NCBI RefSeq assembly: GCF_964355755.1
Contig: NC_092673.1
Span: forward strand, 10,478,001-10,542,000
Length of the DNA: 64,000 nucleotides
From: Antedon mediterranea
Taxonomy: Eukaryota > Animalia > Echinodermata
Direction of reading: 5' to 3'
Shown: one piece after another, positions 1-64,000 of the stretch
Numbering within the stretch: the stretch's first letter is position 1
Layout of the letters: each line of letters starts with the position of its first letter
The notes under the pieces: generated by a model
Seen by the model: only the letters and a program-made list of their open reading frames with translations
Told to the model about the DNA's origin: nothing
Databases searched by the model: none
Program-made: the position numbers and the translations under genes

Positions 1-3000
1 CTCTCTCGCTGATCTATCTCTCTCTCGCTGATCTATCTCTCTCTCGCTGATCTATCTCTCACTCGCTGATCTATCTCTCTCTCGCTGATCTATCTCTCTC
101 TCTCTCTCGCTGATCTATCTCTCTCTCGCTGATCTATCTCTCTCTCGCTGATCTATCTCTCTCTCGCAGATCTATCTCTCTCTCGCTGATCTATCTCTCT
201 CTCGCTGATCTATCTCTCTCTCTCTCGCTGATTTATCTCTCTCTCGCTGATCTATCTCTCTCGCTGATCTATCTCTCTCTCTCTGATTTATCTCTCTCTC
301 GCTTATCTATCTCTCTCTCGCTGATCTACTTCTCTCTCGCTGATCTATCTCTCTCTCTCGCTGATCTATCTCTCTCTCGCTGATCTATCTCTCTCTCGCT
401 GATCTAACTCTCTCGCTGATCTATCTCTTTCTCGCTGATCTATCTCTTTCTCGCTGATCTATCTCTCTCTCGCTGATCTATCTCTCTCTCGCTGATCTAT
501 CTCTCTCTCGCTGATCTATCTCTCACTCGCTGATCTATCTCTCACTCTCTGATCTATCTCTCTCTTGCTGATCTAACTCTCTCTCGCTGATCTATCTCTC
601 TCGTTGATCTATCTCTCTCTCGCTGATCTATCTCTCTCTCGCTGATCTATCTTTCTCGCTGATCTATCTCTCTCTCGCTGATCTATCTCTCTCTCTCGCT
701 GATCTATCTCACTCTCGCTGACCTATCTCTCTCTCGCTGATCTATCTCTCTCTCGCTGATCTATCTCTCTCTCGCCGATCTATCTCTCTCTCGCTGATCT
801 ATCTCTCTCTCGCTGATCTATATCTCTCTCGCTGATCTATCTCTCTCTCGCTGATCTTTCTCTCTCTCTGGCTGATCTATCTCTCTCTCTCTCGCTGATC
901 TATCTCTCACTCGCTGATCTATCTCTCTCTCGCTGATCTATCTCTCTCTCTCTCGCTGATCTATTTCTCTCTCGCTGATCTATCTCTCTCTCGCTGATCT
1001 ATCACTCTCTCGCTCATCTATCTCTCTCTCTCGCTGATCTATCTCTCTCGCTGATCTATCTCTCTCTCGCTGATCTATCTCTCTCTCGCTGATCTATCTC
1101 TCTCTCGCTGATCTATCTCTCTCTCGCTGATCTATCTCTCTCTCGCTGATCTATCTCTTTCTCGCTGATCTATCTCTCTCTCGCTGATCTATCTCTCTCT
1201 CGCTGATCTATCTCTCTCTCGCTGATCTATCACTCTCTCTTGCTGATCTATCTCTCTCTCTCTCACTGATCTATCTCTCTCTCTCGCTGATCTATCTCTC
1301 TCTCGCTGATCTATCTCTCTCGCTGATCTATCTCTCTCTCGCTGATCTATCTCTCTCACTCTCGCGCTGATCTATCTCTCTCTCGCTGATCTATCTCTCT
1401 CTCTCTCGCTGATCTATCTCTCTCGCTGATCTATCTCTCTCTCGCTGATCTATCTCTCTCTCGCTGATCTATCTCTCTCTCGCTGATCTATCTCTCTCTC
1501 GCTGATCTATCTCTCTCTCGCAGATCTATCTCTCTCTTGCTGATCTATCTCTCTCTGGCTGATCTATCTCTCTCTCTCTCGCTGATTTATCTCTCTCTCG
1601 CTGATCTATCTCTCTCGCTGATCTATCTCTCTCTCTCTGATTTATCTCTCTCTCGCTTATCTATCTCTCTCTCTCGCTGATCTACCTCTCTCTCGCTGAT
1701 CTATCTCTCTCTCTCGCTGATCTATCTCTCTCTCGCTGATCTATCTCTCTCTCGCTGATCTAACTCTCTCGCTGATCTATCTCTTTCTCGCTGATCTATC
1801 TCTTTCTCGCTGATCTATCTCTCTCTCGCTGATCTATCTCTCTCTCGCTGATCTATCTCTCTCTCGCTGATCTATCTCTCACTCGCTGATCTATCTCTCA
1901 CTCTCTGATCTATCTCTCTCTCGCTGATCTAACTCTCTCTCGCTGATCTATCTCTCTCGTTGATCTATCTCTCTCTCGCTGACCTATCTCTCTCTCGCTG
2001 ATCTATCTTTCTCGCTGATCTATCTCTCTCTCGCTGATCTATCTCTCTCTCTCGCTGATCTATCTCACTCTCGCTGACCTATCTCTCTCTCGCTGATCTA
2101 TCTCACTCTCGCTGACCTATCTCTCTCTCGCTGATCTATCTCTCTCTCGCTGATCTATCTCTCTCTCGCCGATCTATCTCTCTCTCGCTGATCTATCTCT
2201 CTCTCGCTGATCTATATCTCTCTCGCTGATCTATCTCTCTCTCGCTGATCTTTCTCTCTCTCTGGCTGATCTATCTCTCTCTCTCTCGCTGATCTATCTC
2301 TCACTCGCTGATCTATCTCTCTCTCGCTGATCTATCTCTCTCTCTCTCGCTGATCTATTTCTCTCTCACTGATCTATCTCTCTCTCGCTGATCTATCACT
2401 CTCTCGCTCATCTATCTCTCTCTCTCGCTGATCTATCTCTCTCGCTGATCTATCTCTCTCTCGCTGATCTATCTCTCTCTCGCTGATCTATCTCTCTCTC
2501 GCTGATCTATCTCTCTCTCTCGCTGATCTATCTCTCTCTCGCTGATCTATCTCTTTTTTCTCGCTGATCTATCTCTCTCTCGCTGATCTATCTCTCTCTC
2601 GCTGATCTATCTCTCTCGCTGATCTATCACTCTCTCTTGCTGATCTATCTCTCTCTCTCTCGCTGATCTATCTCTCTCTCTCGCTGATCTATCTCTCTCT
2701 CGCTGATCTATCTCTCTCGCTGATCTATCTCTCTCTCGCTGATCTATCTCTCTCACTCTCGCGCTGATCTATCTCTCTCTCGCTGATCTATCTCTCTCTC
2801 TCTCGCTGATCTATCTCTCTCGCTGATCTATCTCTCTCTCGCTGATCTATCTCTCTCTCGCTGATCTATCTCTCTCTCGCTGATCTATCTCTCTCTCGCT
2901 GATCTATCTCTCTCTCGCAGATCTATCTCTCTCTCGCTGATCTATCTCTCTCTCGCTGATCTATCTCTCTCTCTCTCGCTGATTTATCTCTCTCTCGCTG

Positions 3001-6000
3001 ATCTATCTCTCTCGCTATCTATCTCTCTCTCTCTGATTTATCTCTCTCTCGCTTATCTCTCTCTCTCTCGCTGATCTACTTCTCTCTCGCTGATCTATCT
3101 CTCTCTCTCGCTGACTATCTCTCTCCTCTCTCTCGCTGATCTATCTCTCTCTCGCTGATCTAACTCTCTCGCTGATCTATCTCTTTCTCGCTGATCTATC
3201 TCTTTCTCGCTGATCTATCTCTCTCTCGCTGATCTATCTCTCTCTCGCTGATCTATCTCTCTCTCGCTGATCTATCTCTCACTCGCTGATCTATCTCTCA
3301 CTCTCTGATCTATCTCTCTCTCGCTGATCTAACTCTCTCTCGCTGATCTATCTCTCTCGTGATCTATCTCTCTCTCGCTGATCTATCTCTCTCTCGCTGA
3401 TCTATCTTTCTCGCTGATCTATCTCTCTCTCGCTGATCTATCTCTCTCTCTCGCTGATCTATCTCACTCTCGCTGACCTATCTCTCTCTCGCTGATCTAT
3501 CTCTCTCTCGCTGATCTATCTCTCTCTCTCGCTGATCTATCTCTCTCTCGCTGATCTATATTTCTCTCGCTGATCTATTACTCTCTCTCGCTGATCTATC
3601 TCTCTCTCTCTCTCGCTGATCTATCTCTCTCTCTCGCTGATCTATCTCTCTCGCTGATCTATCTCTCTCTCTCGCTGATCTACTCTCTCTCTCTCTCTCT
3701 CTCGCTGATCTATCTCTCTCTCGCTGATCTATCTCTCTCTCGCTGATCTATCTCTCTCTCTCGCTGATATGTCTCTCTCTCGCTGATCTATCTCTCTCTC
3801 GCTGATCTAACTCTCCCCCGCTGATCTATCTCTCTCTCGCTAATCTATCTCTCTCTCGCTGATCTATCTCTCTCTCTCGCTGATCTATCTCTCTCGCTGA
3901 TCTATCTCTCTCTCGCTGATCTATCTCTCTCTCGCTGATCTATCTCTCTCTCGCTGATCTATCTCTCTCTCGCTGATCTATCTCTCTCTCGCTGATCTAT
4001 CACTCTCTCTCGCTGATCTATCTCTCTCTCTCGCTGATCTATCTCTCTCTCGCTGATCAATTTCTCTCTCGCTGATCTATCTCTCTAGCTGATCTATCTC
4101 TCTCTCGCTGATCTATCTCTCTCTCTCTCTCGCTGATCTATCTCTCTCTCGCTGATCTATCTCTCTCTCGCTGATCTATCTCTCTCTCGCTGATCTGTCT
4201 CTCTCTCGCTGATCTATCTCTCTCTCGCTGATCTATCTCTCTCTCGCTGATCTATCTCTCTCTCGCTGATCTATCTCTCTCTCTCGCTTATCTATCTCTC
4301 TCTCGCTGATCTACCTCTCTCTCACTGATCTATCTCTCTCTCTCGCTGATCTATCTCTCTCTCGCTGATATATCTCTCTCTCGCTGATCTAACTCTCTCG
4401 CAGATCTATCTCTCTCTCGCTGATCTATCTCTTTCTCGCTGATCTCTCTCTCTCTCGCTGATCTATCTCTCTCTCGCTGATCTATCTCTCTCTCGCTGAT
4501 CTATCTCTCTCTCGCTGATCTATCTCTCTCGCTGATCTATCTCTTTCTCGCAGATCTATCACTCTCTCTCGCTGATCTATCTCTCTCTCTCGCTGATCTA
4601 TCTCTCTCTCTCGCTGATCTATCTCTCTCTCGCTGATCTATCTCTCTCGCTGATCTATCTCTCTCTCGCTGATCTATCTCTCTCTCTCTCTCTCGCTGAT
4701 CTATCTCTCTCTCGCTGATCTATCTCTCTCTCGCTGATCTATCTCTCTCTCTCGCTGATCTATATCTCTCTGGCTGATCTATCTCTCTCTCGCTGATCTT
4801 TCTCTCTCTCTGGCTGATCTATCTCTCTCTCGCTGATCTATCTCTCTCGCTGATCTATCTCTCTCTCGCTGATCTATATTTCTCTCGCTGATCTATCTCT
4901 CTCTCACGCTGATCTATCTCTCTCTCGCTGATCTATCTCTCTCTCGCAGATCCATCTCTCTCTCGCTGATCTATCTCTCTCTCGCTGATCTATCTCCCTC
5001 GCTGTTCTATCTCTCTCTAGTTGATCTATCTCTCTCTGGCTAATCTATCTCTCTCTCGCTGATCTATCTCTCTCTCTCTCGCTGATCTATCTCTCTCTCT
5101 CGCTGATCTATCTCTCTCTCGCTGATCTATCTCTCTCTCTCGCTGATCTATCTCTCTCGCTGATCTATCTCTCTCTCGCTGATCTATCTCTCTCTCGCTG
5201 ATCTATCTCTCTCTCGCTGATCTATCTCTCTCGCTGATCTATCTCTCTCTCTCGCTGATCTATCACTCTCTCTCGCTGATCTATCTCTCTTTCTCTCGCT
5301 GATCTATCTCTCTCTTTCGCTGATCTATCTCTCTCTCGCTGATCTATCTCTCTCGCTGATCTATCTCTCTCTCGCTGATCTATCTCTCTCTCTCTCTCGC
5401 TGATCTATCTCTCTCTCGCTGATCTATCTCTCTCTGGCTGATCTATCTCTCTCTCGCTGATCTGTCTCTCTCTCGCTGATCTATCTCTCTCTCGCTGATC
5501 TATCTCTCTCTCGCTGATCTATCTCTCTCTCGCTGATCTATCTCTTTCTCGCTTATCTATCTCTCTCTCGCTGATCTACCTCTCTCTCGCTGATCTATCT
5601 CTCTCTCTCGCTATTCTATCTCTCTCTCGCTGAAATATCTCTCTCTCGCTGATCTAACCTCTCGCTGATCTATCTCTCTCTCGCTGATCTATCTCTTTCT
5701 CGCTGATCTATCTCTCTCTCGCTGATCTATCACTCTCTCGCTGATCTATCTCTCTCTCGCTGATCTATCTCTCTCTCGCTGATCTATCTCTCTCTCGCTG
5801 ATCTATCTCTCTCTCTCGCTTATCTATCTCTCTCTCGCTGATCTACCTCTCTCTCGCTGATCTATCTCTCTCTCTCGCTGATCTATCTCTCTCTCGCTGA
5901 TATATCTCTCTCTCGCTGATCTAACTCTCTCGCAGATCTATCTCTCTCTCGCTGATCTATCTCTTTCTCGCTGATCTCTCTCTCTCTCGCTGATCTATCT

Positions 6001-9000
6001 CTCTCTCGCTGATCTATCTCTCTCTCGCTGATCTATCTCTCTCTCGCTGATCTATCTCTCTCTCGCTGATCTATCTCTCTCTCGCAGATCTATCACTCTC
6101 TCTCGCTGATCTATCTCTCTCTCTCGCTGATCTATCTCTCTCTCTCGCTGATCTATCTCTCTCTCGCTGATCTATCTCTCTCGCTGATCTATCTCTCTCT
6201 CGCTGATCTATCTCTCTCTCTCTCTCTCGCTGATCTATCTCTCTCTCGCTGATCTATCTCTCTCTCGCTGATCTATCTCTCTCTCTCGCTGATCTATATC
6301 TCTCTGGCTGATCTATCTCTCTCTCGCTGATCTTTCTCTCTCTCTGGCTGATCTATCTCTCTCTCGCTGATCTATCTCTCTCTCGCTGATCTATCTCTCT
6401 CTCTCTCGCTGATCTATCTCTCTCGCTGATCTATCTCTCTCTCGCTGATCTATCTCTCTCTCTCGCTGATCTATCTCTCTCTCGCTGATCTATCTCTCTC
6501 GCTGATCTATCTCTCTCTCTCGCTGATCTATCACTCTCTCTCGCTGATCTATCTCTCTCTCTCTCGCTGATCTATCTCTCTCTTTCGCTGATCTATCTCT
6601 CTCTCGCTGATCTATCTCTCTCGCTGATCTATCTCTCTCTCGCTGATCTATCTCTCTCTCTCTCTCGCTGATCTATCTCTCTCTCGCTGATCTATCTCTC
6701 TCTCGCTGATCTATCTCTCTCTCGCTGATCTGTCTCTCTCTCGCTGATCTATCTCTCTCTCGCTGATCTATCTCTCTCTCGCTGATCTATCTCTCTCTCG
6801 CTGATCTATCTCTCTCTCGCTTATCTATCTCTCTCTCGCTGATCTATCTCTCTCTCGCTGATCTACCTCTCTCTCGCTGATCTATCTCTCTTTCTCGCTA
6901 TTCTATCTCTCTCTCGCTGATATATCTCTCTCTCGCTGATCTAACTCTCTCGCTGATCTATCTCTCTCTCGCTGATCTATCTCTTTCTCGCTGATCTATC
7001 TCTCTCTCGCTGATCTATCACTCTCTCGCTGATCTATCTCTCTCTCGCTGATCTATCTCTCTCTAGCTGATCTATCTCTCTCTCGCTGATCTATCTCTCT
7101 CTCGCTGATCTATCACTCTCTCTCGCTGATCTATCTCTCTCTCTCTCGCTGATCTATCTCTCTCTCTCGCTGATCTATCTCTCTCTCGCTGATCTATCTC
7201 TCTCGCTGATCTATCTCTCTCTCGCTGATCTATCTCTCTCACTCTCCCGCTGATCTATCTCTCTCTCGCTGATCTATCCCTCTCTCGCAGATCCATCTCT
7301 CTCTCGCTGATCTATCTATCTCTCGCTGATCTATCTCCCTCGCTGTTCTATCTCTCTAGTTGATCTATCTCTCTCTCGCTGATCTATCTCTCTCTCGCTG
7401 ATCTATCTCTCTCTCTCTCGCTGATCTATCTCTCTCTCGCTGATCTATCTCTCTCTCTTGCTGATCTATCACTCTCTCTCGCTGATCTATCTCTCTCTCG
7501 CGCTGATCTATCTCTCTCTCTCTCGCTGATCTATCTCTATATCTCACTGATCTATCTCTCTCTCTCGCTGATCTATCTCTCTCTCCCGCTGATCTATCTC
7601 TAGCTCTCTGTCGCTGATCTTTCTCTAGCTCTCTCTCGCTGATCTATCTCTCTCTGTCGCTGATCTATCTCCCTCTGTCGCTGATCTATCTCTCTCTGTC
7701 GCTGATCTATCTCTCTTTGTCGCTGATCTATCTCTCTATCTCTCTCTCGCTGATCTATCTCTCTCGCTGATCTATCTTTCTCTCGCTGATCTATCTCTCT
7801 CTCGCTGATTTATCTCCCTCTGTCGCTGATCTATTTCTCTCTCGCTGATCTATCTCTCTCTCGCTGATCTATCTCTCTCGCTGATCTATCTCTCTCTCTC
7901 GCTGATCTATCCCATTCTCGCTGATCTAACTCTCTCGCTGATCTAACTCTCTCTCGCTGATCTATCTCTTTCTCGCTGATCTATCTCTCTCTCGCTGATC
8001 TATCTCTCTCTCGCTGATCTATCTCTCTCTCGCTGATCTATCTCTCTCTCGCTGATCTATCTCTCTCTCTCTCGCTGATCTATCACTCTCTCTCGCTGAT
8101 CTATCTCTCTCACTCGCTGATCTATCTCTCTCTCGCTGATCTATCTCTCTCGCTGATCTATCTCTCTCTCTCGCTGATCTATCTCTCTCTCTCTCTCGCT
8201 GATCTATCTCTCTCTCGCTGATCTATCTCTCTCTCGCTGATCTATCTCTCTCTCGCTGATCTATCTCTCTCTCGCTGATCTATCTCTCTCTCTCTCGCTG
8301 ATCTATCACTCTCTCTCTCGCTGATCTATCTCTCTCTCTCTCGCTGATCTATCTCTCTCTCTCGCTGATCTATCTCTCTCTCGCTGATCTATCTCTCTCG
8401 CTGATCTATCTCTCTCTCGCTGATCTATCTCTCTCTCTCTCGCTTATCTATCTCTCTCTCGCTGATCTATCTCTCTCTCGCTGATCTATCTCTCTCTCGC
8501 CGAACTGTCTCTCTCTCGCTGATCTATCTCTCTCTCGCTGATCTATCTCTCTCTCGCTGATCTATCTCTCTCTCGCTGATCTATCTCTGTCTCGCTTATC
8601 TATCTCTCTCTCGCTGATCTACCTCTCTCTCGCTGATCTATCTCTCTCTCGCTGATCTATCTCTCTCTCGCTGATATATCTCTCTCTCGCTGATCTAACT
8701 CTCTCGCTGATCTATCTCTCTCTCGCTGATCTATCTCTTTCTCGCTGATCTATCTCTCTCTCGCTGATCTATCTCTCTCTCGCTGATCTATCTCTCTCTC
8801 GCTGATCTATCTCTCTCTCGCTGATCTATCTCTCTCTCTCTCGCTGATCTATCACTCTCTCTCGCTGATCTATCTCTCTCTCTCTCGCTGATCTATCTCT
8901 CTCTCTCTCGCTGATCTATCTCTCTCTCGCTGATCTATCTCTCTCGCTGATCTATCTCTCTCTCTCGCTGATCTATCTCTCTCTCTCTCTCGCTGATCTA

Positions 9001-12000
9001 TCTCTCTCTCGCTGATCTATCTCTCTCTCGCTGATCTATCTCTCTCTCGCTGATATGTCTCTCTCTCGCTGATCTATCTCTCTCTCGCTGATCTAACTCT
9101 CCCCCGCTGATCTATCTCTCTCTCGCTAATCTATCTCTCTCTCTCGCTGATCTATCTCTCTCTCTCGCTGATCTATCTCTCTCGCTGATCTATCTCTCTC
9201 TCGCTGATCTATCTCTCTCTCGCTGATCTATCTCTCTCTCGCTGAATTATCTCTCTCTCGCTGATCTATCTCTTTCTCGCTGATCTCTCTCTCTCTCGCT
9301 GATCTATCTCTCTCTCGCTGATCTATCTCTCTCTTGCTGATCTATCTCTCTCTCGCTGATCTATCTCTCTCTCGCAGATCTATCACTCTCTCTCGCTGAT
9401 CTATCTCTCTCTCTCGCTGATCTATCTCTCTCTCTCGCTGATATATCTCTCTCTCGCTGATCTATCTCTCTCGCTGATCTATCTCTCTCTCGCTGATCTA
9501 TCTCTCTCTCTCTCTCTCTCGCTGATCTATCTCTCTCTCGCTGATCTATCTCTCTCTCGCTGATCTATCTCTCTCTCTCGCTGATCTATATCTCTCTGGC
9601 TGATCTATCTCTCTCTCGCTGATCTTTCTCTCTCTCTGGCTGATCTATCTCTCTCTCGCTGATCTATCTCTCTCGCTGATCTATCTCTCTCTCGCTGATC
9701 TATCTCTCTCTCTCGCTGATCTATCTCTCTCTCGCTGATCTATATTTCTCTCGCTGATCTATCTCTCTCTCACGCTGATCTATCTCTCTCTCGCTGATCT
9801 ATCTCTTTCTTGCAGATCCATCTCTCTCTCGCTGATCTATCTCTCTCTCGCTGATATATCTCCCTCGCTGTTCTATCTCTCTGTAGTTGATCTGTCTCTC
9901 TCTGGCTAATCTATCTCTCTCTCGCTGATCTATCTCTCTCTCTCTCGCTGATCTATCTCTCTCTCTCGCTGATCTATCTCTCTCTCGCTGATCTATCTCT
10001 CTCTCTCGCTGATCTATCTCTCTCGCTGATCTATCTCTCTCTCGCTGATCTATCTCTATCTCGCTGATCTATCTCTCTCTCGCTGATCTATCTCTCTCGC
10101 TGATCTATCTCTCTCTCTCGCTGATCTATCACTCTCTCTCGCTGATCTATCTCTCTCTCTCGCTGATCTATCTCTCTCTCTCGCTGATCTATCTCTCTCT
10201 CGCTGATCTATCTCTCTCGCTGATCTATCTCTCTCTCTCTCTCGCTGATCTATCTCTCTCTCGCTGATCTATCTCTCTCTCGCTGATCTATCTCTCTCTC
10301 GCTGATCTGTCTCTCTCTCGCTGATCTATCTCTCTCTCGCTGATCTATCTCTCTCTCGCTGATCTATCTCTCTCTCGCTGATCTATCTCTCTCTCGCTTA
10401 TCTATCTCTCTCTCGCTGATCTACCTCTCTCTCGCTGATCTATCTCTCTCTCTCACTATTCTATCTCTCTCTCGCTGATATATCTCTCTCTCGCTGATCT
10501 AACTCTCTCGCTGATCTATCTCTCTCTCGCTGATCTATCTCTTTCTCGCTGATCTATCTCTCTCTCGCTGATCTATCACTCTCTCGCTGATCTATCTCTC
10601 TCTCGCTGATCTATCTCTCTCTCTCTCGCTGATCTATCTCTCTCTCTCGCTGATCTATCTCTCTCTCGCTGATCTATCTCTCTCGCTGATCTATCTCTCT
10701 CTCGCTGATCTATCTCTCTCACTCTCGCGCTGATCTATCTCTCTCTCGCTGATCTATCCCTCTCTCGCAGATCCATCTCTCTCTCGCTGATCTATCTATC
10801 TCTCGCTGATCTATCTCCCTCGCTGTTCTATCTCTCTAGTTGATCTATCTCTCTCTCGCTGATCTATCTCTCTCTCGCTGATCTATCTCTCTCTCTCTCT
10901 CGCTGATCTATCTCTCTCTCGCTGATCTATCTCTCTCTCTTGCTGATCTATCACTCTCTCTCGCTGATCTATCTCTCTCTCGCGCTGATCTATCTCTCTC
11001 TCTCTCTCTCGCTGATCTATCTCTATATCTCACTGATCTATCTCTCTCTCTCGCTGATCTATCTCTCTCTCCCGCTGATCTATCTCTAGCTCTCTGTCGC
11101 TGATCTATCTCTAGCTCTCTCTCGCTGATCTATCTCTCTCTGTCGCTGATCTATCTCCCTCTGTCGCTGATCTATCTCTCTCTGTCGCTGATCTATCTCT
11201 CTCTGTCGCTGATCTATCTCTCTATCTCTCTCTTGCTGATCTATCTCTCTCGCTGATCTATCTCTCTCTCGCTGATCTATCTCTCTCTTGCTGATCTATC
11301 TCCCTCTGTCGCTGATCTATTTCTCTCTCGCTGATCTATCTCTCTCTCGCTGATCTATCTCTCTCGCTGATCTATCTCTCTCTCTCGCTGATCTATCTCA
11401 TTCTCGCTGATCTATCTCTCTCTCGCTGATCTATCTCTCACTCGCTGATCTATCTCTCTCTCGCTGATCTATCTCTCTCTCTCTCTCTCGCTGATCTCTC
11501 TCTCTCGCTGATCTATCTCTCTCTCGCTGATCTATCTCTCTCTCGCTGATCTATCTCTCTCTCGCTGATCTATCTCTCTCGCTGATCTATCTCTCTCTCG
11601 CTGATCTATCTCTCTCTCGCTGATCTATCTCTCTCTCGCTGATCTATCTCTCTCTCTCGCTGATCTATCACTCTCTCTCGCTGATCTATCTCTCTCTCTC
11701 TCGCTGATCTATCTCTCTCTCTCGCTGATCTATCTCTCTCTCGCTGATCTATCTCTCTCTCTCTCGCTTATCTATCTCTCTCTCGCTGATCTATCTCTCT
11801 CTCGCTGATCTATCTCTCTCTCGCCGAACTGTCTCTCTCTCGCTGATCTATCTCTCTCTCGCTGATCTATCTCTCTCTCGCTGATCTATCTCTCTCTCGC
11901 TGATCTTTCTCTCTCTCGCTTATCTATCTCTTTCTCTCGCTGATCTACCTCTCTCTCGCTGATCTATCTCTCTCTCGCTGATCTATCTCTCTCTCGCTGA

Positions 12001-15000
12001 TCTATCTCTCTCTCTCTCTCTCTCGCTGATCTATCAGAGAGAGATAGATCAGCGAGAGAGAAATAGATCAGCGACAGAGGGAGATAGATCGCTGATCTAT
12101 CTCTCTCTCGCTGATCTATCTCTCTCTCGCTGATCTATATCTCTCTCGCTGATCTATCTCTCTCTCGCTGATCTTTCTCTCTCTCTGGCTGATCTATCTT
12201 TCTCTCGCTGATCTATCTCTCTCGCTGATCTATCTCTCTCTCGCTTATCTATCTCTCTCTGTCACTGATCTATCTCTCTCTCGCTGATCTATCTTTCTCT
12301 CGCTGATCTATCTCTCTCTCTCTCGCGCGCTGATCTATCTCTCTCTCTCGCTGATCTATCTCTCTCTCGCAGATCCATCTCTCTCTCGCTGATCTATCTT
12401 TCTCTCGCTGATCTATCTCTCTCTCTCTCTCGCGCTGATCTATCTCTCTCTCGCTGATCTATCTCTCTCTCGCAGATCCATCTCTCTCTCGCTGATCTAT
12501 CTCTCTCTCGCTGATCTATCTCCCTCGCTGTTCTATCTCTCTCTAGTTGATCTATCTCTCTCTCGCTGATCTATCTCTCTCTCGCTGATCTATCTCTCTC
12601 TCTCTCGCGCTGATCTATCTCTCTCTCGCGCTGATCTATCTCTCTCTCGCTGATCTATCCCTCTCTCGCAGATCCATCTCTCTCTCGCTGATCTATCTAT
12701 CTCTCGCTGATCTATCTCCCTCGCTGTTCTATCTCTCTAGTTGATCTATCTCTCTCTCGCTGATCTATCTCTCTCTCGCTGATCTATCTCTCTCTCTCTC
12801 GCTGATCTATCTCTCTCTCGCTGATCTATCTCTCTCGCTGATTTATCTCTCTCTCGCTGATCTATCTCTCTCTCTCGCTGATCTATCTCTCTCTCGCTGA
12901 TCTATATTTCTCTCGCTGATCTATCTCTCTCTCTCGCGCTGATCTATCTCTCTCTCGCTGATCTATCTCTCTCTCGCAGATCCATCTCTCTCTCGCTGAT
13001 CTATCTCTCTCTCGCTGATCTATCTCCCTCGCTGTTCTGTCTCTCTCTAGTTGATCTATCTCTCTCTCGCTGATCTATCTCTCTCTCGCTGATCTATCTC
13101 TCTCTCTCTCGCTGATCTATCTCTCTCTCTCGCTGATCTATCTCTCTCTCTCGCTGATCTATCTCTCTCTCTCGCTGATCTATCTCTCTCGCTGATCTAT
13201 CTCTCTCTCGCTGATCTACCTCTCTCTCGCTGATCTATCTCTCTCTCTCGCTGATCTATCTCTCTCTCGCTGATATATCTCTCTCTCGCTGATCTAACTC
13301 TCTCGCTGATCTATCTCTCTCTCGCTGATCTATCTCTTTCTCGCTGATCTATCTCTCTCTCGCTGATCTATCACTCTCTCGCTGATCTATCCTATCTCTC
13401 TCTCGCTGATCTATATCTCTCTCGCTGATCTATCTCTCTCTCTCGCTGATCTTTCTCTCTCTCTGGCTGATCTATCTCTCTCTCTCGCTGATCTATCTCT
13501 CTCTCTCTCGCTGATCTATCTCTCTCTCTCGCTGATCTATCTCTCTCTCGCTGATCTATCTCTCTCGCTGATCTATCTCTCTCTCGCTGATCTATCTCTC
13601 TCTCTCTCTCTCGCTGATCTATCTCTCTCTTGCTGATCTATGTCTCTCTCTCGCTGATCTATCTCTCTCTCGCTGATCTATATCTCTCTCGCTGATCTAT
13701 CTCTCTCTCGCTGATCTATCTCTCTCTCTCGCTGATCTATCACTCTCTCTCGCTGATCTATCTCTCTCTCTCTCGCTGATCTATCTCTCTCTCTCTCGCT
13801 GATCTATCTCTCTCTCTCGCTGATCTATCTCTCTCGCTGATCTATCTCTCTCTCGCTGATCTATCGCTCTCTCTCGCTTATCTATCTCTCTCTCGCTGAT
13901 CTATCTCTCTCTCGCAGATCCATCTCTCTCTCGCTGATCTATCTCTCTCGCGCTGATCTATCTCTCTCTCGCTGATCTATCTCTCTCTCGCAGATCCATC
14001 TCTCTCTCGCTGATCTATCTCTCTCTCGCTGATCTATCTCCCTCGCTGTTCTATCTCTCTCTAGTTGATCTATCTCTCTCTCGCTGATCTATCTCTCTCT
14101 CGCTGATCTATCTCTCTCTCTCTCTCTCGCTGATCTTTCTCTCTCTCTGGCTGATCTATCTTTCTCTCGCTGATCTATCTCTCTCGCTGATCTATCTCTC
14201 TCTCGCTGATCTATCTCTCTCTCTCGCTGATCTATCTCTCTCTCGCTGATCTATCTCTCTCTCGCTGATCTATCTCTCTCTCTCGCTGATCTATCTCTCT
14301 CTCGCTGATCTATCTTTCTCTCGCTGATCTATCTCTCTCTCTCTCGCGCTGATCTATCTCTCTCTCTCGCTGATCTATCTCTCTCTCGCAGATCCATCTC
14401 TCTCTAGTTGATCTATCTCTCTCTCGCTGATCTCTCTCTCTCTCTCGCTGATCTATCTCTCTCTCTCTCGCTGATCTATCTCTCTCTCGCTGATCTATCT
14501 CTCTCTCTTGCTGATCTATCACTCTCTCTCGCTGATCTATCTCTCTCTCGCGCTGATCTATCTCTCTCTCTCGCTGATCTATCTCTATCTCTCATTGATC
14601 TATCTCTCTCTCTCGCTGATCTATCTCTCTCTCGCTGATCTATCTCTAGCTCTCTGTCGCTGATCTATCTCTAGCTCTCTCTCGCTGATCTATCTCTCTC
14701 TGTCGCTGATCTATCTCTCTCTGTCGCTGATCTATCTCTCTCTGTCGCAGATCTATCTCTCTCTGTCGCTGATCTATCTTCCTCTGTCGCTGATCTATCT
14801 CTCTCTGTCGCTGATCTATCTCTCTCTGTCGCTGATCTATCTCTCTATCTCTCTCTCGCTGATCTATCTCTCTCGCTGATCTATCTCTCTCTCGCTGATC
14901 TATCTCTCTCTCGCTGATCTATCTCCCTCTCGCTGATCTATTTCTCTCTCGCTGATCTATCTATCTCTCGCTGATCTATCTCTCTCTCTTGCTGATCTAT

Positions 15001-16043
15001 CACTCTCTCTCGCTGATCTATCTCTCTCTCGCGCTGATCTATCTCTCTCTCTCGCTGATCTATCTCTATCTCTCATTGATCTATCTCTCTCTCTCGCTGA
15101 TCTATCTCTATCTCGCTGATCTATCTCTAGCTCTCTGTCGCTGATCTATCTCTAGCTCTCTCTCGCTGATCTATCTCTCTCTGTCGCTGATCTATCTCTC
15201 TCTGTCGCTGATCTATCTCTCTCTGTCGCTGATCTATCTCTCTCTGTCGCTGATCTATCTTCCTCTGTCGCTGATCTATCTCTCTGTCGCTGATCTATCT
15301 CTCTATCTCTCTCTCGTGTGATCTATCTCTCTCGCTGATCTATCTCTCTATCGCTGATCTATCTCTCTCTCGCTGATCTATCTCCCTCTCGCTGATCTAT
15401 TTCTCTCTCGCTGTACTATCTCTCTCTCGCTGATCTATTCCTCTCGCTGATCTATCTCTCTCTCACTGATCTATCTCTCTCTCGCTGATCTATCTCTCTC
15501 TCGCTGATCTATCTCTCTCGCTGATCTATCTCTCACTCGCTGATCTATCTCTCTCTCGCTGATCTATCTCTCTCTCGCTGATCTATCTCTCTCTCGCTGA
15601 TCTATCTCTCTCTCGCTGATCTATCTCTCTCTGGCAGATCTATCTCTCTCTCGCTGATCTATCTCTCTCTCGCTGATCTATCTCTCTCTCTCTCGCTGAT
15701 TTATCTCTCTCTAGCTGATCTATCTCTCTCGCTGATCTATCTCTCTCTCTGATTTATCTCTCTCTCGCTTATCTATCTCTCTCTCGCTGATCTACCTCTC
15801 TCTCGCTGATCTATCTCTCTCTCTCGCTGATCTATCTCTCTCTCGCTGATCTATCTCTCTCTCGCTGATCTAACTCTCTCGCTGATCTATCTCTCTCACG
15901 CTGATCTATCTCTTTCTCGCTGATCTATCTCTCTCGCTGATCTATCTCTCTCTCGCTGATCTATCTCTCTCTCGCTGATCTATCTCTCACTCGCTGATCT
16001 ATCTCTCACTCTCTGATCTATCTCTATCTCGCTGATCTATCTC
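1..16043. repeat. 19-bp satellite array (CTCTCTCTCGCTGATCTAT)n with variable CT-tract length and higher-order repeats
   Basis: Continuous tandem monomers. Diagnostic variants recur in the same order, e.g. CTGATTTA near 229, 1583 and 2980, a period of about 1.35-1.4 kb. Confidence 0.98.
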
Positions 16044-16314
16044 CTAGTTCCTAGTTCTGGTGGTGGAACAAGTCTTCTCGGATAAGGACTATAAACCGTA
16101 GGTCCAGTGTACACAGTTATAACCTGTGTGTACTTTAAAGAACCCAGTTCATTATTCGAAAAATAGTAGGGGGTTACCCCGGTGAACTGGTTCACACAAT
16201 AGCCCCTGTATCAGGGGGATTACCACCTATCTGATAGGACAGTGATTAATTCACTGTTGGTAATCCTTGGCCACATTGCCTAAAGACATAAAATAAAATA
16301 AAATAAATAAATAA
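16044..16314 (+). mobile_element. 5'-truncated SINE (MetaSINE-like core) inserted in the satellite
   Basis: Core motifs GGATAAGGACTATAAACCGTAGGTCC and TTAAAGAACCC, an (AAAAT/AAAT)n tail, and ATCTATCTC on both sides (consistent with a TSD). A diverged copy lies at ~58813-58962. Confidence 0.7.
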
Positions 16315-16402
16315 ATCTATCTCTCTCGTTGATCTATCTCTCTCTCGCTGATCTATCTCTCTCTCGCTGATCTATCTCTCTCTCGCTGATCTATCTCACA
16401 CT
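16315..16402. repeat. Short satellite segment between two insertions
   Basis: Four to five monomers of the same 19-bp repeat. Confidence 0.95.
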
Positions 16403-18548
16403 CACGTCATATTGCGAATTTTGGACAAAAAGTGTTTTGAGAGCGCTTTTGATTTATATATTAGCGCGAGCCTATCTTTACCGCTGAGAATTGTATTGAG
16501 AAACCCGAAGACTTCACGCGAGCGAGACGAACTGACTAAGAACATTATTACTATAGATTTTCACTTCATACACGCTTATTATTGAACAATAGTTAGTATA
16601 AATAACTGCTAGTTAATTAGAGACATTCGATGTTACTAAGAATACTAAAGAAATTACCTATAATACAAATTTAAAAGATTTATAACGATTCTAGTTTAGG
16701 TAACATTCGCCCATTAACAATCAAAACAAACAAATCCTGCGTAGGAAATCGCGGATCTCTAAAAAGTTTGTTTTGATATCACGCTAAAATTGTTTCCGAA
16801 TTTTTAAATACATATTTGTAAATTTTATGTTAAATTTCAATATCTTTACTTTTAATCCTCAAAAAATCAAAATGTTAATATTTTTTAAAAGAATTTTATG
16901 ATCATTTGAAATCGGGTATATTTACTATCGATCGCGCTCCGCCGGTGCCCGAGTAGGTGTGTACGCGTCGCTTTTGCTGGCTCTATTCCCAGTAGCGAGT
17001 TTCGGTCGCGCTAACATAAGCAATGTTTTCTACATTTACATGCATTAGGGGTAAATTATGTTTAATTGTTTTTACCGCATACCAAAATTCCCAAATTTAT
17101 TTCTTTTCTTGCCTAACCGTTTCTGTCACCCTAAAATCAAATACTTTAACTGCATAATTTTAAGCGACAATAACATACAAATAGGCCTACTATAATTTGA
17201 TCACTTCTGCGCAATACTTTAAAGTTGTTGTATACAATTATTTTAAGAATATAAATAAAAACACACAGAAACTAATAAAATGGCAACTAATTGAAAAGTC
17301 AAACTCATTTATTTTATCAATTAAATATTTGAAAAAAATCAAATCAAGTAAGGTACTGCTGTGTAGGCCTTAAATATGATTACTGTATTTTTTAGTTTTA
17401 ATTTGTATAATGGCCTAGGCCTAATAATATAGTACTAACAACATGTTTATTTCTAAAGGCAAGAATAACAAACAGCTTTATTTATTTACCTTCAATATTA
17501 AATCTATGAGAAACCTCAATTATGAGAATCATTTAAATTTCTGTCACCGTACATTTCATTATAATGAAAACCTTTAATTTAAAAGACATTTAATTAATAA
17601 GAGCTGGTCAAATATTTTTGAATGTCAACATGCTGTCCATAAATAGCCGCTTTCAAGTGATGCAAATGTTTTCTGGAGTCAGATCCTATAAAAATATAGA
17701 AATATAAAAAGTATGTTAATTTAAATATGTATTTGAAAGATGGGCTAGAGGTATACTGCATGATAAATTAGGCTGAAAAACCTAGCATGTAGTCCTAGGA
17801 CTACTACAAGGCCTAGCTTAATGTTTTAAATCCCATAAAACGTTTGAATTTAATACAAGTACAAAATCTAATTTATATAGAGTTGTAAAGTGTGGTACAT
17901 TCAGTACATTAATTAAAATAAATGCGAATGGGGCCTAATATTAATAAATAAACATGTAAAAAAATTGGCCTAAACGACTACGTGTGTATCTTATACGCAT
18001 TGATTAACACGCAGTACGCGTTGGACCATCAAGGCTAGGCCCAGCTTCGCACAAACCACCGTTATACATGTGATTTGTTTACCTATTTCAATCGCCATTT
18101 AAAAAATACATGAAAATATCAACATGCCCATTTTTTGTCAAACGAATATTTACATTACATAGTAACTTTTTATTTAGTCACTCGTTTACTCAAAAATTGA
18201 GGAATTTTTTTATGGTCTCGTAAAAATGTACAATATTATTATTGATAAAAACCGTATAAAATCTAACAAAAAGAAGAGCAAATTCAATGATTACCTGACA
18301 CGATCATAACTGCTATCCTGTTCCAAAAACCGAGTAACATGCTTCTTCAACCCTTGCTTTAATTATTCTCATGAATTATTCATAAGGAACTATAATTTAA
18401 GGCTTTCAATTGGTTAAAAGAGTTTAACCCTATTAAAATTTTAAATTCACATCATTTCCGGGTGATGTTGTCGCGCTTGGATGAATCTCAGAAATCACAA
18501 ATGACCGCTAGAGGGCTCACTACTTTTTGTCTAGTCTAAATGAATGTG
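16403..18548. mobile_element. Non-coding 2.1-kb insertion with CAC...GTG ends (putative non-autonomous DNA transposon) in the CT tract of the satellite
   Basis: Starts CACGTCATATT; the reverse complement of its end is CACATTCATTT. The satellite variant order resumes across it. No ORF of 60 aa or more. Confidence 0.6.
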
Positions 18549-21500
18549 ATCTCTCTCTCTCGCTGATCTATCTCTCTCTCGCTGATCTATCTCTCTCTCG
18601 CTGATCTATCTCTCTCTCGCCGATCTATCTCTCTCTCGCTGATCTATCTCTCTCTCGCTGATCTATATCTCTCTCGCTGATCTATCTCTCTCTCGCTGAT
18701 CTTTCTCTCTCTCTGGCTGATCTATCTCTCTCTCTCGCTGATCTATCTCTCTCGCTGATCTATCTCTCTCTCGCTGATCTATCTCTCTCTCTCTCGCTGG
18801 TCTATCTCTCTCGCTGATCTATCTTTCTCTCGCTGATCTCTCTCTCTCTCTCTCTCGCGCTGATCTATCTCTCTCTCGCTGATCTATCTCTCTCTCGCAG
18901 ATCCATCTCTCTCTCGCTGATCTATCTCTCTCTCGCTAATCTATCTCCCTCGCTGTTCTATCTCTCTCTAGTTGATCTATCTCTTTCTCGCTGATCTATC
19001 TCTCTCTCGCTGATCTATCTCTCTCTCGCTGATCTATCTCTCTCTCTCGCTGATCTATCTCTCTCTCGCTGATCTATCTCTCTCTCTTGCTGATCTATCA
19101 CTCTCTCTCGCTGATCTATCTCTCTCGCGCTGATCTATCTCTCTCTCTCTCTCTCTCGCTGATCTATCTCTATCTCTCACTGATCTATCTCTCTCTCTCG
19201 CTGATCTATCTCTCTCTCTCGCTGATCTATCTCTAGCTCTCTGTCGCTGATCTATCTCTAGCTCTCTGTCGCTGATCTATCTCTAGCTCTCTCTCGCTGA
19301 TCTATCTCTCTCTGTCGCTGATCTATCTCTCTCTGTCGCTGATCTATCTCTCTCTGTCGCTGATCTATCTCTCTCTGTCGCTGATCTATCTCCCTCTGTC
19401 GCTGATCTATCTCTCTCTGTCGCTGATCTATCTCTCTCTGTCGCTGATCTATCTCTCTATCTCTCTCTCGCTGATCTATCTCTCTCGCTGATCTATCTCT
19501 CTCTCGCTGATCTATCTCTCTCTCGCTGATCTATCTCCCTCTCGCTGATCTTTTTCTCTCTCGCTGATCTATCTCTCTCTCGCTGATCTATCTCTCTCGC
19601 TGATCTATCTCTCTCTCTCGCTGATCTATCTCTCTCTCGCTGATCTATCTCTCTCTCGCTTATCTATCTCTCTCTCGCTGATCTATCTCTCACTCGCTGA
19701 TCTATCTCTCTCTCGCTGATCTATCTCTCTCTAGCTGATCTATCTCTCTCTCGCTGATCTATCTCTCTCTCGCTGATCTATCTCTCTCTCGCAGATATAT
19801 CTCTCTCTCGCTGATCTATCTCTCTCTCACTGATCTATCTCTCTCTCTCTCGCTGATTTATCGCTCTCTCGCTGATCTATCTCTCTCACTGATCTATCTC
19901 TCTCTCTCTGATTTATCTCTCTCGCTGATCAATCTCTCTCGCTGATCTAACTCTCTCGCTGATCTATCTCTCTCTCGCTGATCTATCTCTTTCTCGCTGA
20001 TCTATCTCTCTCTCGCTGATCTATCTCTCTCTCGCTGATCTATCTCTCTCTCGCTGATCTATCTCTCACTCGCTGATCTATCTCTCACTCGCTGATCTAT
20101 CTCTCTCTCGCTGATCTATCTCTCTCTCGCTGATCTATCTCTCTCGTTGATCTATCTCTCTCTCGCTGATCTATCTCTCTCTCGCTGATCTATCTCTCTC
20201 TCGCTGATCTATCTCTCTCTCGCAGATCTATCTCTCTCTCTCTGATCTATCTCTCTCTCTCAATGATTTATATCTCTCTCGCTGATCTATCTCTCTCGCT
20301 GATCTATCTCTCTCTCTGATTTATCTCTCTCTCGCTTATCTATCTCTCTCTCGCTGATCTACCTCTCTCTCGCTGATCTATCTCTCTCGCTGATCTATCT
20401 CTCTCTCGCTGATCTATCTCTCTCTCGCTGATCTAACTCTCTCGCTGATCTATCTCTCTCTCTCGCTGATCTATCTCTTTCTCGCTGATCTATCTCTCTC
20501 GCTGATCTATCTCTCTCTCTCTCGCTGATCTATCTCTCTCTCGCTGATCTATCTCTCACTCGCTGATCTATCTCTCACTCTCTGATCTATCTCTCTCTCG
20601 CTGATCTATCTCTCTCTCGCTGATCTATCTCTCTCGTTGATCTATATCTCTCTCGCTGATCTATCTCTCTCTCTCTTGCTGATCTATCTCTCTCGCTGAT
20701 CTATCTCTCTCTCGCTGATCTATCTCTCTCTCGCTTATCTATCTCTCTCTCTCGCTGATCTATCTCTCTCTCGCTGATCTATCTCTCTCTCTCGCTGATC
20801 TATCTCTCTCTCGCTGATCTATCTCTCTCTCGCCGATCTATCTCTCTCTCGCTGATCTATCTCTCTGTCGCTGATCTATATCTCTCTCGCTGATCTATCT
20901 CTCTTTCGCTGATCTTTCTCTCTCTCTGGCTGATCTATCTCTCTCTCTCGCTGATCTATCTCTCTCGCTGATCTATCTCTCTCTCGCTGATCTATCTCTC
21001 TCGCTGATCTATCTTTCTCTCGCTGATCTATCTCTCTCTCTCTCGCGCTGATCTATCTCTCTCTCGCTGATCTATCTCTCTCTCGCAGATCCATCTCTCT
21101 CTCGCTGATCTATCTCTCTCTCGCTGATCTATCTCCCTCGCTGTTCTATCTCTCTCTAGTTGATCTATCTCTCTCTCGCTGATCTATCTCTCTCTCGCTG
21201 ATCTATCTCTCTCTCGCTGATCTATCTCTCTCTCTCTCACTGATCTATCTCTCTCTCGCTGATCTATCTCTCTCTCTTGCTGATCTATCACTCTCTCTCG
21301 CTGATCTATCTCTCTCTCGCGCTGATCTATCTCTCTCTCTCTCGCTGATCTATCTCTCTCTCGCTGATCTATCTCTCTCTCGCTGATCTATCTCTCTCTC
21401 GCTGATCTATCTCTCACTCGCTTATCTATCTCTCTCTCGCTGATCTATCTCTCTCTAGCTGATCTATCTCTCTCTCGCTGATCTATCTCTCTCTCGCTGA

Positions 21501-22585
21501 TCTATCTCTCTCTCGCAGATATATCTCTCTCTCGCTGATCTATCTCTCTCTCGCTGATCTATCTCTCTCTCTCTCGCTAATTTATCGCTCTCTCGCTGAT
21601 CTATCTCTCTCACTGATCTATCTCTCTCTCTCTGATTTATCTCTCTCGCTGATCAATCTCTCTCGCTGATCTAACTCTCTCGCTGATCTATCTCTCTCTC
21701 TCTCTCGCTGATCTATCTCTTTCTCGCTGATCTATCTCTCTCTCGCTGATCTATCTCTCTCTCGCTGATCTATCTCTCTCTCGCTGATCTATCTCTCACT
21801 CGCTGATCTATCTCTCACTCGCTGATCTATCTCTCTCTCGCTGATCTATCTCTCTCTCGCTGATCTATCTCTCTCGTTGATCTATCTCTCTCTCTCGCTG
21901 ATCTATCTCTCTCTCGCTGATCTATCTCTCTCTTGCTGATCTATCTCTCTCTCGCAGATCTATCTCTCTCTCGCTGATCTATCTCTCTCTCGCTGATTTA
22001 TATCTCTCTCGCTGATCTATCTCTCTCGCTGATCTATCTCTCTCTCTGATTTATCTCTCTCTCGCTTATCTATCTCTCTCTCGCTTATCTACCTCTCTCT
22101 CGCTGATCTATCTCTCTCTCGCTGATCTATCTCTCTCTCGCTGATATATCTCTCTCTCGCTGATCTAACTCTCTCGCTGATCTATCTCTCTCTCTCGCTG
22201 ATCTATCTCTTTCTCGCTGATCTATCTCTCTCGCTGATCTATCTCTCTCTCTCGCTGATCTATCTCTCTCTAGCTGATCTATCTCTCACTCGCTGATCTA
22301 TCTCTCACTCTCTGATCTATCTCTCTCTCGCTGATCTATCTCTCTCTCGCTGATCTATCTCTCTCGTTGATCTATCTCTCTCTCGCTGATCTATCTCTCT
22401 CTCGCTGATCTATCTCTCTCGCTGATCTATCTCTCTCTCGCTGATCTATCTCTCTCTCGCGCTGATCTATCTCTCTCTCTCTCGCTGATCTATCTCTATC
22501 TCTCACTGATGTATCTCTCTCTCTCGCTGATCTATCTCTCTCTCTCGCTGATCTATCTCTAGCTCTCTGTCGCTGATCTATCTCT
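18549..22585. repeat. 19-bp satellite array (continued)
   Basis: Same monomer and higher-order variants. Confidence 0.98.
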
Positions 22586-23344
22586 CACGTTTTTTTTTCA
22601 GTACAAACATTATACGTCTGTGTAGATTCAATAAAATCGACCTTTACTTTAATTTTGGCCATTCATTGCTAAAATGTATACAAAATCATAAAATATGCAT
22701 ATTTTGATTTTTATCGATTTCAATATTATCAAAATACTACAATTTAGCGATAACAAACATTTCCTCTTATAATTATTTTTATTTACATAAACTTGCCGTA
22801 TAATTTGTTTTGTTTTATATTTTGATTTTAGTAACGCTGAGAAATTAATAAACAAAACCTTGTTTTATATAAATGTATACATCGACATTAACTAGTTTAA
22901 TATAATGTATAATGAAACATAAATATATCAACTTACTTTGCCGATAAACTATAATATTGATTGAATAATTGTTTTTTTTTCTGTTTTATTAGTTTGGATG
23001 ATATGTTTTTATTTGTAGTTGAAAAAGGCAATTCTTTTTTGTTTTCATTTATGATAATGAGATAAAAGCTAGCTGAGTTTTAAAAACTATTTTTATAAAT
23101 GAATGTATTAATCCATGCATTTGTTGGCAGAGCTAGCTGCACTTCGATTATCATACACAAAACACTTTGGTGTAATTACCAGTAGTAGCGGCCCATGTCC
23201 ACTCAGCTCTAAAGCTTAGTATTAATAGCTCCTAACCACCTTATACTCGGTAATAATATATTAGATTCAACAAAGAAGTTATAAAGTGATGGGCTATATA
23301 CAGCAGATAACAGCGTGTATTATTCGAGCGACATGGTAGCTGCC

Positions 23345-23728
23345 TATTGACTATTTTCACATAAGTCATAATATTTATGACATTAATTTAGCAGTCATTA
23401 GGTCATAACATTTATGACAATTTAAAGGTACATGTTAAGTCTCGGAATACGCTAGTCATAGTGTATAGTACAGGAAGCACTAATTTCGGGGCTTCCTGGT
23501 ACAGTATTGACTATTTTCACATAAGTCATAATATTTATGACATTAATTTAGCAGTCATTAGGTCATAAAATTTATGACAATTTAAAACTACATGTTATGT
23601 CTCGGAATACGCTGGTTATAGTACATGAGGCTGTGATTTCCGGGCTTCAAGGTATTGATTATTTTCACATAAGTCATAATATTTATGACATGATTGTGAA
23701 GCTGCCATTAGGTCATAAAATTTATGAC
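23345..23728. repeat. Left subterminal tandem repeat: 3 units of ~150-160 bp, each with 2 GTCATAAnnnTTATGAC palindromes
   Basis: Palindromes start at 23365, 23402, 23525, 23562, 23673 and 23712. Confidence 0.93.
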
Positions 23729-26700
23729 TTCAGAAATACAAGAATTTCTCTGTAAAAATAATTAGTAGACAAAGTTTTAGTGTGCTATACAAGCTTTTTA
23801 TTAATGACAAAACATGAACACACTCAAGGTGTTTTTTCTCAGCCGTACATCAAAGAATTAAAGAACTGATAAATTTTAACTATTTATTCACTAACACTGG
23901 TTATTAATTTATGAATTAAACTCGGCTTCTAGTAAAATAAGTATTGTATGCATTACTAACTATTTATACGTGATTGTAGTAGAAAATATTTAAAAGATAT
24001 ATACATTTCACAGGCACAGAATAATTCGAAAGCGCCCAGTGAAATTTAATTATTTAATTTTAAACGATAAAGATGAGGAAATCAGTGAGAATGCCCAATC
24101 CAAGATCCGAACCCGGAACATTCTGCTTGATATGCAGATGACCATTAGACCACTGTTGTAGTACGGCGGAACAGTACTAGTCTCTCAATTGTATATACAG
24201 TATATATATAAACATCACAAGGCACAAATAAAATTTTATAAATTAATTTGAAAAGTTATATAAAATGTGATTGCAAGGCATGTGTCCAGTATCATGAATG
24301 CTATTTTCACCCCGGAAATGTGTAGTCGTCCTCCTCATTTGCCATCTCCGCATTATCTTCAACCTCCTCATCTGTACTGTCGTCCTCATCTGAAATGATG
24401 AATAAACCAAGGCCCTATTATTTAATAGACCTCTAAATAGTTGTATCATTTTTTTAGAAGCTCTGTGTAAACAAAATTTTAAAATAGAGCATCTTGTTTT
24501 TTCTTTTTAATTTGCATTACTATATGTTTCAAATTGGGTCAGAAATTGATTATGGGTATTTTGAATTTTTATTAAAAATTAAATGCATGGGCTGTGTTTA
24601 TACAAGTTTACAATACAGATAGCATAGTATGCCGTCCAAGTTATGAGAATACAGCTTAATATGCCGTTTTAAAATTCCTGAACAAAAAGTAGCAGTATAT
24701 TGCTCTACAAACATCAAATTATCAGCATTGCGACTTGAATGTATACAATATCGCTTGTATATTGTTCTTCGTATTAGCATCCATGACAATAGATAAACAA
24801 TAAAGTTAATTTAACTTAAACTTACCATCCGATTGGGCTCCATTTTCAAGCTGAATGCTGTTTTCAATTTCTTCTTTGAAACGAACTAATCTGGATCTTA
24901 ATTCAGATTTCCCATCATTCTCGAGCAAGGTTATACAATTGCGCCGTTGCAAAATTATTTCCTTGAACACTGTAATTATAATAACAATAAAATAGATTTC
25001 AATTGAATATTAAATTATTTTGTTAGTTCATTAATGTCGTTTGTACAAACGACAATAGTAATGACTCAAAGAACAAGAATTTTTCCCATTTGATTGCGCG
25101 ACATGCCCAATTGTCACGCAGTATGTTTTTGGTTAACATCAATTAATGATTATTATGAGTTATGGTATAAATGTATTATTTACCATTCCATCCTAGGCAA
25201 TTTACAACTAAGTGACCTTCTCTGCTATGCCTTGTCACTAGTTGCTTAATTAGCAGTTCTAGTGACTTAGCCTTAATGACGCCACCAATTCCATTCATCA
25301 TGCGTTCGTGTTGAGGGCTTACTAATAACGTGCGAATGGTGTCTAAAAAAATAGGAATCATCATTAAACTGTAGGCCTACATACTTACATTAACTTTCCT
25401 GTATATTTGAATATAATAATAATAATATCAATGGTACATTTCTTTTTTTTCTTTTATTAGACACAAGAAGAAATAACCCCATTACCCCACCATCCACCTC
25501 ATACCAAAAAGCAGTTAGTATTGCAAATTTGTGAACATTTTTTAGTAGACTGCCAATCAATGATTGGCCTATATTTATAATTGAATAAAAACGACTGAAC
25601 TATATTTGTAAATACAATAACAAACTGGGTATACCTTGTTCTTCGCAGTACCAATACTGTACTTGCATGACTCTATCGTTGTCTTTTAAAATAGTCATAT
25701 TGTATAGCAGGTCCTCGTCATTGCAAACAACTACGATGACATCAGAAATCAGCATTTCTTTTTCACATTTCTAAAAAAAAAAGGATAGAAAAAATAATAT
25801 AATAAGAAGAACAACAATAACAAAACCAGTAACAAAACCAGTGCAGTCTCAATGTTACTGTGTTATGCGAAAATTGCATGTGCCAGGCTTCGGGGGGTCA
25901 GTTAGAATGGGTAGAATTTTTGAATATTGTTCGGCTGTATAATCTCTAAAAATAGTTTGAATAATTGTTCTGTTGTTTATATAAATCTATTAAAATCTTT
26001 CTTAGTAAAGCCACATTGATAGGCCGTAAAAAACAATTTAGTTTCAAATTTGAAAAAACCTCACTATAGAATGAATTACAAATATACAAAACAATATAAA
26101 ATATTTAAAATATATCAAACCTCTGTCAGTACGAGCAGGCCACGATGTAACCCCATATTACTGGAATTGGCAATATCTGTCAATTTTCTGCCAATAAACG
26201 GCCCAGACATAACTTGACACTTTGATCTTGTTCCATCTTCTGTTAAAATATCAACTGTTGACGCTTGAGGGTGACTTTGCTTTTGTTCCTCCCAAAACAG
26301 AGCATCTTGACAATGCATGAATAAACCTGGTGGAATTTCGCTTTTAGATAACTTCCCTTTCAAAAGAAATGTATTAAAATGTTTTTATTATTATTTATTC
26401 AATATTTTAATTTCTATAAGGGATAGTAGTTTTGTGCGAATAAAGTACCTTTGCATCGAACTGCATAATATTAAATTGTTTCAATTTTGTACGAATTTTT
26501 AAAATCTGACAGAGTGGGACTTGGTTTTAGAAATATAGCACAAATACAGCTACTGAATTCTATTAGTAACATAGTAACCTTACTTGTTGTTAAAAAAGGC
26601 CGAAGAGCAGAATCGGTCGTGTGCTCCGGAAATCTGTCGGTCGCTTCCTTCCATGTCAGTACTTTAATAGTTGTCAAAAATTTTCCTCTGGTCACCTTTA

Positions 26701-29699
26701 TCTGCTTGATCGACCGTGCTTTATTTTCAACCTCTTTAATGGACATTGTTCCGTCTGTTACAGATGACAGCATATTAAACTTGTCTTCTTCCGACAGGCC
26801 TTGTAGTGTCATGAAGAACTATAGAATTGTAAAAAAAATGTTTAGTCACAATACTGATAACAAATAATAAAGCGTTCCAATAGGGGTTCAAGAGGTTCAG
26901 TATACACATTTCTCTCGTGTGGATAACAATTGAAAAAAACAAAACAATTGTTAATGCACGTCATATCATTTTTGAATAGGCCATTTTTTAGTTTTAACAA
27001 AGTTATTCACACCCCCCCCCCCCCCTTTAGAAAAAACAGGCCTATTTTAAAATGTTTAAATAACTTAGGCCTAATTTGAATACATTTTTATAGTTTGTTA
27101 TGTTTAGATTTAACCTGTTAGTGGCAGTTTCATAGCTGTTGGTTGACAACTGTATAAAATAAATAAATCAATAAATAATAGATTGTTTTTTACAAAGTTA
27201 TTAGGCCTAACCCTTTGAATTAAGACGCGTTGTTTCTACCGCAAGTGACTGAGACTAATAATTAACTGATTGTGTTTCTTGCTTGTTTGTTTTTGCCAAA
27301 AAAAAAGCATACACCAGTAATTGCTATCTATTGAGAGAATAAATGTGACAGAAAATAAAGGTAAGAAACCTACCGACTGCTTCAATTGCTTTCCGGGTTT
27401 GGAATCCTTTACCGTTCCTGCATTATACTGGGCAAACAGCTTGGTAACCTTTGTGTAGCATCGGTCCGTATACAATGATACTTGGAACATCGGTTCCATG
27501 GACGATATTATCTGCAATACAAAGTTATTATTTATTATTACTATCCTTATTTATTATTATCGTTATTAGCCTTTTATTATTGTTAATATCCTTATTATTA
27601 TTATTATTAATTACAACATTATTATTAATTATATCACCATTACATTAATAATTACAACTTTATATATTAGAGTCCTAAATAACTTGTTTAAATAATATTA
27701 ATAATACCTTTTTTTCGAACGATTGTTTGCCAATTGCCTCTGTACACTTTCTCCTCCATGTCGAAGTAGTTTTTGCATCTTTGTCATTGTAATCTTGCAA
27801 AATGTTGCGGCATACTGCAACGTTGTCTTCAAAAGTTGCTTGGTGAGTATTACCTGTGACGAAATTATGTCGAGATGCCACACGTAGTGATTCAGTTTTT
27901 GTTAGATCAAAATAGACTGCCACTTCTAATTGTTTAAATATATTCTCACTCATTGTTGATAGTGCTGTTCTTAAATGATTTCCGCCAAGTGAATAAAAAA
28001 TACACTTCTCGTATTCTTGTTTGTTAAAGAAATCGTTATGTTCTTTATTAAGCAATACAGGTAGTACCGTGTTCACCAGACCGTCCTTTGTAAGCGTTTC
28101 TTGAATTTTTTAAACAAAATCTTGGTCGATCTTGCGAAGTAGTAAGTCCGATGGCGGCGCTACTATCGAACTTCTTGGCACAGCAACTAGACCTAGAAAC
28201 GTAAAATGACAGTTTGTTAAATATTACATCTTATGATTATACAATAAGGAAGTATTCTCCCCAGGATTTAGATCAAGCATCGTAGTAATCTTATGTCCTG
28301 GCTAATCTGGGTGTCGGTGACTAATAATGTCAGCCTACTACTACAATTTAGTGAAATCATTTACCTGTATTTCACAATTCTAATATGAAACAACTTAATA
28401 TAAATATGTCATTGTATTATTATTATGATAGGATTTTCATATTTAATAAACCCATTTTATTTTTTACTCTCTAAAATGGGGAATTCCACAGTAATTGCAA
28501 GTTGCGACATCAGTAAAAACATTTTTAAAAATTGTTTTACATACAAAGTTGGACATTTTCAGAAAAAGGATACATTATTGAATTATATGAATTACAAAAA
28601 ATGATTGACGTTATATTTTAATATTAGTTTTATTTTTTAAATAACAATAAATATCCTAAAAATGTAACGTTGCCATACAGTATAGGCCGTTTAGTCTAGG
28701 CCTAGGTCAGGACATCAACACCCCCTGTCTGCTTGAGTGCATGGAGATCACCCTGCACATGTTATTTTTTATATTTTAGTTAATTTTGAATTTATATAGT
28801 TATTTTGCACAATATCTAGGAGGTTAGGTCTAGTGTATGTTAGCATCCGGGCTAGGTCTGGGTTTGCAAGGCTAGTAGTAGTCATGTGAAAGACAATTAA
28901 TTGTCCAATCGAATGACCGGAATCTATTTATGCGTTTTATAATAACTGTTTGAAACTTAAATAACAATAAAACAAATAGAAAATAGAGTAACTATAAGAA
29001 GTTAAAACCTGTGTTAAAAATATCTTTAGTTCGTTCATCTTCGAAAAATGTGTTCATCCGCTTTATATTTTAATAGGCCTAGTACGTATAATTACTTATC
29101 TAGCCAGATTATACTAATTTAACGTAACGAATTGTAGATACATTAAATCTAATCATGGTTAGGCCTATAGTTATTGTGAGTTATGTTTAAAATTACAGTT
29201 TTTGTTATCCAAGATCAAAGTGAATAACTATTATGTGACATATTCAACAAAACATTTGAAAAATATAAAACAGTAACGTTTGTTTAATTGTAAACTACAG
29301 TAAGACAAAAGCAGATAATATGCTTGTCTATGGGGCATGGTACAGTATGTAACTTCAATAACAAATGTTTCATATACTAACCAATGATCTTTTCTTTGAT
29401 TGTTTCGCCGATTGTCTTTATGTTAATTCTTGTTCTCTTTGTAGTTACGTTTTCAGCATCTTGAGCTTTTCGCTTTCGTAATGTTTGCAATGTTTTGGTA
29501 AGGTCGTCAATTGTCTTGCATTTGCAAAATGGGCAATTTTCGTCCGGTTTGAATTTGCTCCACAATACTTTGGTTGCAGCAAGCGTACTACTACAGTCGC
29601 TTTCTTCTGTAACAATCTATAGTATTGCAAATTTGTTTTTGATTAAATAAATAACTAAACATAGAAATTTATATTTATATAGTTGTTAAGTGTACACAC

Positions 29700-30528
29700 G
29701 GGATATGACCGGTTGGGCCGCCGACAAGTTGAGCCGCCGGTGATTTCTATGACACGCCCAGTGCATGCGTCTTTTACGACATTTCGCGTAGTGATTAGGA
29801 TGGTGTCCTAGTAGCCTACACAAGTTCATGGTCTTGGTTTATTGGTCATGAAAATAAATAACATATAATTATATATTACAATTAACAACACAGCAAAAGA
29901 AAGTAGTAATATTTAATAATTTAATTGTTTTAATCTTTCGAGGAAAAAATTCAATGCACTCATAATTTTTCTCGCGTGTAGGCCTATTACCACGTAAAGC
30001 TTTACGTGGTAGTAGGCCTACACGCGAGAAAAATTAAGTCACGTTGTCTCTCAGGACTAATTAATAGAGTTTTAATATTCTTCGAATGAGGTTAAATAAA
30101 TATTATTTTTTATTTACTAATCTTTTAATATAATATTTTATTGAATTTTACAATGTTAATACACAAAATATTTTACTAAAAAACGTGATTTTATGTAATT
30201 GTTTTACCGAAAAATGGAGTAGGCCTAGCCTAGTTCATACAACTGCCGACTGAGGGGCAACATGTTTACGTCATTTTTGGCTAAAAACGATCACTTTCGG
30301 TGATGTTTTATATTTTGGAATCTACAAGCAAGATTTCCATAATTATTTAAATATAATATTTAATAATATACATACTAAAAACCATGATATATAAACTTTT
30401 GAATGTACATCGTTATCCCTAATATAAATAGAACGAGCACCGGCGAAAGTTAGCATTTGGCGTTCCATAGAAAATAACGTTTTTCTGGCGGTGGCTCAAC
30501 TTGTCGGCGGCTCAACTAGGCCTAATCC
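29700..30528. mobile_element. Non-autonomous TIR element (GG termini, 8-bp TSD; MULE- or Merlin-type)
   Basis: TSD GTACACAC at 29692-29699 and 30529-30536. The TIRs contain the inverted motif GCCGCCGACAAGTTGAGCC. Confidence 0.8.
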
Positions 30529-31006
30529 GTACACACTACACCCTATTATTCAGGGTTTACAGCCGAAACGGCCGCCAACTGAAACGGCCGCCAATTGAAA
30601 CGCAATTAAATGTATGAAACGCCGCGTGTGCCGTTTGTCATACAAAACGACGTGTGGTTTAATACAATTGTTTTACTTTTTTTTCAGATTGAAATGACTT
30701 TAGACGTATGTGACTTAATAAATATTAAACAGATAGATGTTTTTTAATTATTTATGTATTATTATGTTTATCGTATAATAATGAATGTTGTGTAAACATA
30801 GTTGGGTTTTTTATATATTTTTTAAATGTAGGCCTATACAGTAAAAGTGTAAGGAAAAGAATTGGAATTTGACAAAATAAATGATAAATAATTACTATTA
30901 TTATATTAAAATCTAAATTCTTCCTAGTACTAGTTAGATAATTTAATATTTATTGACGATTAAATCGAATTTATGATTTTCCCCGAATAGAGGTGGTTTT
31001 CACAAA

Positions 31007-33333
31007 TAGTCCAGATCCCTATGTCAAAAAAAGTGCCTTCGTGTGCAGATCATGGGGAAAGTGTAAACATTGTGTTTTATGAATAATTGAATCATGCTGG
31101 TTATAAAAACCCATGTTGTCAAATTTCTAAAGTTCATCTTTGACCTCTGACCTCAATTTGAATGTTTTGACCCATTGAAAACAAAATGGTCATATCTTTG
31201 CAACGCTTATTTTAAATGAAATAATTTTAGTGTCAAATTATTTGGGAGATGCATATTAATATTCTTTCTAATGGAAAAGTTTGTCCAAAAATGGCCGGAA
31301 GTATGATTTTTGGCATTTTTGACCTTTGACCTACATATCATATAACTCCGTAACTAACAGTTGGACAAACTTTAAATAGGGCTCAAATTAATCTGAAGGT
31401 ATATATTTCTATTCAGTCTAATAAGAACTTTTTTGAGAAAATGACCCAAAATCTTCTTATTGACCTTTGACCTGTACAGGTAGTACACATTCCTACAGTC
31501 TTAAAAACTATTGGCCGTAAAAGGTTTTTTTTTGTGAAATTGTTCGAAAAATTTACATTTATATGTTGTATAATAACAATATTTTATAGAAATGTAAAAG
31601 AATTCTATTTATGATAACTAACTTTGTAATATATTAACATCATTAGCATTTGTTAAAATATTAAAATGTGTTATATTTGCTGATTTTAAGCACTTCACAT
31701 GAATTTATCAGAATTACGTGTATTTAAATATAAAGTTTTATTTTTTTGACATAAAGAAAATTTAATTATCTATCAAATAAGACTATTTTCAAATTATTAT
31801 GGCTAAATCTTAATTAGATACAGGCAAAAAGGTGTATTTTTTTTACTTGTGTGAACAGCGCCCTCAATCTTCATTTTCCCCTAAAAAATACCACATTTTT
31901 ATGTGGTTTCATAAACTTAGCGGGTTGTAACTTTTTAAAAGATTTGTTGTCAGTGAAGTGTAACTCACATACCCCTTCTACCACATACTAAGTAAGTTTC
32001 TGAGATAAAATGAAAAAAATATTTTTATTGCTTGATATTTTTCTTAAGGTTTTTACATGGTACACGCTAAAAAAGATTTTGATTTTGTGCTAAAAATCCA
32101 TGTTTTTAGTTCAGTACAACAATCTTGTACAGACATTCTTACACAAACAGCATATTTTATTGGAAAGGTAATCATAATATCTATCCAATAAAAATTTTAT
32201 GAATTTTGTGTATTAATATCTGCTAGATAGCTTTTATTAAACCAAAAAGATGGACTTTTAGCTCAAATCTAAAATATTTTTTGGTGTGTATCATGTAATA
32301 ACCTCAACAAAAATATCAAGCTATCAAAATATTTTTCTCATTTTTTTTCAGAAACTGACCTAGTACGTTATAAAAGTGATATGTAAATTACAGGTTACTG
32401 TAAATAATCTTTAAAGCAAAGTTATAACCTGTTAAATTTATGAAACCACATAAAAATGTGGTATTTTGAGGGAAAAATTAAGATTGAGGGCGCTGTTCAC
32501 ACAAGTAAAAAAATACACCTTTTTGCCTGTATCAAATTAAGTTTTAGCCATAATAATTTGAAAATAGTCTTATTTGATAGATAATTAAATTTTCTTTATG
32601 TCAAAAAAATAAAACTTTATATTTAAATACACGTAATTCTGATAAATTCATGTGAAGTGCTTAAAATCAGCAAATATAACACATTTTAATATTTTAACAA
32701 ATGCTAGTGATGTTAATATATTACAAAGTTAGTGATCATAAATAGAATTCTTTTACATTTCTATAAAATATTGTTATTATACAACATATAAATGTAAATT
32801 TTTCGAACAATTTCACAAAAAAAAACCTTTTACGGCCAATAGTTTTTAAGACTGTAGGAATGTGTACTACCTGTACAGGTCAAAGGTCAATAAGAAGATT
32901 TTGGGTCATTTTCTCGAAAAAGTTCTTATTAGACTGAATAGAAATATATATCTTCAGATTAATTTGAGCCCTATTTAAAGTTTGTCCAACTGTTAGTTAC
33001 GGAGTTATTTGATATGTAGGTCAAAGGTCAAAATTGCCAAAAATCATACTTCCGGCCATTTTTGGACAAACTTTTCCATTAGAACGAATATTAATATGCA
33101 TCTCCCAAATAATTTGACACTAAAATTATTTCATTTAAAATAAGCGTTGCAAAGATATGACCATTTTGTTTTCAATGGGTCGAAACATTCAAATTGAGGT
33201 CAGAGGTCAAAGATGAATTTTAGAAATTTGACAACATGGGTTTTTATAACCAGCGTGATTCAAATATTCATAAAACACAATGTTTACACTTTCCCCATGA
33301 TCTGCACACAAAAATACATAGGGATCTGGACTA
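31007..33333. mobile_element. Foldback element with ~0.9-1.1 kb TIRs, Academ-like (TAG...CTA ends, AAA on both flanks)
   Basis: Ends TAGTCCAGATCCCTATGT ... ACATAGGGATCTGGACTA. Arms are near-identical from 31007 to ~31915, then more diverged to ~32105. Alternative reading: TA TSD with GTCC ends. Confidence 0.8.
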
Positions 33334-33359
33334 AAATTGTTTTACATTATATTATAAAC

Positions 33360-33865
33360 ATATACACGTTGTAGTGATGTATCGTTACATGTGCTGTACT
33401 ATTTCAATCGACTAGGACGGTGATAGTTTCAACAAAGTATTACATCGCAATGTTTTACTGTGTTTAGTGGTATATTATTTGTAAAACATGAAAGCAATTA
33501 ATATTTCGTTACTAAATGGATAAAGAATATATTTTAACATTGTTCCTCTTTGCACCCATCCTCTTCCCCATCCCTCAACCCTAATGTTACATACAAAACA
33601 CAAATTAAGTTTGTTTAAATTTTACTTAAACAATTGGTCTTATTTTGTGACAAGTTTCTCTTTCGGAAGTAATAGGGTGCTAATTTTAGTTGAGTACATA
33701 AATCACAGTGTCTATTTATTCGTTCCTGTACACGACATGTATTATTGTCCTGCGGTACGTACATTTGAAATCGCCAGTTTTTTAACGCTGAAATTATTAT
33801 GTATTCGAGAACCATCTGTGGGCACGACCTAGATGGTACGCGAGCGAAGCGAGCGTACCATCTAG
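33360..33865 (+). mobile_element. Non-autonomous Helitron-like 3' segment (copy 1)
   Basis: Ends with the hairpin GGTACGCGAGCGAAGCGAGCGTACC followed by ATCTAG|T. It is an inverted homolog of 34373-34890; the 5' boundary is approximate. Confidence 0.65.
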
Positions 33866-34372
33866 TGTTGATAATTTGATAACAAGTAATGTTCAATTGG
33901 AAAAAACTCCATTTTAAAGGAAAACGCAAGCACCAAAAAGTGCGTGGCATTTCTGTGCAAATAATAGATTATTGTCTTTATGTAATGTTAGATGACGCCG
34001 ATACGCGGAGCTCCACAGATAATGTGACTAGGCGCGGTTAATGCGCTAACATCTAACATAAATTCAAAACAATTAGCCCCGCGAAGGTGTTGTTGATACA
34101 CATAATAGTAAAACAATAGGACACAACTTCATTTAAAGTGCTTTATTTGCACGTTAGAATGTTTGAATATTATTCCACAATTTCATATGTTATTGAATTT
34201 ACTATAGACCTAATAAGTAACAATATAAATAGCTTTACTACATAACATATATTAATATTATTACAGTACATTTGTATTTGTTTTGCCTATTTCAACTTCA
34301 ATAATTGATACAGTATTTGTTTGAATACGTTAAATAAATTTATATTGCGCTTAGAATGGTGAATTATTATAA

Positions 34373-34890
34373 CTAGATGGTACGCTCGCTTCGCTCGCGT
34401 ACCATCTAGGTCGTGCCCACAGATGGTTCTCGAATACACAGTAATTTCAGCGTAACAAAACTGGCGATTTCAAATGTACGTGCCGCAGGACTATTGTCGT
34501 TTACAGAAACGAATAAATAGACACGATGATTTATGTAGTCAACTAAAATTAGCACCCCGGGAATTACTTCCGAAGGAGAAACTTATCACAAAATGAGTCC
34601 AAATTTTTGATTTGGACTCATTTAAAGAAACCCAATTTGTGTTTTGTATGGGTTTTTTTTATATTAGGGTTGAGGGATGGGAAAGCGGATAGGTACAAAG
34701 AGGAACAATTTTTAAATATATTCTTTATCCACTCAGTAACGAAATATTGTTTTCGTGTTTTATAGGCCTATAAATAATATACCTCTAAATACAGTAAAAC
34801 ATTTGCGATTTAATACTTTGTTAAAACTGTCACTGTCATAATCGATTGAAATATTAAAGTACATGTCACGATACACCACTACGACGTTTA
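34373..34890 (-). mobile_element. Non-autonomous Helitron-like 3' segment (copy 2, tail-to-tail with copy 1)
   Basis: The same hairpin plus CTAG|T on the minus strand. The body has diverged from copy 1. Confidence 0.65.
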
Positions 34891-37800
34891 TTTTATTGGT
34901 AATTATTAATTAATACAAACGTTGAGAAGGAACTGTCAGTATAAAGTTTATTTGTATATAATAATGTGTTTATATATCTAACAGTAGATCCTATCCACAA
35001 TCTCAGTAATAAAGTTTATCTGTATATATTTTTACAGTACGAACATTCACAGTAAGAAATGTTCGATTCAAATGAGGACTAAAAATAGTTACAGTATTGT
35101 CAAAGTATTGCAAGTTTATTCTCAAAGGGCCCATATATTTACCTACCGTATGTGTTAAATCAAGGGCTCATAAATTTACCTACTTGTGCTAAACCAAACT
35201 CTGGCAGACTGAGAGATTGGGATGTTCCATTCATCGCAAATCAATACATTTGTATAATCATATATTAAATCTATCAAAATAGTATTTTTTAAAGAAAATC
35301 GGCCTGTCTTCAACATTATGATGGTGTACTCTAGCTGTTCAACCGGTTTTCAGCTATTAAAAACAATTATCGTAGGAGGAGATAGGAAAATGCGAAGCCT
35401 CCTCGCATTTTTGTGGCGGGTATTTTTCAAGATGGACATCCATTAGACAGTGTATACCACGATCGGAAAACACCCCGATTTGGGGCAAATCGTTGAACCT
35501 AAATTCGTTTTAATCGTCAATAACTAATTATCTAACTTAATTTAATTAGTAAACAGGGTTACATCAGGTGGTTAAAATCAGTACCGAAAGTACGAACCAA
35601 CTTTATATACCATCGAGTAAAAATTCTAGAAGTAAGGCGCGATTTACCGAATTTTGCCCTTACGTAAATTTATATATAGATAAACATTATTTTTATAAAA
35701 ACTTAACTAAAAAATACGTTTATTCTTTGATTTTATTCTTAAACATATATTGGTTGGTTTCATTTATTTTTTTTCTCCATCATGGTTTCATAGGCTTTAC
35801 TGTACGTTTATAATACTGCATTGGCTTGTTGTAGCTGCGGCGGTATTGGCGTCCCATAGAAAATGTTGGCGGCCGTTTCAGTCGGCGGCCGTTTCGGTCA
35901 CACACCTTATTCAGTGTTGGTGCTCTTGATGAAAATGCATTTTTTAAATCATATATAAAACTGTAATGTTAAAAAAATGGTCAACAAAATTAGTATCAAT
36001 GGTCCTATAGTAAAGTTATATTACAATTTAGTTTTAGGCCTGAAACAACATTTCAATTAATTAGATGAAATAAATAATCGAATAAATCATAATATATATT
36101 AAAGTCAGAAGCCTATAAAATCCAAATATAATAGGCCTATTAAACAGCTGAAGATTGTGCCCCTGGGAAAATACTAATAAAACTAATAATTGCGTGGCTT
36201 AAAACACTTTTTAAAACTGCAAAATGGAAAATAAAACATCTTTATAAAGTAATAAGACTGGTGAAGAATGGTTCCCTAAAAACATTAAAAGAAAATTATA
36301 TTATTTAGAAGAACACAACAATCTTACCTTAAGCCAGTTTTTGCCTTTAGTTGTTTTGGTAAATTTTATAACCTTGCCTAACTGTTCACCGTCAGAATGC
36401 TTTATTGCCCTAGTGTTATTAATTATTAGATAAGCAATGTTGTCTTCCTCTACACAAAACCTCCAGTCCATTTTATCAAATGCGATAACGAAGTGATCAC
36501 AAACAATGTTGGGCGACGAGTGACGCGCTTTCACACTGTTACGATCTTTTATTTGGGCCAGGGAGTTATTAGTCAACTCCCTGTTTGGGCATTGTCCACA
36601 TTGTTTATACTAAAGCTACAGATCAGCAGGAAGAAAAACTCAAGTGCAAATCGTATTTCATATCGATAACGAGTTTTATTTGCACGATAGAGATCGATAA
36701 AATCTGCAAGTAATATATAATCATTTTCATAGAGTAACTTATATATTTTAATCTACTTATACTGTAGTAAAATAATTTTTACCATTTCCAACTAATTCAT
36801 ATTGGGCTCCCGTAATTTCACCTATGCTACACTGCATATATATATATCAACTATGTAAATACTTTATTTGCACATAACATAATAACAACATGATATAAAA
36901 AACATATGACCAAAAAATAAATAAATCATATATTCAAAAGTTTAGCGCCTCTAAAGGAAACATCAAATTGAAGTAAGAAATCCTGATATTTTAACTAAAT
37001 TAAAATTCTTGAATTAAATTCCTTTTTTATAAGCAGTTGTATATTGTTTTGTATAATTGTAAATTTATATTATATTTATAAAATAAGAAATTTCGGTTAC
37101 AAATATGCTTTTTTTTAAATACAGTATTACAGAGATGTTTTATTATTTGAAGTTTAGGTTGTTGGTGGGGTAGCCAATGAACATAAAATTATTGTATTTT
37201 GACTATTTCCATTTTGATTGGTCAATTTTGTCGTTAAAAACACGTCCGTATAAATTGTGCGTCTCTTTTGAATAACCTACTGTGTAATATTGAAGCTGTT
37301 TATAATTGTTTACTATGAATCATTAAAATATAAACATACGCCTATTTAAAATGAACTTAGAATAGTTATTAAATACATAAGACAAGCTAGTGATCAATAC
37401 TTTATTTTCTTGTAAAAAAATATGAATGTGATGATTATATCGCGTATTATAAGATAAAAGCGTTGATAGTATTCCAGATATCAACTTGAAAAATATAGAA
37501 CAAAAAAAAACAATTTTAAGCATTCATTGATCTAAACAAAAATTGTCCACTTTTTATGTACAAAAAAACAAAAGTCATATCGGATAGACCATCATCAAAT
37601 GTTCACGTATCTCTGAAATATTGTGTCGAACGAAAAGATTATTTCAATTTCAAAGTTGGCCTGTCAAACTAGGCGTTAGAAAAATAAATTAAACTAATAT
37701 TTTCATAAAATTATATTGGACAAATAAATGATATGCACATTTAATAATACAATTTACTTTTTGCATGCGCATGATATTATTATATAATGAATTTTTCAAT

Positions 37801-37962
37801 TGTGTAGCCAAGTCACACCTGTGATACATTGGGTTAACTTTCACAATTCTTATTTGTTTTTTTTTTCTTTTCTTCCATAATAGTGTGGTTCTATAATGGT
37901 TATAGTAGGTCACCCCATGAATAAAGATGCAATAGTATGATATATAACATGGTTTTATCAAA

Positions 37963-40330
37963 GTGCCGTTAAAATGAATTATTATAAAATATTATTATAA
38001 TATATCAAAGAAAAGCCACATTAAATCTTATTTAATTAGGATAATATACGGGCAACACTAGCCCTATATCAGTGGAAGTGCTTTTACAAAATTGAGAGTA
38101 TGAATATTTTACATCCATTTCAAAAGCTTCATTATTATTGCGATCTTTTAGACATTATGTGAGTTAAAAAACAGAAAATTAAAAAAACATTTAAATATAA
38201 ATTCACTAGCCCTTTATAAGTGAAAGGACAAAATTGAGAATATGAAGCAAACAAGCACTGCCTGAGTGAACTGGTTTAAAGAAATAAAAACAAAGGATCG
38301 AGGCACAAGCTGAAAACAATGAAGATAGCTTGGTAGATATAAACAATTAGGAATGTATTTAAAAAAAAACAACTCAAATGGTGGTTAATATTGAACCTTA
38401 AACTTAGGTAGTCGATGGAATAATTTTACCGATCTGGGAGTATGTTAATGTTTTGTGGCTTTAAGTAGTAATTCCAAGTTTTTTTTTGTCTTTTGACAAC
38501 CTAATATGTTCGTGTCATTGATATAAGATATTACACGAATGCGACATGTCTTTTGAATGCAATACATTGAACGTTCTTTGCGGTTTCTGCAAGTATCAGT
38601 ATTATTCATTTATATCATTCAGATTAGATATAATATTCAGAACCGGAGCAACGTTTTTGAAATTTAGTGGTAATTTAAGGTTGTGTATATTTGGAAGTCC
38701 AAACCCACGTCAGCTCGACTATGATTGGGACTAATGGTTAGAGCATTTTTAGGAATTCGGAGTTCTGTGCTGTTTCTGCGATTATCCCTTTATATCACAT
38801 TAGATAAAAAAAAAACAATGATATGTTATTGATATAAGGGTTTATATCTGTCACGGAAATTAGGCATTAATAACGTCAAGGACATTACAATTTTGTCGCA
38901 ATTGCCAACCCCAAAAACAACTATCACTCAAATCATGCTTGAAAAAGGCACAACTTTATACACCCTTTATACTACAATGATAGTTTTCAGTAATTACTTC
39001 TTATATGCATCATGCACACTAATTAATCAGTTTTGTCTTCTATATATAAATTTTGATAATGAAATTGTTTGCAACATCAATATAAACACTTCCAAAAGTG
39101 GCATACAGGGTCGGAGCCCCATGCCATTAGCTACCCATGATCATCATGTAGGCGTAGTGCCGTTAAAATGAATTATTATAAAATATTATTATTAAGCAAA
39201 GGTATAAATGTGTAATTTTATGAAAGCATTTTGTGTCTCACAGTGTAGATAGATCGCTTAATTATGGATTATTTAACCCTTTTTACCCTGGTGGTGTTTA
39301 TTTCTTTCTAATAAAAAGTCTAACCTGAAGTTTAAATCAATGAATAAAGAGTAACAGTGACCGTACCATGCATATAGGCTCAATAGAATTATAAATGTCA
39401 AAGAGTTTTGTTAAATGTTTATAATTTATCAAAGTATAGCCACATTAAATCTTTAAAACAAGTTAATCTAAACTTTTAATTCTATCTTCAAACAATTTCC
39501 TGTATGATCAAATCACCTTTTATGTATATAATTTTCAGAAATGAATACTGTACCTTGTAATAATAATATAATAATATTTATTTGGAGCAACACATATTTA
39601 ACAGTGGCACACATACAACATTTAAGCATATCAAAATATGTTTATACCTCCATGATTTAAGCAACACAATTACTTTAAAAAAAAACTATACAAAAACAAT
39701 AGAAAATAAAAACTGAAACTACCTGTACAACTTGTCATATTTAATTAATAGGATAATATACTATATCAGTGGAAGTGCTTTTACAAAATTGAGAATATGA
39801 ATATTTTACATCCATTTCAAAAGCTTCATTATTATTGCGATCTTTTAGACATTATGTGAGTTAAACAACAGAAATTTAAAAAAAACATTAAATATAAATT
39901 CACTAGCCCTTTATAAGTGACAGGACAAAATTGAGAATATGAAGCAAACAAGCACTGCCTGAGTGAACTGGAATAAAGAAATAAAAACAAAGGATCGAGG
40001 CACAAGCTGAAAACAATGAAGATAGCTTGGTAGATATAAACAATTAGGAATGTATCTAAAAAAAACAACTCAAATGGTGGTTAATATTGAACCTTAAACT
40101 TAGGTAGTCGATGGAATAATTTTTACGATCTGGGAGTATGTTAATGTTAAGATCAAACAGTTTTGTGGCTTTAAGTAGTAATTCCAAGTTTTTTTTTGTC
40201 TTTGCGAGTTTTGTCGCTCCATTTGACAACCTAATATGTTCGTGTCATTGATATAAGATATTAAACGATTGCGACATGACTTTTGAAAGCAACAAGACTA
40301 CATTAAAAGTCCTGTGCGATTTCTGCAAGT
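37963..40330. repeat. Local direct duplication of ~0.6 kb (about 38030-38600 vs 39745-40330) with partial inverted copies at ~41560-41595 and ~43720-43950
   Basis: Shared text, e.g. TATATCAGTGGAAGTGCTTTTACAAAATTGAG and GGTAGTCGATGGAATAATTTT. Confidence 0.85.
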
Positions 40331-42924
40331 AGATTGAATTAACATTTCGGTTACAGAAAAATTAATGTTTTTTATAGCTGATCTGTGTGTCATTCTAATA
40401 CACAGAGTGTTTTGGTTTCTACCACTCACTACAAATATTACAGTGTATGATATAAATGACATTTTTGGTTAGACAATTAATTGGTTATGATTTTCTATGA
40501 AGCAACAAGCTAAGCCAATTTAAGCACGTATTGGAAAAGTGTTGGCATATAGGCTAATATAATAATAATTTGTTTTACACGTGCATGATTAATTATACTG
40601 TACTTTTTAATTCGAGTCTTTGTTGTTAATTCATTAAACCAATCACTTTATAATATAGGCCCACTAAATTTTGTAATAATAATTCGTTTAGGCCTTAAAA
40701 CATTCTCAACTAAATTTGGAACAAATAAGTCACCTCTGTGATTGAAGTTCGCTTTTTGATAGCTCGGTTATGTCAGGTAGGCCTACTAATAGCTGAATGC
40801 GATATCTAGAAGCAAAACGAAGACAGCCGACCTGATACCGCTGAGATACGATAGCCAGTTTTATAAAGATGTTGTCTGAGAGAGGGAATCAACATACGAG
40901 TTCATCATAATAAATTTGTTCGACCGACATAAAAGTCATTCGAGATTTTTGACTCCGAAACTAAGACAAATGTGACGATTTTTTTTTTTAAACAGATGCA
41001 AAGCACACAACGAGACACATTTAAAAGCTGAACCTATAACAACACCGTGCTCTATATTCTTAGCTTAATTGACTATTTAAAATACATGGAAAGTACTTAG
41101 TAAAGTATACAAAAAAACACTTCGAAGTTTGCATTGCGAAATTAATAATTATGTTGAATGATGAAGTACGGGCTTGTATTTAATAGGTAACATACATACA
41201 AAATTGCCTTTAGTGACTATATCTTAGTCATACAGAAGAACTTTGAACTTCGATAGGGAATAGGCAATAACTTGTATTGTCATTATTCGAGTGATTTATA
41301 TTAATATATACACTAGGCCTACAGTATATAATTACGAAATTATTTTGGTGCTAGATTGCCTGGTTTCCATCTAAGGGACAACACACAATAAGTTTTGATG
41401 CCTAAATAGGAGATGAAAATTAAAAGTTTTAAAAGTATTTTAATTTTCTAACGGATTAGGTCTATAAGAAACGTATGGTATATGGTTGCCATTTAAAAGA
41501 GCTTTCATTTACAATCACCAGCATAACTTTTAATGTATGATACTTTGATGAAAATTCATGTCGCAATCGTGTAATATCAATGACACGAATATAGGTATTT
41601 ACGATCAAATTAAAATAGTTTAAAGCGTGTAGACTAAATGGGATTCAAACAACTTCTAAAGTGTATTGTTCGTTACATTTTTCATAACTGTAATTCTATC
41701 CTATAGCACTCAACCCGAACAATTATTTACTTCTTGATTTTTAGCAATATATCCTAATATTACGTAATATATGATACGAATTCAATTAGATAAACAATCT
41801 CAGTATAACCAGACTATGTTCAGAAGGTTCAAAAGTACGGAAAGTAAAAAGGGATGTGTTCGTTAATATAGATAAATACTGCCAGTGTTAATATAAAACG
41901 TATTTATAGAATCGGACACAGCATCATAAAATCGAGAGACGACAAAACTTTTTTCAGGAATATAGACCAGGCAATGCACTCTTACTTTTAGCTAACATTA
42001 TTTTTGAGAGGATTAAAAATCCGGAATGTCTGAATAAAAGTATAGGTAGGCCTATAGGTAAAATTAAGATTATCGAAGAAACGGTACATTAGACTACTTT
42101 ACATCTTGTCTATAGTTTTCACTTTTATTTGCACCCCTAAACAAATAATATTGCTAAATTTAGTTTTCCTTGGCATTTAATGTATGAACTAAAAATTATT
42201 GTAAATGAAAAGTTTTTTAAACGGAAACAAATCCAATACGTTTTTGGGATGGATTCCTATAGTTTTACCTAGTTTTACTCTAGAGGGCATGTCCAGTCCT
42301 ATCTATTTATTGCTTGAAACTATAATCAGCGGTTTTTTAAAACTTTAAACTTATCTGTGATATTATCAAGAGTTAATAGTGGAATTGCTAGCAATCTAAG
42401 CTATGTCCATATTCCTAACAAATGCTCTAACCAACCCCATGGTCGGGCTGAGGTGGTATTAGACTAAAGTATCTGAACATTATATTAGTAATTTGAACGT
42501 TATTATTATTATTATTTTCCGTCCAAATGGGGTAGCTAATTACATTATAGTGACTCCGACCCTGACAATTCGGAAGTAGACTTTTGTTTTATATTCAGAT
42601 GAATATAAGGAATAATTGATAATTATAGAAACATTTTAATACAAATCAGGTAGGCCCCTATTTACAATCACATTAATTTAAAAAAAGTTCAAGCGTTAAT
42701 TAAAATGTTTCATAGACTCATATTTCATAGTTTATATTTAACTTTGGTTATACTGTATATGATTTTTAGCAATAAATCCTAATATCACGTAAAAACAAGA
42801 TATGAAAGTCACAGTCCAATTCAGTGGCAACAGGCATTTGATATGGTCGTCCAAAACTCCGTTTAAAAGATGTTAGTAAGCGTGATCGGTTTTCTTTTAA
42901 TATTCCCACTGGTTCTTGGGAAAT

Positions 42925-43480
42925 GTAAACATTATACAGTAACGGATACATGATTCCACCCTGTCGCACTCCGTTTCTTACATAGAACCATCGGGAGATA
43001 GATCTTCCCCATTTAATACAAAACTGTTGCTGTGAGTACCAACACGATAACAATTTTACAATTGCGGTTGGCATCTTTCTGTTTAACAATTTTTAAAAAA
43101 GAGTCCAGTTATTTAATCTGTCATATGCCTTAGAGGCATCAAGAAAGCAAGCATATACAGGGATATTTTGCCGAGTATAAAATGCAACAACTTGTTTTAA
43201 GACTAATATACATGTATCTGTGGAGTGACCCGATTTAAACGCAAACTGATGGTCAGATGACTTAAGGCTATCTCCGGACAATTTAATTAATACAAATTCT
43301 AGTACCTTAGATACCACACTAGCTAAAGCTATAGGCCTAATTGCTTTTACTCGTAATATCACCTGATTTAGATTTTAAAATCGGAACAATTTATCACTAG
43401 ATAAATCTTTAATAATGCCCGCTACCTGTTGGACATTTACCTCACAACCACAATCATCATTACAATTAACAAGTATACTG
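42925..43480 (-). pseudogene. Non-LTR retrotransposon reverse transcriptase fragment
   Basis: RPIALASVVSKVLE, QFAFKSGHST, CFLDASKAYDRL, NGVRQGGIM.PLLYNVY. Contains an in-frame stop and is truncated before YADD. Confidence 0.9.
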
Positions 43481-43954
43481 TGAACATAATCCTCCGTCAT
43501 GAAATAACCTCTCAACTGCATACTGCATAATTTTCAGATAATCAACCAAACGTGTTTTTGTTATCATCCGGAATGAACAATAATTGCAAGTAATTGAAAA
43601 TCCGAATGCACCACAAGGTGTATCATTCCCTAAATTGCCCAAAAAGCTTTTATAAAATGTGTCAATTGAGACGTTCTTTCACGAAAAAAACCACTTGGAA
43701 TTACTACTTAAAACCACGAAATATTTTGACTTAACATTAGGAACATATTCCCAGATCGGTAAAATTATTCCATCGACTACCTAAATTTAATGTTTCAATA
43801 TTAACCACCATTTGAGTTGATTTTTAATTCAATTTCTAAATTGTTTATATATACCAAGCTATCTTTATTGTTTTCTAATCTCACTCTTTTCACCAGCATT
43901 ATGCCTCTTTTGTTTTATTTCTTTTATTCCAGTCCACTCAGGCAGCGCTTGATT

Positions 43955-44130
43955 TCTACACACTGATGAAGAGCTAGTTTTGCCCGAAAGCTCTGCTAAT
44001 TTTGTCTAGTTGTTTAAATTGTATCGTTTAGATTTAGCTTTTTGATTATATTATTTTGTATCTTTATTAAGATCAAGCCACTGATACCCACAGTCACACT
44101 GATACCCACAGCATTGTCTTTTTTTCAGTA
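43955..44130 (+). mobile_element. Penelope-like element terminal remnant with degenerate hammerhead core
   Basis: CTGATGA (43963) ... GAAA (43986). The downstream AGCCACTGATACCCACA segment recurs at ~47290-47345. Confidence 0.45.
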
Positions 44131-46069
44131 ATTTGGATTTATATTGAAAATTATCTATTTTTTTCAACCCACTAAGGCTGTCTCTCTCTCTCTCTAATTC
44201 TGTTAATATTATATATAAATGAACTTACAAAAGATTTCAAAGAGAAAGAGATTAATATTTTTTATTGATAAAAAGACTCATTCTTGGCCGACGATATAAT
44301 TCTCATTGGAAATAGTGAAAATGATCTACAATCATTATTGAAAGCATCAATTTAGAACCAAATTTAAAATGTTATAATTTTGAAAAATAATATGCAGGCC
44401 TGATTGTAACCAACCACCAACGCATTAACAATCAAATGAAATAGCCAATCGGTAACAAATTCATAGACGAAGCCAACATGTATAGCATGCACACAGAAAT
44501 TACAAAAACACAAGCCATATAGATGAAGGAAAAGGATCGAACAGAATTATTTTATTAAATTTTCATGCAGTCAAACAACGCAACAAAGCAACCTGGGGAT
44601 TTCCTTTCTTGAGTGCTAAGCACTATCGAATTGGTTATCTATACTGCATTTCAATCGTAAAACAATAAAAATACATAAGATATAATAAATTGTGTGAACA
44701 ATCATTTAAATATACAGATAACATGGTTCGTGTGTACAGACAATTAAAGATGATATACGATAAAATTAGGAATATCTTGCCAAACATGGGGACAATTTTT
44801 ATACAAGGAATAATTAAAAGAATTGGTTCTTTAATATTATTAATTATTCTTTAACAATTGTGTTCTGTTTATGTAGTTATCTGTATGAAAAAAAGCGCCA
44901 TCTATAGCGGACGTATAAGTAGCGATAATTTTGACCAATCAAATTGGGATTCTTTCAAACTCATTGTTTCCTAAAAAAAATCCCAAGCTCTGAACTTACC
45001 ACTCATCGTATTACTATAAGGATATTCATTTCTGAAAAATAGGCCAAGTTTACATGAAGGATGATTTGATCATAATAGGGGAAGTGGTTTGATGATAGAA
45101 TCTAAAGTTTATATAAACTTTTTTTTTAAGATTTAATGTGGCGTACAGTTAATTATGTTATGAATTTTTTTGTATCTCTTTATCAAAAGCACAGTCTCAA
45201 TGAGGGAGATGTGCAACAAGAGTAAATAAACATAATTATATTTTTAAAAAAATATACATAAAAACCATTAAAAAAAATATTTAAAAAGTATAATTTGTCA
45301 TGACAAACCACTGACAAATTTGATATCTTCAAATATAAAACAAAACGTAAAAAAACAAAGCATTATTAAAAGTAAACTGAGAAAGATTAAAAACTAGAAA
45401 TGTTACTGTTACTCTATATTCATGCACTACGCATATTTTAGTTTACATTTCTATGGCTTTAGGTTAAATCAGGGATCAACCCAAGTTTTCGGCATGTATT
45501 GAATATAGGACTATTCCATTATTATTTATAGGGGTGTTAGTCAATATGTTGGGTTAGGTGTGCCAGGCTTGTTGAGGCTTCTATTGTTCGTGTCATTGTG
45601 CCAATTGTTTTGTATTTCACTGTGTTTGATAAAAACAAACAAAAAACTGCTGCTGTAGTTAGCCTATAGCTTTTATTATGTGTCTGTAAATTATATCGTA
45701 TTTTACACTATATACAGTAGCCTATAGGCCCTAACATGTTTTTTTACTCAACAGTTAAATCAAGTAGCCTCTACAAATAACAAGAAAAGATCAAGAAAAA
45801 GATTCATATACATTTTAATCTTATTTAATTTATGTTTTAATTTATATAAAATATCCAATTTATGTTTTAATTTATATAAATACATCCATGTTTGGTTTTT
45901 TTTCTCAACAGTTGCAAATAGCCTCTACAAACAACAAGAAAAAAATCGATAGATCGAAAGATACATTCTTCAAACTTTATTCAAATATAAGGCACAAGAA
46001 CTTTAACATTATTTAATAAGGCACAAGGAACATATACTATTTTAACTTACTTAATCTGTTTAATTTATA

Positions 46070-46300
46070 TTATGCCATATCTTTCTCGCCACATAAATTC
46101 GTCAAGGTATTCCGGTAACCATTCCCGTTTACACCTATTCTTTTTAACTTTAATTTTTCACGATTCCAGTAGGATTCTATGTTTTGAGTGTGGACTCCTG
46201 TTATTGGATCAACAACATTCTTACTGTGGTTTACTGTTAAGTGTCCATCTACCACATCCAGGTCCTGTACTCTGGAATAAACCTTCCATTTATTTGATGG
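46070..46300 (-). pseudogene. Merlin/IS1595(ISXO2)-family transposase C-terminal fragment
   Basis: HLTVNHSKNVVDPITGVHTQNIESYWN motif; frameshifted and truncated. Confidence 0.85.
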
Positions 46301-46399
46301 TCATTTTAATATAAGGCATGAAATAAGATTATTGGCATGTATTTATTTTGTTTGTATGGTATTTATATTTTTGTAATATTTTGTTTGGTTGGAATTCAC

Positions 46400-46909
46400 T
46401 GAATCTTTTACAGTAATTTATTAATAACGGTACCTGTGATTTTACATTACCATTGACCATTGAAATCGACAGTAATTTTAATGTAGTTTTACAGTTATTT
46501 ATCAACATTATTCTACATTAATGGTAGACCACTTCCTTTGAAATCGACAGTAATTTTACGTAGTTTTATGGTACCCGTGATTTTACGTTATTGTTGACAA
46601 ACAGACTTTCAGATTAACAGTAATTATACTGTAGTAATTTATTAGAAACGGTACCTGTGATTTTACGTTATAGTTGACATCCGACTTTCAAGTTAACAGT
46701 AATTTGTAGTTTTACAGTAATTTATTTTCAACAGTACCTGTGATTCTACATTACGGTAGACAACCGAGTTTATGACCAACAGTAATAATTTACTGTAGTT
46801 TTACAGTAATTTATTTTCAACAGTACCTGTAATTCTACATTACGGTAAATTACTGGCGTCCAGATTGCCAGTAATTTACAGTTTTTTTATAAGAATTTTT
46901 TTAACAGTG
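46400..46909. mobile_element. EnSpm/CACTA-type non-autonomous element end with internal tandem repeats
   Basis: Terminus TTTTTAACAGTG|TA (reverse complement CACTGTTAAAAA), subterminal hairpin AAATTACTGGC...GCCAGTAATTT, and degenerate repeats containing GTACCTGTGATTTTAC. The other end was not found. Confidence 0.55.
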
Positions 46910-47835
46910 TAGGCCCTATATATCCTGTACTGGGGAAGGGTTAGTGTGTGTTGCATGAGAGAAAGTTCTGCAATTTTATTTCTGACTATTTTAGTTTTTG
47001 TGTCAGGATCAGCTGGAGAGAGAACCTCACGAACATTGCTAACTCATTGAGTTGAACCAAACATGACACTACTAAATAACACTTAAAACTGGGTCGATGA
47101 AATAAAACATATATACCTTCAATTAAATATGTTACACAATGTATGTTTTGCTTAATCTTATGCCTTTAAGTGTACTGAATTTGTTAAAGTCATAAACTGT
47201 TGAGAAAAAAACAAACATGGATGTATTTATATAAATTGTTTTTCTGGCTGTTTTACTTTATCGTTTTGATTGAGCTTTTCGCTTTTTTTTTTGTATCTCT
47301 ATTGAGATCCAGCCACTGATACCCACATCATTGTCGTTGTTTCATTAATTTTCCTTTGGATTTATATAAATTAAAACATAAATTAAATAAGTTGTATATG
47401 TTTTCTCCTTATTGTGAATAACGTTTGAATGTATTTTTTCTTGTTATTTGTAAGAGGCTATATAACTTGATTCGGCTGTTGAGAAAAAAAAAACATATAA
47501 TAATATTACATGAAATGTAAAATAAAACATGATAATATGATTTAACTGTTGACGGTAAAAAACATGTTAGGGCCTATAGGCTATATAAATATAGTGTAAA
47601 ATACGATATAATTTACAGACACATAGGCTAACTATAGCAGCAGTTTTTTGTTTGTTTTATCAAACACAGTGAAATACAAAACAATTGGCACAATGACACG
47701 AACAATAGAAGCCTCAACAAGCCTGACACACCCAACCCAACATATTGACTAACACCCCTATAAATAATAATGGAATAGTCCTATATTCAATACATGCCGA
47801 AAACTCAGGTTTAAAGTAGTACAGTATTGTAATTG

Positions 47836-47890
47836 CATTGGACGTTGACGACGTCACATGAAATATAACGTTGATCAGCAGCCAATCAAA
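47836..47890 (+). promoter_or_regulatory. Possible transposase promoter (ATTGG/CCAAT boxes flanking a CRE-like TGACGACGTCA)
   Basis: Motifs lie about 100-150 bp upstream of ATG 47985. Motif evidence only. Confidence 0.3.
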
Positions 47891-47984
47891 TTCGTTCGCG
47901 CTTTTTCCAAAGATTAGATGCGAATGACGGTTAAATGAACATAAAACCGTATATTGTTCATTTCTGTTATCAATTTGTTAAATC

Positions 47985-50900
47985 ATGAACATGATAAGCG
48001 ACTCTGAGCTAATGCTTCAATACTCAAGCGAAGACGATGCATATTTCTACGATAATAACATTATGAATATCACATTTTCTGATGATGGCACGACAGAACA
48101 CCCTGTTCCAACTGCTGAGCGTATGCTATACTATTTTTCAAGTGAAGACGATGAAGAAGGCCTAGGCCTAGTCCTAGGAGTAGATGATACAGAAGGGTCG
48201 CCTACTGGGATTAGGCCTACAACAATGAATGTTCATACCTAGGTAGTGTTGTGAACGGCGCCCGCTGGGTAAACAGACCACCCCGCCGACCGAACGAGGG
48301 CGTCGCCCCGATAGCTTGATTTGCATACAGGGGGTATGTAAATGTTAACGTGGGACCTCGACGCCGCCCGAGCTGGGCTATTCGAAGCAGGAACCAATGA
48401 GAAACGGACACAACCGGAATTGACCAAGATATTTGGATTTACTGCTTACGGATACCTGTGTGATTTAGGACAAGCGGGACTGTTAAGGTAAGCCTAGTAG
48501 CTTTCATTACCAGGCCATTCCAGCACCGACCTAAAATCACAACATTGGCGCTGCGAGCAAAAGCTCGGAAATCTTTTTTTTTGGTGGGGAGGCGGGTGCC
48601 TTGATTGCCAGCTGGCATTCTTAACGTGATCGGGTTGATTGCGAGGTATTTCGTCCTCTGCTGAAACTATTAACTTATTGTACTTACGGTGCATTTGTTA
48701 GTTTATTGAAGTTGGTATATTTATTGAAGGTACAACATACCGGTAAAGTTAATCACGCAGTATTGTGGCATTTGGATACTTGCTGATTAGCGTATCGACG
48801 GGGTAGTCGATGCATACCGGGAGTTGTATTTATTTTGCTATAGTTGAAGGATTAGTGGGCAGTTTACTAGGCCGTATCACCTGGTGGGATACTAGGCGTG
48901 GCCGTTGAACTGAGTGGCACCACTAATTTTAAATTTGATTGTTTTTTATTGATAACATCTTTTTCGTCCGTCAGTCAGGTTTTTCATCTTGAGAAATTAT
49001 ATTGGCTGTGCGTATTATTGTGTTAACCTCAGAGTGGCATTATCGCTCTCCTTTCTTTGCATCGGGGGAAGGTTTAGTGGTAAGTGTTGTTAAACTGTAT
49101 TGACGTCTTTTTGAATAATCTAGTTGTTTCTCATTGCAGGTTTGCTGGTGAAATATTTTATTATAATGATTTGCATCTCCAACAACCATTTTGCAATATT
49201 GTGTGTGTGTTACTGCATTGACGATATTTTATTCTATTGTTGGGCCTGTAATTTTTATTACGTCTGGCGGTATTTTAATTTGTATCGTACTCTTTGCTTG
49301 ATAACATCTGTTATCTCACACTGCAGCTAGTTTTACCATACTGAAGATCGTAAAGTGTTACTACAACTTTTATTCCGTGCCAGTCTGTTTTCTTCTGGAA
49401 AGCTTGAAGACTGTTCACGTGATTTGTGACTTCAACTTCACACGCTGATTTTCACTGCCTTTCTGTGGAGGGGAGTGGTCTGGTGATCAGTGTTCGTTGA
49501 GCATTACCAAGATCTGGATTTGAAGTATCGTCATCATTTGAATGCTGTGCAATTGGTGAATGTATCACAAATGTTTTAATAGTTTTATGCCCATTTTAAT
49601 ATTCCAGGCATTGGTATTGTATGGCATTTTACATTCCTAGTTTATACACAGTATTCATCTTAAACCGGACAATTACTAGTGGCACAACATACCTTTAGAT
49701 ACATTTTAATGAAAGTCTTTGACCTCTGGCAATACTTTTATACTTTTTAAGTGTATCGTATGTTTTAAAGGATGCCTCATGTTGCAATAAATTTCTGGAC
49801 AGAGCCAGATCTTGTCCATCTACTAGGAAAGAGAGCTAGGAAAATTACTGATTGGAGGTCCAAATTTGGAAATATTAGAGCCTGTGACTTAGAATATTTA
49901 ACTGGAATCAAGTGCTTGTCATCCAAAACGACTCGCTGGGATTTCACACCGAATCCTCAATTAGTGAGTAGTTGGGTTCAGAACACTAGCACTCCTCAGC
50001 TGTTCCATGCAGCACAAGTTCCATTTGGAACTTATTCCGGTGATTTACCTGGTGGTAGTTTCTCATGGAGACACACCAGTACCAACCAACCTAGTTCTGA
50101 CCACAGAGAAAAGACAGATTCAGGTTGTAGGAATACTCACTATAGGTATGCAACCAAAGCAGAATGTCAACCAATATCTGAACTGTTAGCTTTAGACTCT
50201 AGTCTTAATGTACGGGGTCACCATTGCACTAAAGGTAGTAAAACCTCAAAAACTAGATCTGTGTCTAAGCTTTGTAGATTACTGACAGAGGATTGTTTCA
50301 GTGACTCTTCTAGTAGCTCTAGTCTTATGGACTCCAGTTCTAGTAATGATGAGAGTTGTACAAGTGACGAAGATAGTGATCAGGATAGGGCTTATGGTAA
50401 ATATTCTACGAGTGTTCAATCTAAAAGACGACACTCGCATAGGCATTCCCAACGATCACAAAAACTATTGAGACAAAAAGACATTCCCACGTCTCTAACT
50501 TTTAATGGCTGGGATGATGACTGGTATCTTTTTAAGAAACGGTTCAGATCTTTCGCAAAGGCGCAGAACCTTACCACCGGGGATAGTAAAAATGCCCTTT
50601 TTTGGTGTATGGAGGGACCTGCGGCAAAGTTCTTAACCAATCTTTTAAGGATGGAGCCAACATTAGACTTCAAAGAGATGATGGATGTCCTCAGTGTACG
50701 TTTCGGAGACGGTGAGCGGTTTCTAAAACAAGAACTAATAACCAGCCTATCCTGGTGGGGTCAACCCTGCATTTCAACCAGCTGATTTACATGCAAATGA
50801 GCAAACTGGACAGGATATTCAAGCGTGAGACCCCTTTCACAACACACCTCCCCATTCTAAAAGGGAAGCATTCCACCTTTCTCACACTAGCTTGAATACA

Positions 50901-53900
50901 CCGAGGAAACTCCCTGAAATGTGGGTTCTGTACGTCTTCTTCTACATCATCATGGTAAGTGTGAAGCTCAGGAGGCAATGTGATGTACATTTGTTGAACT
51001 CAGGTTGATCTCGGAAGTTGCTGCAGATGGTAGGTATAGTGATGCAGGAGCTGATATCTGTACATCAGTATGCCTCCTGAGCTTCACACTTACCATGATG
51101 ATGTAGAAGAAGACGTACAGAACCCACATTTCAGGGAGTTTCCTCGGTGTATTCAAGCTAGTGTGAGAAAGGTGGAATGCTTCCCTTTTAGAATGGGGAG
51201 GTGTGTTGTGAAAGGGGTCTCACGCTTGAATATCCTGTCCAGTTTGCTCATTTGCATGTAAATCAGCTGGTTGAAATGCAGGGTTGACCCCACCAGGATA
51301 GGCTGGTTATTAGTTCTTGTTTTTTTCAGGTGCAGCAGAAATAAGACGGTGGTTTTAAATCATGACAAGCTGGCTGATTTTAATTTACCTCCTCTTTCTT
51401 CACCTACAGATCCGGATGCAGGACCGTTGTATTGTCTATGTCGCCAGCCCTGGGCCGGCTCGTTTATGATACAATGTGACTATTGCGAGGTGTGGTACCA
51501 CGGTGCATGTGTGAATATTGCACTATCTGAGGCCTGGGACATTGACTTATATCGATGTGCGGACTGCAAGTCCTCAGTTAACAATTAAGTACTCACGTTT
51601 ACCTTCTCTTCTTCCTCAGATATGGATCAGTTACCGTTTGCTGACGGAAGTGATACGGAGATTTCCGAGATGGAGGAGGATGTGTTCTTGGCTAGTCCGG
51701 GGGTACAGGAGGAACTGACGGTGGCTGGGAATACGGGAGGGGCTTGCCCGGCGGCGAGCACCCCAGCCAAGGGGAAACCAATCTGCCATCTGATGACCCC
51801 GAAAGAAGAGGCAGCGGCTGGGGATACGAGAGGGGCTTGCCCGGTGGTGAGCACCCCAGCCGAGCGGAAACTAAAATGCCATCTGGGATGTGGTCCAGTG
51901 AGCAACATACGGGTCCACGTCACGAAGACGCATGCCCCGGCATGTTTCCGGCCACTGGAACGGAGTTCTTGGCGGAGGGCACGAGTGCAGTGGCGGGCAC
52001 TCACCAGTTTGGCAGCGGAGGGCCTTGGTAAAGGCAGAACACCAGAGGACCTGAGATGTCTCCTGAACGCCCAGCACCTTATGGGGGATGGCACTGATGT
52101 CCTACCCCCGGATAGGAAAACTCGTAGTGCCATCTTTATGCTGACACGGGTGATTGGGGGAAAGAGGCCCCCGCCTCTCACAATAGCTCCGGTTATCAGT
52201 CACCCGTCGGCTCTCATACACTGGCGCTGTGTGATCGCTCTCATCGCCTCTTTTGGTGAGGAGTTGGTGAAGGAGTGTGGTCGTCGGGCTGAGGAGGAGG
52301 AGCCGGCAGTGGACCAGATCGTCAAAAAGTCGACAAAGAGAAGGGCGGCAGAGGGAGAACATGGAGAGCGACCGACCAAGCGCGATGCCCCGGCACCGAA
52401 GGATGGTAGATCAGTGGCGGCGCCACCGATTGTGCGGGGTACATCGGCTTCGCTTGGTTCGGCACCCAAAGTGTTCGATGCTTGTTTTCACCTGGACCGG
52501 TTGCAGAGGGACCTGCAGCTTTCCAGACGAGCGGACCTCTGGGACGTGGAGCGAGCGGTGCGGGTGAGGAGTAGAACACAGCCTGTGGAAGTGGTAGGCG
52601 GGATTGCCCTGTTTGGCGATCCAACCACTTACCCCACCGAGCGGGAGATTGGTGGACTGGCGAGGAACGGCTGTGCGGTGGGCTTGGGAGTGGCTCCTGG
52701 CTACTCGCCGACAACGGTCCAATTCGATAGGCTCCTGGCCTTAGCCCGAACTCGAGATGTTCGAGTAATCGGGAGAGTGGGATTGGACCATTCGGCCCCG
52801 CCTACAGATTGGCCGAGACAAGATCTGCTGCTAAAGAGGGTGTTGGGTCGTTGCTTGGACGGCCGCCACCACCGCATCCTGTGTCTTGAAGTCTCTGGAG
52901 TTCAAGGCGATGTCACTGGGGAGGAGTGCCACTATCGCGTCTTGGACATCTTGCGTCTAAGTCGTGTGTCGAAGGAACAGCGTCTGCTTCTGGCAGACTA
53001 CGCTTCCACGGAAGCCGTAGCCACCGCCTACCTTCGACATTTCCCCAGGACATACTTAATTAGTGTGACCAGTCGAGTGACGGGCTTTACGGCCGATCAA
53101 CGCAAGGGCCTGCGTTTCATCGCTACCAATGAAGATCGGCGATTGCTGATGGGGTCAAACGGACCGGATTATCCTCCTGCCGGATACCCAGTTGGAGCAC
53201 CTCATCTGCTGTGGGCGACCGCCGTCGCCGTGGGACAGGTGCTCGACCGGAGCCCCGGGCAGGTCACTGATCTGACATGGAAGAACGGTCGAGATCTCCT
53301 TTGAGCCCCTGGCTCACCCACAACCAGAAGTTTTCAGTTTTCCAGAAGTTTTCCGTTTCAAAAGAACATGGTTCTGTTTTACATTTATTTTCATTTATAT
53401 CTTTCAGGTATCTAGGGAAGCGGAGGACGGTGCTACAGGCATGTCCCACGGCTAGTGACTACCTGAAGGGATCGTTGGAAGCGGTCTACACAGCTACGGG
53501 TATTGGGTATTTTTTCACGTACGAAAATCACCCGGTTTACCCCCGAGGTGGATCCAGGACGGGGTGCCCGCTTTTCAAACACGGGAGGAGTGTTGTGAAC
53601 GGCGCCCGCTGGGTAAACAGACCACCCCGCCGACCGAACGAGGGCGTCGCCCCGATAGCTTGATTTGCATACAGGGGGTATGTAAATGTTAACGTGGGAC
53701 CTCGACGCCGCCCGAGCTGGGCTATTCGAAGCAGGAACCAAGGAGAAACGGACACAACCGGAATTGACCAAGATATTTGGATTTACTGCTTACGGATACC
53801 TATGTGATTTAGGACAAGCGGGACTGTTAAGGTAAGCCTAGTAGCTTTCATTACCAGGCCATTCCAGCACCGACCTAAAATCACAACAGTAGGCCTAGGC

Positions 53901-56900
53901 CTAGAGACCTAGTTATTTACTACTAGTACTAGGCCCTAGGCCTGGGCCTAGTAAATATTACTTATTACTAAGCCTAGCTAGAGATAGGCTCTAGCCTAGG
54001 CCTATTCCTATGAGAATTTTAGTATGTAGTACTGTACTGTGTTTGGGATAGAAAAAACTTAATAGGGGTAATCAACCATTTGCCAGGTACACTCAAAATG
54101 TGTGCCGGCCCCCTTAATAGGCCTATATCCACTTGTTTATGGGAAAGGGTGTCCCAAAGAAGAGATCAAACATACACATTTTCAATAATATTTTACCATG
54201 TGTGGCATATAATTAATTATTTAAAATAACGATAGTGAGGCATTTGATGAATAGGCGTCACGCTTGCCATATGATTGTTTGTTGCCTACATTCCTTGTTG
54301 TTTTATCATGCTAATTACTTCCTCATTTACATACAACCTGTCCTATTGGTATATAAGTACTCTAAGCCTAGGCGTTGTTTTCTGTTCTGGTGGAAGATGA
54401 GAATAGTTTCTCAAAACATATCAATTTTTAGGCAGTTTGCCTATTCATATGCTTCACTATCATTATTTTAACTCAAAATTTCGGTGGAATCATTCTTGAT
54501 TTAATATCTAATTAATTATGTATGATAATAATTTAATCAAATTGCAAATTTTCTGATTACTATACAGAATCTGTTTGTCAAGTAACATCAACACACAGCA
54601 CTGCTTATCCAACTGAGCGTATGCTTTACTATTCTTCAAGTGAAGATGATGAAGTAGGCCTAATTGTACGTGGGAACGGTTCAATTCAATCAATCAATAA
54701 TGGATGTTCTGCTGTTGATGATACAGAAGGGTCACCTACTGGGATTTCGACTACCGAAGTTCCTCCAGCAGCAAAGAGAAAAGCATGGGAGGTTTCTACA
54801 ACAGATGTCGATACTTCTGATGATGACATACCTACAGAGTCAGCAGGTCAGTAACTTTAACAATACAATGACATGTTATGTAGTTATTTACTAGGTTAGA
54901 GTAGAGGCCGCCTCTAGGCCTATCCCTATGTTTTTATGGGCCCGATCTGGGAGGTAACAATATCGTATTCGATTGGGACATTTATCGTTGAGTATAGTTT
55001 TGTTTTTGTTGATTTACCTTTCCGTACTTATAACACAATTGTGTGCGTTGAGATTGTTCTTAACAAAGAAGTTTGCATTGTTAACGTTTTCTATTTCACT
55101 GGACCACCTCTAGTTACGTTCAGTATAACCCCTATTAAGGCTTCAGGAACAAAATAATGTCCCCTTGGCAGGGGTTTTTTACTGGAAAAAAAAAATTATT
55201 TTGATATGTAAAATAAATAATTGATCTGGAATCATAAAATTAAAAATTGAAATTAGCAGTCCCTTTTAAACAATAAATGTATCTAATTATTTCTATGATA
55301 ATAGTTTAAATTGCACATTTTCTGATTACAACATAGACTCTGTTTGTCTAGTAACAACTACCAAAGTTCCTCCAGCAGCAGAGAGAAAAGCATGGGAGGT
55401 TTCTACAACAGATGTCGATACTTCCGATGTCGATACTTCCGATGATGACATATCAGCAGGTCAGTAGCAATAACATTAACCATGAGCTTTTGCTAACCTT
55501 TCTTAGTAGGGCTCCTACCAACTTTATACAAAACTTCATCTAGGCTTGGGTAGGGAATTACCTTTTAAGCAGCCAGCCTAATAATACTACTACTACTACT
55601 ACTACTAGCCAGTAGATATTAGTATCCTCTATAGAGGCTAGTTTATTTATTTAGATTTACTTCCCTACTACACCTTTAAATCATTAGCATACTTAATAAT
55701 TACAAAGGTGCATTCTTCAGAAATAACAAAATACAACAAAAACCTCATTATTAATAACGATGAGAATAATGGTGAAAAAAAAGGATAAATGGTAATAACC
55801 TCCCATAAAGCCTATAGCTCCTCGATCAAAATATTATCTTCCACTATCCAAAATTTGAAAATGTCTGCTATCAATCACCAGTTACCCCAAATGAAGAATT
55901 ACTGTACATGTATGTTGCATAGGCTGCTATAAATATTAAACTACTATATTTTTATTTAGCCTGCAAGGAGGCCTAGAGACTGTAGAAACTAATTACCTTA
56001 ATTCATCTGGATCAAGTGATGATGAGATTAAAATCTCTAATCACACAAGTAAGCGTAGTGGTAAGTTTGATATGTCATTAATTTTTAAAACTACTTTTAT
56101 TAAATAGTGCTTGATGTTGATGGTTGTGCTGTACCTAAAAGATATGGAAATTGCTGGTTGTTTCCATTTGTGTCTGATTCTATGGTCAGGTTCTAATGTT
56201 ATGTCTGTATGGTATGTAAATAGGTACGACTGTCCAATGAACAAGGCACCTGCACAACCTGTAATTGAACACTCGAAAAGTGAAATTGAATTATCTGAAC
56301 CGAAAAAAAAATTGTTTGTCAAAGAATTAAAAGTATCTATATATTAATGCGAATTAGTCACCTAGTTTTACGTAACCTCCAAAACTTCTGAAACCGTATT
56401 GACTGATCACATTTTCTGCAATTGGTACCATATAATTGTTATTTTGTTTGTTTGTTTTTTTTGCCAATGGATAATGTAAGTTTATTCTTTCTGTAGAAAA
56501 AAGGAAAAGGAATCACCTACAGCCAATACACAACTTGTATTTGACCTGCTGTTGTGCATTAATGTGCATTGGTATGCTAAATTTTAGAGAAATAAAACAA
56601 ACAAGGAAAGCTTTTCAAGCAATGACCGAATATGAACAACGCTGTTGGATCCTTAAATATTTCAATGAACATCTCAGCACATCCGGAGGTGCCACCAAAA
56701 TCGGTCTACTAGTTGGTGCTAACAAAGTTTGTGCAAAAGCATGGATGTTAGTAAATGGTATTGGCCGGTCAACTTTTTACAAAATAAGGAAGCAAGCTAT
56801 TGGTAATTAATTGTTTAGTTTTACAGTACATTTTACATTATTTAATTTTACATGCTGTTAATATTACTTTTAATGTATGTGTTTTAATGTTGCTGAAACG

Positions 56901-59900
56901 GAAAGATTACTGTGACTGTGTGAAGATTACTTTCCATTATACTTATAGTCGTATTATACAGGGCCATAGCCAGGATCTGACGAGGAGTGGAGAATAACTT
57001 TTTTTTAAATGAATAGAATGCATTTGATTATTGTTTAATTATTTTTACACAATAAAATCAATATGCTTAACACTATGTTAGAAAGATAATGCAAAATGAT
57101 CATAAGTCATTAATCAATGGATTAAACCAAACAATAATAAAATAGTACAGTATTTGAAATTCCTAATATTTGAAATTTACATTTTATTTCTTTTCAGAAG
57201 GATGCTGTTATCTTTTACCACCCAACTTCACCAGAAAGATGGTATATAGCAATTCAACTCAACAGTGTCGGGCTTGGTTTATTAAATTTTGTAATGAATA
57301 CGGTGATCAAATGCCAACTAATGGACAAATCCATCTACCATCAACGCTTACCAAACATGATGTGTACATGCATATGAAAGATGAGTTTGAGCTAAGAAAT
57401 GAAGATGTGTGTGCATTAGCGACATTCTACAAGTTTTGGTGTGTTGAATTCAAGCATATTGTAATACCCGAGGTATGTTTACGTTTTTACACTTATTATC
57501 GTTTGTACCAACAAATACCATTCACTTCAATGGACAAAATCCATGTCATCTTCATTGACTGAAGTATTTTTTAACGTATTTTTATAAATTCACTTCAATG
57601 TTATGCAGAAAGTCCTGTAGGTTCAATTTTCATTCATAATAAAATACTGGAAAAACATACTGTACAATCCAGATGCATGTATGATGGGCCTCACAACTCC
57701 TTCCATACATTCACTATATTGAATGCAAAATTTGTTTAATTTTATATTTTTACGTGCTGTATTTTTTCAATTTTTTTTAATAGGAAAATCGTTTTGCAAA
57801 ATGCAGCAAATGCACCAGAATTAAATTTGAGCTGCACAAGACAAATCAAAAGCAAAAACGGCAAATACTAATGATGAAGAGAGAGAAACATTTACGAAAA
57901 CAAAAGTAAGTATGCCTACCTATTTTGTGTACAAAACCAGTAGGTTAAACCTTTCAACAAGAAATTCTGTTGAACTTGTATACCCGGTATTACCATAGAT
58001 AGGAAAAATAATTATTGCTTCCACTGTATACCTCCTCTATAGTATTATTAGTGTTTTTAAAAATAATTCTAACTTAATAAAATTAAGAGTGATTGAAATA
58101 AAACAGAAAATAACTGGGGAAAAATGGTAGAAAATGAAAATAATTATTGTGTATGAACAATGAATGAATAAAAGTGGTTGTAAACAAAAAAAGAGAAAAG
58201 ATAAACAAAATCATTATTATACAAAAAACCTTTACATTTAATCAATAATTGTAATAGATTAGAAGTAAAGCATTGTCTCATCTTGTCATCGGCTAATAGA
58301 TAACATATAACTAAACAAAACAAAAATTTATTATTAAATGCAAAATAAAACTATAAACATATGATTTGAATTTTTCAGTATTGAACGTCAAAAGTACTAT
58401 AAACATATGCAGAAAGCAAGACAGAATCCCACCAAGTATTTGTCAATAATTATCGATGGAATGGACCAAAGCAAGACTGATTTACCATCTTTTGCTTGCG
58501 AATCAAAAGAAACGTCGAAGATGTGGAAACTAGCCACACATGTAACTGGTGTTCTGGTACATGGGCGACATGGGCACTGCTTCATTGACCTAAAGCAGTT
58601 TCCACATGACTCAAACCTAACCTGCAACATTATACTGAAGGTGCTGTCAGAGATACAACCTCTACCACCAGTCTTATATCTGCAGTTGGACAATAGCGGA
58701 AAGGATAATAAAAACAGATTTGTTTTTGCCCTATGTGCTCTTCTTGTAGAGTTAAAGATTTTTCGAAAGGTAAATGACTATAAATTTATAAATGATATAT
58801 AAATAATAAAACAGTATACACAGTGCACTTTAAAGAACCCAGTTCATCATTCATTTACCCTGTTCTTGTTCACCACAAAATATCCCCTGTGTTGGGTGAT
58901 TTCCACCTGCCTAATAGGACAGTAAATAATTTACTATTGGTAATTATCTAAAGACATAAAATATTCAATAACATTCTAGTCTAACTAGATGAGGAAAAAA
59001 TGGAAATATACTAAAAATGTATTTTTTTTATGTTGCTTTGAAAAGTTTTAATTTTAAATCATTACTTCTTTTACTCTTTCAGATAAAGATTGGGTTTTTA
59101 ATGGTGGGTCACACTCACGAGGATATTGACCAATTATTTTCATGTGTGGCCAAATACCTGAACAAATATAGAGCATCTACACTTGATCATCTTCGAAGTG
59201 CTGTTGAAAACTCGTACAAAAAGTTGCCGATTACATCAAGTATCATTTCCTATCTGCATGACATTAAGAACTGGTTAGTACCATACATGCAAGACATACG
59301 TTACCACAGCAAACCACACCAGTTTAAGTTTGTTTTGGCTCAAACCGGAAAATGCATCATGTCCTATAAGAACTGGTCAACGGATTGTACTTGGTGTGAA
59401 TGTGCAAGAGAAATGGACACACTTCCATATTTGCTCAAGGAAAGCCCTGCTGATATACCAGTGTTGTGTACTCCTGATTTTAGTAATGCAGATATACCAA
59501 AGTTAAAAAAAAGTCTGGCGTCTGTTGCAAATTTTTTGCGAATAGAAGAACGTGACTGGTGGGAGGAATTTTTAAATAATATAGAAGACATCACAGAAGG
59601 TATGTACTGTACTACATTGCATGTGTGTTGTTTCACCATTTTACACATATATTTTTTGGTTAACAAGAGAATTTTGATTTTAGTATAGATTCAGCAGCTA
59701 TAACAAAATTCAAAATACTCCACACAACTATGTTGGGTCACATTCACCAATGCATGCTTCCACTGATCATTTTATGTGAGAACCTAAAATTATCAAATAA
59801 CATGAACGATATCTAGTGGAGTACACTGGAGAAACATGCCTCCTGATTAATTCATAAGATAAAATCAATCAATCAGCATCTGATTAGCATGGTGCGCAAT

Positions 59901-60651
59901 GTATTGGCCCAGCTTTTATGCAACAAACACCTCGGCATAAATATATCATGAATGTATATTATTTACTTTTTAAAACTAATACGTACTCTTTTTTTTTAAG
60001 GAAATGAACAGCGATTTTTGCTCCATGACATCATTTTTAATGACAACAATGCAAGCCCTATCAGGGAGGAATCTGATGGAAACGAGACAGACATTAGTGA
60101 CTCAGATAATGAAAATGAAATAAGACCGGTATGATAAAGATATTATAGATTTTCAAAATTACATCTTTGAAACATGTAATGCAACTTAGTTTAAAGCAGT
60201 GCTTATATTTGGAATATGATCTCATAATCGCATCAAGCAAATGCATCAACGAAAATTCTATATTTTTAGGGTTGTAAGAAAAATGATTATGACTTTTCTA
60301 TGCTTTCTCCCACACTACAAGGTACACATTGGTAAATTTTCGAAGCGTAAGCCACCACAGCAACTCGATGTTGGTGCTATGGTAGCAACAGCTTTAAGGA
60401 GATATCCCACAGAATGGCCTCAGATAGGCAAAATATTCAGCATAAATAACAATGAGGTAGAAGTAGTGTGGTACACTGGAACGTATACTTCCCGGTTTGT
60501 TCTGTGTGAAAAAGATGGACAAGAATGGCGAGAAATAATATCGAAGGAGGAGGTGATAAGTATATTTAATTTAACACCAACTAGTAGATTGCCTACCAAT
60601 GTTATTGTTAAATTAAAAGAATTAAGAGATGACTTTTTAAATGAAAGTTAA
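47985..60651 (+). CDS. Multi-exon DDD (RNase H-fold) transposase with Sola1-like motifs, acidic repetitive N-terminus and a C-terminal Tudor/SH3-like barrel; 5' part interrupted by an LTR element
   Basis: Open, phase-compatible core exons at 56497-56802, 57198-57472, 57784-57905, 58379-58769, 59083-59599, 60001-60128 and 60322-60651. Motifs: FAKCSKC..H, SIIIDGMDQ, LYLQLDNSGKDNKN, FLMVGHTHEDIDQLFS. The upstream acidic exons (47985-~48242, 54568-54846, 55337-55459, ~55968-56060) are less certain, and exon 1 reaches a TAG just before its apparent donor. Confidence 0.8.
48247..48544 (+). repeat. 5' LTR
   Basis: TGTTGTGA...TCACAACA; contains a strong splice donor AAG|GTAAG at 48487/48488. Confidence 0.96.
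48546..48559 (+). promoter_or_regulatory. Primer-binding site, likely tRNA-Ser
   Basis: TGGCGCTGCGAGCA lies 1 nt after the LTR and resembles the complement of a tRNA-Ser 3' end. Confidence 0.7.
49772..50785 (+). CDS. gag: Truncated Gag with N-terminal ComEA-like helix-hairpin-helix domain
   Basis: N-terminus VAINFWTEPDL..LLGKRARKITDWRSKFGNI..DLEYLTGI. Capsid-like segment TFNGWDDDWYLFKKRF...ALFWCMEGPAAKF...VLSVRFG. Homology is inferred to end at ~50724, where the inverted repeat begins. Confidence 0.75.
   Translation: MPHVAINFWTEPDLVHLLGKRARKITDWRSKFGNIRACDLEYLTGIKCLSSKTTRWDFTPNPQLVSSWVQNTSTPQLFHAAQVPFGTYSGDLPGGSFSWRHTSTNQPSSDHREKTDSGCRNTHYRYATKAECQPISELLALDSSLNVRGHHCTKGSKTSKTRSVSKLCRLLTEDCFSDSSSSSSLMDSSSSNDESCTSDEDSDQDRAYGKYSTSVQSKRRHSHRHSQRSQKLLRQKDIPTSLTFNGWDDDWYLFKKRFRSFAKAQNLTTGDSKNALFWCMEGPAAKFLTNLLRMEPTLDFKEMMDVLSVRFGDGERFLKQELITSLSWWGQPCISTS
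50725..51323. repeat. 253-bp apparently perfect inverted repeat (50725-50977 / 51071-51323) with 93-bp spacer
   Basis: The arms read as exact reverse complements, and the ORF track gives the same peptide on opposite strands. Confidence 0.95.
51324..51588 (+). pseudogene. Residual integrase C-terminus carrying a PHD finger
   Basis: KTVVLNHDKL resembles the end of the GPY/F module. It is followed by [28 protein letters not shown]...YRCADC, a complete C4HC3 pattern. Confidence 0.85.
51622..53304 (+). CDS. 560-aa accessory ORF with C-terminal TatD-like (amidohydrolase TIM-barrel) domain, metal ligands substituted
   Basis: VFDACFHLD, GLGVAP, IGRVGLDHS and RLLMGSNGPDYPP align by eye to TatD DxHxH, GxHP, GExGLD and ETDxP. 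A polypyrimidine-CAG acceptor lies at 51619. Confidence 0.85.
   Translation: MDQLPFADGSDTEISEMEEDVFLASPGVQEELTVAGNTGGACPAASTPAKGKPICHLMTPKEEAAAGDTRGACPVVSTPAERKLKCHLGCGPVSNIRVHVTKTHAPACFRPLERSSWRRARVQWRALTSLAAEGLGKGRTPEDLRCLLNAQHLMGDGTDVLPPDRKTRSAIFMLTRVIGGKRPPPLTIAPVISHPSALIHWRCVIALIASFGEELVKECGRRAEEEEPAVDQIVKKSTKRRAAEGEHGERPTKRDAPAPKDGRSVAAPPIVRGTSASLGSAPKVFDACFHLDRLQRDLQLSRRADLWDVERAVRVRSRTQPVEVVGGIALFGDPTTYPTEREIGGLARNGCAVGLGVAPGYSPTTVQFDRLLALARTRDVRVIGRVGLDHSAPPTDWPRQDLLLKRVLGRCLDGRHHRILCLEVSGVQGDVTGEECHYRVLDILRLSRVSKEQRLLLADYASTEAVATAYLRHFPRTYLISVTSRVTGFTADQRKGLRFIATNEDRRLLMGSNGPDYPPAGYPVGAPHLLWATAVAVGQVLDRSPGQVTDLTWKNGRDLL
53591..53888 (+). repeat. 3' LTR preceded by polypurine tract GGGAGGAG
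   Basis: Direct copy of 48247-48544. Confidence 0.96.
58813..58962 (+). mobile_element. Degenerate copy of the SINE at 16044-16314, in a transposase intron
   Basis: Shares TTTAAAGAACCCAGTTCAT, ATAGGACAGT and CTAAAGACATAAAATA. Confidence 0.7.
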
Positions 60652-60764
60652 TGCAGGGAGCTTTACAACTCACTGGTTGTCACAATAGGGTGCACATTAA
60701 TGGAATTTTACATGTATAATGAATCTAAAAAAATTATTTAATTTTCAACCAATTTCATAATTGT

Positions 60765-61204
60765 ATATAACAGTAGCTCAACCATATAATGTAGTCAAGT
60801 TTATGACCATGTAGTTTATATAACAATAGCTCAACCATATACTGTAGTCATAAAGCTTATGACCATGTAGTTTATATAACAATAGCTCAACCATATACTG
60901 TAGTCATAAAGTTTATGACCATGTACTTTTTATAACAATAGCTCAACCATATACTGTAGTCATAAAGTTTATGACCATGTAGTTTATATAACAATAGCTC
61001 AATCATATACTGTAGTCATAAAGTTTATGACCATGTAGTTTATATAACAATAGCTCAACCATTATTATACTGTAGTCATAAAGTTTATGACCATGTAGTT
61101 TTTATAACAATAGCTCAACCATATACTGTAGTCAAGTTTATGACCATGTAGTTTTTATAACAATAGCTCAACCATATACTGTAGTCATAATGTTTATGAC
61201 CATG
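60765..61204. repeat. Right subterminal tandem repeat: ~8 units of ~56 bp, each with a GTCATAAnnnTTATGAC palindrome (2 internally deleted)
   Basis: Full palindromes start at 60847, 60903, 60959, 61015, 61075 and 61184. Confidence 0.95.
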
Positions 61205-61785
61205 CAGATGAACTTTATAGTAAAGTTGTATTAAAACAATGAATGATTAAAAATTAAAAATATTCTGCAGTTATTAAAATTTGTTTTCTTTGCTTTGTGT
61301 GTACTTCGCGAAAAAAAATGGACATTATAAAGATTTTTTTGGCCCATACCATTTATTTTTTTTATTAAATAAAGCAGTTTCTGCACATTAAACCTAGTTT
61401 AAATAAGAAGCTAATAATCCGAACAAAACTCATTGTGTAATGTCTATTGATGTTTTGGAAAACGGACAGTATATTTTAACCTAAAAAAGCTAGTATGTTT
61501 TTTTCTATAATTATGAAAATGATAGCGAATTATAAATTTATAGAATAACCAAGGATTTGCATATTGTCGATCTATTTTATTGATCTTTTTCTATCTCTAA
61601 AATATTCACCATTATAGACATTATGGCTGACATTATCAAACTGTATGCTTTCTCAATAATTAAACAAATCTTACAACCACATCTGTTTTTTCAAATAATA
61701 TTTTTAATTCTAATGATAGCTTTTTTTTAGGAAAATTCTATAAATAATACGGATTGTAGAAATCCGTTATGGCACAAAATCGTGT

Positions 61786-64000
61786 TCTCTCTCTCTCGCT
61801 GGTCTATCTCTCTCTCGCTGATCTATCTCTCTCTCGCTGATCTATCTCTCACTCGCTGATCTATCTCTCTCTCGCTGATCTATCTCTCTCCCTCTCGCTG
61901 ATCTATCTCTCTCTGTCGCTGATCTATCTCTCTCTGTCGCTGATCTATCTCTCTCTGTCGCTGATCTATCTCTCTCTGTCGCTGATCTATCTCCCTCTGT
62001 CGCTGATCTATCTCTCTCTGTCGCTGATCTATCTCTCTCTGTCGCTGATCTATCTCTCTATCTCTCTCTCGTTGATCTATCTCTCTCGCTGATCTATCTC
62101 TCTCTCGCTGATCTATCTCTCTCTCGCTGATCTATTTCCCTCTCGCTGATCTATTTCTCTCTCGCTGATCTATCTCACTCTCGCTGATCTATCTCACTCT
62201 CGCTGATCTATCTCTCTCTCTCGCTGATCTATCTCTCTCTCTCGCTGATCTATCTCTCTCTCGCTGATCTATCTCTCACTCGCTGATCTATCTCTCTCTC
62301 GCTGATCTATCTCTCTCTAGCTGATCTATCTCTCTCTCGCTGATCTATCTCTCTCTCGCTGATCTATCTCTCTCGCAGATATATCTCTCTCTCACTGATC
62401 TATCTCTCTCTCGCTGATCTACCTCTCTCTCGCTGATCTATCTCTCTCTCGCTGATCTATCTCTCTCTCGCTGATCTATCTCTCTCTCGCTGATCTAACT
62501 CTCTCGCTGATCTATCTCTCTCTCGCTGATCTATCTCTTTCTCGCTGATCTATCTCTCTCTCGCTGATCTATCTCTCTCTCGCTGATCTATCTCTCTCTC
62601 GCTGATCTATCTCTCACTCGCTGATCTATCTCTCACTCTCTGATCTATCTCTCTCTCGCTGATCTATTTCTCTCTCGCTGATCTATCTCTCTCGTTGATC
62701 TGTCTCTCTCTCACTGATCTATCTCTCTCTCTCGCTGATCTATCTCGCTCGCTGATCTATCTCTCTCTCGCTGATCTATCTCTCTCTCGCTGATCTATCT
62801 CTCTCTCTCGCTGATCTATCTCTCTCTCGCTGATCTATCTCTCTCTCGCTGATCTATCTCTCTCTCGCTGATCTATCTCTCTCTCGCCGATCTATTTCTC
62901 TCTCGCTGATCTATCTCTCTCTCGCTGATCTATATCTCTCTCGCTGATCTATCTCTCTCTCGCTGATCTTTCTCTCTCTCTGGCTGATCTATCTCTCTCT
63001 CTCGCTGATCTATCTCTCTCGCTGATCTATCTCTCTCTCGCTGATCTATCTCTCTCTCTCGCTGATCTATCTCTCTCGCTGATCTATCTTTCTCTCGCTG
63101 ATCTATCTCTCTCTCTCTCGCGCTGATCTATCTCTCTCTCGCTGATCTATCTCTCTCTCGCTGATCTATCTCTCTCTCGCTGATCTATCTCCCTCGCTGT
63201 TCTATCTCTCTCTAGTTGATCTATCTCTCTCTCGCTGATCTATCTCTCTCTCACTGATCTATCTCTCTCTCGCTGATCTATCTCTCTCTCGCTGATCTAT
63301 CTCTCTCTCGCTGATCTTTCTCTCTCTCTTGCTGATCTATCACTCTCTCTCTCTCGCTGATCTATCTCTCTCTCGCGCTGATCTATCTCTCTCTCTCTCT
63401 CGCTGATCTATCTCTATCTCTCACTGATGTATCTCTCTCTCTCGCTGATCTATCTCTCTCTCTCGCTGATCTATCTCTAGCTCTCTGTCGCTGATCTATC
63501 TCTAGCTCTCTCTCGCTGATCTATCTCTCTCGGTCGCTGATCTATCTCTCTCTGTCGCTGATCTATCTCTCTCTGTCGCTGATCTATCTCTCTCTGTCGC
63601 TGATCTATCTCCCTCTGTCGCTGATCTATCTCTCTCTGTCGCTGATCTATCTCTCTCTGTCGCTGATCTATCTCTCTATCTCTCCATCGCTGATCTATCT
63701 CTCTCGCTGATCTATCTCTCTCGCTGATCTATCTCTCTCTCGCTGACCTATCTCTCTCTCGCTGATCTAGCTCCCTCTCGCTGATCTATTTCTCTCTCGC
63801 TGATCTATCTCTCTCTCGCTGATCTATCTCTCTCGCTGATCTATCTCTCTCTCGCTGATCTATCTCTCTCTCTCGCTGATCTATCTCTCTCTCGCTGATC
63901 TATCTCTCACTCGCTGATCTATCTCTCTCTCGCTGATCTATCTCTCTCTCTCTCTCGCTGATCTATCTCTCTCTCGCTGATCTATCTCTCTCTGTCGCTG
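61786..64000. repeat. 19-bp satellite array (continued to window end)
   Basis: Same monomer, orientation and variants as the left arrays. Confidence 0.98.

Follow-up and report, generated by a model that had tools for sequence, protein, structure and literature searches.

The window analysed here, a 64,000-nucleotide stretch of the Antedon mediterranea genome (NC_092673.1), contains two different transposon-like elements, E1 and E2, inserted in a single CT-rich satellite array, and this locus raises the question of whether the two families share a target specificity. A sequence-only reading had proposed that they do. We favour a different reading, to which we assign a probability of roughly 0.58: two cut-and-paste transposons inserted separately into an existing satellite, each with a 4-bp duplication, and their location reflects attraction to, or tolerance by, the array rather than reading of the CT run.

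The satellite has a 19-bp monomer, CGCTGATCTAT(CT)n. It forms a left array with higher-order variant blocks (1..22585, + strand), broken by a SINE-like insert and by E1, and resumes to the right of E2 in unchanged orientation (61785..64000, +). Parsing both arrays together gave 1124 monomers, 612 of them canonical, with (CT)4 the commonest CT run. As previously described, both elements are non-satellite DNA within the CT run of this monomer. The insert at 16044..16314 (+), which we take from the look of its sequence to be a SINE, has an (AAAT)n tail and ATCTATCTC on either side; it lies in the same CT tract as E1, 80 bp away, and is unrelated to E1 or E2. An Rfam search of positions 16000-18600 gave no match.

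E1 is a non-coding DNA transposon of 2152 bp (16397..18548, no strand assigned) with ends CACACTCA and TGAATGTG, flanked by copies of ATCT at 16393..16396 and 18549..18552 (both +). Its start had been placed at CACGT (16403), which proved to lie 6 bases inside the element. The preceding bases, CACACT (16397-16402), are not satellite sequence, CACAC having a count of 0 in the arrays scanned. A contig of depth 494 matches E1 from 16397 onward with zero differences, alignment of two diverged contigs to E1 breaks off at exactly 16397, and the inverted match between the ends rises from 3/4 and 4/8 with a start at 16403 to 4/4 and 7/8 with a start at 16397. The pattern of YGTG, one base and (TC)n described for both element ends is present, but the extra base in E1 is the first base of the ATCT duplication. 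Removal of one ATCT copy leaves a monomer seen 91 times, versus 0 times for a join without duplication. A 5-bp, Transib-like duplication was rejected (TATCT versus ATCTC), and joints of 16391-16402 to 18547-18558 were not counted as empty sites because the contigs are purely satellite.

The longest stop-free frame in E1 is 62 codons, giving it no coding capacity. E1 is likely to be multicopy, with tens of copies: contigs of the main family have depths of 420-494. The contig comparison comprised 24 listed records and 2457 further pieces, dominated by satellite contigs among which the main-family flanks are hidden; among the 24 records listed, two diverged E1-like ends had 29 and 32 flank letters with no fit to the satellite. 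E1 is also likely to be transcribed and spliced. A spliced, polyadenylated RNA of ~0.42 kb maps within it (17292..18319, -, with a GT-AG intron at 17686-18294), as indicated in one study by a joint of 17684-18294 (CT..AC) in run X2, poly-T ahead of 17292 in run X4, and an adapter-like loose end past 18319. An exact scan of prokaryote genomes with the E1 end gave 0 matches.

E2 is a DUF7869/Sola1-like DNA transposon of 39,199 bp (22586..61784, +); four obvious nested inserts account for all but about 27 kb of it. Its ends, CACGTTTT and AAAATCGTG, match in inverted orientation at 4/4, 7/8, 9/11 and 13/20 positions. The right end lies beyond the interval delimited in the sequence-only reading. 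One nested insert is an LTR element (48247..53888, +), with 298-bp LTRs that agree at 296/298 positions and show TG...CA; GTAG flanks it on each side. Its PHD and TatD-like ORFs were rejected as E2 cargo, because the LTRs and the GTAG duplication belong to the nested element itself. Towards its left end E2 has a 160-bp tandem array (23365..23728) of six perfect GTCATAA-N3-TTATGAC palindromes, and towards its right end a 56-bp tandem array (60847..61200) of six more, neither array being assigned a strand. The window contains 12 such palindromes versus 0.01 expected, all in the E2 ends and none in E1.

The candidate target duplication of E2 consists of CTCT on the left (22582..22585, +) and TTCT on the right (61785..61788, +), with one mismatch, inside a CT run. 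Because of this mismatch, and because a related right end also goes on with TT, the last bases of E2 are uncertain. A contig with a 35-base match to the right end continues into unique AT-rich DNA. A search of run X9 with the right end gave 1 match in 1,305,337 records, not E2's own end, and absence from these pre-filtered records is uninformative; an exact scan of viral contigs with the E2 end gave 0 matches. The uncertainty at this junction bears on a different end chemistry, in which the ends would be asymmetric, with GTG followed by one or two bases and a duplication of TCT (3 bp) or CT/CTCT, such that E2 would end in ...CGTGTT with an exact CTCT. The flanks do read exactly CTCT before the element and CTCT after ...GTG TT, the related right end matches through TT too (61786), and TTCTCTCTCTCTCGCT is unique to the E2 right junction. 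However, such ends would break the symmetric CAC...GTG otherwise present in both elements, a two-base extension would arise by chance in AT-rich DNA with a probability near 0.1, and E1 combines an exact 4-bp duplication with symmetric ends. We consider this chemistry unlikely, if the most credible of the alternatives.

The E2 transposase gene (56496..60651, +) was mapped as seven exons separated by six GT-AG introns, with 689 codons without a stop; the mapped set begins without an assigned start codon. The product is identical to an Antedon mediterranea protein at 573/574 residues, and Pfam assigns it to DUF7869 (E 1e-71). Three Asp residues, D216, D294 and D337 of P0020, are conserved across the aligned rows shown, at spacings of 78 and 43 residues, and the predicted core resembles mariner/integrase catalytic domains (Z 7.5, which is below 8; rmsd 3.4, 159 aligned). 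Foldseek searches with the whole protein and with its last domain gave no match at E<=0.001. In Sola1 transposases a compact RNase H core carries a DDD set of conserved Asp residues, and we take DUF7869 to correspond to Sola1; the literature searched contained no paper on DUF7869. The transposase cluster has 9 members, distributed over at least 7 large contigs. Metagenome relatives were found at 80 loci, 24-58% identical in the best segment, none of which yielded a usable element end; a (CT/AG)n run was present at the contig end in none of the 80 and internally in one. Among the 33 of these loci in which inverted ends were looked for, those with long TIRs (L005, L020, L049) were cut at or near contig ends.

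A second, multi-exon gene lies on the opposite strand towards the other end of E2 (24310..29616, -), with a putative ParB/sulfiredoxin-like N-terminal part and a degenerate, putatively N6/N4-methylase-like C-terminal part. A profile of 24 relatives matched sulfiredoxin (ParB/Srx fold) at E 0.021 and M.RsrI at E 0.0065. Pfam N6_N4_Mtase matched 4 of the 21 relatives scanned, 3 of them above the cut-off, and the Antedon proteins themselves had no match to Pfam. Accessory proteins occur on 5 of 7 transposase-cluster contigs, twice with neighbouring accession numbers. The E2 genes are multicopy.

This layout resembles that of Sola1-1_Ec32 of Ectocarpus, described in the available part of its account as a giant Sola-1 DNA transposon of >20 kb with nested inserts, a 4-bp TSD and, on the opposite strand, a gene whose domains are ParB-like and N6/N4-methylase-like (PMC12477816): E2 is likewise giant, has nested inserts, and pairs a transposase with an opposite-strand gene that may be ParB/methylase-like. 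In the literature searched, a giant Sola1-like design with such a gene is described for Ectocarpus only. By contrast, Sola1-1_Ec32 has AACCG...CGGTT ends with a 282-bp TIR and a TSD biased toward a final A (PMC12477816, in part), whereas E2 has CACG...CGTG ends with an imperfect TIR of ~11 bp and junction 4-mers that end in T. Unlike the Ectocarpus element as there described, E2 has subterminal palindrome arrays, and its methylase part is degenerate, with no Pfam hit of its own. That part of the account (PMC12477816) mentions no satellite preference, and the literature searched contained no report of satellite- or microsatellite-targeting Sola elements. Insect Sola1 elements, according to the portion of PMC3845634 available, are small and intronless, with a 4-bp duplication, a 630-aa transposase, an AWWT/AWDT target and GGACC ends. 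The E2 transposase is of similar size, but the targets here are ATCT (E1) and CTCT/TTCT (E2), and both elements have CAC ends. No junction 4-mer fits AWWT, given in that source as a Sola1 hallmark, and Sola1-1_Ec32 departs from it too; we file E2 as Sola1-like, not as a member of Sola1.

Chapaev (CMC) elements have invariant 5'-CAC and GTG-3' ends with a 3-4-bp TSD, as stated in the available section of PMC4079192, and both E1 (CACA..TGTG, ATCT/ATCT) and E2 (CACG..CGTG) show this end feature. The likeness of E1 to these elements lies in its ends and TSD, E1 encoding no enzyme, and the E2 enzyme is DUF7869 with a compact DDD core, not CMC. In the CMC DDE enzyme, C(2)C, LH and H(4)H motifs lie in an insertion between the second Asp and the Glu. 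E2 has only 43 residues between D294 and D337, and its CxxC (156-159) is ahead of the first Asp.

Consistent with the original description, E1 and E2 have no common internal sequence: the best blastn match had an E of 0.071 (21 bp, AT-rich), and tblastx was empty. The shared CACGT start had been a boundary error; only CAC...GTG is common (5-8 of the first 11 bases), and because this sole shared feature is symmetric, a "fixed orientation" of insertion cannot be defined. The Repbase rule for a common superfamily, as given in the accessible part of PMC4455052, is equal TSD length with terminal positions 1-11 aligned and <=1 mismatch; the four end pairs agree at 5, 6, 8 and 6 of 11 positions. Judged from sequence, E1 would not be placed in the family of E2. 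E1 as a deletion derivative of E2 was rejected, the two having no common sequence or palindromes.

The position of both elements in CT runs is likely to be ordinary rather than a sign of strict targeting. Sites resembling the E1 and E2 junctions, preceded by ATCT or CTCT and followed by CT, make up 3178/22294 inter-base positions (14%), and 30% of inter-base positions in the array have CT on the left. The one copy examined from each main family lies inside the satellite (1/1 for E1, 1/1 for E2), and all three related ends with visible flanks lie outside it, these being diverged relatives (90-95% over 35-60 bases) rather than members of the main families. The misplaced CACGT, the 14-30% expectation per site, the unrelated SINE-like insert 80 bp away and the related ends outside the satellite leave a common target specificity unsupported. 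Targeting would likewise give such an arrangement: two CAC...GTG elements in a single array, only 4 kb from each other, each located where a CT run begins.

Targeting could also act at the level of chromatin: a C-terminal domain of the E2 transposase would bind a histone mark or a protein found in satellite heterochromatin and direct insertion to it, while the cut itself would show no more than a weak 4-bp preference. The last exon (60322..60648, +) is predicted to encode an SH3-like barrel plus helix. Domain 545-631 matched the MRG15 chromo domain (Z 7.3, rmsd 4.0, 75 aligned), MRG701 (Z 7.3, rmsd 2.7, 66 aligned) and PWWP (Z 6.9), all at Z < 8, so that the likeness may be merely a common arrangement; KOW, Tudor and ribosomal barrels in the same list scored 5.3-6.3. 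In an alignment of 10 rows, 4 of them Antedon copies, residues Y28, W32, P33 and G36 of the domain are retained in at least 9. Searched by sequence, the domain matched neither short relatives nor any PDB chain. Integrases too have C-terminal SH3-like DNA-binding barrels, and the domain is missing or replaced in Branchiostoma relatives. Moreover, the centromeric or heterochromatic nature of the satellite is an assumption, and E1 would be left unexplained unless moved by the same enzyme. In favour, retroelement integrase C-termini that steer insertion to centromeres have been reported, in the part of the preprint available (bioRxiv 10.64898/2026.09.17.752431). We regard chromatin-level targeting as doubtful, and more doubtful still its fuller form, in which E2, as an active, 39-kb, intron-rich Sola-like DDD transposon, would home to the satellite via this chromo-barrel/PWWP-like domain and move, or share its niche with, a non-coding CAC...GTG partner.

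Still less probable is targeting at the level of sequence, in which the E1 and E2 families would both read the CT run or the satellite monomer and insert mostly there. In this monomer the junction pairs do lie at the CT-run start, their phases differing by 2 bases, and the 14 of 41 loose ends listed included no large cluster at the E1 termini. Target-specific DNA transposons exist (Dada, Pokey and CryptonV, with CryptonV families entering microsatellites; PMC8869645, in part), but they use other enzymes, and their specificity was shown over many copies versus one copy each of E1 and E2. Against sequence-level targeting stand the lack of a CACGT end common to both elements and the chance expectation, SINE-like insert and off-satellite ends described above; the annotation of transposase genes on at least 7 large contigs may also count against it.

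The higher-order pattern had been said to continue across both inserts. Block order does run on, from CGTT to CGCC across E1 and from CTAGCT to CTGTCG across E2, but only loosely. The CGTT-CGCC spacing across E1 is 7 monomers, versus 9, 11, 10 and 10 without an insert (the 4 of 8 intact CGTT monomers with CGCC within 11), and the CTAGCT-CTGTCG spacing across E2 (monomer to block) is 7, versus 2-3 in 7 intact cases; by continuity score, the two junctions rank no higher than the top ~10% of start points in the array (106/1050 and 99/1050). Block order, boundaries and the lack of common inner sequence nevertheless support the earlier view that two independent families inserted into a pre-existing array. 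Least probable of the alternatives is that each E2 junction dates from a separate insertion, the two having been brought together by unequal exchange among E2 copies or by the assembly: the mismatched duplication and five extra monomers right of E2 fit this, but block order still continues (99/1050 start points score as high), and one substitution plus local array turnover is enough.

Returning to separate insertion into a receptive array, E1 and E2 would each have entered the existing satellite independently, likely with a 4-bp target duplication in each case. The E2 enzyme, of putative Sola-like class, would bind the short CACG ends, excise the element and reinsert it with a presumed 4-nt stagger; the 6+6 subterminal palindromes, to which either the transposase or the ParB-like protein would attach, likely assist the binding of the ends. 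An enzyme of Chapaev/CMC or Sola type, encoded elsewhere, would mobilise E1 in trans. Unequal exchange likely went on altering the array once the elements were in place, which would explain the changed monomer counts and the single mismatch in the E2 duplication. We infer that the two elements lie here because large repeat arrays likely attract or tolerate many kinds of insertion; satellite arrays are commonly invaded by unrelated transposons, TIR elements among them (bioRxiv 10.64898/2026.09.17.752431, section 7).

Without targeting, the value of the locus is modest: an intact animal giant Sola1-like element with a ParB/methylase-like passenger, mapped ends and palindromic end arrays, together with a candidate chromatin-reader tail on DUF7869. 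If targeting were true, it would place a DDD transposase among the very few DNA transposons with a specific target, and the way in which a cut-and-paste enzyme locates satellite chromatin could be tested through a protein domain. A satellite-homing E2 would then be the cut-and-paste counterpart of chromoviruses and centromere-seeking retroelements.

The 19-bp satellite CGCTGATCTAT(CT)n fills positions 1–22585 and 61785–64000 of the window and was parsed into 1124 monomers, 612 of them canonical, with variant blocks that recur; at 12036–12088 it is inverted over 53 bases within the forward array. Three inserts lie in the satellite: a SINE-like piece of 271 bp (16044–16314), with an (AAAT)n tail and a 9-base repeat on its flanks, in the same CT tract as E1; E1, a 2.1-kb non-coding insert; and E2, a 39-kb insert with a DUF7869 transposase gene. 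The sequence-only reading had held that higher-order variant sequence continues across E1 and E2. Block order is kept at both, but the monomer counts are not exact. CGTT is followed by CGCC after 7 monomers across E1, as compared with 9, 11, 10 and 10 in four of the eight intact cases (the remaining four lack CGCC within 11 monomers), and the CTAGCT monomer is followed by the CTGTCG block after 7 monomers across E2, as compared with 2–3 in seven intact cases. By a marker-order score, 106 (E1) and 99 (E2) of 1050 array start points equalled the true right flanks. Because block order continues, albeit inexactly, the data moderately support insertion of both elements into an existing array, with local turnover afterwards.

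Both inserts had also been described as starting with CACGT. This is true of E2 (22586) but not of E1, whose true start is 16397. The CACACT directly 5′ of 16403 is not satellite sequence, and CACAC was counted 0 times in the arrays scanned. A contig of sequencing run X9 (depth 494) starts at 16397 without any difference, and the alignments of two diverged X9 contigs to E1 end at 16397. Because a variant 30 bases inward could also make a contig start there, the deep contig shows no more than that CACACT is part of the E1 family; the edge is marked by the two diverged contigs. The inverted end match is better from 16397 (4/4, 7/8) than from 16403 (3/4, 4/8). E1 therefore spans 16397–18548, with ATCT on each flank. 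Removing one ATCT restores a monomer counted 91 times, whereas the site with both copies kept was counted 0 times.

No stop-free frame in E1 exceeds 62 codons. E1 depth in X9 was 383–494, as compared with 6.5–11.3 for single variant contigs, roughly suggesting tens of copies, since depth is no copy number; the E1 of the window differs from the dominant X9 sequence by 17 listed letters and one indel. E1 RNA, from two runs of one study, is minus-strand, spliced and poly(A)-tailed. This RNA (17292–18319, minus strand; ~0.42 kb) has a longest ATG frame of 34 codons, and the runs are filed as 'DNA?'. Its loose 5′ end resembles a template-switch adapter, which would place the RNA start at 18319. As had been noted, E1 and E2 share no inner sequence; their ends have 5–8 of the first 11 bases in common, and fall outside the Repbase one-superfamily rule as worded in PMC4455052. 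CAC...GTG ends and a 3–4-bp duplication, both seen in E1, are a Chapaev hallmark according to PMC4079192, so the enzyme behind E1 may be of another sort altogether. That of E2 is not of the Chapaev kind, with 43 residues separating its second and third Asp.

E2 spans 22586–61784, flanked by CTCT (left) and TTCT (right), with an inverted end match of 4/4, 7/8 and 9/11. E2 may instead terminate in CGTGTT, which would make the duplication an exact CTCT, since a related end in X9 likewise goes on with TT. The window holds 12 perfect GTCATAA-N3-TTATGAC palindromes (0.01 expected), none within E1, and because six lie near each E2 end they mark both ends as those of a single element. Four obvious inserts are nested in E2 and account for ~11.8 of its 39.2 kb. 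Foldback elements lie at 31038–33312 (arms of 806 bp, 98% complementary), 33362–34891 and 45478–47811. A young LTR element (48247–53888) has no reverse transcriptase or integrase matches; it encodes an ORF weakly like DUF1759, a PHD finger and, within a frame of 571 codons, a TatD-like domain, and it contains a 265-bp inverted duplication (99%) at 50725–51323. Broken LINE reverse-transcriptase fragments (42766–43374, minus strand) and a ~0.5-kb unit, two direct and one inverted (38064–38595, 39761–40331, 43685–43960), were also observed.

The mapped part of the transposase gene (56496–60651) has seven exons, six GT-AG introns and 689 codons without a stop, and its product is identical to an Antedon mediterranea protein at 573 of 574 residues, so the window probably comes from a feather star of this genus. 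Acidic exon-like units, partly duplicated, lie upstream of the mapped exons (48115–48220, 54530–54860, 55308–55429); the LTR element interrupts the first. A piece 72% identical to the SINE-like insert lies inside an intron (58823–58944). The database copy matches Pfam DUF7869 (E 1e-71), three Asp are conserved, and the predicted structure (pLDDT 79.6) matches mariner and integrase catalytic domains (Z 7.0–7.5); Foldseek returned Tn7 TnsB, IS21 IstA and foamy-virus integrase only at E 0.007–0.02. The equation of DUF7869 with Sola1 is a probable one, and the AWWT hallmark described for Sola1 in PMC3845634 is not seen in E2, so E2 is filed as Sola1-like rather than Sola1. Sola cores had no Pfam family in 2017, according to PMC5751038. 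Distant, intronless DUF7869 relatives from aquatic metagenomes (L049, 14–9786; L005, 150–5586; L020, 525–4440) have long terminal inverted repeats, whereas those of E2 are short.

An accessory gene in nine stretches (24310–29616, minus strand) runs opposite to the transposase gene. The clusters of both proteins hold 9 sequences each, those of the transposase over at least 7 contigs; accessory proteins occur on 5/7 transposase contigs and accession numbers adjoin in two cases, indicating that the two genes likely travel together. A profile from 24 accessory relatives matched sulfiredoxin (ParB/Srx fold; E 0.021) and methylase (E 0.0065), and 4 of 21 relatives matched Pfam N6_N4_Mtase; the Antedon proteins by themselves gave no Pfam match. 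The first 43 residues of two database models (P0039, P0044) are antisense to a transposase exon (58502–58630, minus strand), which is probably an error of model joining in a copy that is shorter. The E2 layout is that of Sola1-1_Ec32, a giant Sola1 transposon of Ectocarpus, as presented in PMC12477816; the literature searched (subscription journals and Repbase Reports lay outside its scope) held a sole report of a ParB-methylase design.

The sequence-only observation is confirmed in part, and its interpretation is likewise supported in part: insertion into an existing array is supported, strict targeting is not. ATCT or CTCT before plus CT after is found at 14% of 22294 array positions, and CT before at 30%, so two landings in CT runs need no explanation; the SINE-like retroposon, which is unrelated, landed in a CT run too. 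Flanks outside the window came from three related ends, among the contig matches listed for E1 and E2. A 2336-base X9 contig, the sole record of 1,305,337 matched at the E2 right end (E2's own end being absent), carries a 35-base match (2 mismatches) and then unique AT-rich DNA, and the flanks seen at two 90–95% relatives of the E1 left end (32 and 29 letters) did not align to the satellite. These three ends speak against strict targeting, as relatives rather than members of the main families. In favour of some target preference, two CAC...GTG elements lie just 4 kb apart. The last transposase exon is predicted to fold as a barrel plus helix (pLDDT 73.5), nearest to chromo-barrel and PWWP domains (Z 7.3, 7.3, 6.9), and its Y...WP..G motif is conserved in relatives from sea urchin, oyster, ribbon worm and clam; as a possible mechanism of regional preference this barrel is a lead, not a finding, because Z is below 8 and KOW/Tudor barrels score close behind. 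That E2, as a giant Sola-like element, is guided by chromatin to seek the satellite is unlikely. Few DNA transposons are target-specific (Dada, Pokey and CryptonV; PMC8869645), and the literature searched, within the same scope, held no report of satellite-targeting Sola elements. Unrelated transposons, TIR elements among them, widely invade satellite arrays, according to bioRxiv 10.64898/2026.09.17.752431. We favour, with a probability of about 0.58, two independent transposons with 4-bp duplications in an array that is tolerant of insertion.

Follow-up and report, generated by a model that had tools for sequence, protein, structure and literature searches.

Between two blocks of a 19-bp satellite (positions 1-22560 and 61788-63993) in the 64,000-nucleotide stretch of Antedon mediterranea DNA analysed here (the window) lies a stretch of ~39 kb that is non-satellite, as an earlier note on this DNA had observed. 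We asked whether it is one mobile element and, if so, of what kind. It is most likely a single transposon that was enlarged by later repeat insertions (22586..61786, + strand; delimited by the satellite limits, the stop of a contig alignment, and comparison of ends and target site duplications (TSDs)). The evidence below makes it very probable that this is a feather-star copy of a Sola1-type cut-and-paste transposon, in which an intact DDD transposase core stands head-to-head with a broken partner gene predicted to encode a ParB-like domain and a likely inactive methylase fold.

Gene content of the element

The transposase core (56497..60651, + strand) comprises 7 GT-AG exons and 688 codons, contains no internal stop and carries a DUF7869 DDD domain, the only Pfam profile to match it. 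All 573 aligned residues are identical to those of XP_071949118.1 (P0136). The motifs listed in the earlier note (DGMDQ at 58455; DNxxxxNKN, here DNSGKDNKN, at 58689; GHTHEDIDQ at 59107-59133) are present on the + strand, and all fall inside DUF7869. Residues D146 and D224 (P0136 numbering) were invariant in 41 of 41 transposases, and D264 and D266 were conserved in at least 90%. The AlphaFold model of the protein has a pLDDT of 89; DDE transposases and integrases are among its best structural matches, with no match reaching E ≤ 0.001. A likely 5' acidic exon of this gene (47985..48240, + strand), placed by repeats common to it and 54613-54746, is severed by an LTR insertion, and a joint from 48212 to 54748 that bridges the insertion beside it was seen in two of four runs. 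Acidic upstream exons within 54568..56331 (+ strand) are candidates only.

The partner gene is divergent from the transposase gene and, like it, intron-rich, in agreement with the earlier note; it has 10 GT-AG exons on the - strand (36471-24307) and one premature stop. Exons 2-5 (29616-29382, 28192-27708, 27511-27374 and 26818-26584) and 6-10 (26356-26121, 25770-25635, 25342-25184, 24969-24826 and 24389-24307) together span 24307..29616 and encode the ParB-like domain, a helical part, the methylase-like fold and an acidic tail; the product shares 464 of 473 residues with XP_071947520.1 (P0125). The premature TAA of the window copy (28110..28112, - strand) is in the ParB-like exon. Three models in the database, P0002, P0126 and P0149, have their start downstream of this stop. 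The likely first coding exon (36328..36471, - strand) is in frame with exon 2 and has a GT donor; it was the top match among 1449 window open reading frames to an N-terminal profile, at a weak score (E = 0.059).

Fold searches returned ParB proteins and beta-class methylases, consistent at the level of predicted structure with the ParB/methylase-like partner that had been proposed. The predicted ParB-like domain is matched by fold at modest scores: Foldseek ranked Noc first and Spo0J third, with no match at E ≤ 0.001, and comparison with KorB gave a Z of 6.5 (rmsd 13.6, 154 residues aligned). The 11 best VIA matches were all amino-methyltransferases (best: MboIIa, Z 8.9, rmsd 4.0, 150 aligned), for a model whose C-terminal part has a pLDDT of ~50-70 and whose guide alignment contained true methylase-like rows. 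An Atlas model of the partner matches ParB+N6_N4_Mtase clusters. In domain order and predicted folds the partner resembles phage fusions of ParB with N6/N4-methylases and bacterial ParB/Noc-parS systems, whereas it differs from them in being an intron-rich eukaryotic gene without the GxxR arginine. Of the 17 partners aligned, just 2 retain this arginine and the window protein lacks it, which makes use of CTP by the partner uncertain.

Ends, target duplications and classification

The earlier note had given the element CACGWTTTT termini. This sequence is present (8 of 9 positions match), and the CAC...GTG reading of the ends is most likely off by 2 bp. The alignment of a contig of run X5, from another sample, extends exactly to 61786, beyond which the contig has 85 letters that do not align there, and the right end of the element reads ...AAAATCGTGTT, that is, ...CGTGTT. 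We therefore place the right boundary most likely at 61786 rather than 61784, with the right terminal inverted repeat (TIR) at 61776..61786 (- strand; reverse complement AACACGATTTT), a position that also rests on comparison with relatives. Two of these, L081 (13,750 bp, TSD TTAG) and L083 (10,907 bp, TSD ATAA), are complete, begin AACAC and AACCA, and have 23-bp and 34-bp TIRs; both of their ends, like the window right end, are of the AAC...GTT type. Judged from that right end and these relatives, the left TIR remnant CACGTTTTT (22586..22594, + strand) has likely lost its first two bases, AA. Read in this way, the ~11-bp TIRs are flanked by CTCT at 22582..22585 and CTCT at 61787..61790 (both + strand), a likely and perfect 4-bp target duplication; the ends of the earlier note give CTCT/TTCT, a match at 3 of 4 positions.

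The termini of CMC (EnSpm/Mirage/Chapaev) and Transib elements are of the CAC/CMC type, and the element could accordingly be a member of a separate group of DNA transposons with CAC...GTG ends on a Sola-like enzyme. The window does have CACG at 22586 and CGTG at 61781-61784, DUF7869 was not mentioned by name in the literature searched, and the likeness to Sola1 does not come from direct sequence comparison. Against this, both complete relatives start AAC, the alignment of the X5 contig breaks off at 61786, the CAC...GTG ends leave an imperfect TSD, and a published Sola1 element, the 21.5-kb Sola1-1_Ec32 of Ectocarpus, is described as having the same gene pair (a ParB+methylase gene on the opposite strand), AACCG-CGGTT ends and a 4-bp TSD (PMC12477816). 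With the family's termini being AAC and not CAC, a separate CAC...GTG group is already largely refuted, and we regard it as improbable. Once the termini are taken to be AAC...GTT, Sola and CMC features no longer conflict.

The Sola1 group of the Sola superfamily is described as having a DDD transposase, 4-bp TSDs, variable termini and TIRs from 11 bp, with some members longer than 15 kb (PMC10741241, PMC3845634, PMC4455052); the window element shares the transposase type, the TSD length and the variable TIR termini, and differs in its second gene, which is absent from the group description in these sources. The likely assignment to Sola1 is based on the termini, the length of the TSD and the architecture. 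The superfamily and the group reportedly go back to Bao et al. 2009. An AWWT target preference is quoted for Sola1 (PMC3845634), and the Ectocarpus Sola1 is given a different bias (PMC12477816); none of the three TSDs found here (CTCT, TTAG, ATAA) fits AWWT, three sites being too few to judge a preference. Targeting of the satellite by the element is unsupported, as one contig continues past 61786 with other letters and L081 and L083 sit in other kinds of flank.

Palindrome arrays and nested repeats

Near both ends the element carries arrays of the palindrome GTCATAA-N3-TTATGAC, as had been noted, with six copies at each. The left array (23344..23728) has a period of ~160 bp and the right array (60764..61204) consists of 7.9 copies of a 56-bp unit, both located by repeat and palindrome scans. 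All 12 matches to GTCATAANNNTTATGAC in the whole window fall within 23365-23728 (6) and 60847-61200 (6); shuffled sequence gave a mean of 0.01 matches, and none of 100 shuffles reached 12. L081 and L083 each have a palindrome of their own near both ends.

The interior contains nested elements, as the earlier note had proposed: a foldback/MITE-like block in partner intron 1 (30561..35897; 806-bp and ~540-bp inverted arms within a 32-bp inverted pair), a decayed LINE-like reverse-transcriptase fragment (42769..43374, - strand; RVT_1, E = 3.6e-6) that a joint from 42180 to 43494 bypasses in two of four runs, an inverted-repeat element with ~280-bp arms and a weak IS1595/Merlin-like fragment (45478..47811; E = 0.016), and an LTR element (48245..53888, + strand) with 300-bp TG...CA LTRs 99% alike, a GTAG TSD, and gag-like, PHD and TatD open reading frames. 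Separable inserted repeats amount to at least 13.3 kb, so that the element is large, as claimed, and its "giant" length is in part a product of nesting. Nested insertions are described as typical of giant families in the brown-alga study (PMC12477816). The window copy is probably immobile or reliant on other copies, because of the premature stop in the partner, the LTR element in the likely first transposase exon and the damaged left end.

Recurrence of the gene pair

The claim that transposase and partner belong to one element is borne out by L081 and L083, which hold the pair head-to-head inside their TIRs and are flanked by 4-bp TSDs. Among eight loci with at least 4 kb of upstream sequence, an opposite-strand partner lies upstream of the transposase in four and is absent from four (L063 and L074, among the latter, are one fragmentary insertion); across all 85 loci a partner is present in five, one of them tail-to-tail. 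A TIR/TSD match at L067 (5071-21156) leaves the partner outside and was treated as chance. The two genes have consecutive identifiers in Lytechinus (LOC121412394/395), Holothuria (HOLleu_43994/43995, on the same 38.5-kb contig) and Antedon (XP_071941517/518), and one Antedon gene model joins antisense transposase sequence to partner exons. Partner homologues occur in echinoderms, a hemichordate, cnidarians and a nemertean, in several adjoining a transposase. Identities of transposases and partners over six pairs were not significantly correlated (Spearman 0.37; 104 of 720 permutations), and 25 pattern matches in viral contigs yielded none that was confirmed. From these sequences, the transposase-partner design appears widespread in marine invertebrates.

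We also considered that there is no single mobile unit here and that unrelated insertions piled up in the satellite, bringing both genes together by chance. Much of the interior does consist of nested repeats, and the element is not covered from end to end by any contig; the confinement of a rare palindrome to the neighbourhood of the two ends and the recurrence of the gene pair in distant animals nevertheless make this very improbable.

Proposed roles of the two proteins

From what is known of the family, the transposase would cut at the short TIRs, using D146, D224 and D264/D266 (P0136 numbering), and would insert the element with a 4-bp stagger. The window copy most likely landed in the satellite and accumulated 13 kb or more of repeats of other kinds.

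For the partner, one proposal is that it is a self-methylating enzyme that places 4mC or 6mA on the palindromes of the element itself and so tunes silencing or evades it, a role put forward for the algal elements (PMC12477816). Consistent with this, a GxG SAM motif is clear in 8 of 17 aligned partners and a D-x-P-Y motif in 3, and the Pfam N6_N4_Mtase (PF01555) cut-off was passed by 5 of 27 and 2 of 9 proteins scanned, a sea-cucumber protein being one that passed. The Antedon protein, however, has neither motif, motif IV is absent from 8 of the 17 partners, those of sea urchins among them, and D-x-P-Y is found in none of the named animal proteins aligned. The C-terminal part of the Antedon partner scored -1.6 against a methylase sequence profile, no higher than shuffles. 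We consider self-methylation unlikely; with its catalytic and SAM motifs lost, the predicted methylase fold is likely inactive in the Antedon lineage, where the partner would act through binding and not methylation because these motifs are gone.

The end palindromes are similar to parS-type sites in length and symmetry. By analogy with ParB-parS, the partner may bind the family-specific end palindromes and so join the distant ends or shield the element from host silencing, a proposal for and against which we see the chances as evenly balanced. It is equally possible that the palindromes serve as sites for the transposase.

Comparison with described giant transposons

The earlier note had held that the architecture lies outside any described family and that a match to one would tell against this; Sola1-1_Ec32 has the same design, so the claim is not supported. 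As judged from its published description, it shares with the window element giant size, AAC-type termini, a 4-bp TSD and an opposite-strand gene for a ParB-like domain and an N4C/N6A methylase, the methylase here being a predicted fold. It differs in its imperfect 282-bp TIR (~11 bp here), in the length of the partner (1104 aa versus 664 aa), and in its algal host, whereas the window element has an animal host and has lost the methylase motifs; palindrome arrays, present near both ends here, go unmentioned for Sola1-1_Ec32 in the parts of the report available (PMC12477816). ParB-like and methylase accessory genes are also described on the Plavaka (EnSpm) giants of red algae, in which PAG2 combines an N6A methylase with SET and PAG3 combines ParB with a 2OG oxygenase (bioRxiv 10.1101/2025.02.11.637652); these differ in transposase superfamily and in having ParB and methylase in separate genes. 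Sola and ParB occur nowhere in the text of 'Giant Transposons in Eukaryotes'. Our search, which covered sources other than subscription journals and Repbase Reports, found only the algal papers to be relevant and no printed report of the animal range, as far as the sources were accessible. Within that scope, the animal range is what is new here, the two-gene design itself being already published for a brown alga.

We tentatively suggest, as a possibility that we do not favour outright, an old and unreported clade of giant Sola1-type transposons across marine invertebrates, in which a phage-derived ParB with its own parS-like arrays, a module of bacterial segregation, would pair the distant ends or shield the element, and the methylase half would be disappearing from one lineage after another, with some members perhaps still writing 4mC or 6mA on animal DNA. 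Members that keep the SAM motif, such as those of sea cucumbers, are candidate sources of these marks in animals. If the partner does bind the end palindromes, transposons would have brought a ParB/parS-like module into animal genomes, each family would offer a matched, directly testable protein and site, and such binding would account for how two-gene transposons remain coherent at 20-40 kb. The analysis also gives a likely identity as transposon genes to DUF7869 and to a group of invertebrate proteins labelled 'uncharacterized'.

A probable single mobile unit with two genes

The large element most likely occupies window positions 22586-61786, within 39 kb of AT-rich DNA flanked by a 19-bp satellite (1-22560 and 61788-63993). 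A scan with the transposase alignment returned 85 loci, mostly short; among the eight having at least 4 kb upstream, four (L067, L068, L081 and L083, the first two being one family) carry the partner gene upstream on the opposite strand. At L001 (475-4367), the partner lies downstream of the transposase, tail-to-tail, so the order of the two genes is not fixed. Two relatives are complete: L081 (13,750 bp) has AACAC...GTGTT ends and TSD TTAG, and L083 (10,907 bp) has AACCA...TGGTT ends and TSD ATAA. Both hold the same gene pair, which supports the claim of the earlier note that the DNA between the satellite blocks is a single element with two genes. The palindromes that it placed near both ends were likewise recovered: of the 12 copies of GTCATAA-N3-TTATGAC that the window contains, six fall within 23365-23728 and the other six within 60847-61200, and 0 of 100 shuffles attain a count of 12. 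The two complete relatives each carry a palindrome of their own close to both ends, in 6+6 copies in L081 and 8+22 in L083.

The records for L081 (1-22573) and L083 (1-21636) are titled as bacterial bins, yet contain split, animal-type transposon genes. Because the breaks in their transposase genes coincide, exactly or nearly, with the window introns in profile position, both are most likely animal DNA, probably host sequence in bacterial bins. Transposase and partner carry consecutive gene ids in Lytechinus, Holothuria and Antedon, an adjacency that is suggestive of pairing and is not a map. Partner-bearing elements are scattered among the animal branches of the transposase tree (midpoint root, weak backbone), with transposase identities of 39-53% between partner-bearing families; over six pairs, transposase and partner identity were not significantly correlated.

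Transposase

The transposase core (56497-60651, + strand) comprises seven GT-AG exons and 688 codons with no internal stop, and its spliced product is identical to XP_071949118.1 at 573/573 aligned residues. The DDD motifs reported earlier were confirmed (+ strand; 58455, 58689 and 59107-59133) and fall inside Pfam DUF7869. In an alignment of 41 relatives, picked from 120 matches and their cluster members, D146 and D224 are invariant (41/41) and the GHTHED-D block is present in at least 90%. The structure model is confident (pLDDT 89); TnsB, IstA and integrases were among its best Foldseek rows, none reaching E<=0.001. A likely acidic first exon of the gene, at 47985, is interrupted by an LTR element in the window copy. 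Since contigs in two of four runs join 48212 to 54748, this block is absent from other copies.

Termini and nested insertions

The earlier note had assigned CAC...GTG ends, a reading that the AAC-type relatives, a contig break and the flanks do not support. The right end reads ...AAAATCGTGTT, and its reverse complement, AACACG, agrees with the relatives. A contig from run X5, from another sample, aligns to exactly 61786 and continues with 85 different letters. A right end at 61786 and a left end lacking AA give flanks CTCT/CTCT, as against CTCT/TTCT for the earlier ends. Pending other copies, we infer that the CAC...GTG reading is most likely a 2-bp slip from a damaged left end, and the conflict between Sola and CMC features is therefore most likely gone.

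Three separable nested blocks (30561-35897, 45478-47811 and 48245-53888) sum to 13.3 kb, and their removal leaves ~26 kb, long introns and older repeats included. The inverted-repeat element at 45478-47811 starts AACC and ends GGTT, with 83-bp arrays, a weak IS1595-like fragment and no 4-bp duplication at its ends. The LTR element (48245-53888) has 300-bp LTRs 99% alike, TSD GTAG, a 265-bp internal inverted repeat (50725-51323) and ORFs encoding a gag-like product, a PHD finger and, in 571 codons, a TatD nuclease domain, to our knowledge an unusual cargo for LTR elements; neither a reverse transcriptase nor an integrase was seen in it. Between the genes, a ~570-bp segment is duplicated in direct orientation, and part of it recurs a third time in inverted orientation (38064-40331 and 43684-43955).

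Partner gene and predicted protein

The partner gene (36471-24307, - strand) has 10 exons, the first weakly supported (E=0.059), and encodes 664 residues on read-through of a premature TAA at 28112-28110, the sole stop in that reading. Because the Antedon-type database models P0002, P0126 and P0149 start at a Met 3' of this stop, it may be common to many copies. Intron 1 holds a 74-bp near-perfect hairpin with 37-bp arms and no loop (29963-30036). A search of representatives returned 152 homologues; among 20 of them looked up, the named ones come from sea urchins, a brittle star, a crinoid, a sea cucumber, a hemichordate, two anemones, a nemertean, an amoebozoan and Chara, and additional sea-cucumber homologues were also found.

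In the model of the sister copy P0125 (XP_071947520.1; pLDDT 64), the N-terminal half resembles the ParB-family proteins Noc, Spo0J and KorB (Z 6.5 for KorB), and the top 11 rows for residues 295-480 are beta-class amino-methyltransferases (best Z 8.9, rmsd 4.0, 150 aligned). The Atlas partner model matches ParB+N6_N4_Mtase clusters. The Antedon C-terminal sequence scored no better than shuffles on the methylase profile. Across 17 partners (the window protein and 16 long homologues), D-x-P-Y occurs in three, D/N-x-P in six and neither in eight, the window included; a clear GxG SAM motif occurs in 8/17 and is absent from the window partner. The methylase half is a predicted fold, likely inactive in the window copy because profile match and both motifs are lacking. 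Self-methylation is accordingly unlikely in the window lineage; lineages keeping the methylase motifs would be possible cases. A CTP-driven clamp is uncertain, since the GxxR arginine of ParB is kept in 2/17 partners and missing from the window protein.

Insertions in the flanking satellite

A second insertion (16397-18548; 2,152 bp), with CAC...GTG ends (CACACTCAC / CACATTCAT), shows ATCT as a perfect 4-bp duplication. It has no long ORF, and blastn found no similarity to the large element; it may be a non-autonomous, Chapaev-like element. About 285 bp of non-satellite DNA followed by TAAA repeats (16035-16320) may be what is left of a retroposon at its 3' end, and a short stretch of the satellite unit is inverted at 12029-12093.

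Known systems and proposed role

The suggestion that no described family fits is not supported: in PMC12477816, Sola1-1_Ec32 (21.5 kb) carries an opposite-strand gene with ParB-like and N4C/N6A methylase domains, has AACCG-CGGTT termini and a 4-bp TSD, and best matches a moss Sola1, thus sharing the gene pair type, AAC termini and TSD length. Related accessory genes are also described aboard red-algal Plavaka elements, and Iyer et al. mention ParB-fused methylases in chlorophytes and chytrids. No animal report of such an element was found in the literature searched. The element is real, an animal form of a kind recently described.

Antedon mediterranea RefSeq proteins are the best database matches for both genes, 90%-identity clusters hold nine members per gene on several chromosomes, and the right half is also present in sequencing runs of two organisms. 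Together with the transposase identity, these comparisons indicate that the element belongs to a young multicopy family in a feather star. As expected from its family, the DDD transposase would move the element by cut-and-paste, cutting at the short TIRs and inserting at target breaks staggered by 4 bp. We propose, at roughly even odds, that the partner would bind the family-specific end palindromes and help to pair or shield the ends.

Follow-up and report, generated by a model that had tools for sequence, protein, structure and literature searches.

A predicted ParB-like protein with a methyltransferase remnant, encoded by a giant DUF7869 transposon with palindrome arrays near both ends in Antedon mediterranea

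Results

Structure of the locus

The analyzed window comprised 64,000 nt of Antedon mediterranea DNA (GCF_964355755.1, NC_092673.1:10,478,001-10,542,000, forward strand), and contained a two-gene DUF7869 (Sola1-like) DNA transposon, with the gene for a ParB-like protein as its second gene, placed head-to-head with the transposase gene (Table 1). The transposase matched DUF7869 with E values of 3e-36 and 8e-33; in view of the Ectocarpus parallel discussed below, we take this domain to be probably a Sola1-type transposase. Besides its six open exons, the transposase gene had one last exon with an ambiguous junction phase. The ends of the element were assigned by inference from those of two related elements (L005 and L007, see below), and a CACTA/Chapaev-like reading of the ends was dropped once these were seen. 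Identical 4-bp flanks were read at 22582-22585 and 61787-61790 on the assumption that two bases are missing from the start of the left end, a weak reading given the CT-repeat flanks.

Table 1. Features of the transposon in the analyzed window (positions within the 64,000 nt).
Feature	Position	Strand	Remarks
Whole DNA transposon, ~39.2 kb with nested insertions	22586..61786	.	Inside 19-bp satellite; short inverted ends
Left array, six 17-bp palindromes in 160-bp tandem unit	23365..23728	.	779-1142 bp inside left end
ParB-like / methyltransferase-remnant gene	24307..36471	-	Ten exons, 664 codons
Exons 1-5	36471-36328, 29616-29382, 28192-27708, 27511-27374, 26818-26584	-	
Exons 6-10	26356-26121, 25770-25635, 25342-25184, 24969-24826, 24389-24307	-	
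Exons 6-9, beta-class amino-methyltransferase remnant	24826..26356	-	Catalytic and SAM-binding motifs eroded
Exons 4-5, helical middle domain	26584..27511	-	Aligns with HTH DNA-binding domain of ParB/Noc/KorB
Exon 3, predicted ParB/sulfiredoxin-fold N-domain	27708..28192	-	Conserved GGxH and HN motifs
In-frame stop, codon 154	28110..28112	-	Inactivates Antedon window copy
Foldback (MITE-like) insertions, intron 1	31038..34891	.	
Putative exon 1	36328..36471	-	Start codon and GT donor in frame
Putative acidic 5' transposase exon	47982..48240	+	Upstream of LTR insertion; resembles reading frame 54560-54850
Nested LTR element, 5' part of transposase gene	48247..53888	+	LTRs 99% identical, 4-bp duplication
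DUF7869 (PF25273) DDE-type transposase core	56589..60651	+	Six exons with 549 open codons
Right array, six copies of same palindrome, unrelated 56-bp tandem unit	60847..61200	.	

The ParB-like gene is a genuine spliced gene, and the ten minus-strand exons proposed in the initial annotation, which had estimated a product of ~670 aa, were all recovered, with GT-AG borders in 9 of 9 introns. Splice joints were seen for six of the nine junctions in run X1, which was taken as RNA-like by an automated guess and not by record, and for none in three other runs compared; two further junctions were matched by RefSeq models (98% identical over residues 192-664), and the exon 1-2 junction is putative. Exon 1 showed no significant homology (E 0.6 to the most similar-looking relative). 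The ParB-like and methyltransferase-like motifs previously noted were present in the spliced protein, yet an intact product could not be upheld, since the in-frame stop, located inside a helix quoted as part of the N-domain, prevents the window copy from making the 664-aa protein. This copy is dead and would need protein supplied by another one; contigs from X1 and X4 carried a sense codon at the codon-154 position. The gene had been correctly recognized, with its premature stop overlooked, as were the ends of the element and the palindrome arrays. Two additional candidate exons were discarded: one at ~25950-25880, in a frame with aspartate-proline-proline that resembles the missing catalytic motif, is bypassed in X1, where 26121 is joined directly to 25770, and the gene model keeps its frame without it; a 35-nt micro-exon (27149-27115) was likewise ruled out by the X1 joints.

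Other copies and related elements

Near-identical gene models were found on at least four chromosome-scale contigs, with many copies in one genome, several of them truncated; one of these models opens with 43 residues from the antisense transposase frame, which continue directly into exon 3. In a scan based on the transposase only, five loci were detected, and a spliced ParB-like gene lay head-to-head in both of the long ones (L005 and L007), whereas the other three, on contigs of 2.5-4.8 kb, had neither partner gene nor array. A third contig, L002, carried the same head-to-head pair with a transposase 29-35% identical, so that the layout recurs in three independent contigs. The elements of L005 (2663-13569) and L007 (1353-15102) had inverted ends and, read by eye, identical 4-bp flanks (2659-2662 and 13570-13573 in the former, 1349-1352 and 15103-15106 in the latter). 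The L005 element lies ~450 bp inside one minisatellite on both sides, while that of L007 is not in a satellite. The multi-copy, transposase-linked nature of the gene agrees with the accessory role previously suggested for it, and departs from the single-copy host gene unlinked to a transposase that had been set against that suggestion.

Palindrome arrays

The 17-bp palindrome ranked first among the classes of an open palindrome scan of the window. Its 12 sites were all near the element ends, six on either side, with no further site in the 64 kb, against a chance expectation of 0.12. This value is to be read considering that the palindrome patterns were picked from the same data and that sites sharing a tandem array do not count as independent. 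The left array lies downstream of the ParB-like gene and the right one downstream of the transposase, ~0.6-0.95 kb inside the right end, and the sequences flanking the palindromes were unrelated between the two arrays. No copy of this palindrome was found in the intergenic region of the window, even at three mismatches. Each of the other elements had a palindrome of its own, 12-18 bp long across elements, which is the size of the parS site (given as 16 bp). L005 contained 30 sites (8 left and 22 right) and L007 contained 12 (6 and 6), with none in 100 simulated controls in either case. In L002, six of the 10 sites were located between the two genes and two in the intron region of the ParB-like gene, and L001 had 4 matches at ≤1 mismatch. 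The palindromes were perfect or near-perfect and, several hundred bases from the ends, did not resemble the terminal repeats. A 2.15-kb non-coding element of the same satellite had no palindrome array.

Domain composition of the predicted protein

The structural model of the Anneissia orthologue (52% identical to the Antedon protein, pLDDT 80) gave 22 Foldseek matches at E ≤ 0.001, headed by Noc (E 3e-6) and followed by ParB and KorB, with Srx also matched, in alignments of ~200-280 columns that spanned the N-domain plus HTH constructs of ParB/Noc/KorB. The KorB match obtained with P0005 residues 96-224 was middling (Z 6.5, rmsd 3.7, 95 aligned), and the family profile reached sulfiredoxin (E 0.0086). 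Single-sequence Pfam and PDB searches with the ParB-like gene gave no match, nor was a Pfam ParB match obtained among 34 relatives scanned. Taken together, the protein is predicted to consist of a ParB/Srx-fold N-domain, as had been suggested, plus an HTH domain. In contrast, its proposed operation as a nucleotide-dependent clamp was not borne out by the motif. The Box II (GxxR) arginine is described as required for nucleotide binding in ParB clamps (PMC12704722); this position is a leucine in the Antedon protein, and an arginine was present in only 4 of 61 aligned relatives and missing in 57, with one located a position later in 33 of the 61. Given this absence, a CTP clamp is no more than a possible mode of action.

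Word-based homologue searches retrieved two crinoid proteins and nothing else, while relatives of the ParB-like protein occur across animals; none was found in viral contigs in three scans. In a quick, unfinished tree, crinoid rows clustered with other animal rows.

Descent of the C-domain from beta-class N6-A/N4-C methyltransferases, with both motifs eroded in the crinoid lineage, is well supported, in line with the initial annotation. An atlas model of the domain showed TM values of 0.68-0.72 (by query), with PF01555 clusters in 10 out of the 10 matches listed, the Pfam cut-off for PF01555 was passed by 5 of 34 relatives, and the family profile matched M.RsrI at E 0.064. The methyltransferase fold of the crinoid C-domain itself is less well supported than its descent: the Antedon model had low confidence (pLDDT about 40-70), with matches limited to generic alpha/beta folds, and the lack of a methyltransferase match by Foldseek and VIA with it carries little weight given the low pLDDT. 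In the crinoid protein, the aspartate alone is kept at the aligned place of the DPPY-type catalytic motif, and the FxGxG-type SAM-binding motif is eroded, a form also kept in a 46%-identical relative. Among homologues, DPPY was intact in P0173, P0177 and L002, and an FxGxG-type motif was recognizable in P0038, P0062, P0079 and P0117. Judging from these motifs, the crinoid domain is likely catalytically dead; the earlier term "non-catalytic" fits this protein, but not the whole family, as DPPY is kept in some distant relatives.

Discussion

The palindrome arrays are the best clue to mechanism. With confidence somewhat above even, we consider that the predicted ParB-like protein binds the palindrome arrays of its own element near both ends, and gathers these distant ends for the transposase. 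A dimer would read the symmetric palindrome through its HTH domains and coat each subterminal array, and the protein would then bridge or slide between the two arrays. Methylation of the element was probably a further activity of the ancestral protein, because some relatives keep DPPY, while in crinoids the methyltransferase fold would likely persist just for structure or dimerisation. If, as is likely, the protein binds the arrays, this would be a eukaryotic transposon with its own ParB-parS-like pair.

The same binding could serve another purpose, with the protein acting as a KorB-like long-range regulator of its own two genes, or as a shield from host silencing (by methylation in elements whose enzyme is intact), without pairing the ends. 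The best fold matches include KorB and Noc, and the reports on Ectocarpus (PMC12477816) and Bostrychia (bioRxiv 10.1101/2025.02.11.637652) propose self-binding and self-modification. L002, with most sites between its divergent genes and two in an intron region, fits such a regulator better than end gathering. However, the window, L005 and L007 have their sites close to the element ends, downstream of the two genes, and the window intergenic region is devoid of them; we regard this explanation as unlikely.

Less probable still is that the palindromes are transposase binding sites, and that the ParB-like protein serves a different purpose, for instance the choice of satellite DNA as target. Transposases commonly bind subterminal repeats, a satellite adjoins the window element and that of L005 is embedded in a minisatellite; nevertheless, the distance of the palindromes from the ends and their difference from the terminal repeats, the mostly internal sites of L002, the location of L007 outside satellites and the array-free non-coding element argue against it. 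Finally, the intron-rich structure, the splicing in the RNA-like run and the relatives across animals would suit a host gene or captured cargo placed beside the transposase by chance. This is very improbable and largely refuted by the many, partly truncated copies in one genome, the pair repeated in L002, L005 and L007, and the inverted ends with identical 4-bp flanks that bound the latter two.

A bolder version of the end-gathering reading, rather doubtful at present, is that widespread eukaryotic transposons (of animals, algae and amoebae) carry their own ParB-parS pair, in which a nucleotide-gated clamp would load at element-specific end palindromes, spread, and join the ends for the transposase. 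If true, elements of 10-40 kb would stay mobile, and protein and site would co-evolve per family. End bridging, if true, would account for the movement of giant transposons, and could allow transposon tools to carry larger cargo. Candidate binding sites are available for four different elements, so that binding and specificity swaps can be tested together. In a 2025 survey of the ParB fold, sulfiredoxin is given as the common eukaryotic representative (PMC12704722); the present results add a ParB-like protein with a predicted HTH domain in animal genomes. Across the family, the methyltransferase motifs range from intact to eroded, which shows the half that selection has kept, and those members in which they are intact are candidates for a mobile source of N6-A or N4-C marks on eukaryotic DNA.

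Regarding known systems, the closest is Sola1-1_Ec32 of Ectocarpus, a 21.5-kb transposon with an opposite-strand gene that combines a ParB-like domain and an N4-C/N6-A methyltransferase (PMC12477816). It shares with the Antedon element the giant size, the opposite-strand fusion and the 4-bp duplication, and the first three bases of its printed terminus recur at the ends of L005 and L007 and at the right end in the window. The Antedon element differs in its animal host, a shorter protein (664 aa vs. 1104 aa, the algal one compared by description only), the eroded methyltransferase motifs, very short inverted ends (vs. 282 bp in the alga) and the palindrome arrays at both ends, which receive no mention in the consulted part of the Ectocarpus text (PMC12477816). 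A Sola1 target preference for AWWT (PMC3845634) fits none of the three duplications read (window, L005 and L007), and the Ectocarpus family is given with a different target bias (PMC12477816). In Bostrychia, a giant Plavaka transposon encodes the ParB-like accessory protein PAG3, for which binding to its own element has been proposed, and inverted-repeat tandem arrays lie beside the gene (bioRxiv 10.1101/2025.02.11.637652). PAG3 differs in its EnSpm/Plavaka transposase, a 2OG-oxygenase fused to ParB, a methylase on a separate gene, and arrays described, in the portion of the preprint consulted, only next to PAG3. The gene pair has already been published for brown algae, whereas a literature search returned no report of its occurrence in animals or of arrays at both ends.

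The likeness to bacterial ParB/Noc/KorB lies in the predicted N-domain plus HTH and in the repeated palindromes of 12-18 bp on the same DNA; here, however, the Box II arginine is absent, there is no ParA partner, a methyltransferase fold takes the place of the C-terminal dimerisation domain, and the gene is spliced and belongs to a eukaryotic transposon. En/Spm TnpA is described as a non-catalytic second protein that does such a coating and bridging job on the subterminal repeats of the two ends, but its fold and transposase superfamily are unrelated, so that it serves as an analogy only. Phage ParB_N + N6_N4_Mtase fusions have the same domain order (PMC12704722, PMC4738411), and differ from the Antedon protein in that the latter includes a long, helical, HTH-like middle domain and is linked with a DDE transposase instead of a terminase locus. 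Clusters of these phage fusions were among the structural neighbours of the C-domain, and such a fusion is a plausible ancestor.

Structure of the gene and its linkage to the transposase

The window consists mostly of a 19-bp satellite, interrupted by an AT-rich insert of 39 kb in which a DUF7869 (Sola1-like) transposase gene, on the plus strand and open over six exons (549 codons), is arranged head-to-head with the ParB-like gene (see table). The latter comprises ten exons and nine introns on the minus strand, all GT-AG, with a total of 664 codons including a single internal stop at codon 154. The spliced gene recognized in the initial annotation is thus real, but the window copy is a pseudogene; codon 154 is a sense codon in contigs of two sequencing runs, X1 and X4. 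When positions 24250-29700 were compared with four runs, the displayed joints of X1, taken as RNA by automated guess only, matched six of the eight introns in this interval; none of these joints was seen there in the other three runs (one joint lay outside the display). A joint skipping 2.4 kb, ParB exon included, occurred in three runs of one sample, and internally deleted gene copies therefore exist.

Nine RefSeq models, spread over at least four chromosome-scale contigs, clustered with the gene product. Proteins of Antedon mediterranea were near-identical to it and one of Anneissia japonica was 52% identical, which places the host among feather stars. The Antedon model P0005, from another chromosome, was 98% identical to residues 192-664, thereby covering two further junctions, while exon 1 was supported by reading frame and splice signals only. 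P0005 begins with 43 residues of the transposase antisense frame followed by exon 3; therefore, both genes lie on one unit there too.

An LTR element is inserted in the 5' part of the transposase gene. Its LTRs were 99% identical, indicating a young insertion, and it included a frame similar to gag (DUF1759, E 0.017) and one similar to TatD (E 2e-8), along with a PHD-finger-like exon. Among its frames of at least 120 aa, neither a reverse transcriptase nor an integrase was detected, and judging by its sequence it is probably non-autonomous; a literature search gave no report on such an element. The transposase ends in a small domain, similar in the window and in metagenome loci L002 and L007, with a common tryptophan-tyrosine/methionine strand and no Pfam match, which we presume to resemble Tudor/SH3-like folds.

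Positions of features in the window and in metagenome loci
Sequence	Feature	Position	Description
Window	Satellite	1-22585; 61787-64000	19-bp unit; strong strand skew; equal orientation on both flanks
Window	Inverted stretch in satellite	near 12030-12095	short
Window	Similar short stretches	16040-16316; 58820-58980	satellite; transposase intron
Window	Small element	16397-18548	2.15 kb; non-coding; imperfect inverted ends; identical 4-bp flanks
Window	Large insert	22586 to ~61786	
Window	Left palindrome array	23365-23728	six sites; 160-bp tandem unit
Window	ParB-like gene	24307-36471	minus strand
Window	Skipping joint	25963-28385	
Window	LTR element	48247-53888	
Window	PHD-finger-like exon	near 51337-51586	
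Window	Transposase C-terminal domain	60220-60651	
Window	Right palindrome array	60847-61200	six sites; 56-bp tandem unit
L002	Transposase C-terminal domain	425-1000	
L005	Element	2663-13569	imperfect inverted repeat ends; identical 4-bp flanks (by eye)
L005	Minisatellite and Helitron-like helicase region	1063-2212; 14014-14140; 14488-18536	minisatellite ~450 bp outside both element ends
L007	Element	1353-15102	imperfect inverted repeat ends; identical 4-bp flanks (by eye)
L007	Transposase C-terminal domain	10904-11374	

Domain composition and family

Searching 1.84 billion proteins with a profile gave 319 matches at E<=0.001, from 150 of which family members were examined. Hosts among the 20 relatives whose source organisms were looked up included sea urchins, a brittle star, a hemichordate, sea anemones, a nemertean, a mussel, Chara and an amoebozoan; one family cluster included a 56-aa bacterial member.

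The ParB-like nature of the N-terminal half, initially proposed from motifs, was supported by structure prediction. An AlphaFold model of the Anneissia protein (pLDDT 80, built from a 62-row alignment) matched Noc (E 3e-6), ParB, KorB and Spo0J over ~200-280 columns, covering the N-domain plus the helix-turn-helix (HTH) domain, and the best solved relative of the family profile was sulfiredoxin (E 0.0086). No Pfam ParB model matched any of the 34 relatives scanned. Two glycines (60/61 rows), a histidine (50/61), an upstream arginine (50/55) and an HN pair (56/62 and 57/62) were conserved, a pattern that suggests retention of a pocket. Arginine occupied the Box II arginine position in only 4 of 61 rows; a change of this arginine is described, in the portion available of a 2025 survey (PMC12704722), as abolishing nucleotide binding in test proteins.

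The C-terminal half had been read as an eroded beta-class methyltransferase, and descent from this class is well supported: all ten rows matched by the Atlas model of P0005 residues 290-480 were N6_N4_Mtase clusters (TM 0.68-0.72), five of 34 relatives passed the PF01555 cut-off, and profile alignment showed the DPPY site of the crinoid protein reduced to the aspartate alone. A structure search with a weak model of the Antedon C-domain gave no methyltransferase match. Inspection of homologs was divided: DPPY was intact in relatives P0173 and P0177 and in L002, but neither DPPY nor the SAM motif was found by pattern in eight echinoderm rows, some of them incomplete. A relative with 46% identity shows the SAM motif in this same eroded form, so the crinoid domain seems retained, yet is probably inactive.

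Palindrome arrays and independent elements

Twelve sites of a 17-bp palindrome (24 matches over two strands; 0.12 expected by chance) were found in two arrays and nowhere else in the 64-kb window. None of 100 shuffles reached this count, and the palindrome was the top class in an open palindrome scan of the element. The tandem units of the two arrays are unrelated, the palindrome being their only common part.

Scanning metagenomes with a subgroup of ParB-like relatives recovered three loci: L002, where the head-to-head pair occurs, the methyltransferase motifs are intact and a related palindrome is present in 10 perfect copies, six of which lie between the genes; L001, with its own repeated palindrome on a contig too short for a transposase; and L003, a short relative of L002. 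A separate scan with the transposase alone recovered five. In the three short ones (2.5-4.8 kb) partner gene and array were not seen; both long ones, L005 and L007, had a spliced partner gene in head-to-head orientation (E 1e-37 or lower for its best exons) and palindrome arrays downstream of both genes (8 + 22 and 6 + 6 sites, respectively), with none in 100 simulated controls each. The right array of L007 holds one site per 385-bp tandem unit. Multiple copies are shown by the models on at least four contigs, and linkage to the transposase by the head-to-head pair in the window, L002, L005 and L007 and by the start of P0005.

The L005 and L007 contigs (0.59-0.73 Mb) are filed under bacterial genome bins; because the transposon genes contain introns, their DNA is probably eukaryotic, and the bins likely include eukaryotic DNA. 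Beyond the L005 minisatellite lies a Helitron-like helicase region.

Proposed function for the ParB-like protein

The window element is a variant of a recently described kind of transposon. A 21.5-kb Sola1 family of Ectocarpus, as described in the accessible part of PMC12477816, likewise carries an opposite-strand ParB-like plus methyltransferase gene; its authors postulate a new accessory protein class whose members would bind and modify the element encoding them. The first three terminal bases given for Ectocarpus Sola1-1 are those at the L005 and L007 starts; Sola duplication rules were taken from excerpts of PMC3845634 and PMC3627910. Inverted-repeat arrays adjoin a ParB-like accessory gene in Bostrychia, according to part of a preprint (bioRxiv 10.1101/2025.02.11.637652), and other ParB-linked methyltransferases are treated in the portion available of Iyer 2016 (PMC4738411). 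In literature on ParB, transposons and methyltransferases (subscription journals and Repbase outside its scope), neither an animal case nor a report of arrays at both ends was found.

Because an HTH-bearing ParB-like protein is encoded on an element that repeats a parS-sized palindrome near both ends, the simplest reading, and a likely one, is that the protein binds its element's own palindrome as a dimer. The initial annotation, largely right in other respects, had overlooked this binding-site clue together with the stop codon. With somewhat better than even confidence, and less surely than for binding, the bound protein would gather the distant element ends for the transposase, which we consider the best explanation overall. 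That it instead serves regulation or self-protection of the element appears rather unlikely, and that the palindromes are sites belonging to the transposase is less probable still.

Additional repeats in the window

The 2.15-kb element sits in the 19-bp satellite at nearly equal phase to the large element, and contains no palindrome array. Two short stretches, in the satellite and in a transposase intron, were similar by eye and probably represent one dispersed repeat family.

Follow-up and report, generated by a model that had tools for sequence, protein, structure and literature searches.

Extra ORFs that do not encode envelope proteins are already known from Gypsy elements. According to the accessible text of PMC5408684, the third ORFs (ORF3s) of the bdelloid LTR retrotransposons Juno and Vesta are non-env genes encoding DEDDy 3'-5' exonucleases or GDSL esterases, and they are typically expressed from spliced messages. 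Pseudonucleases are likewise known among host genes. In the accessible part of PMC8097288, fungal Dis3/RNase II-like pseudonucleases are described as having been kept as RNA-binding proteins, and Maelstrom and EXD1 are named as pseudonucleases in work cited by PMC5408684. The third point of comparison is the Group II (HxH) TatD proteins, which include E. coli YcfH/YjjV, S. aureus 6l25/2gzx, and human TATDN2/TATDN3 (PMC10085689, PMC4176340). Cellular TatD is described in the available sections of PMC4176340 as preferring single-stranded DNA and RNA, and TATDN2 is described in those of PMC10711561 as resolving R-loops.

The locus described here is an LTR retrotransposon of the feather star Antedon mediterranea. 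Like the ORF3s of Juno and Vesta (as depicted in the accessible text of PMC5408684), its ORF3 is a third ORF located past pol, lacks a transmembrane segment, and appears to be of 3'-5' exonuclease origin. Unlike them, it encodes a TatD TIM barrel and no DEDDy or SGNH domain; the catalytic site is intact in the bdelloid enzymes and lost in ORF3. An extra zinc-finger/helical domain and purifying selection among copies also set it apart, and the likeness is one of position, not of family. ORF3 resembles Group II TatD proteins in its match to PF01026, in structural Z-scores of 25–28, and in that 103 of 130 relatives (from the best 150 of 964 matches) keep the HxH-H-E-H-H-E-D set; it differs from them in having seven of eight site residues replaced, in its family-specific N-terminal domain (N-domain), and in being borne by a retrotransposon. 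Its placement between integrase and the 3' LTR, with its own ATG just past a strong splice acceptor, is that of errantiviral and retroviral env genes. Unlike their products, the ORF3 protein has no signal peptide, transmembrane segment, furin-like site (RxK/RR), or N-glycosylation motif (NxS/T); the highest 19-residue hydropathy is 1.42, and the N-terminal maximum is -0.15. Because these membrane features are absent, an env homolog was ruled out. Repeated, independent catalytic loss with retention of the fold is shared with the Dis3/RNase II-like proteins, Maelstrom, and EXD1; as far as the cited texts go, those are host genes with demonstrated RNA binding, whereas ORF3 is mobile and its binding is putative.

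The window (the whole stretch of DNA analyzed) comprises 64,000 nucleotides of the forward strand of contig NC_092673.1 (positions 10,478,001 to 10,542,000). Its DNA is AT-rich and animal-type, with a 19-bp satellite. The element occupies positions 48247–53888 of the window, and its features are as follows.

48243..48246, no strand: target-site duplication, left copy (4 bp, GTAG)
48247..48544, + strand: 5' LTR (298 bp, TG...CA), holding the candidate splice donor AAG/GTAAGC at 48488
48546..48559, + strand: primer-binding site (PBS); PBS-like TGGCGC... start, one base past the 5' LTR
49077..49085, + strand: second candidate splice donor, GTG/GTAAGT, in the leader; the intron start would be 49080
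49772..50735, + strand: gag-like ORF, 5' part, ending abruptly at a rearrangement
50725..51323, no strand: inverted repeat of 265 bp (arms 50725–50989 and 51059–51323, 99%)
51305..51588, + strand: remnant of an integrase C-terminus with a terminal PHD finger (PHD at ca. 51430–51570)
51591..51619, + strand: branch-like ACTCAC (51591), polypyrimidine tract (16/17), and CAG acceptor
51622..53304, + strand: ORF3 (560 aa), with a disordered N-terminus (1–81), zinc-finger/helical domain, basic linker, and predicted TatD-fold pseudo-nuclease
51865..52311, + strand: zinc-finger and helical domain, aa 82–230 (C2H2-like finger, helical bundle, ALIHW motif)
52462..53301, + strand: TatD TIM barrel, aa 281–560, with 7/8 active-site residues replaced
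53583..53590, + strand: polypurine tract, preceding the 3' LTR
53591..53888, + strand: 3' LTR (298 bp)
53889..53892, no strand: target-site duplication, right copy (GTAG)

The LTRs are identical at 296 of 298 positions (two mismatches, 0.7% divergence), and the element is a young insertion. From 5' to 3', it features a long leader, a partial gag-like ORF, an inverted repeat, an integrase tail with a PHD finger, and ORF3. Reverse transcriptase and the integrase core are absent from the window copy, pol having been deleted; the preliminary description, in which the element was called a recently inserted LTR retrotransposon that had lost pol, was correct on these points. The gag-like ORF gave a DUF1759 match below the Pfam cut-off (E 0.017–0.077) and no significant match in the PDB, and other copies diverge in their continuation past 50735. 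The inverted repeat is a fold-back inversion located where the end of gag and pol are missing; in a contig from one run, ca. 1.7 kb of other DNA lies between 50735 and 50974. The integrase tail, which is frameshifted near 51336 in the window copy, is 51% identical to the C-terminus of an integrase from the crinoid Anneissia (P0165, named K02A2.6-like, with Integrase_H2C2, rve, weak MLVIN_C, and PHD domains), and its PHD finger was detected by Pfam at E 2.7e-10. Loose ends at 51305 in runs X1, X6, and X10 read as the same WKGP motif. GPY/F is a hallmark of Gypsy and ERV integrases (PMC2836005). Direct LTRs with TG...CA termini, a PBS, a polypurine tract, a short target duplication, and an integrase at the 3' end of pol with a GPY/F-type tail identify the host element, on sequence features, as a Gypsy-type LTR retrotransposon without pol.

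ORF3 is open from the ATG at 51622 to the stop at 53304 and lies in the env slot between the integrase tail and the 3' LTR, as had been proposed. The chance of 560 open codons at the local base composition is ca. 9e-10, which rules out a chance ORF. A fusion of integrase and TatD in the window copy was rejected because the PHD frame stops at 51588 and ORF3 has its own acceptor and ATG. The closest named proteins belong to two feather stars, Antedon mediterranea (98%) and Anneissia japonica. A phmmer search of PDB sequences with the window ORF3 protein (P0001) returned no match, and Pfam assigned aa 285–559 to TatD_DNase (PF01026; E 1.8e-8, 34.6 bits vs. a cut-off of 27). AlphaFold, supplied with 108 sequences in an alignment dominated by intact-site relatives, yielded a complete barrel over aa 281–560 (block pLDDT 88–97). 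This model matched S. aureus TatD (6l25) with a Z of 28.3 and an rmsd of 2.6 over 245 residues. The top 14 rows of the structural search had Z values of 24.6–28.3 and the next row 17.6; 13 of these 14 were titled as TatD family, and one was a yeast “uncharacterized amidohydrolase”. The claim that the fold motifs persist was upheld, and the ORF3 barrel is, as judged from its sequence, a TatD-fold homolog and not an active TatD. The net charge of the barrel is +7 (median of intact relatives -1, 90th percentile +5). The barrel of the intact-site relative P0002 has a charge of +5, so the basic character is not a new feature of P0001.

The active site was mapped by alignment with intact relatives, using the E. 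coli TatD numbering of PMC4176340. The first His of the HxH motif is replaced by C288, and the second is kept as H290. The remaining replacements are H62 to A358, E91 to R385, H127 to E423, H152 to A458, E201 to G511, and D203 to N513. Only one of eight residues is therefore kept, and all three acids (E91, E201, and D203) are gone; the alignment, which could have shown the ligands to be conserved, instead bore out the reported substitutions. According to the accessible text of PMC4176340, the exonuclease activity of E. coli TatD is lost in the single mutants E91A, E201A, and D203A and much reduced in H62A; the equivalents of all four residues are replaced in ORF3. For human TATDN1, the accessible text of PMC10085689 describes residual activity in every site mutant tested and little effect of D222A. 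Because those single mutants kept residual activity, the loss of activity in ORF3 stays an inference, and a strong one given seven changes.

Five of the seven changed codons lie 2–3 bases from any codon of the canonical residue and hence do not represent fresh decay of the window copy; the multi-base changes are common to copies, and recent pseudogene decay was ruled out. A second A. mediterranea protein (P0004) has the same six downstream site residues as P0001, the main contigs of run X1 across 52526–53266 show no difference at the six downstream site codons, and the HxH pair is likewise missing from a loose end that belongs to a more distant subfamily. The loss is aimed at the site: P0001 keeps 1/8 site residues vs. 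21/31 of the other positions with a conservation of 85% or more among the 103 intact relatives (Fisher p 0.013). The average intact relative keeps 29 of these 31, the minimum being 24. Several of the ten changed non-ligand positions are next to the site, and these changes, together with a long stem branch (see below), would fit some relaxation.

Copies from four public runs, representing three coded organisms, were compared with the barrel sequence. There were 125 variant places, and the 40 best-supported were analyzed. Among these, 28 were synonymous and 12 nonsynonymous, compared to 13.1 synonymous expected from site composition (p 1.6e-6, omega ca. 0.21); the 40 variants mix subfamilies and do not count as phylogenetically independent events. 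With CpG changes excluded, 22/32 were synonymous (p 5e-5). None of the 40 restores a site residue or makes a stop, and the best-supported indel in the barrel is in-frame (3 nt). The variants shown upstream of the barrel (four synonymous vs. four nonsynonymous, n=8) are too few to judge. On this set of variants, the dN/dS check that had been suggested points to constraint, and the substitution pattern indicates purifying selection on the barrel across copies of the family. Broken copies also occur, as expected after insertion. Some subfamilies carry frameshifting indels, the runs commonly contain derivatives that have lost nearly all of the ORF (joints 51645–53416 and 51629–53215), and none of the three gene models annotated in A. 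mediterranea is complete. The earlier argument that retention in the window copy implies a function did not stand: because the insertion is too young to have decayed (0.7%) and ORF-deleted derivatives are common, the retention is uninformative. The roles suggested along with it (nucleic-acid binding, a decoy, or an anti-silencing factor) are candidates.

A profile search of 1.84 billion representatives yielded 964 matches at E 0.001 and 135 at 1e-30; the best 150 of the 964 were considered, and the survey covered 153 proteins. The barrel is present in 152 of the 153, and 130 cover all site columns. Among these 130 (best 150 of 964 matches), 103 keep all eight site residues, 11 (P0001 and P0004 included) keep four or fewer, and only P0001 and P0004 lack all three acids. 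Names were looked up for 30 proteins, which came from crinoids, a sea star, scallops, an oyster, and abalones, many being nameless. Some relatives are filed under MAGs of lucinid-clam symbionts and are probably host DNA; one from Haliotis bears the annotation “putative deoxyribonuclease TATDN2”. When two overlapping sets of 40 and 34 relatives were scanned with Pfam, they showed TatD and, occasionally, a zinc knuckle or C2H2 finger, and no fusions to reverse transcriptase or integrase. From the architecture common with ORF3 and the presence of several copies per species, we infer that the relatives are element-borne, although host genes or decayed copies may be among them. The survey of active vs. 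dead TatD in Gypsy elements that had been called for thus stands as a count among relatives, with the element-borne part resting on this reasoning. A search for related loci in metagenome, genome, and viral contigs gave only barrel-level matches (20–33% identity) among the matches listed, and these apparently represent ordinary cellular TatD.

A FastTree phylogeny was calculated from 141 family barrels and 15 outgroups (TatD loci from the related-locus search of contigs), with site columns and proteins of fewer than 225 aligned residues removed; animal TATDN1/2/3 were not included. The family forms one clade (support 0.84) with a long stem. P0001 and P0004 are sister to Anneissia P0002, which keeps 8/8 site residues, and P0006 (support 0.875), and the crinoid clade containing the four has a support of 1.0. 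The stem branch to P0001/P0004 measures 0.55 vs. ca. 0.22 to P0002, and barrels of the P0001 and P0002 lineages are ca. 54% identical. Strongly degraded members occur at six places on the tree. Four of these have good local support: P0001/P0004 by intact P0002, P0059 among intact relatives, P0115 by intact P0050, and the trio P0067/P0087/P0129; the other two are weakly placed. Since strongly degraded members fall at six separate places, the dead site is, on this tree, a derived, repeated, and minority state in a large marine-invertebrate family, and the same sequences indicate that ORF3 derives from an enzyme with an intact site.

The second domain of ORF3 (aa 82–230) was also modeled confidently (mean pLDDT 92), with putative C2H2-like zinc ligands C86, C90, H99, and H104. 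This domain, the PHD finger, and the fold-back inversion had been overlooked in the preliminary description. P0001 keeps all four and 13 of 16 strongly conserved N-domain columns; one of the three misses is a one-column offset of C86. The domain was found in 116/153 proteins, most of the remainder being short fragments, and the zinc motif in 95/107 proteins of at least 450 aa. Against the PDB, the best Z was 3.4 among 48,161 chains, Foldseek found no match at E 0.001 in the PDB or BFVD, and Atlas feature scores did not exceed 0.77; such a lack of match does not prove a new fold. Basic clusters are located in the N-terminal parts or linkers of 30/99 relatives, compared to 8.8 in shuffles, which hints at nuclear import in the family. 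P0001 itself fails both nuclear-signal patterns tested and has only a weaker basic stretch.

The proposed acceptor at 51619, 2 nt before the ATG at 51622, was confirmed as the best such site in the element. It is the only site on either element strand with at least 16 of 17 pyrimidines before YAG, and 25 kb of flanking DNA (both strands counted) contains four comparable ones. In other copies, two deletions that remove the PHD finger stop at 51598 and 51604, so that the AG and most of the tract are kept, and the first Met of ORF3 is also the starting residue of two gene models from separate A. mediterranea contigs. The acceptor looks real; an AG at 51329, inside the integrase-tail coding sequence, is probably not a splice site. 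The proposed donor at 48488 (AAG/GTAAGC) is present, but it is one of two good candidates, that at 49080 being equally good. The donor at 48488 is upstream of the PBS, which would be missing from a message that uses this donor. The LTR has three ATGs ahead of it, and their effect would depend on the transcription start. Neither joint (48487–51620 or 49079–51620) appears among 15 of the 37 joints of run X2, which is RNA by guess and whose contigs span the whole element; this carries no weight on expression. The env-like subgenomic layout put forward earlier is supported to the extent that the arrangement of acceptor and ATG fits a spliced message.

By a narrow preference, we read ORF3 as a third, non-envelope gene that encodes a selected and likely functional pseudo-nuclease, is probably expressed from a spliced message, and would bind rather than cut nucleic acid for the element. 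A separate ORF3 message would likely arise when the donor in the LTR or the one in the leader is spliced to the acceptor at 51619. The protein would very probably be devoid of nuclease activity. It would be a soluble, two-domain protein, which we hold with good confidence to act in trans because deletion in cis is tolerated. The ancestral form would have been a 3'-5' exonuclease that trimmed or cleared single-stranded DNA or RNA ends in the course of the element's cycle; tentatively, the disarmed barrel might now hold and shield such ends of the element's intermediates while the zinc-finger domain docks. This end-holding step is the weakest of the four and is put forward with some doubt.

The best of the rival explanations, though an unlikely one, is that ORF3 acts as a protein-binding decoy or scaffold, i.e. 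an anti-silencing or anti-sensing factor. Its zinc-finger domain would locate chromatin or the element, and its dead barrel would bind a partner from the host or compete with active TatD proteins of host or element origin. Intact members and most dead ones retain the N-domain (its zinc motif occurs in 95/107 of the longer proteins, and in 12/15 listed proteins with degraded sites or their clusters, P0003 excluded), the site was lost at six tree places, and inactive DEDD derivatives are described in the accessible text of PMC5408684 as acting in piRNA biogenesis. With net charges of -8 to +2, the majority of the other dead barrels are neutral or acidic and poorly suited to DNA binding; the basic ORF3 barrel (+7) argues against this explanation. 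It is quite improbable that the barrel is a slowly decaying passenger, kept just for folding or stability while only the N-domain matters. The long stem branch (0.55), the loss of non-ligand residues (21/31 kept vs. the intact minimum of 24), the abundance of ORF-less derivatives, and the mostly neutral variation of bdelloid ORF3s within genomes (PMC5408684, accessible text) are compatible with it, but omega of ca. 0.2 was measured inside the barrel itself, the best-supported indel there is in-frame (3 nt), and one stop could remove a roleless C-terminal domain, yet none occurs in the best 40 of 125 variants. Least probable is a rewired site in which C288, H290, E423, D459, and N513 bind metal anew for a different hydrolase activity: H290 is kept, acidic and thiol side chains stand at strand ends, and human TATDN1 site mutants retain residual activity, D222A having little effect (PMC10085689, accessible text), but the bridging Glu is now Arg (R385), and seven residues changed together. 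Sequence cannot tell these three rivals apart.

On a broader reading, which we regard as doubtful, a large, so far undescribed Gypsy clade of marine invertebrates carries a gene that joins a zinc-finger/helical domain, itself undescribed, to a TatD nuclease, repeatedly turned into a selected pseudo-enzyme for counter-defence that would shield reverse transcripts or block host silencing or sensing; ORF3 would then resemble the accessory genes found in complex retroviruses.

Within the scope of our search, which ended short of Repbase Reports and subscription journals, no publication describing a retrotransposon with TatD was found, and the term “TatD” is absent from the main text of PMC2836005, PMC5408684, and PMC6238403; TatD in elements of this type may already be mentioned in Repbase. 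What is added here is a measurement of selection on a fully disarmed barrel, a sister with an intact site, a tally of how often the site was lost, and a conserved N-domain. Public annotations label the relatives as host or bacterial-symbiont TatD, YcfH, or TATDN2, which can inflate gene-family counts if they are element-borne. The family also offers a well-predicted 150-residue domain that is without a structural match and is conserved across members. For the role of non-envelope third genes in LTR retrotransposons, the natural matched pair in sister crinoid lineages (intact P0002 and dead P0001) could separate cutting from binding without engineering.

The middle of the element is rearranged. 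A 265-bp inverted duplication (window 50725-51323) stands in place of the end of gag and about 1.7 kb of sequence, the latter being present in another run, and read depth across this interval was low in all four runs compared with the element. The duplication is a fold-back inversion that apparently arose through template switching at a short stretch of microhomology. Element copies in the coded public sequencing runs X1, X6, and X10 had the LTR, the leader, and the 3' part in common with the window element; they diverged from it at 49310/49311 and rejoined it at 51305. Thus, subfamilies that differ in the middle have both their ends and ORF3 in common.

A PHD finger forms the C-terminal end of the integrase (window 51305-51588), an ending also found in the integrase P0165 of Anneissia. 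In chromoviruses, a chromodomain occupies this position. In some element copies from other runs, the ORF3 acceptor was retained though the PHD finger was deleted.

The disordered N-terminus of ORF3 contains a 70-bp internal duplication (window 51723-51792 and 51816-51885, 87% identical). An additional acceptor-like site is located at 53407, 3' of ORF3. Because the partial A. mediterranea gene model P0004, a relative of ORF3, ends with a peptide encoded in the region of this site (window 53393-53452), a second splice form with a different C-terminus is possible.

A multi-exon DUF7869 gene, which may itself belong to a DNA transposon, is located downstream of the element (region 47982-60651). 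The element was perhaps inserted within this gene; acidic repeat units are found on both sides of the insertion, at 48139 and 54637. The surrounding features were as follows.

Features surrounding the element (window coordinates)
1-22560, 19-bp satellite, about 1150 copies
31038-33312, long inverted-repeat element, arms of 806 bp
33362-34891, long inverted-repeat element, nested, arms of about 89-133 bp
45478-47811, long inverted-repeat element, arms of 168 bp
58407-58802, DUF7869 match, Pfam E 2e-36
59017-59688, DUF7869 match, Pfam E 8e-33
61788-63993, 19-bp satellite, about 110 copies

The three long inverted-repeat elements are probably non-autonomous DNA transposons.

Three members of the ORF3 family (P0019, P0129, and P0163) are catalogued as proteins of Candidatus Thiodiazotropha MAGs; they probably represent clam host DNA inside symbiont bins. 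Another relative (P0118/P0159/P0160, from Ostrea edulis and Logan contigs) comprises 1102 aa and keeps only three of the eight TatD active-site residues. Its length was equal in three cluster members and in as many as 14 contigs, which were roughly 6 kb long. This relative is a good second example of a dead barrel being kept.
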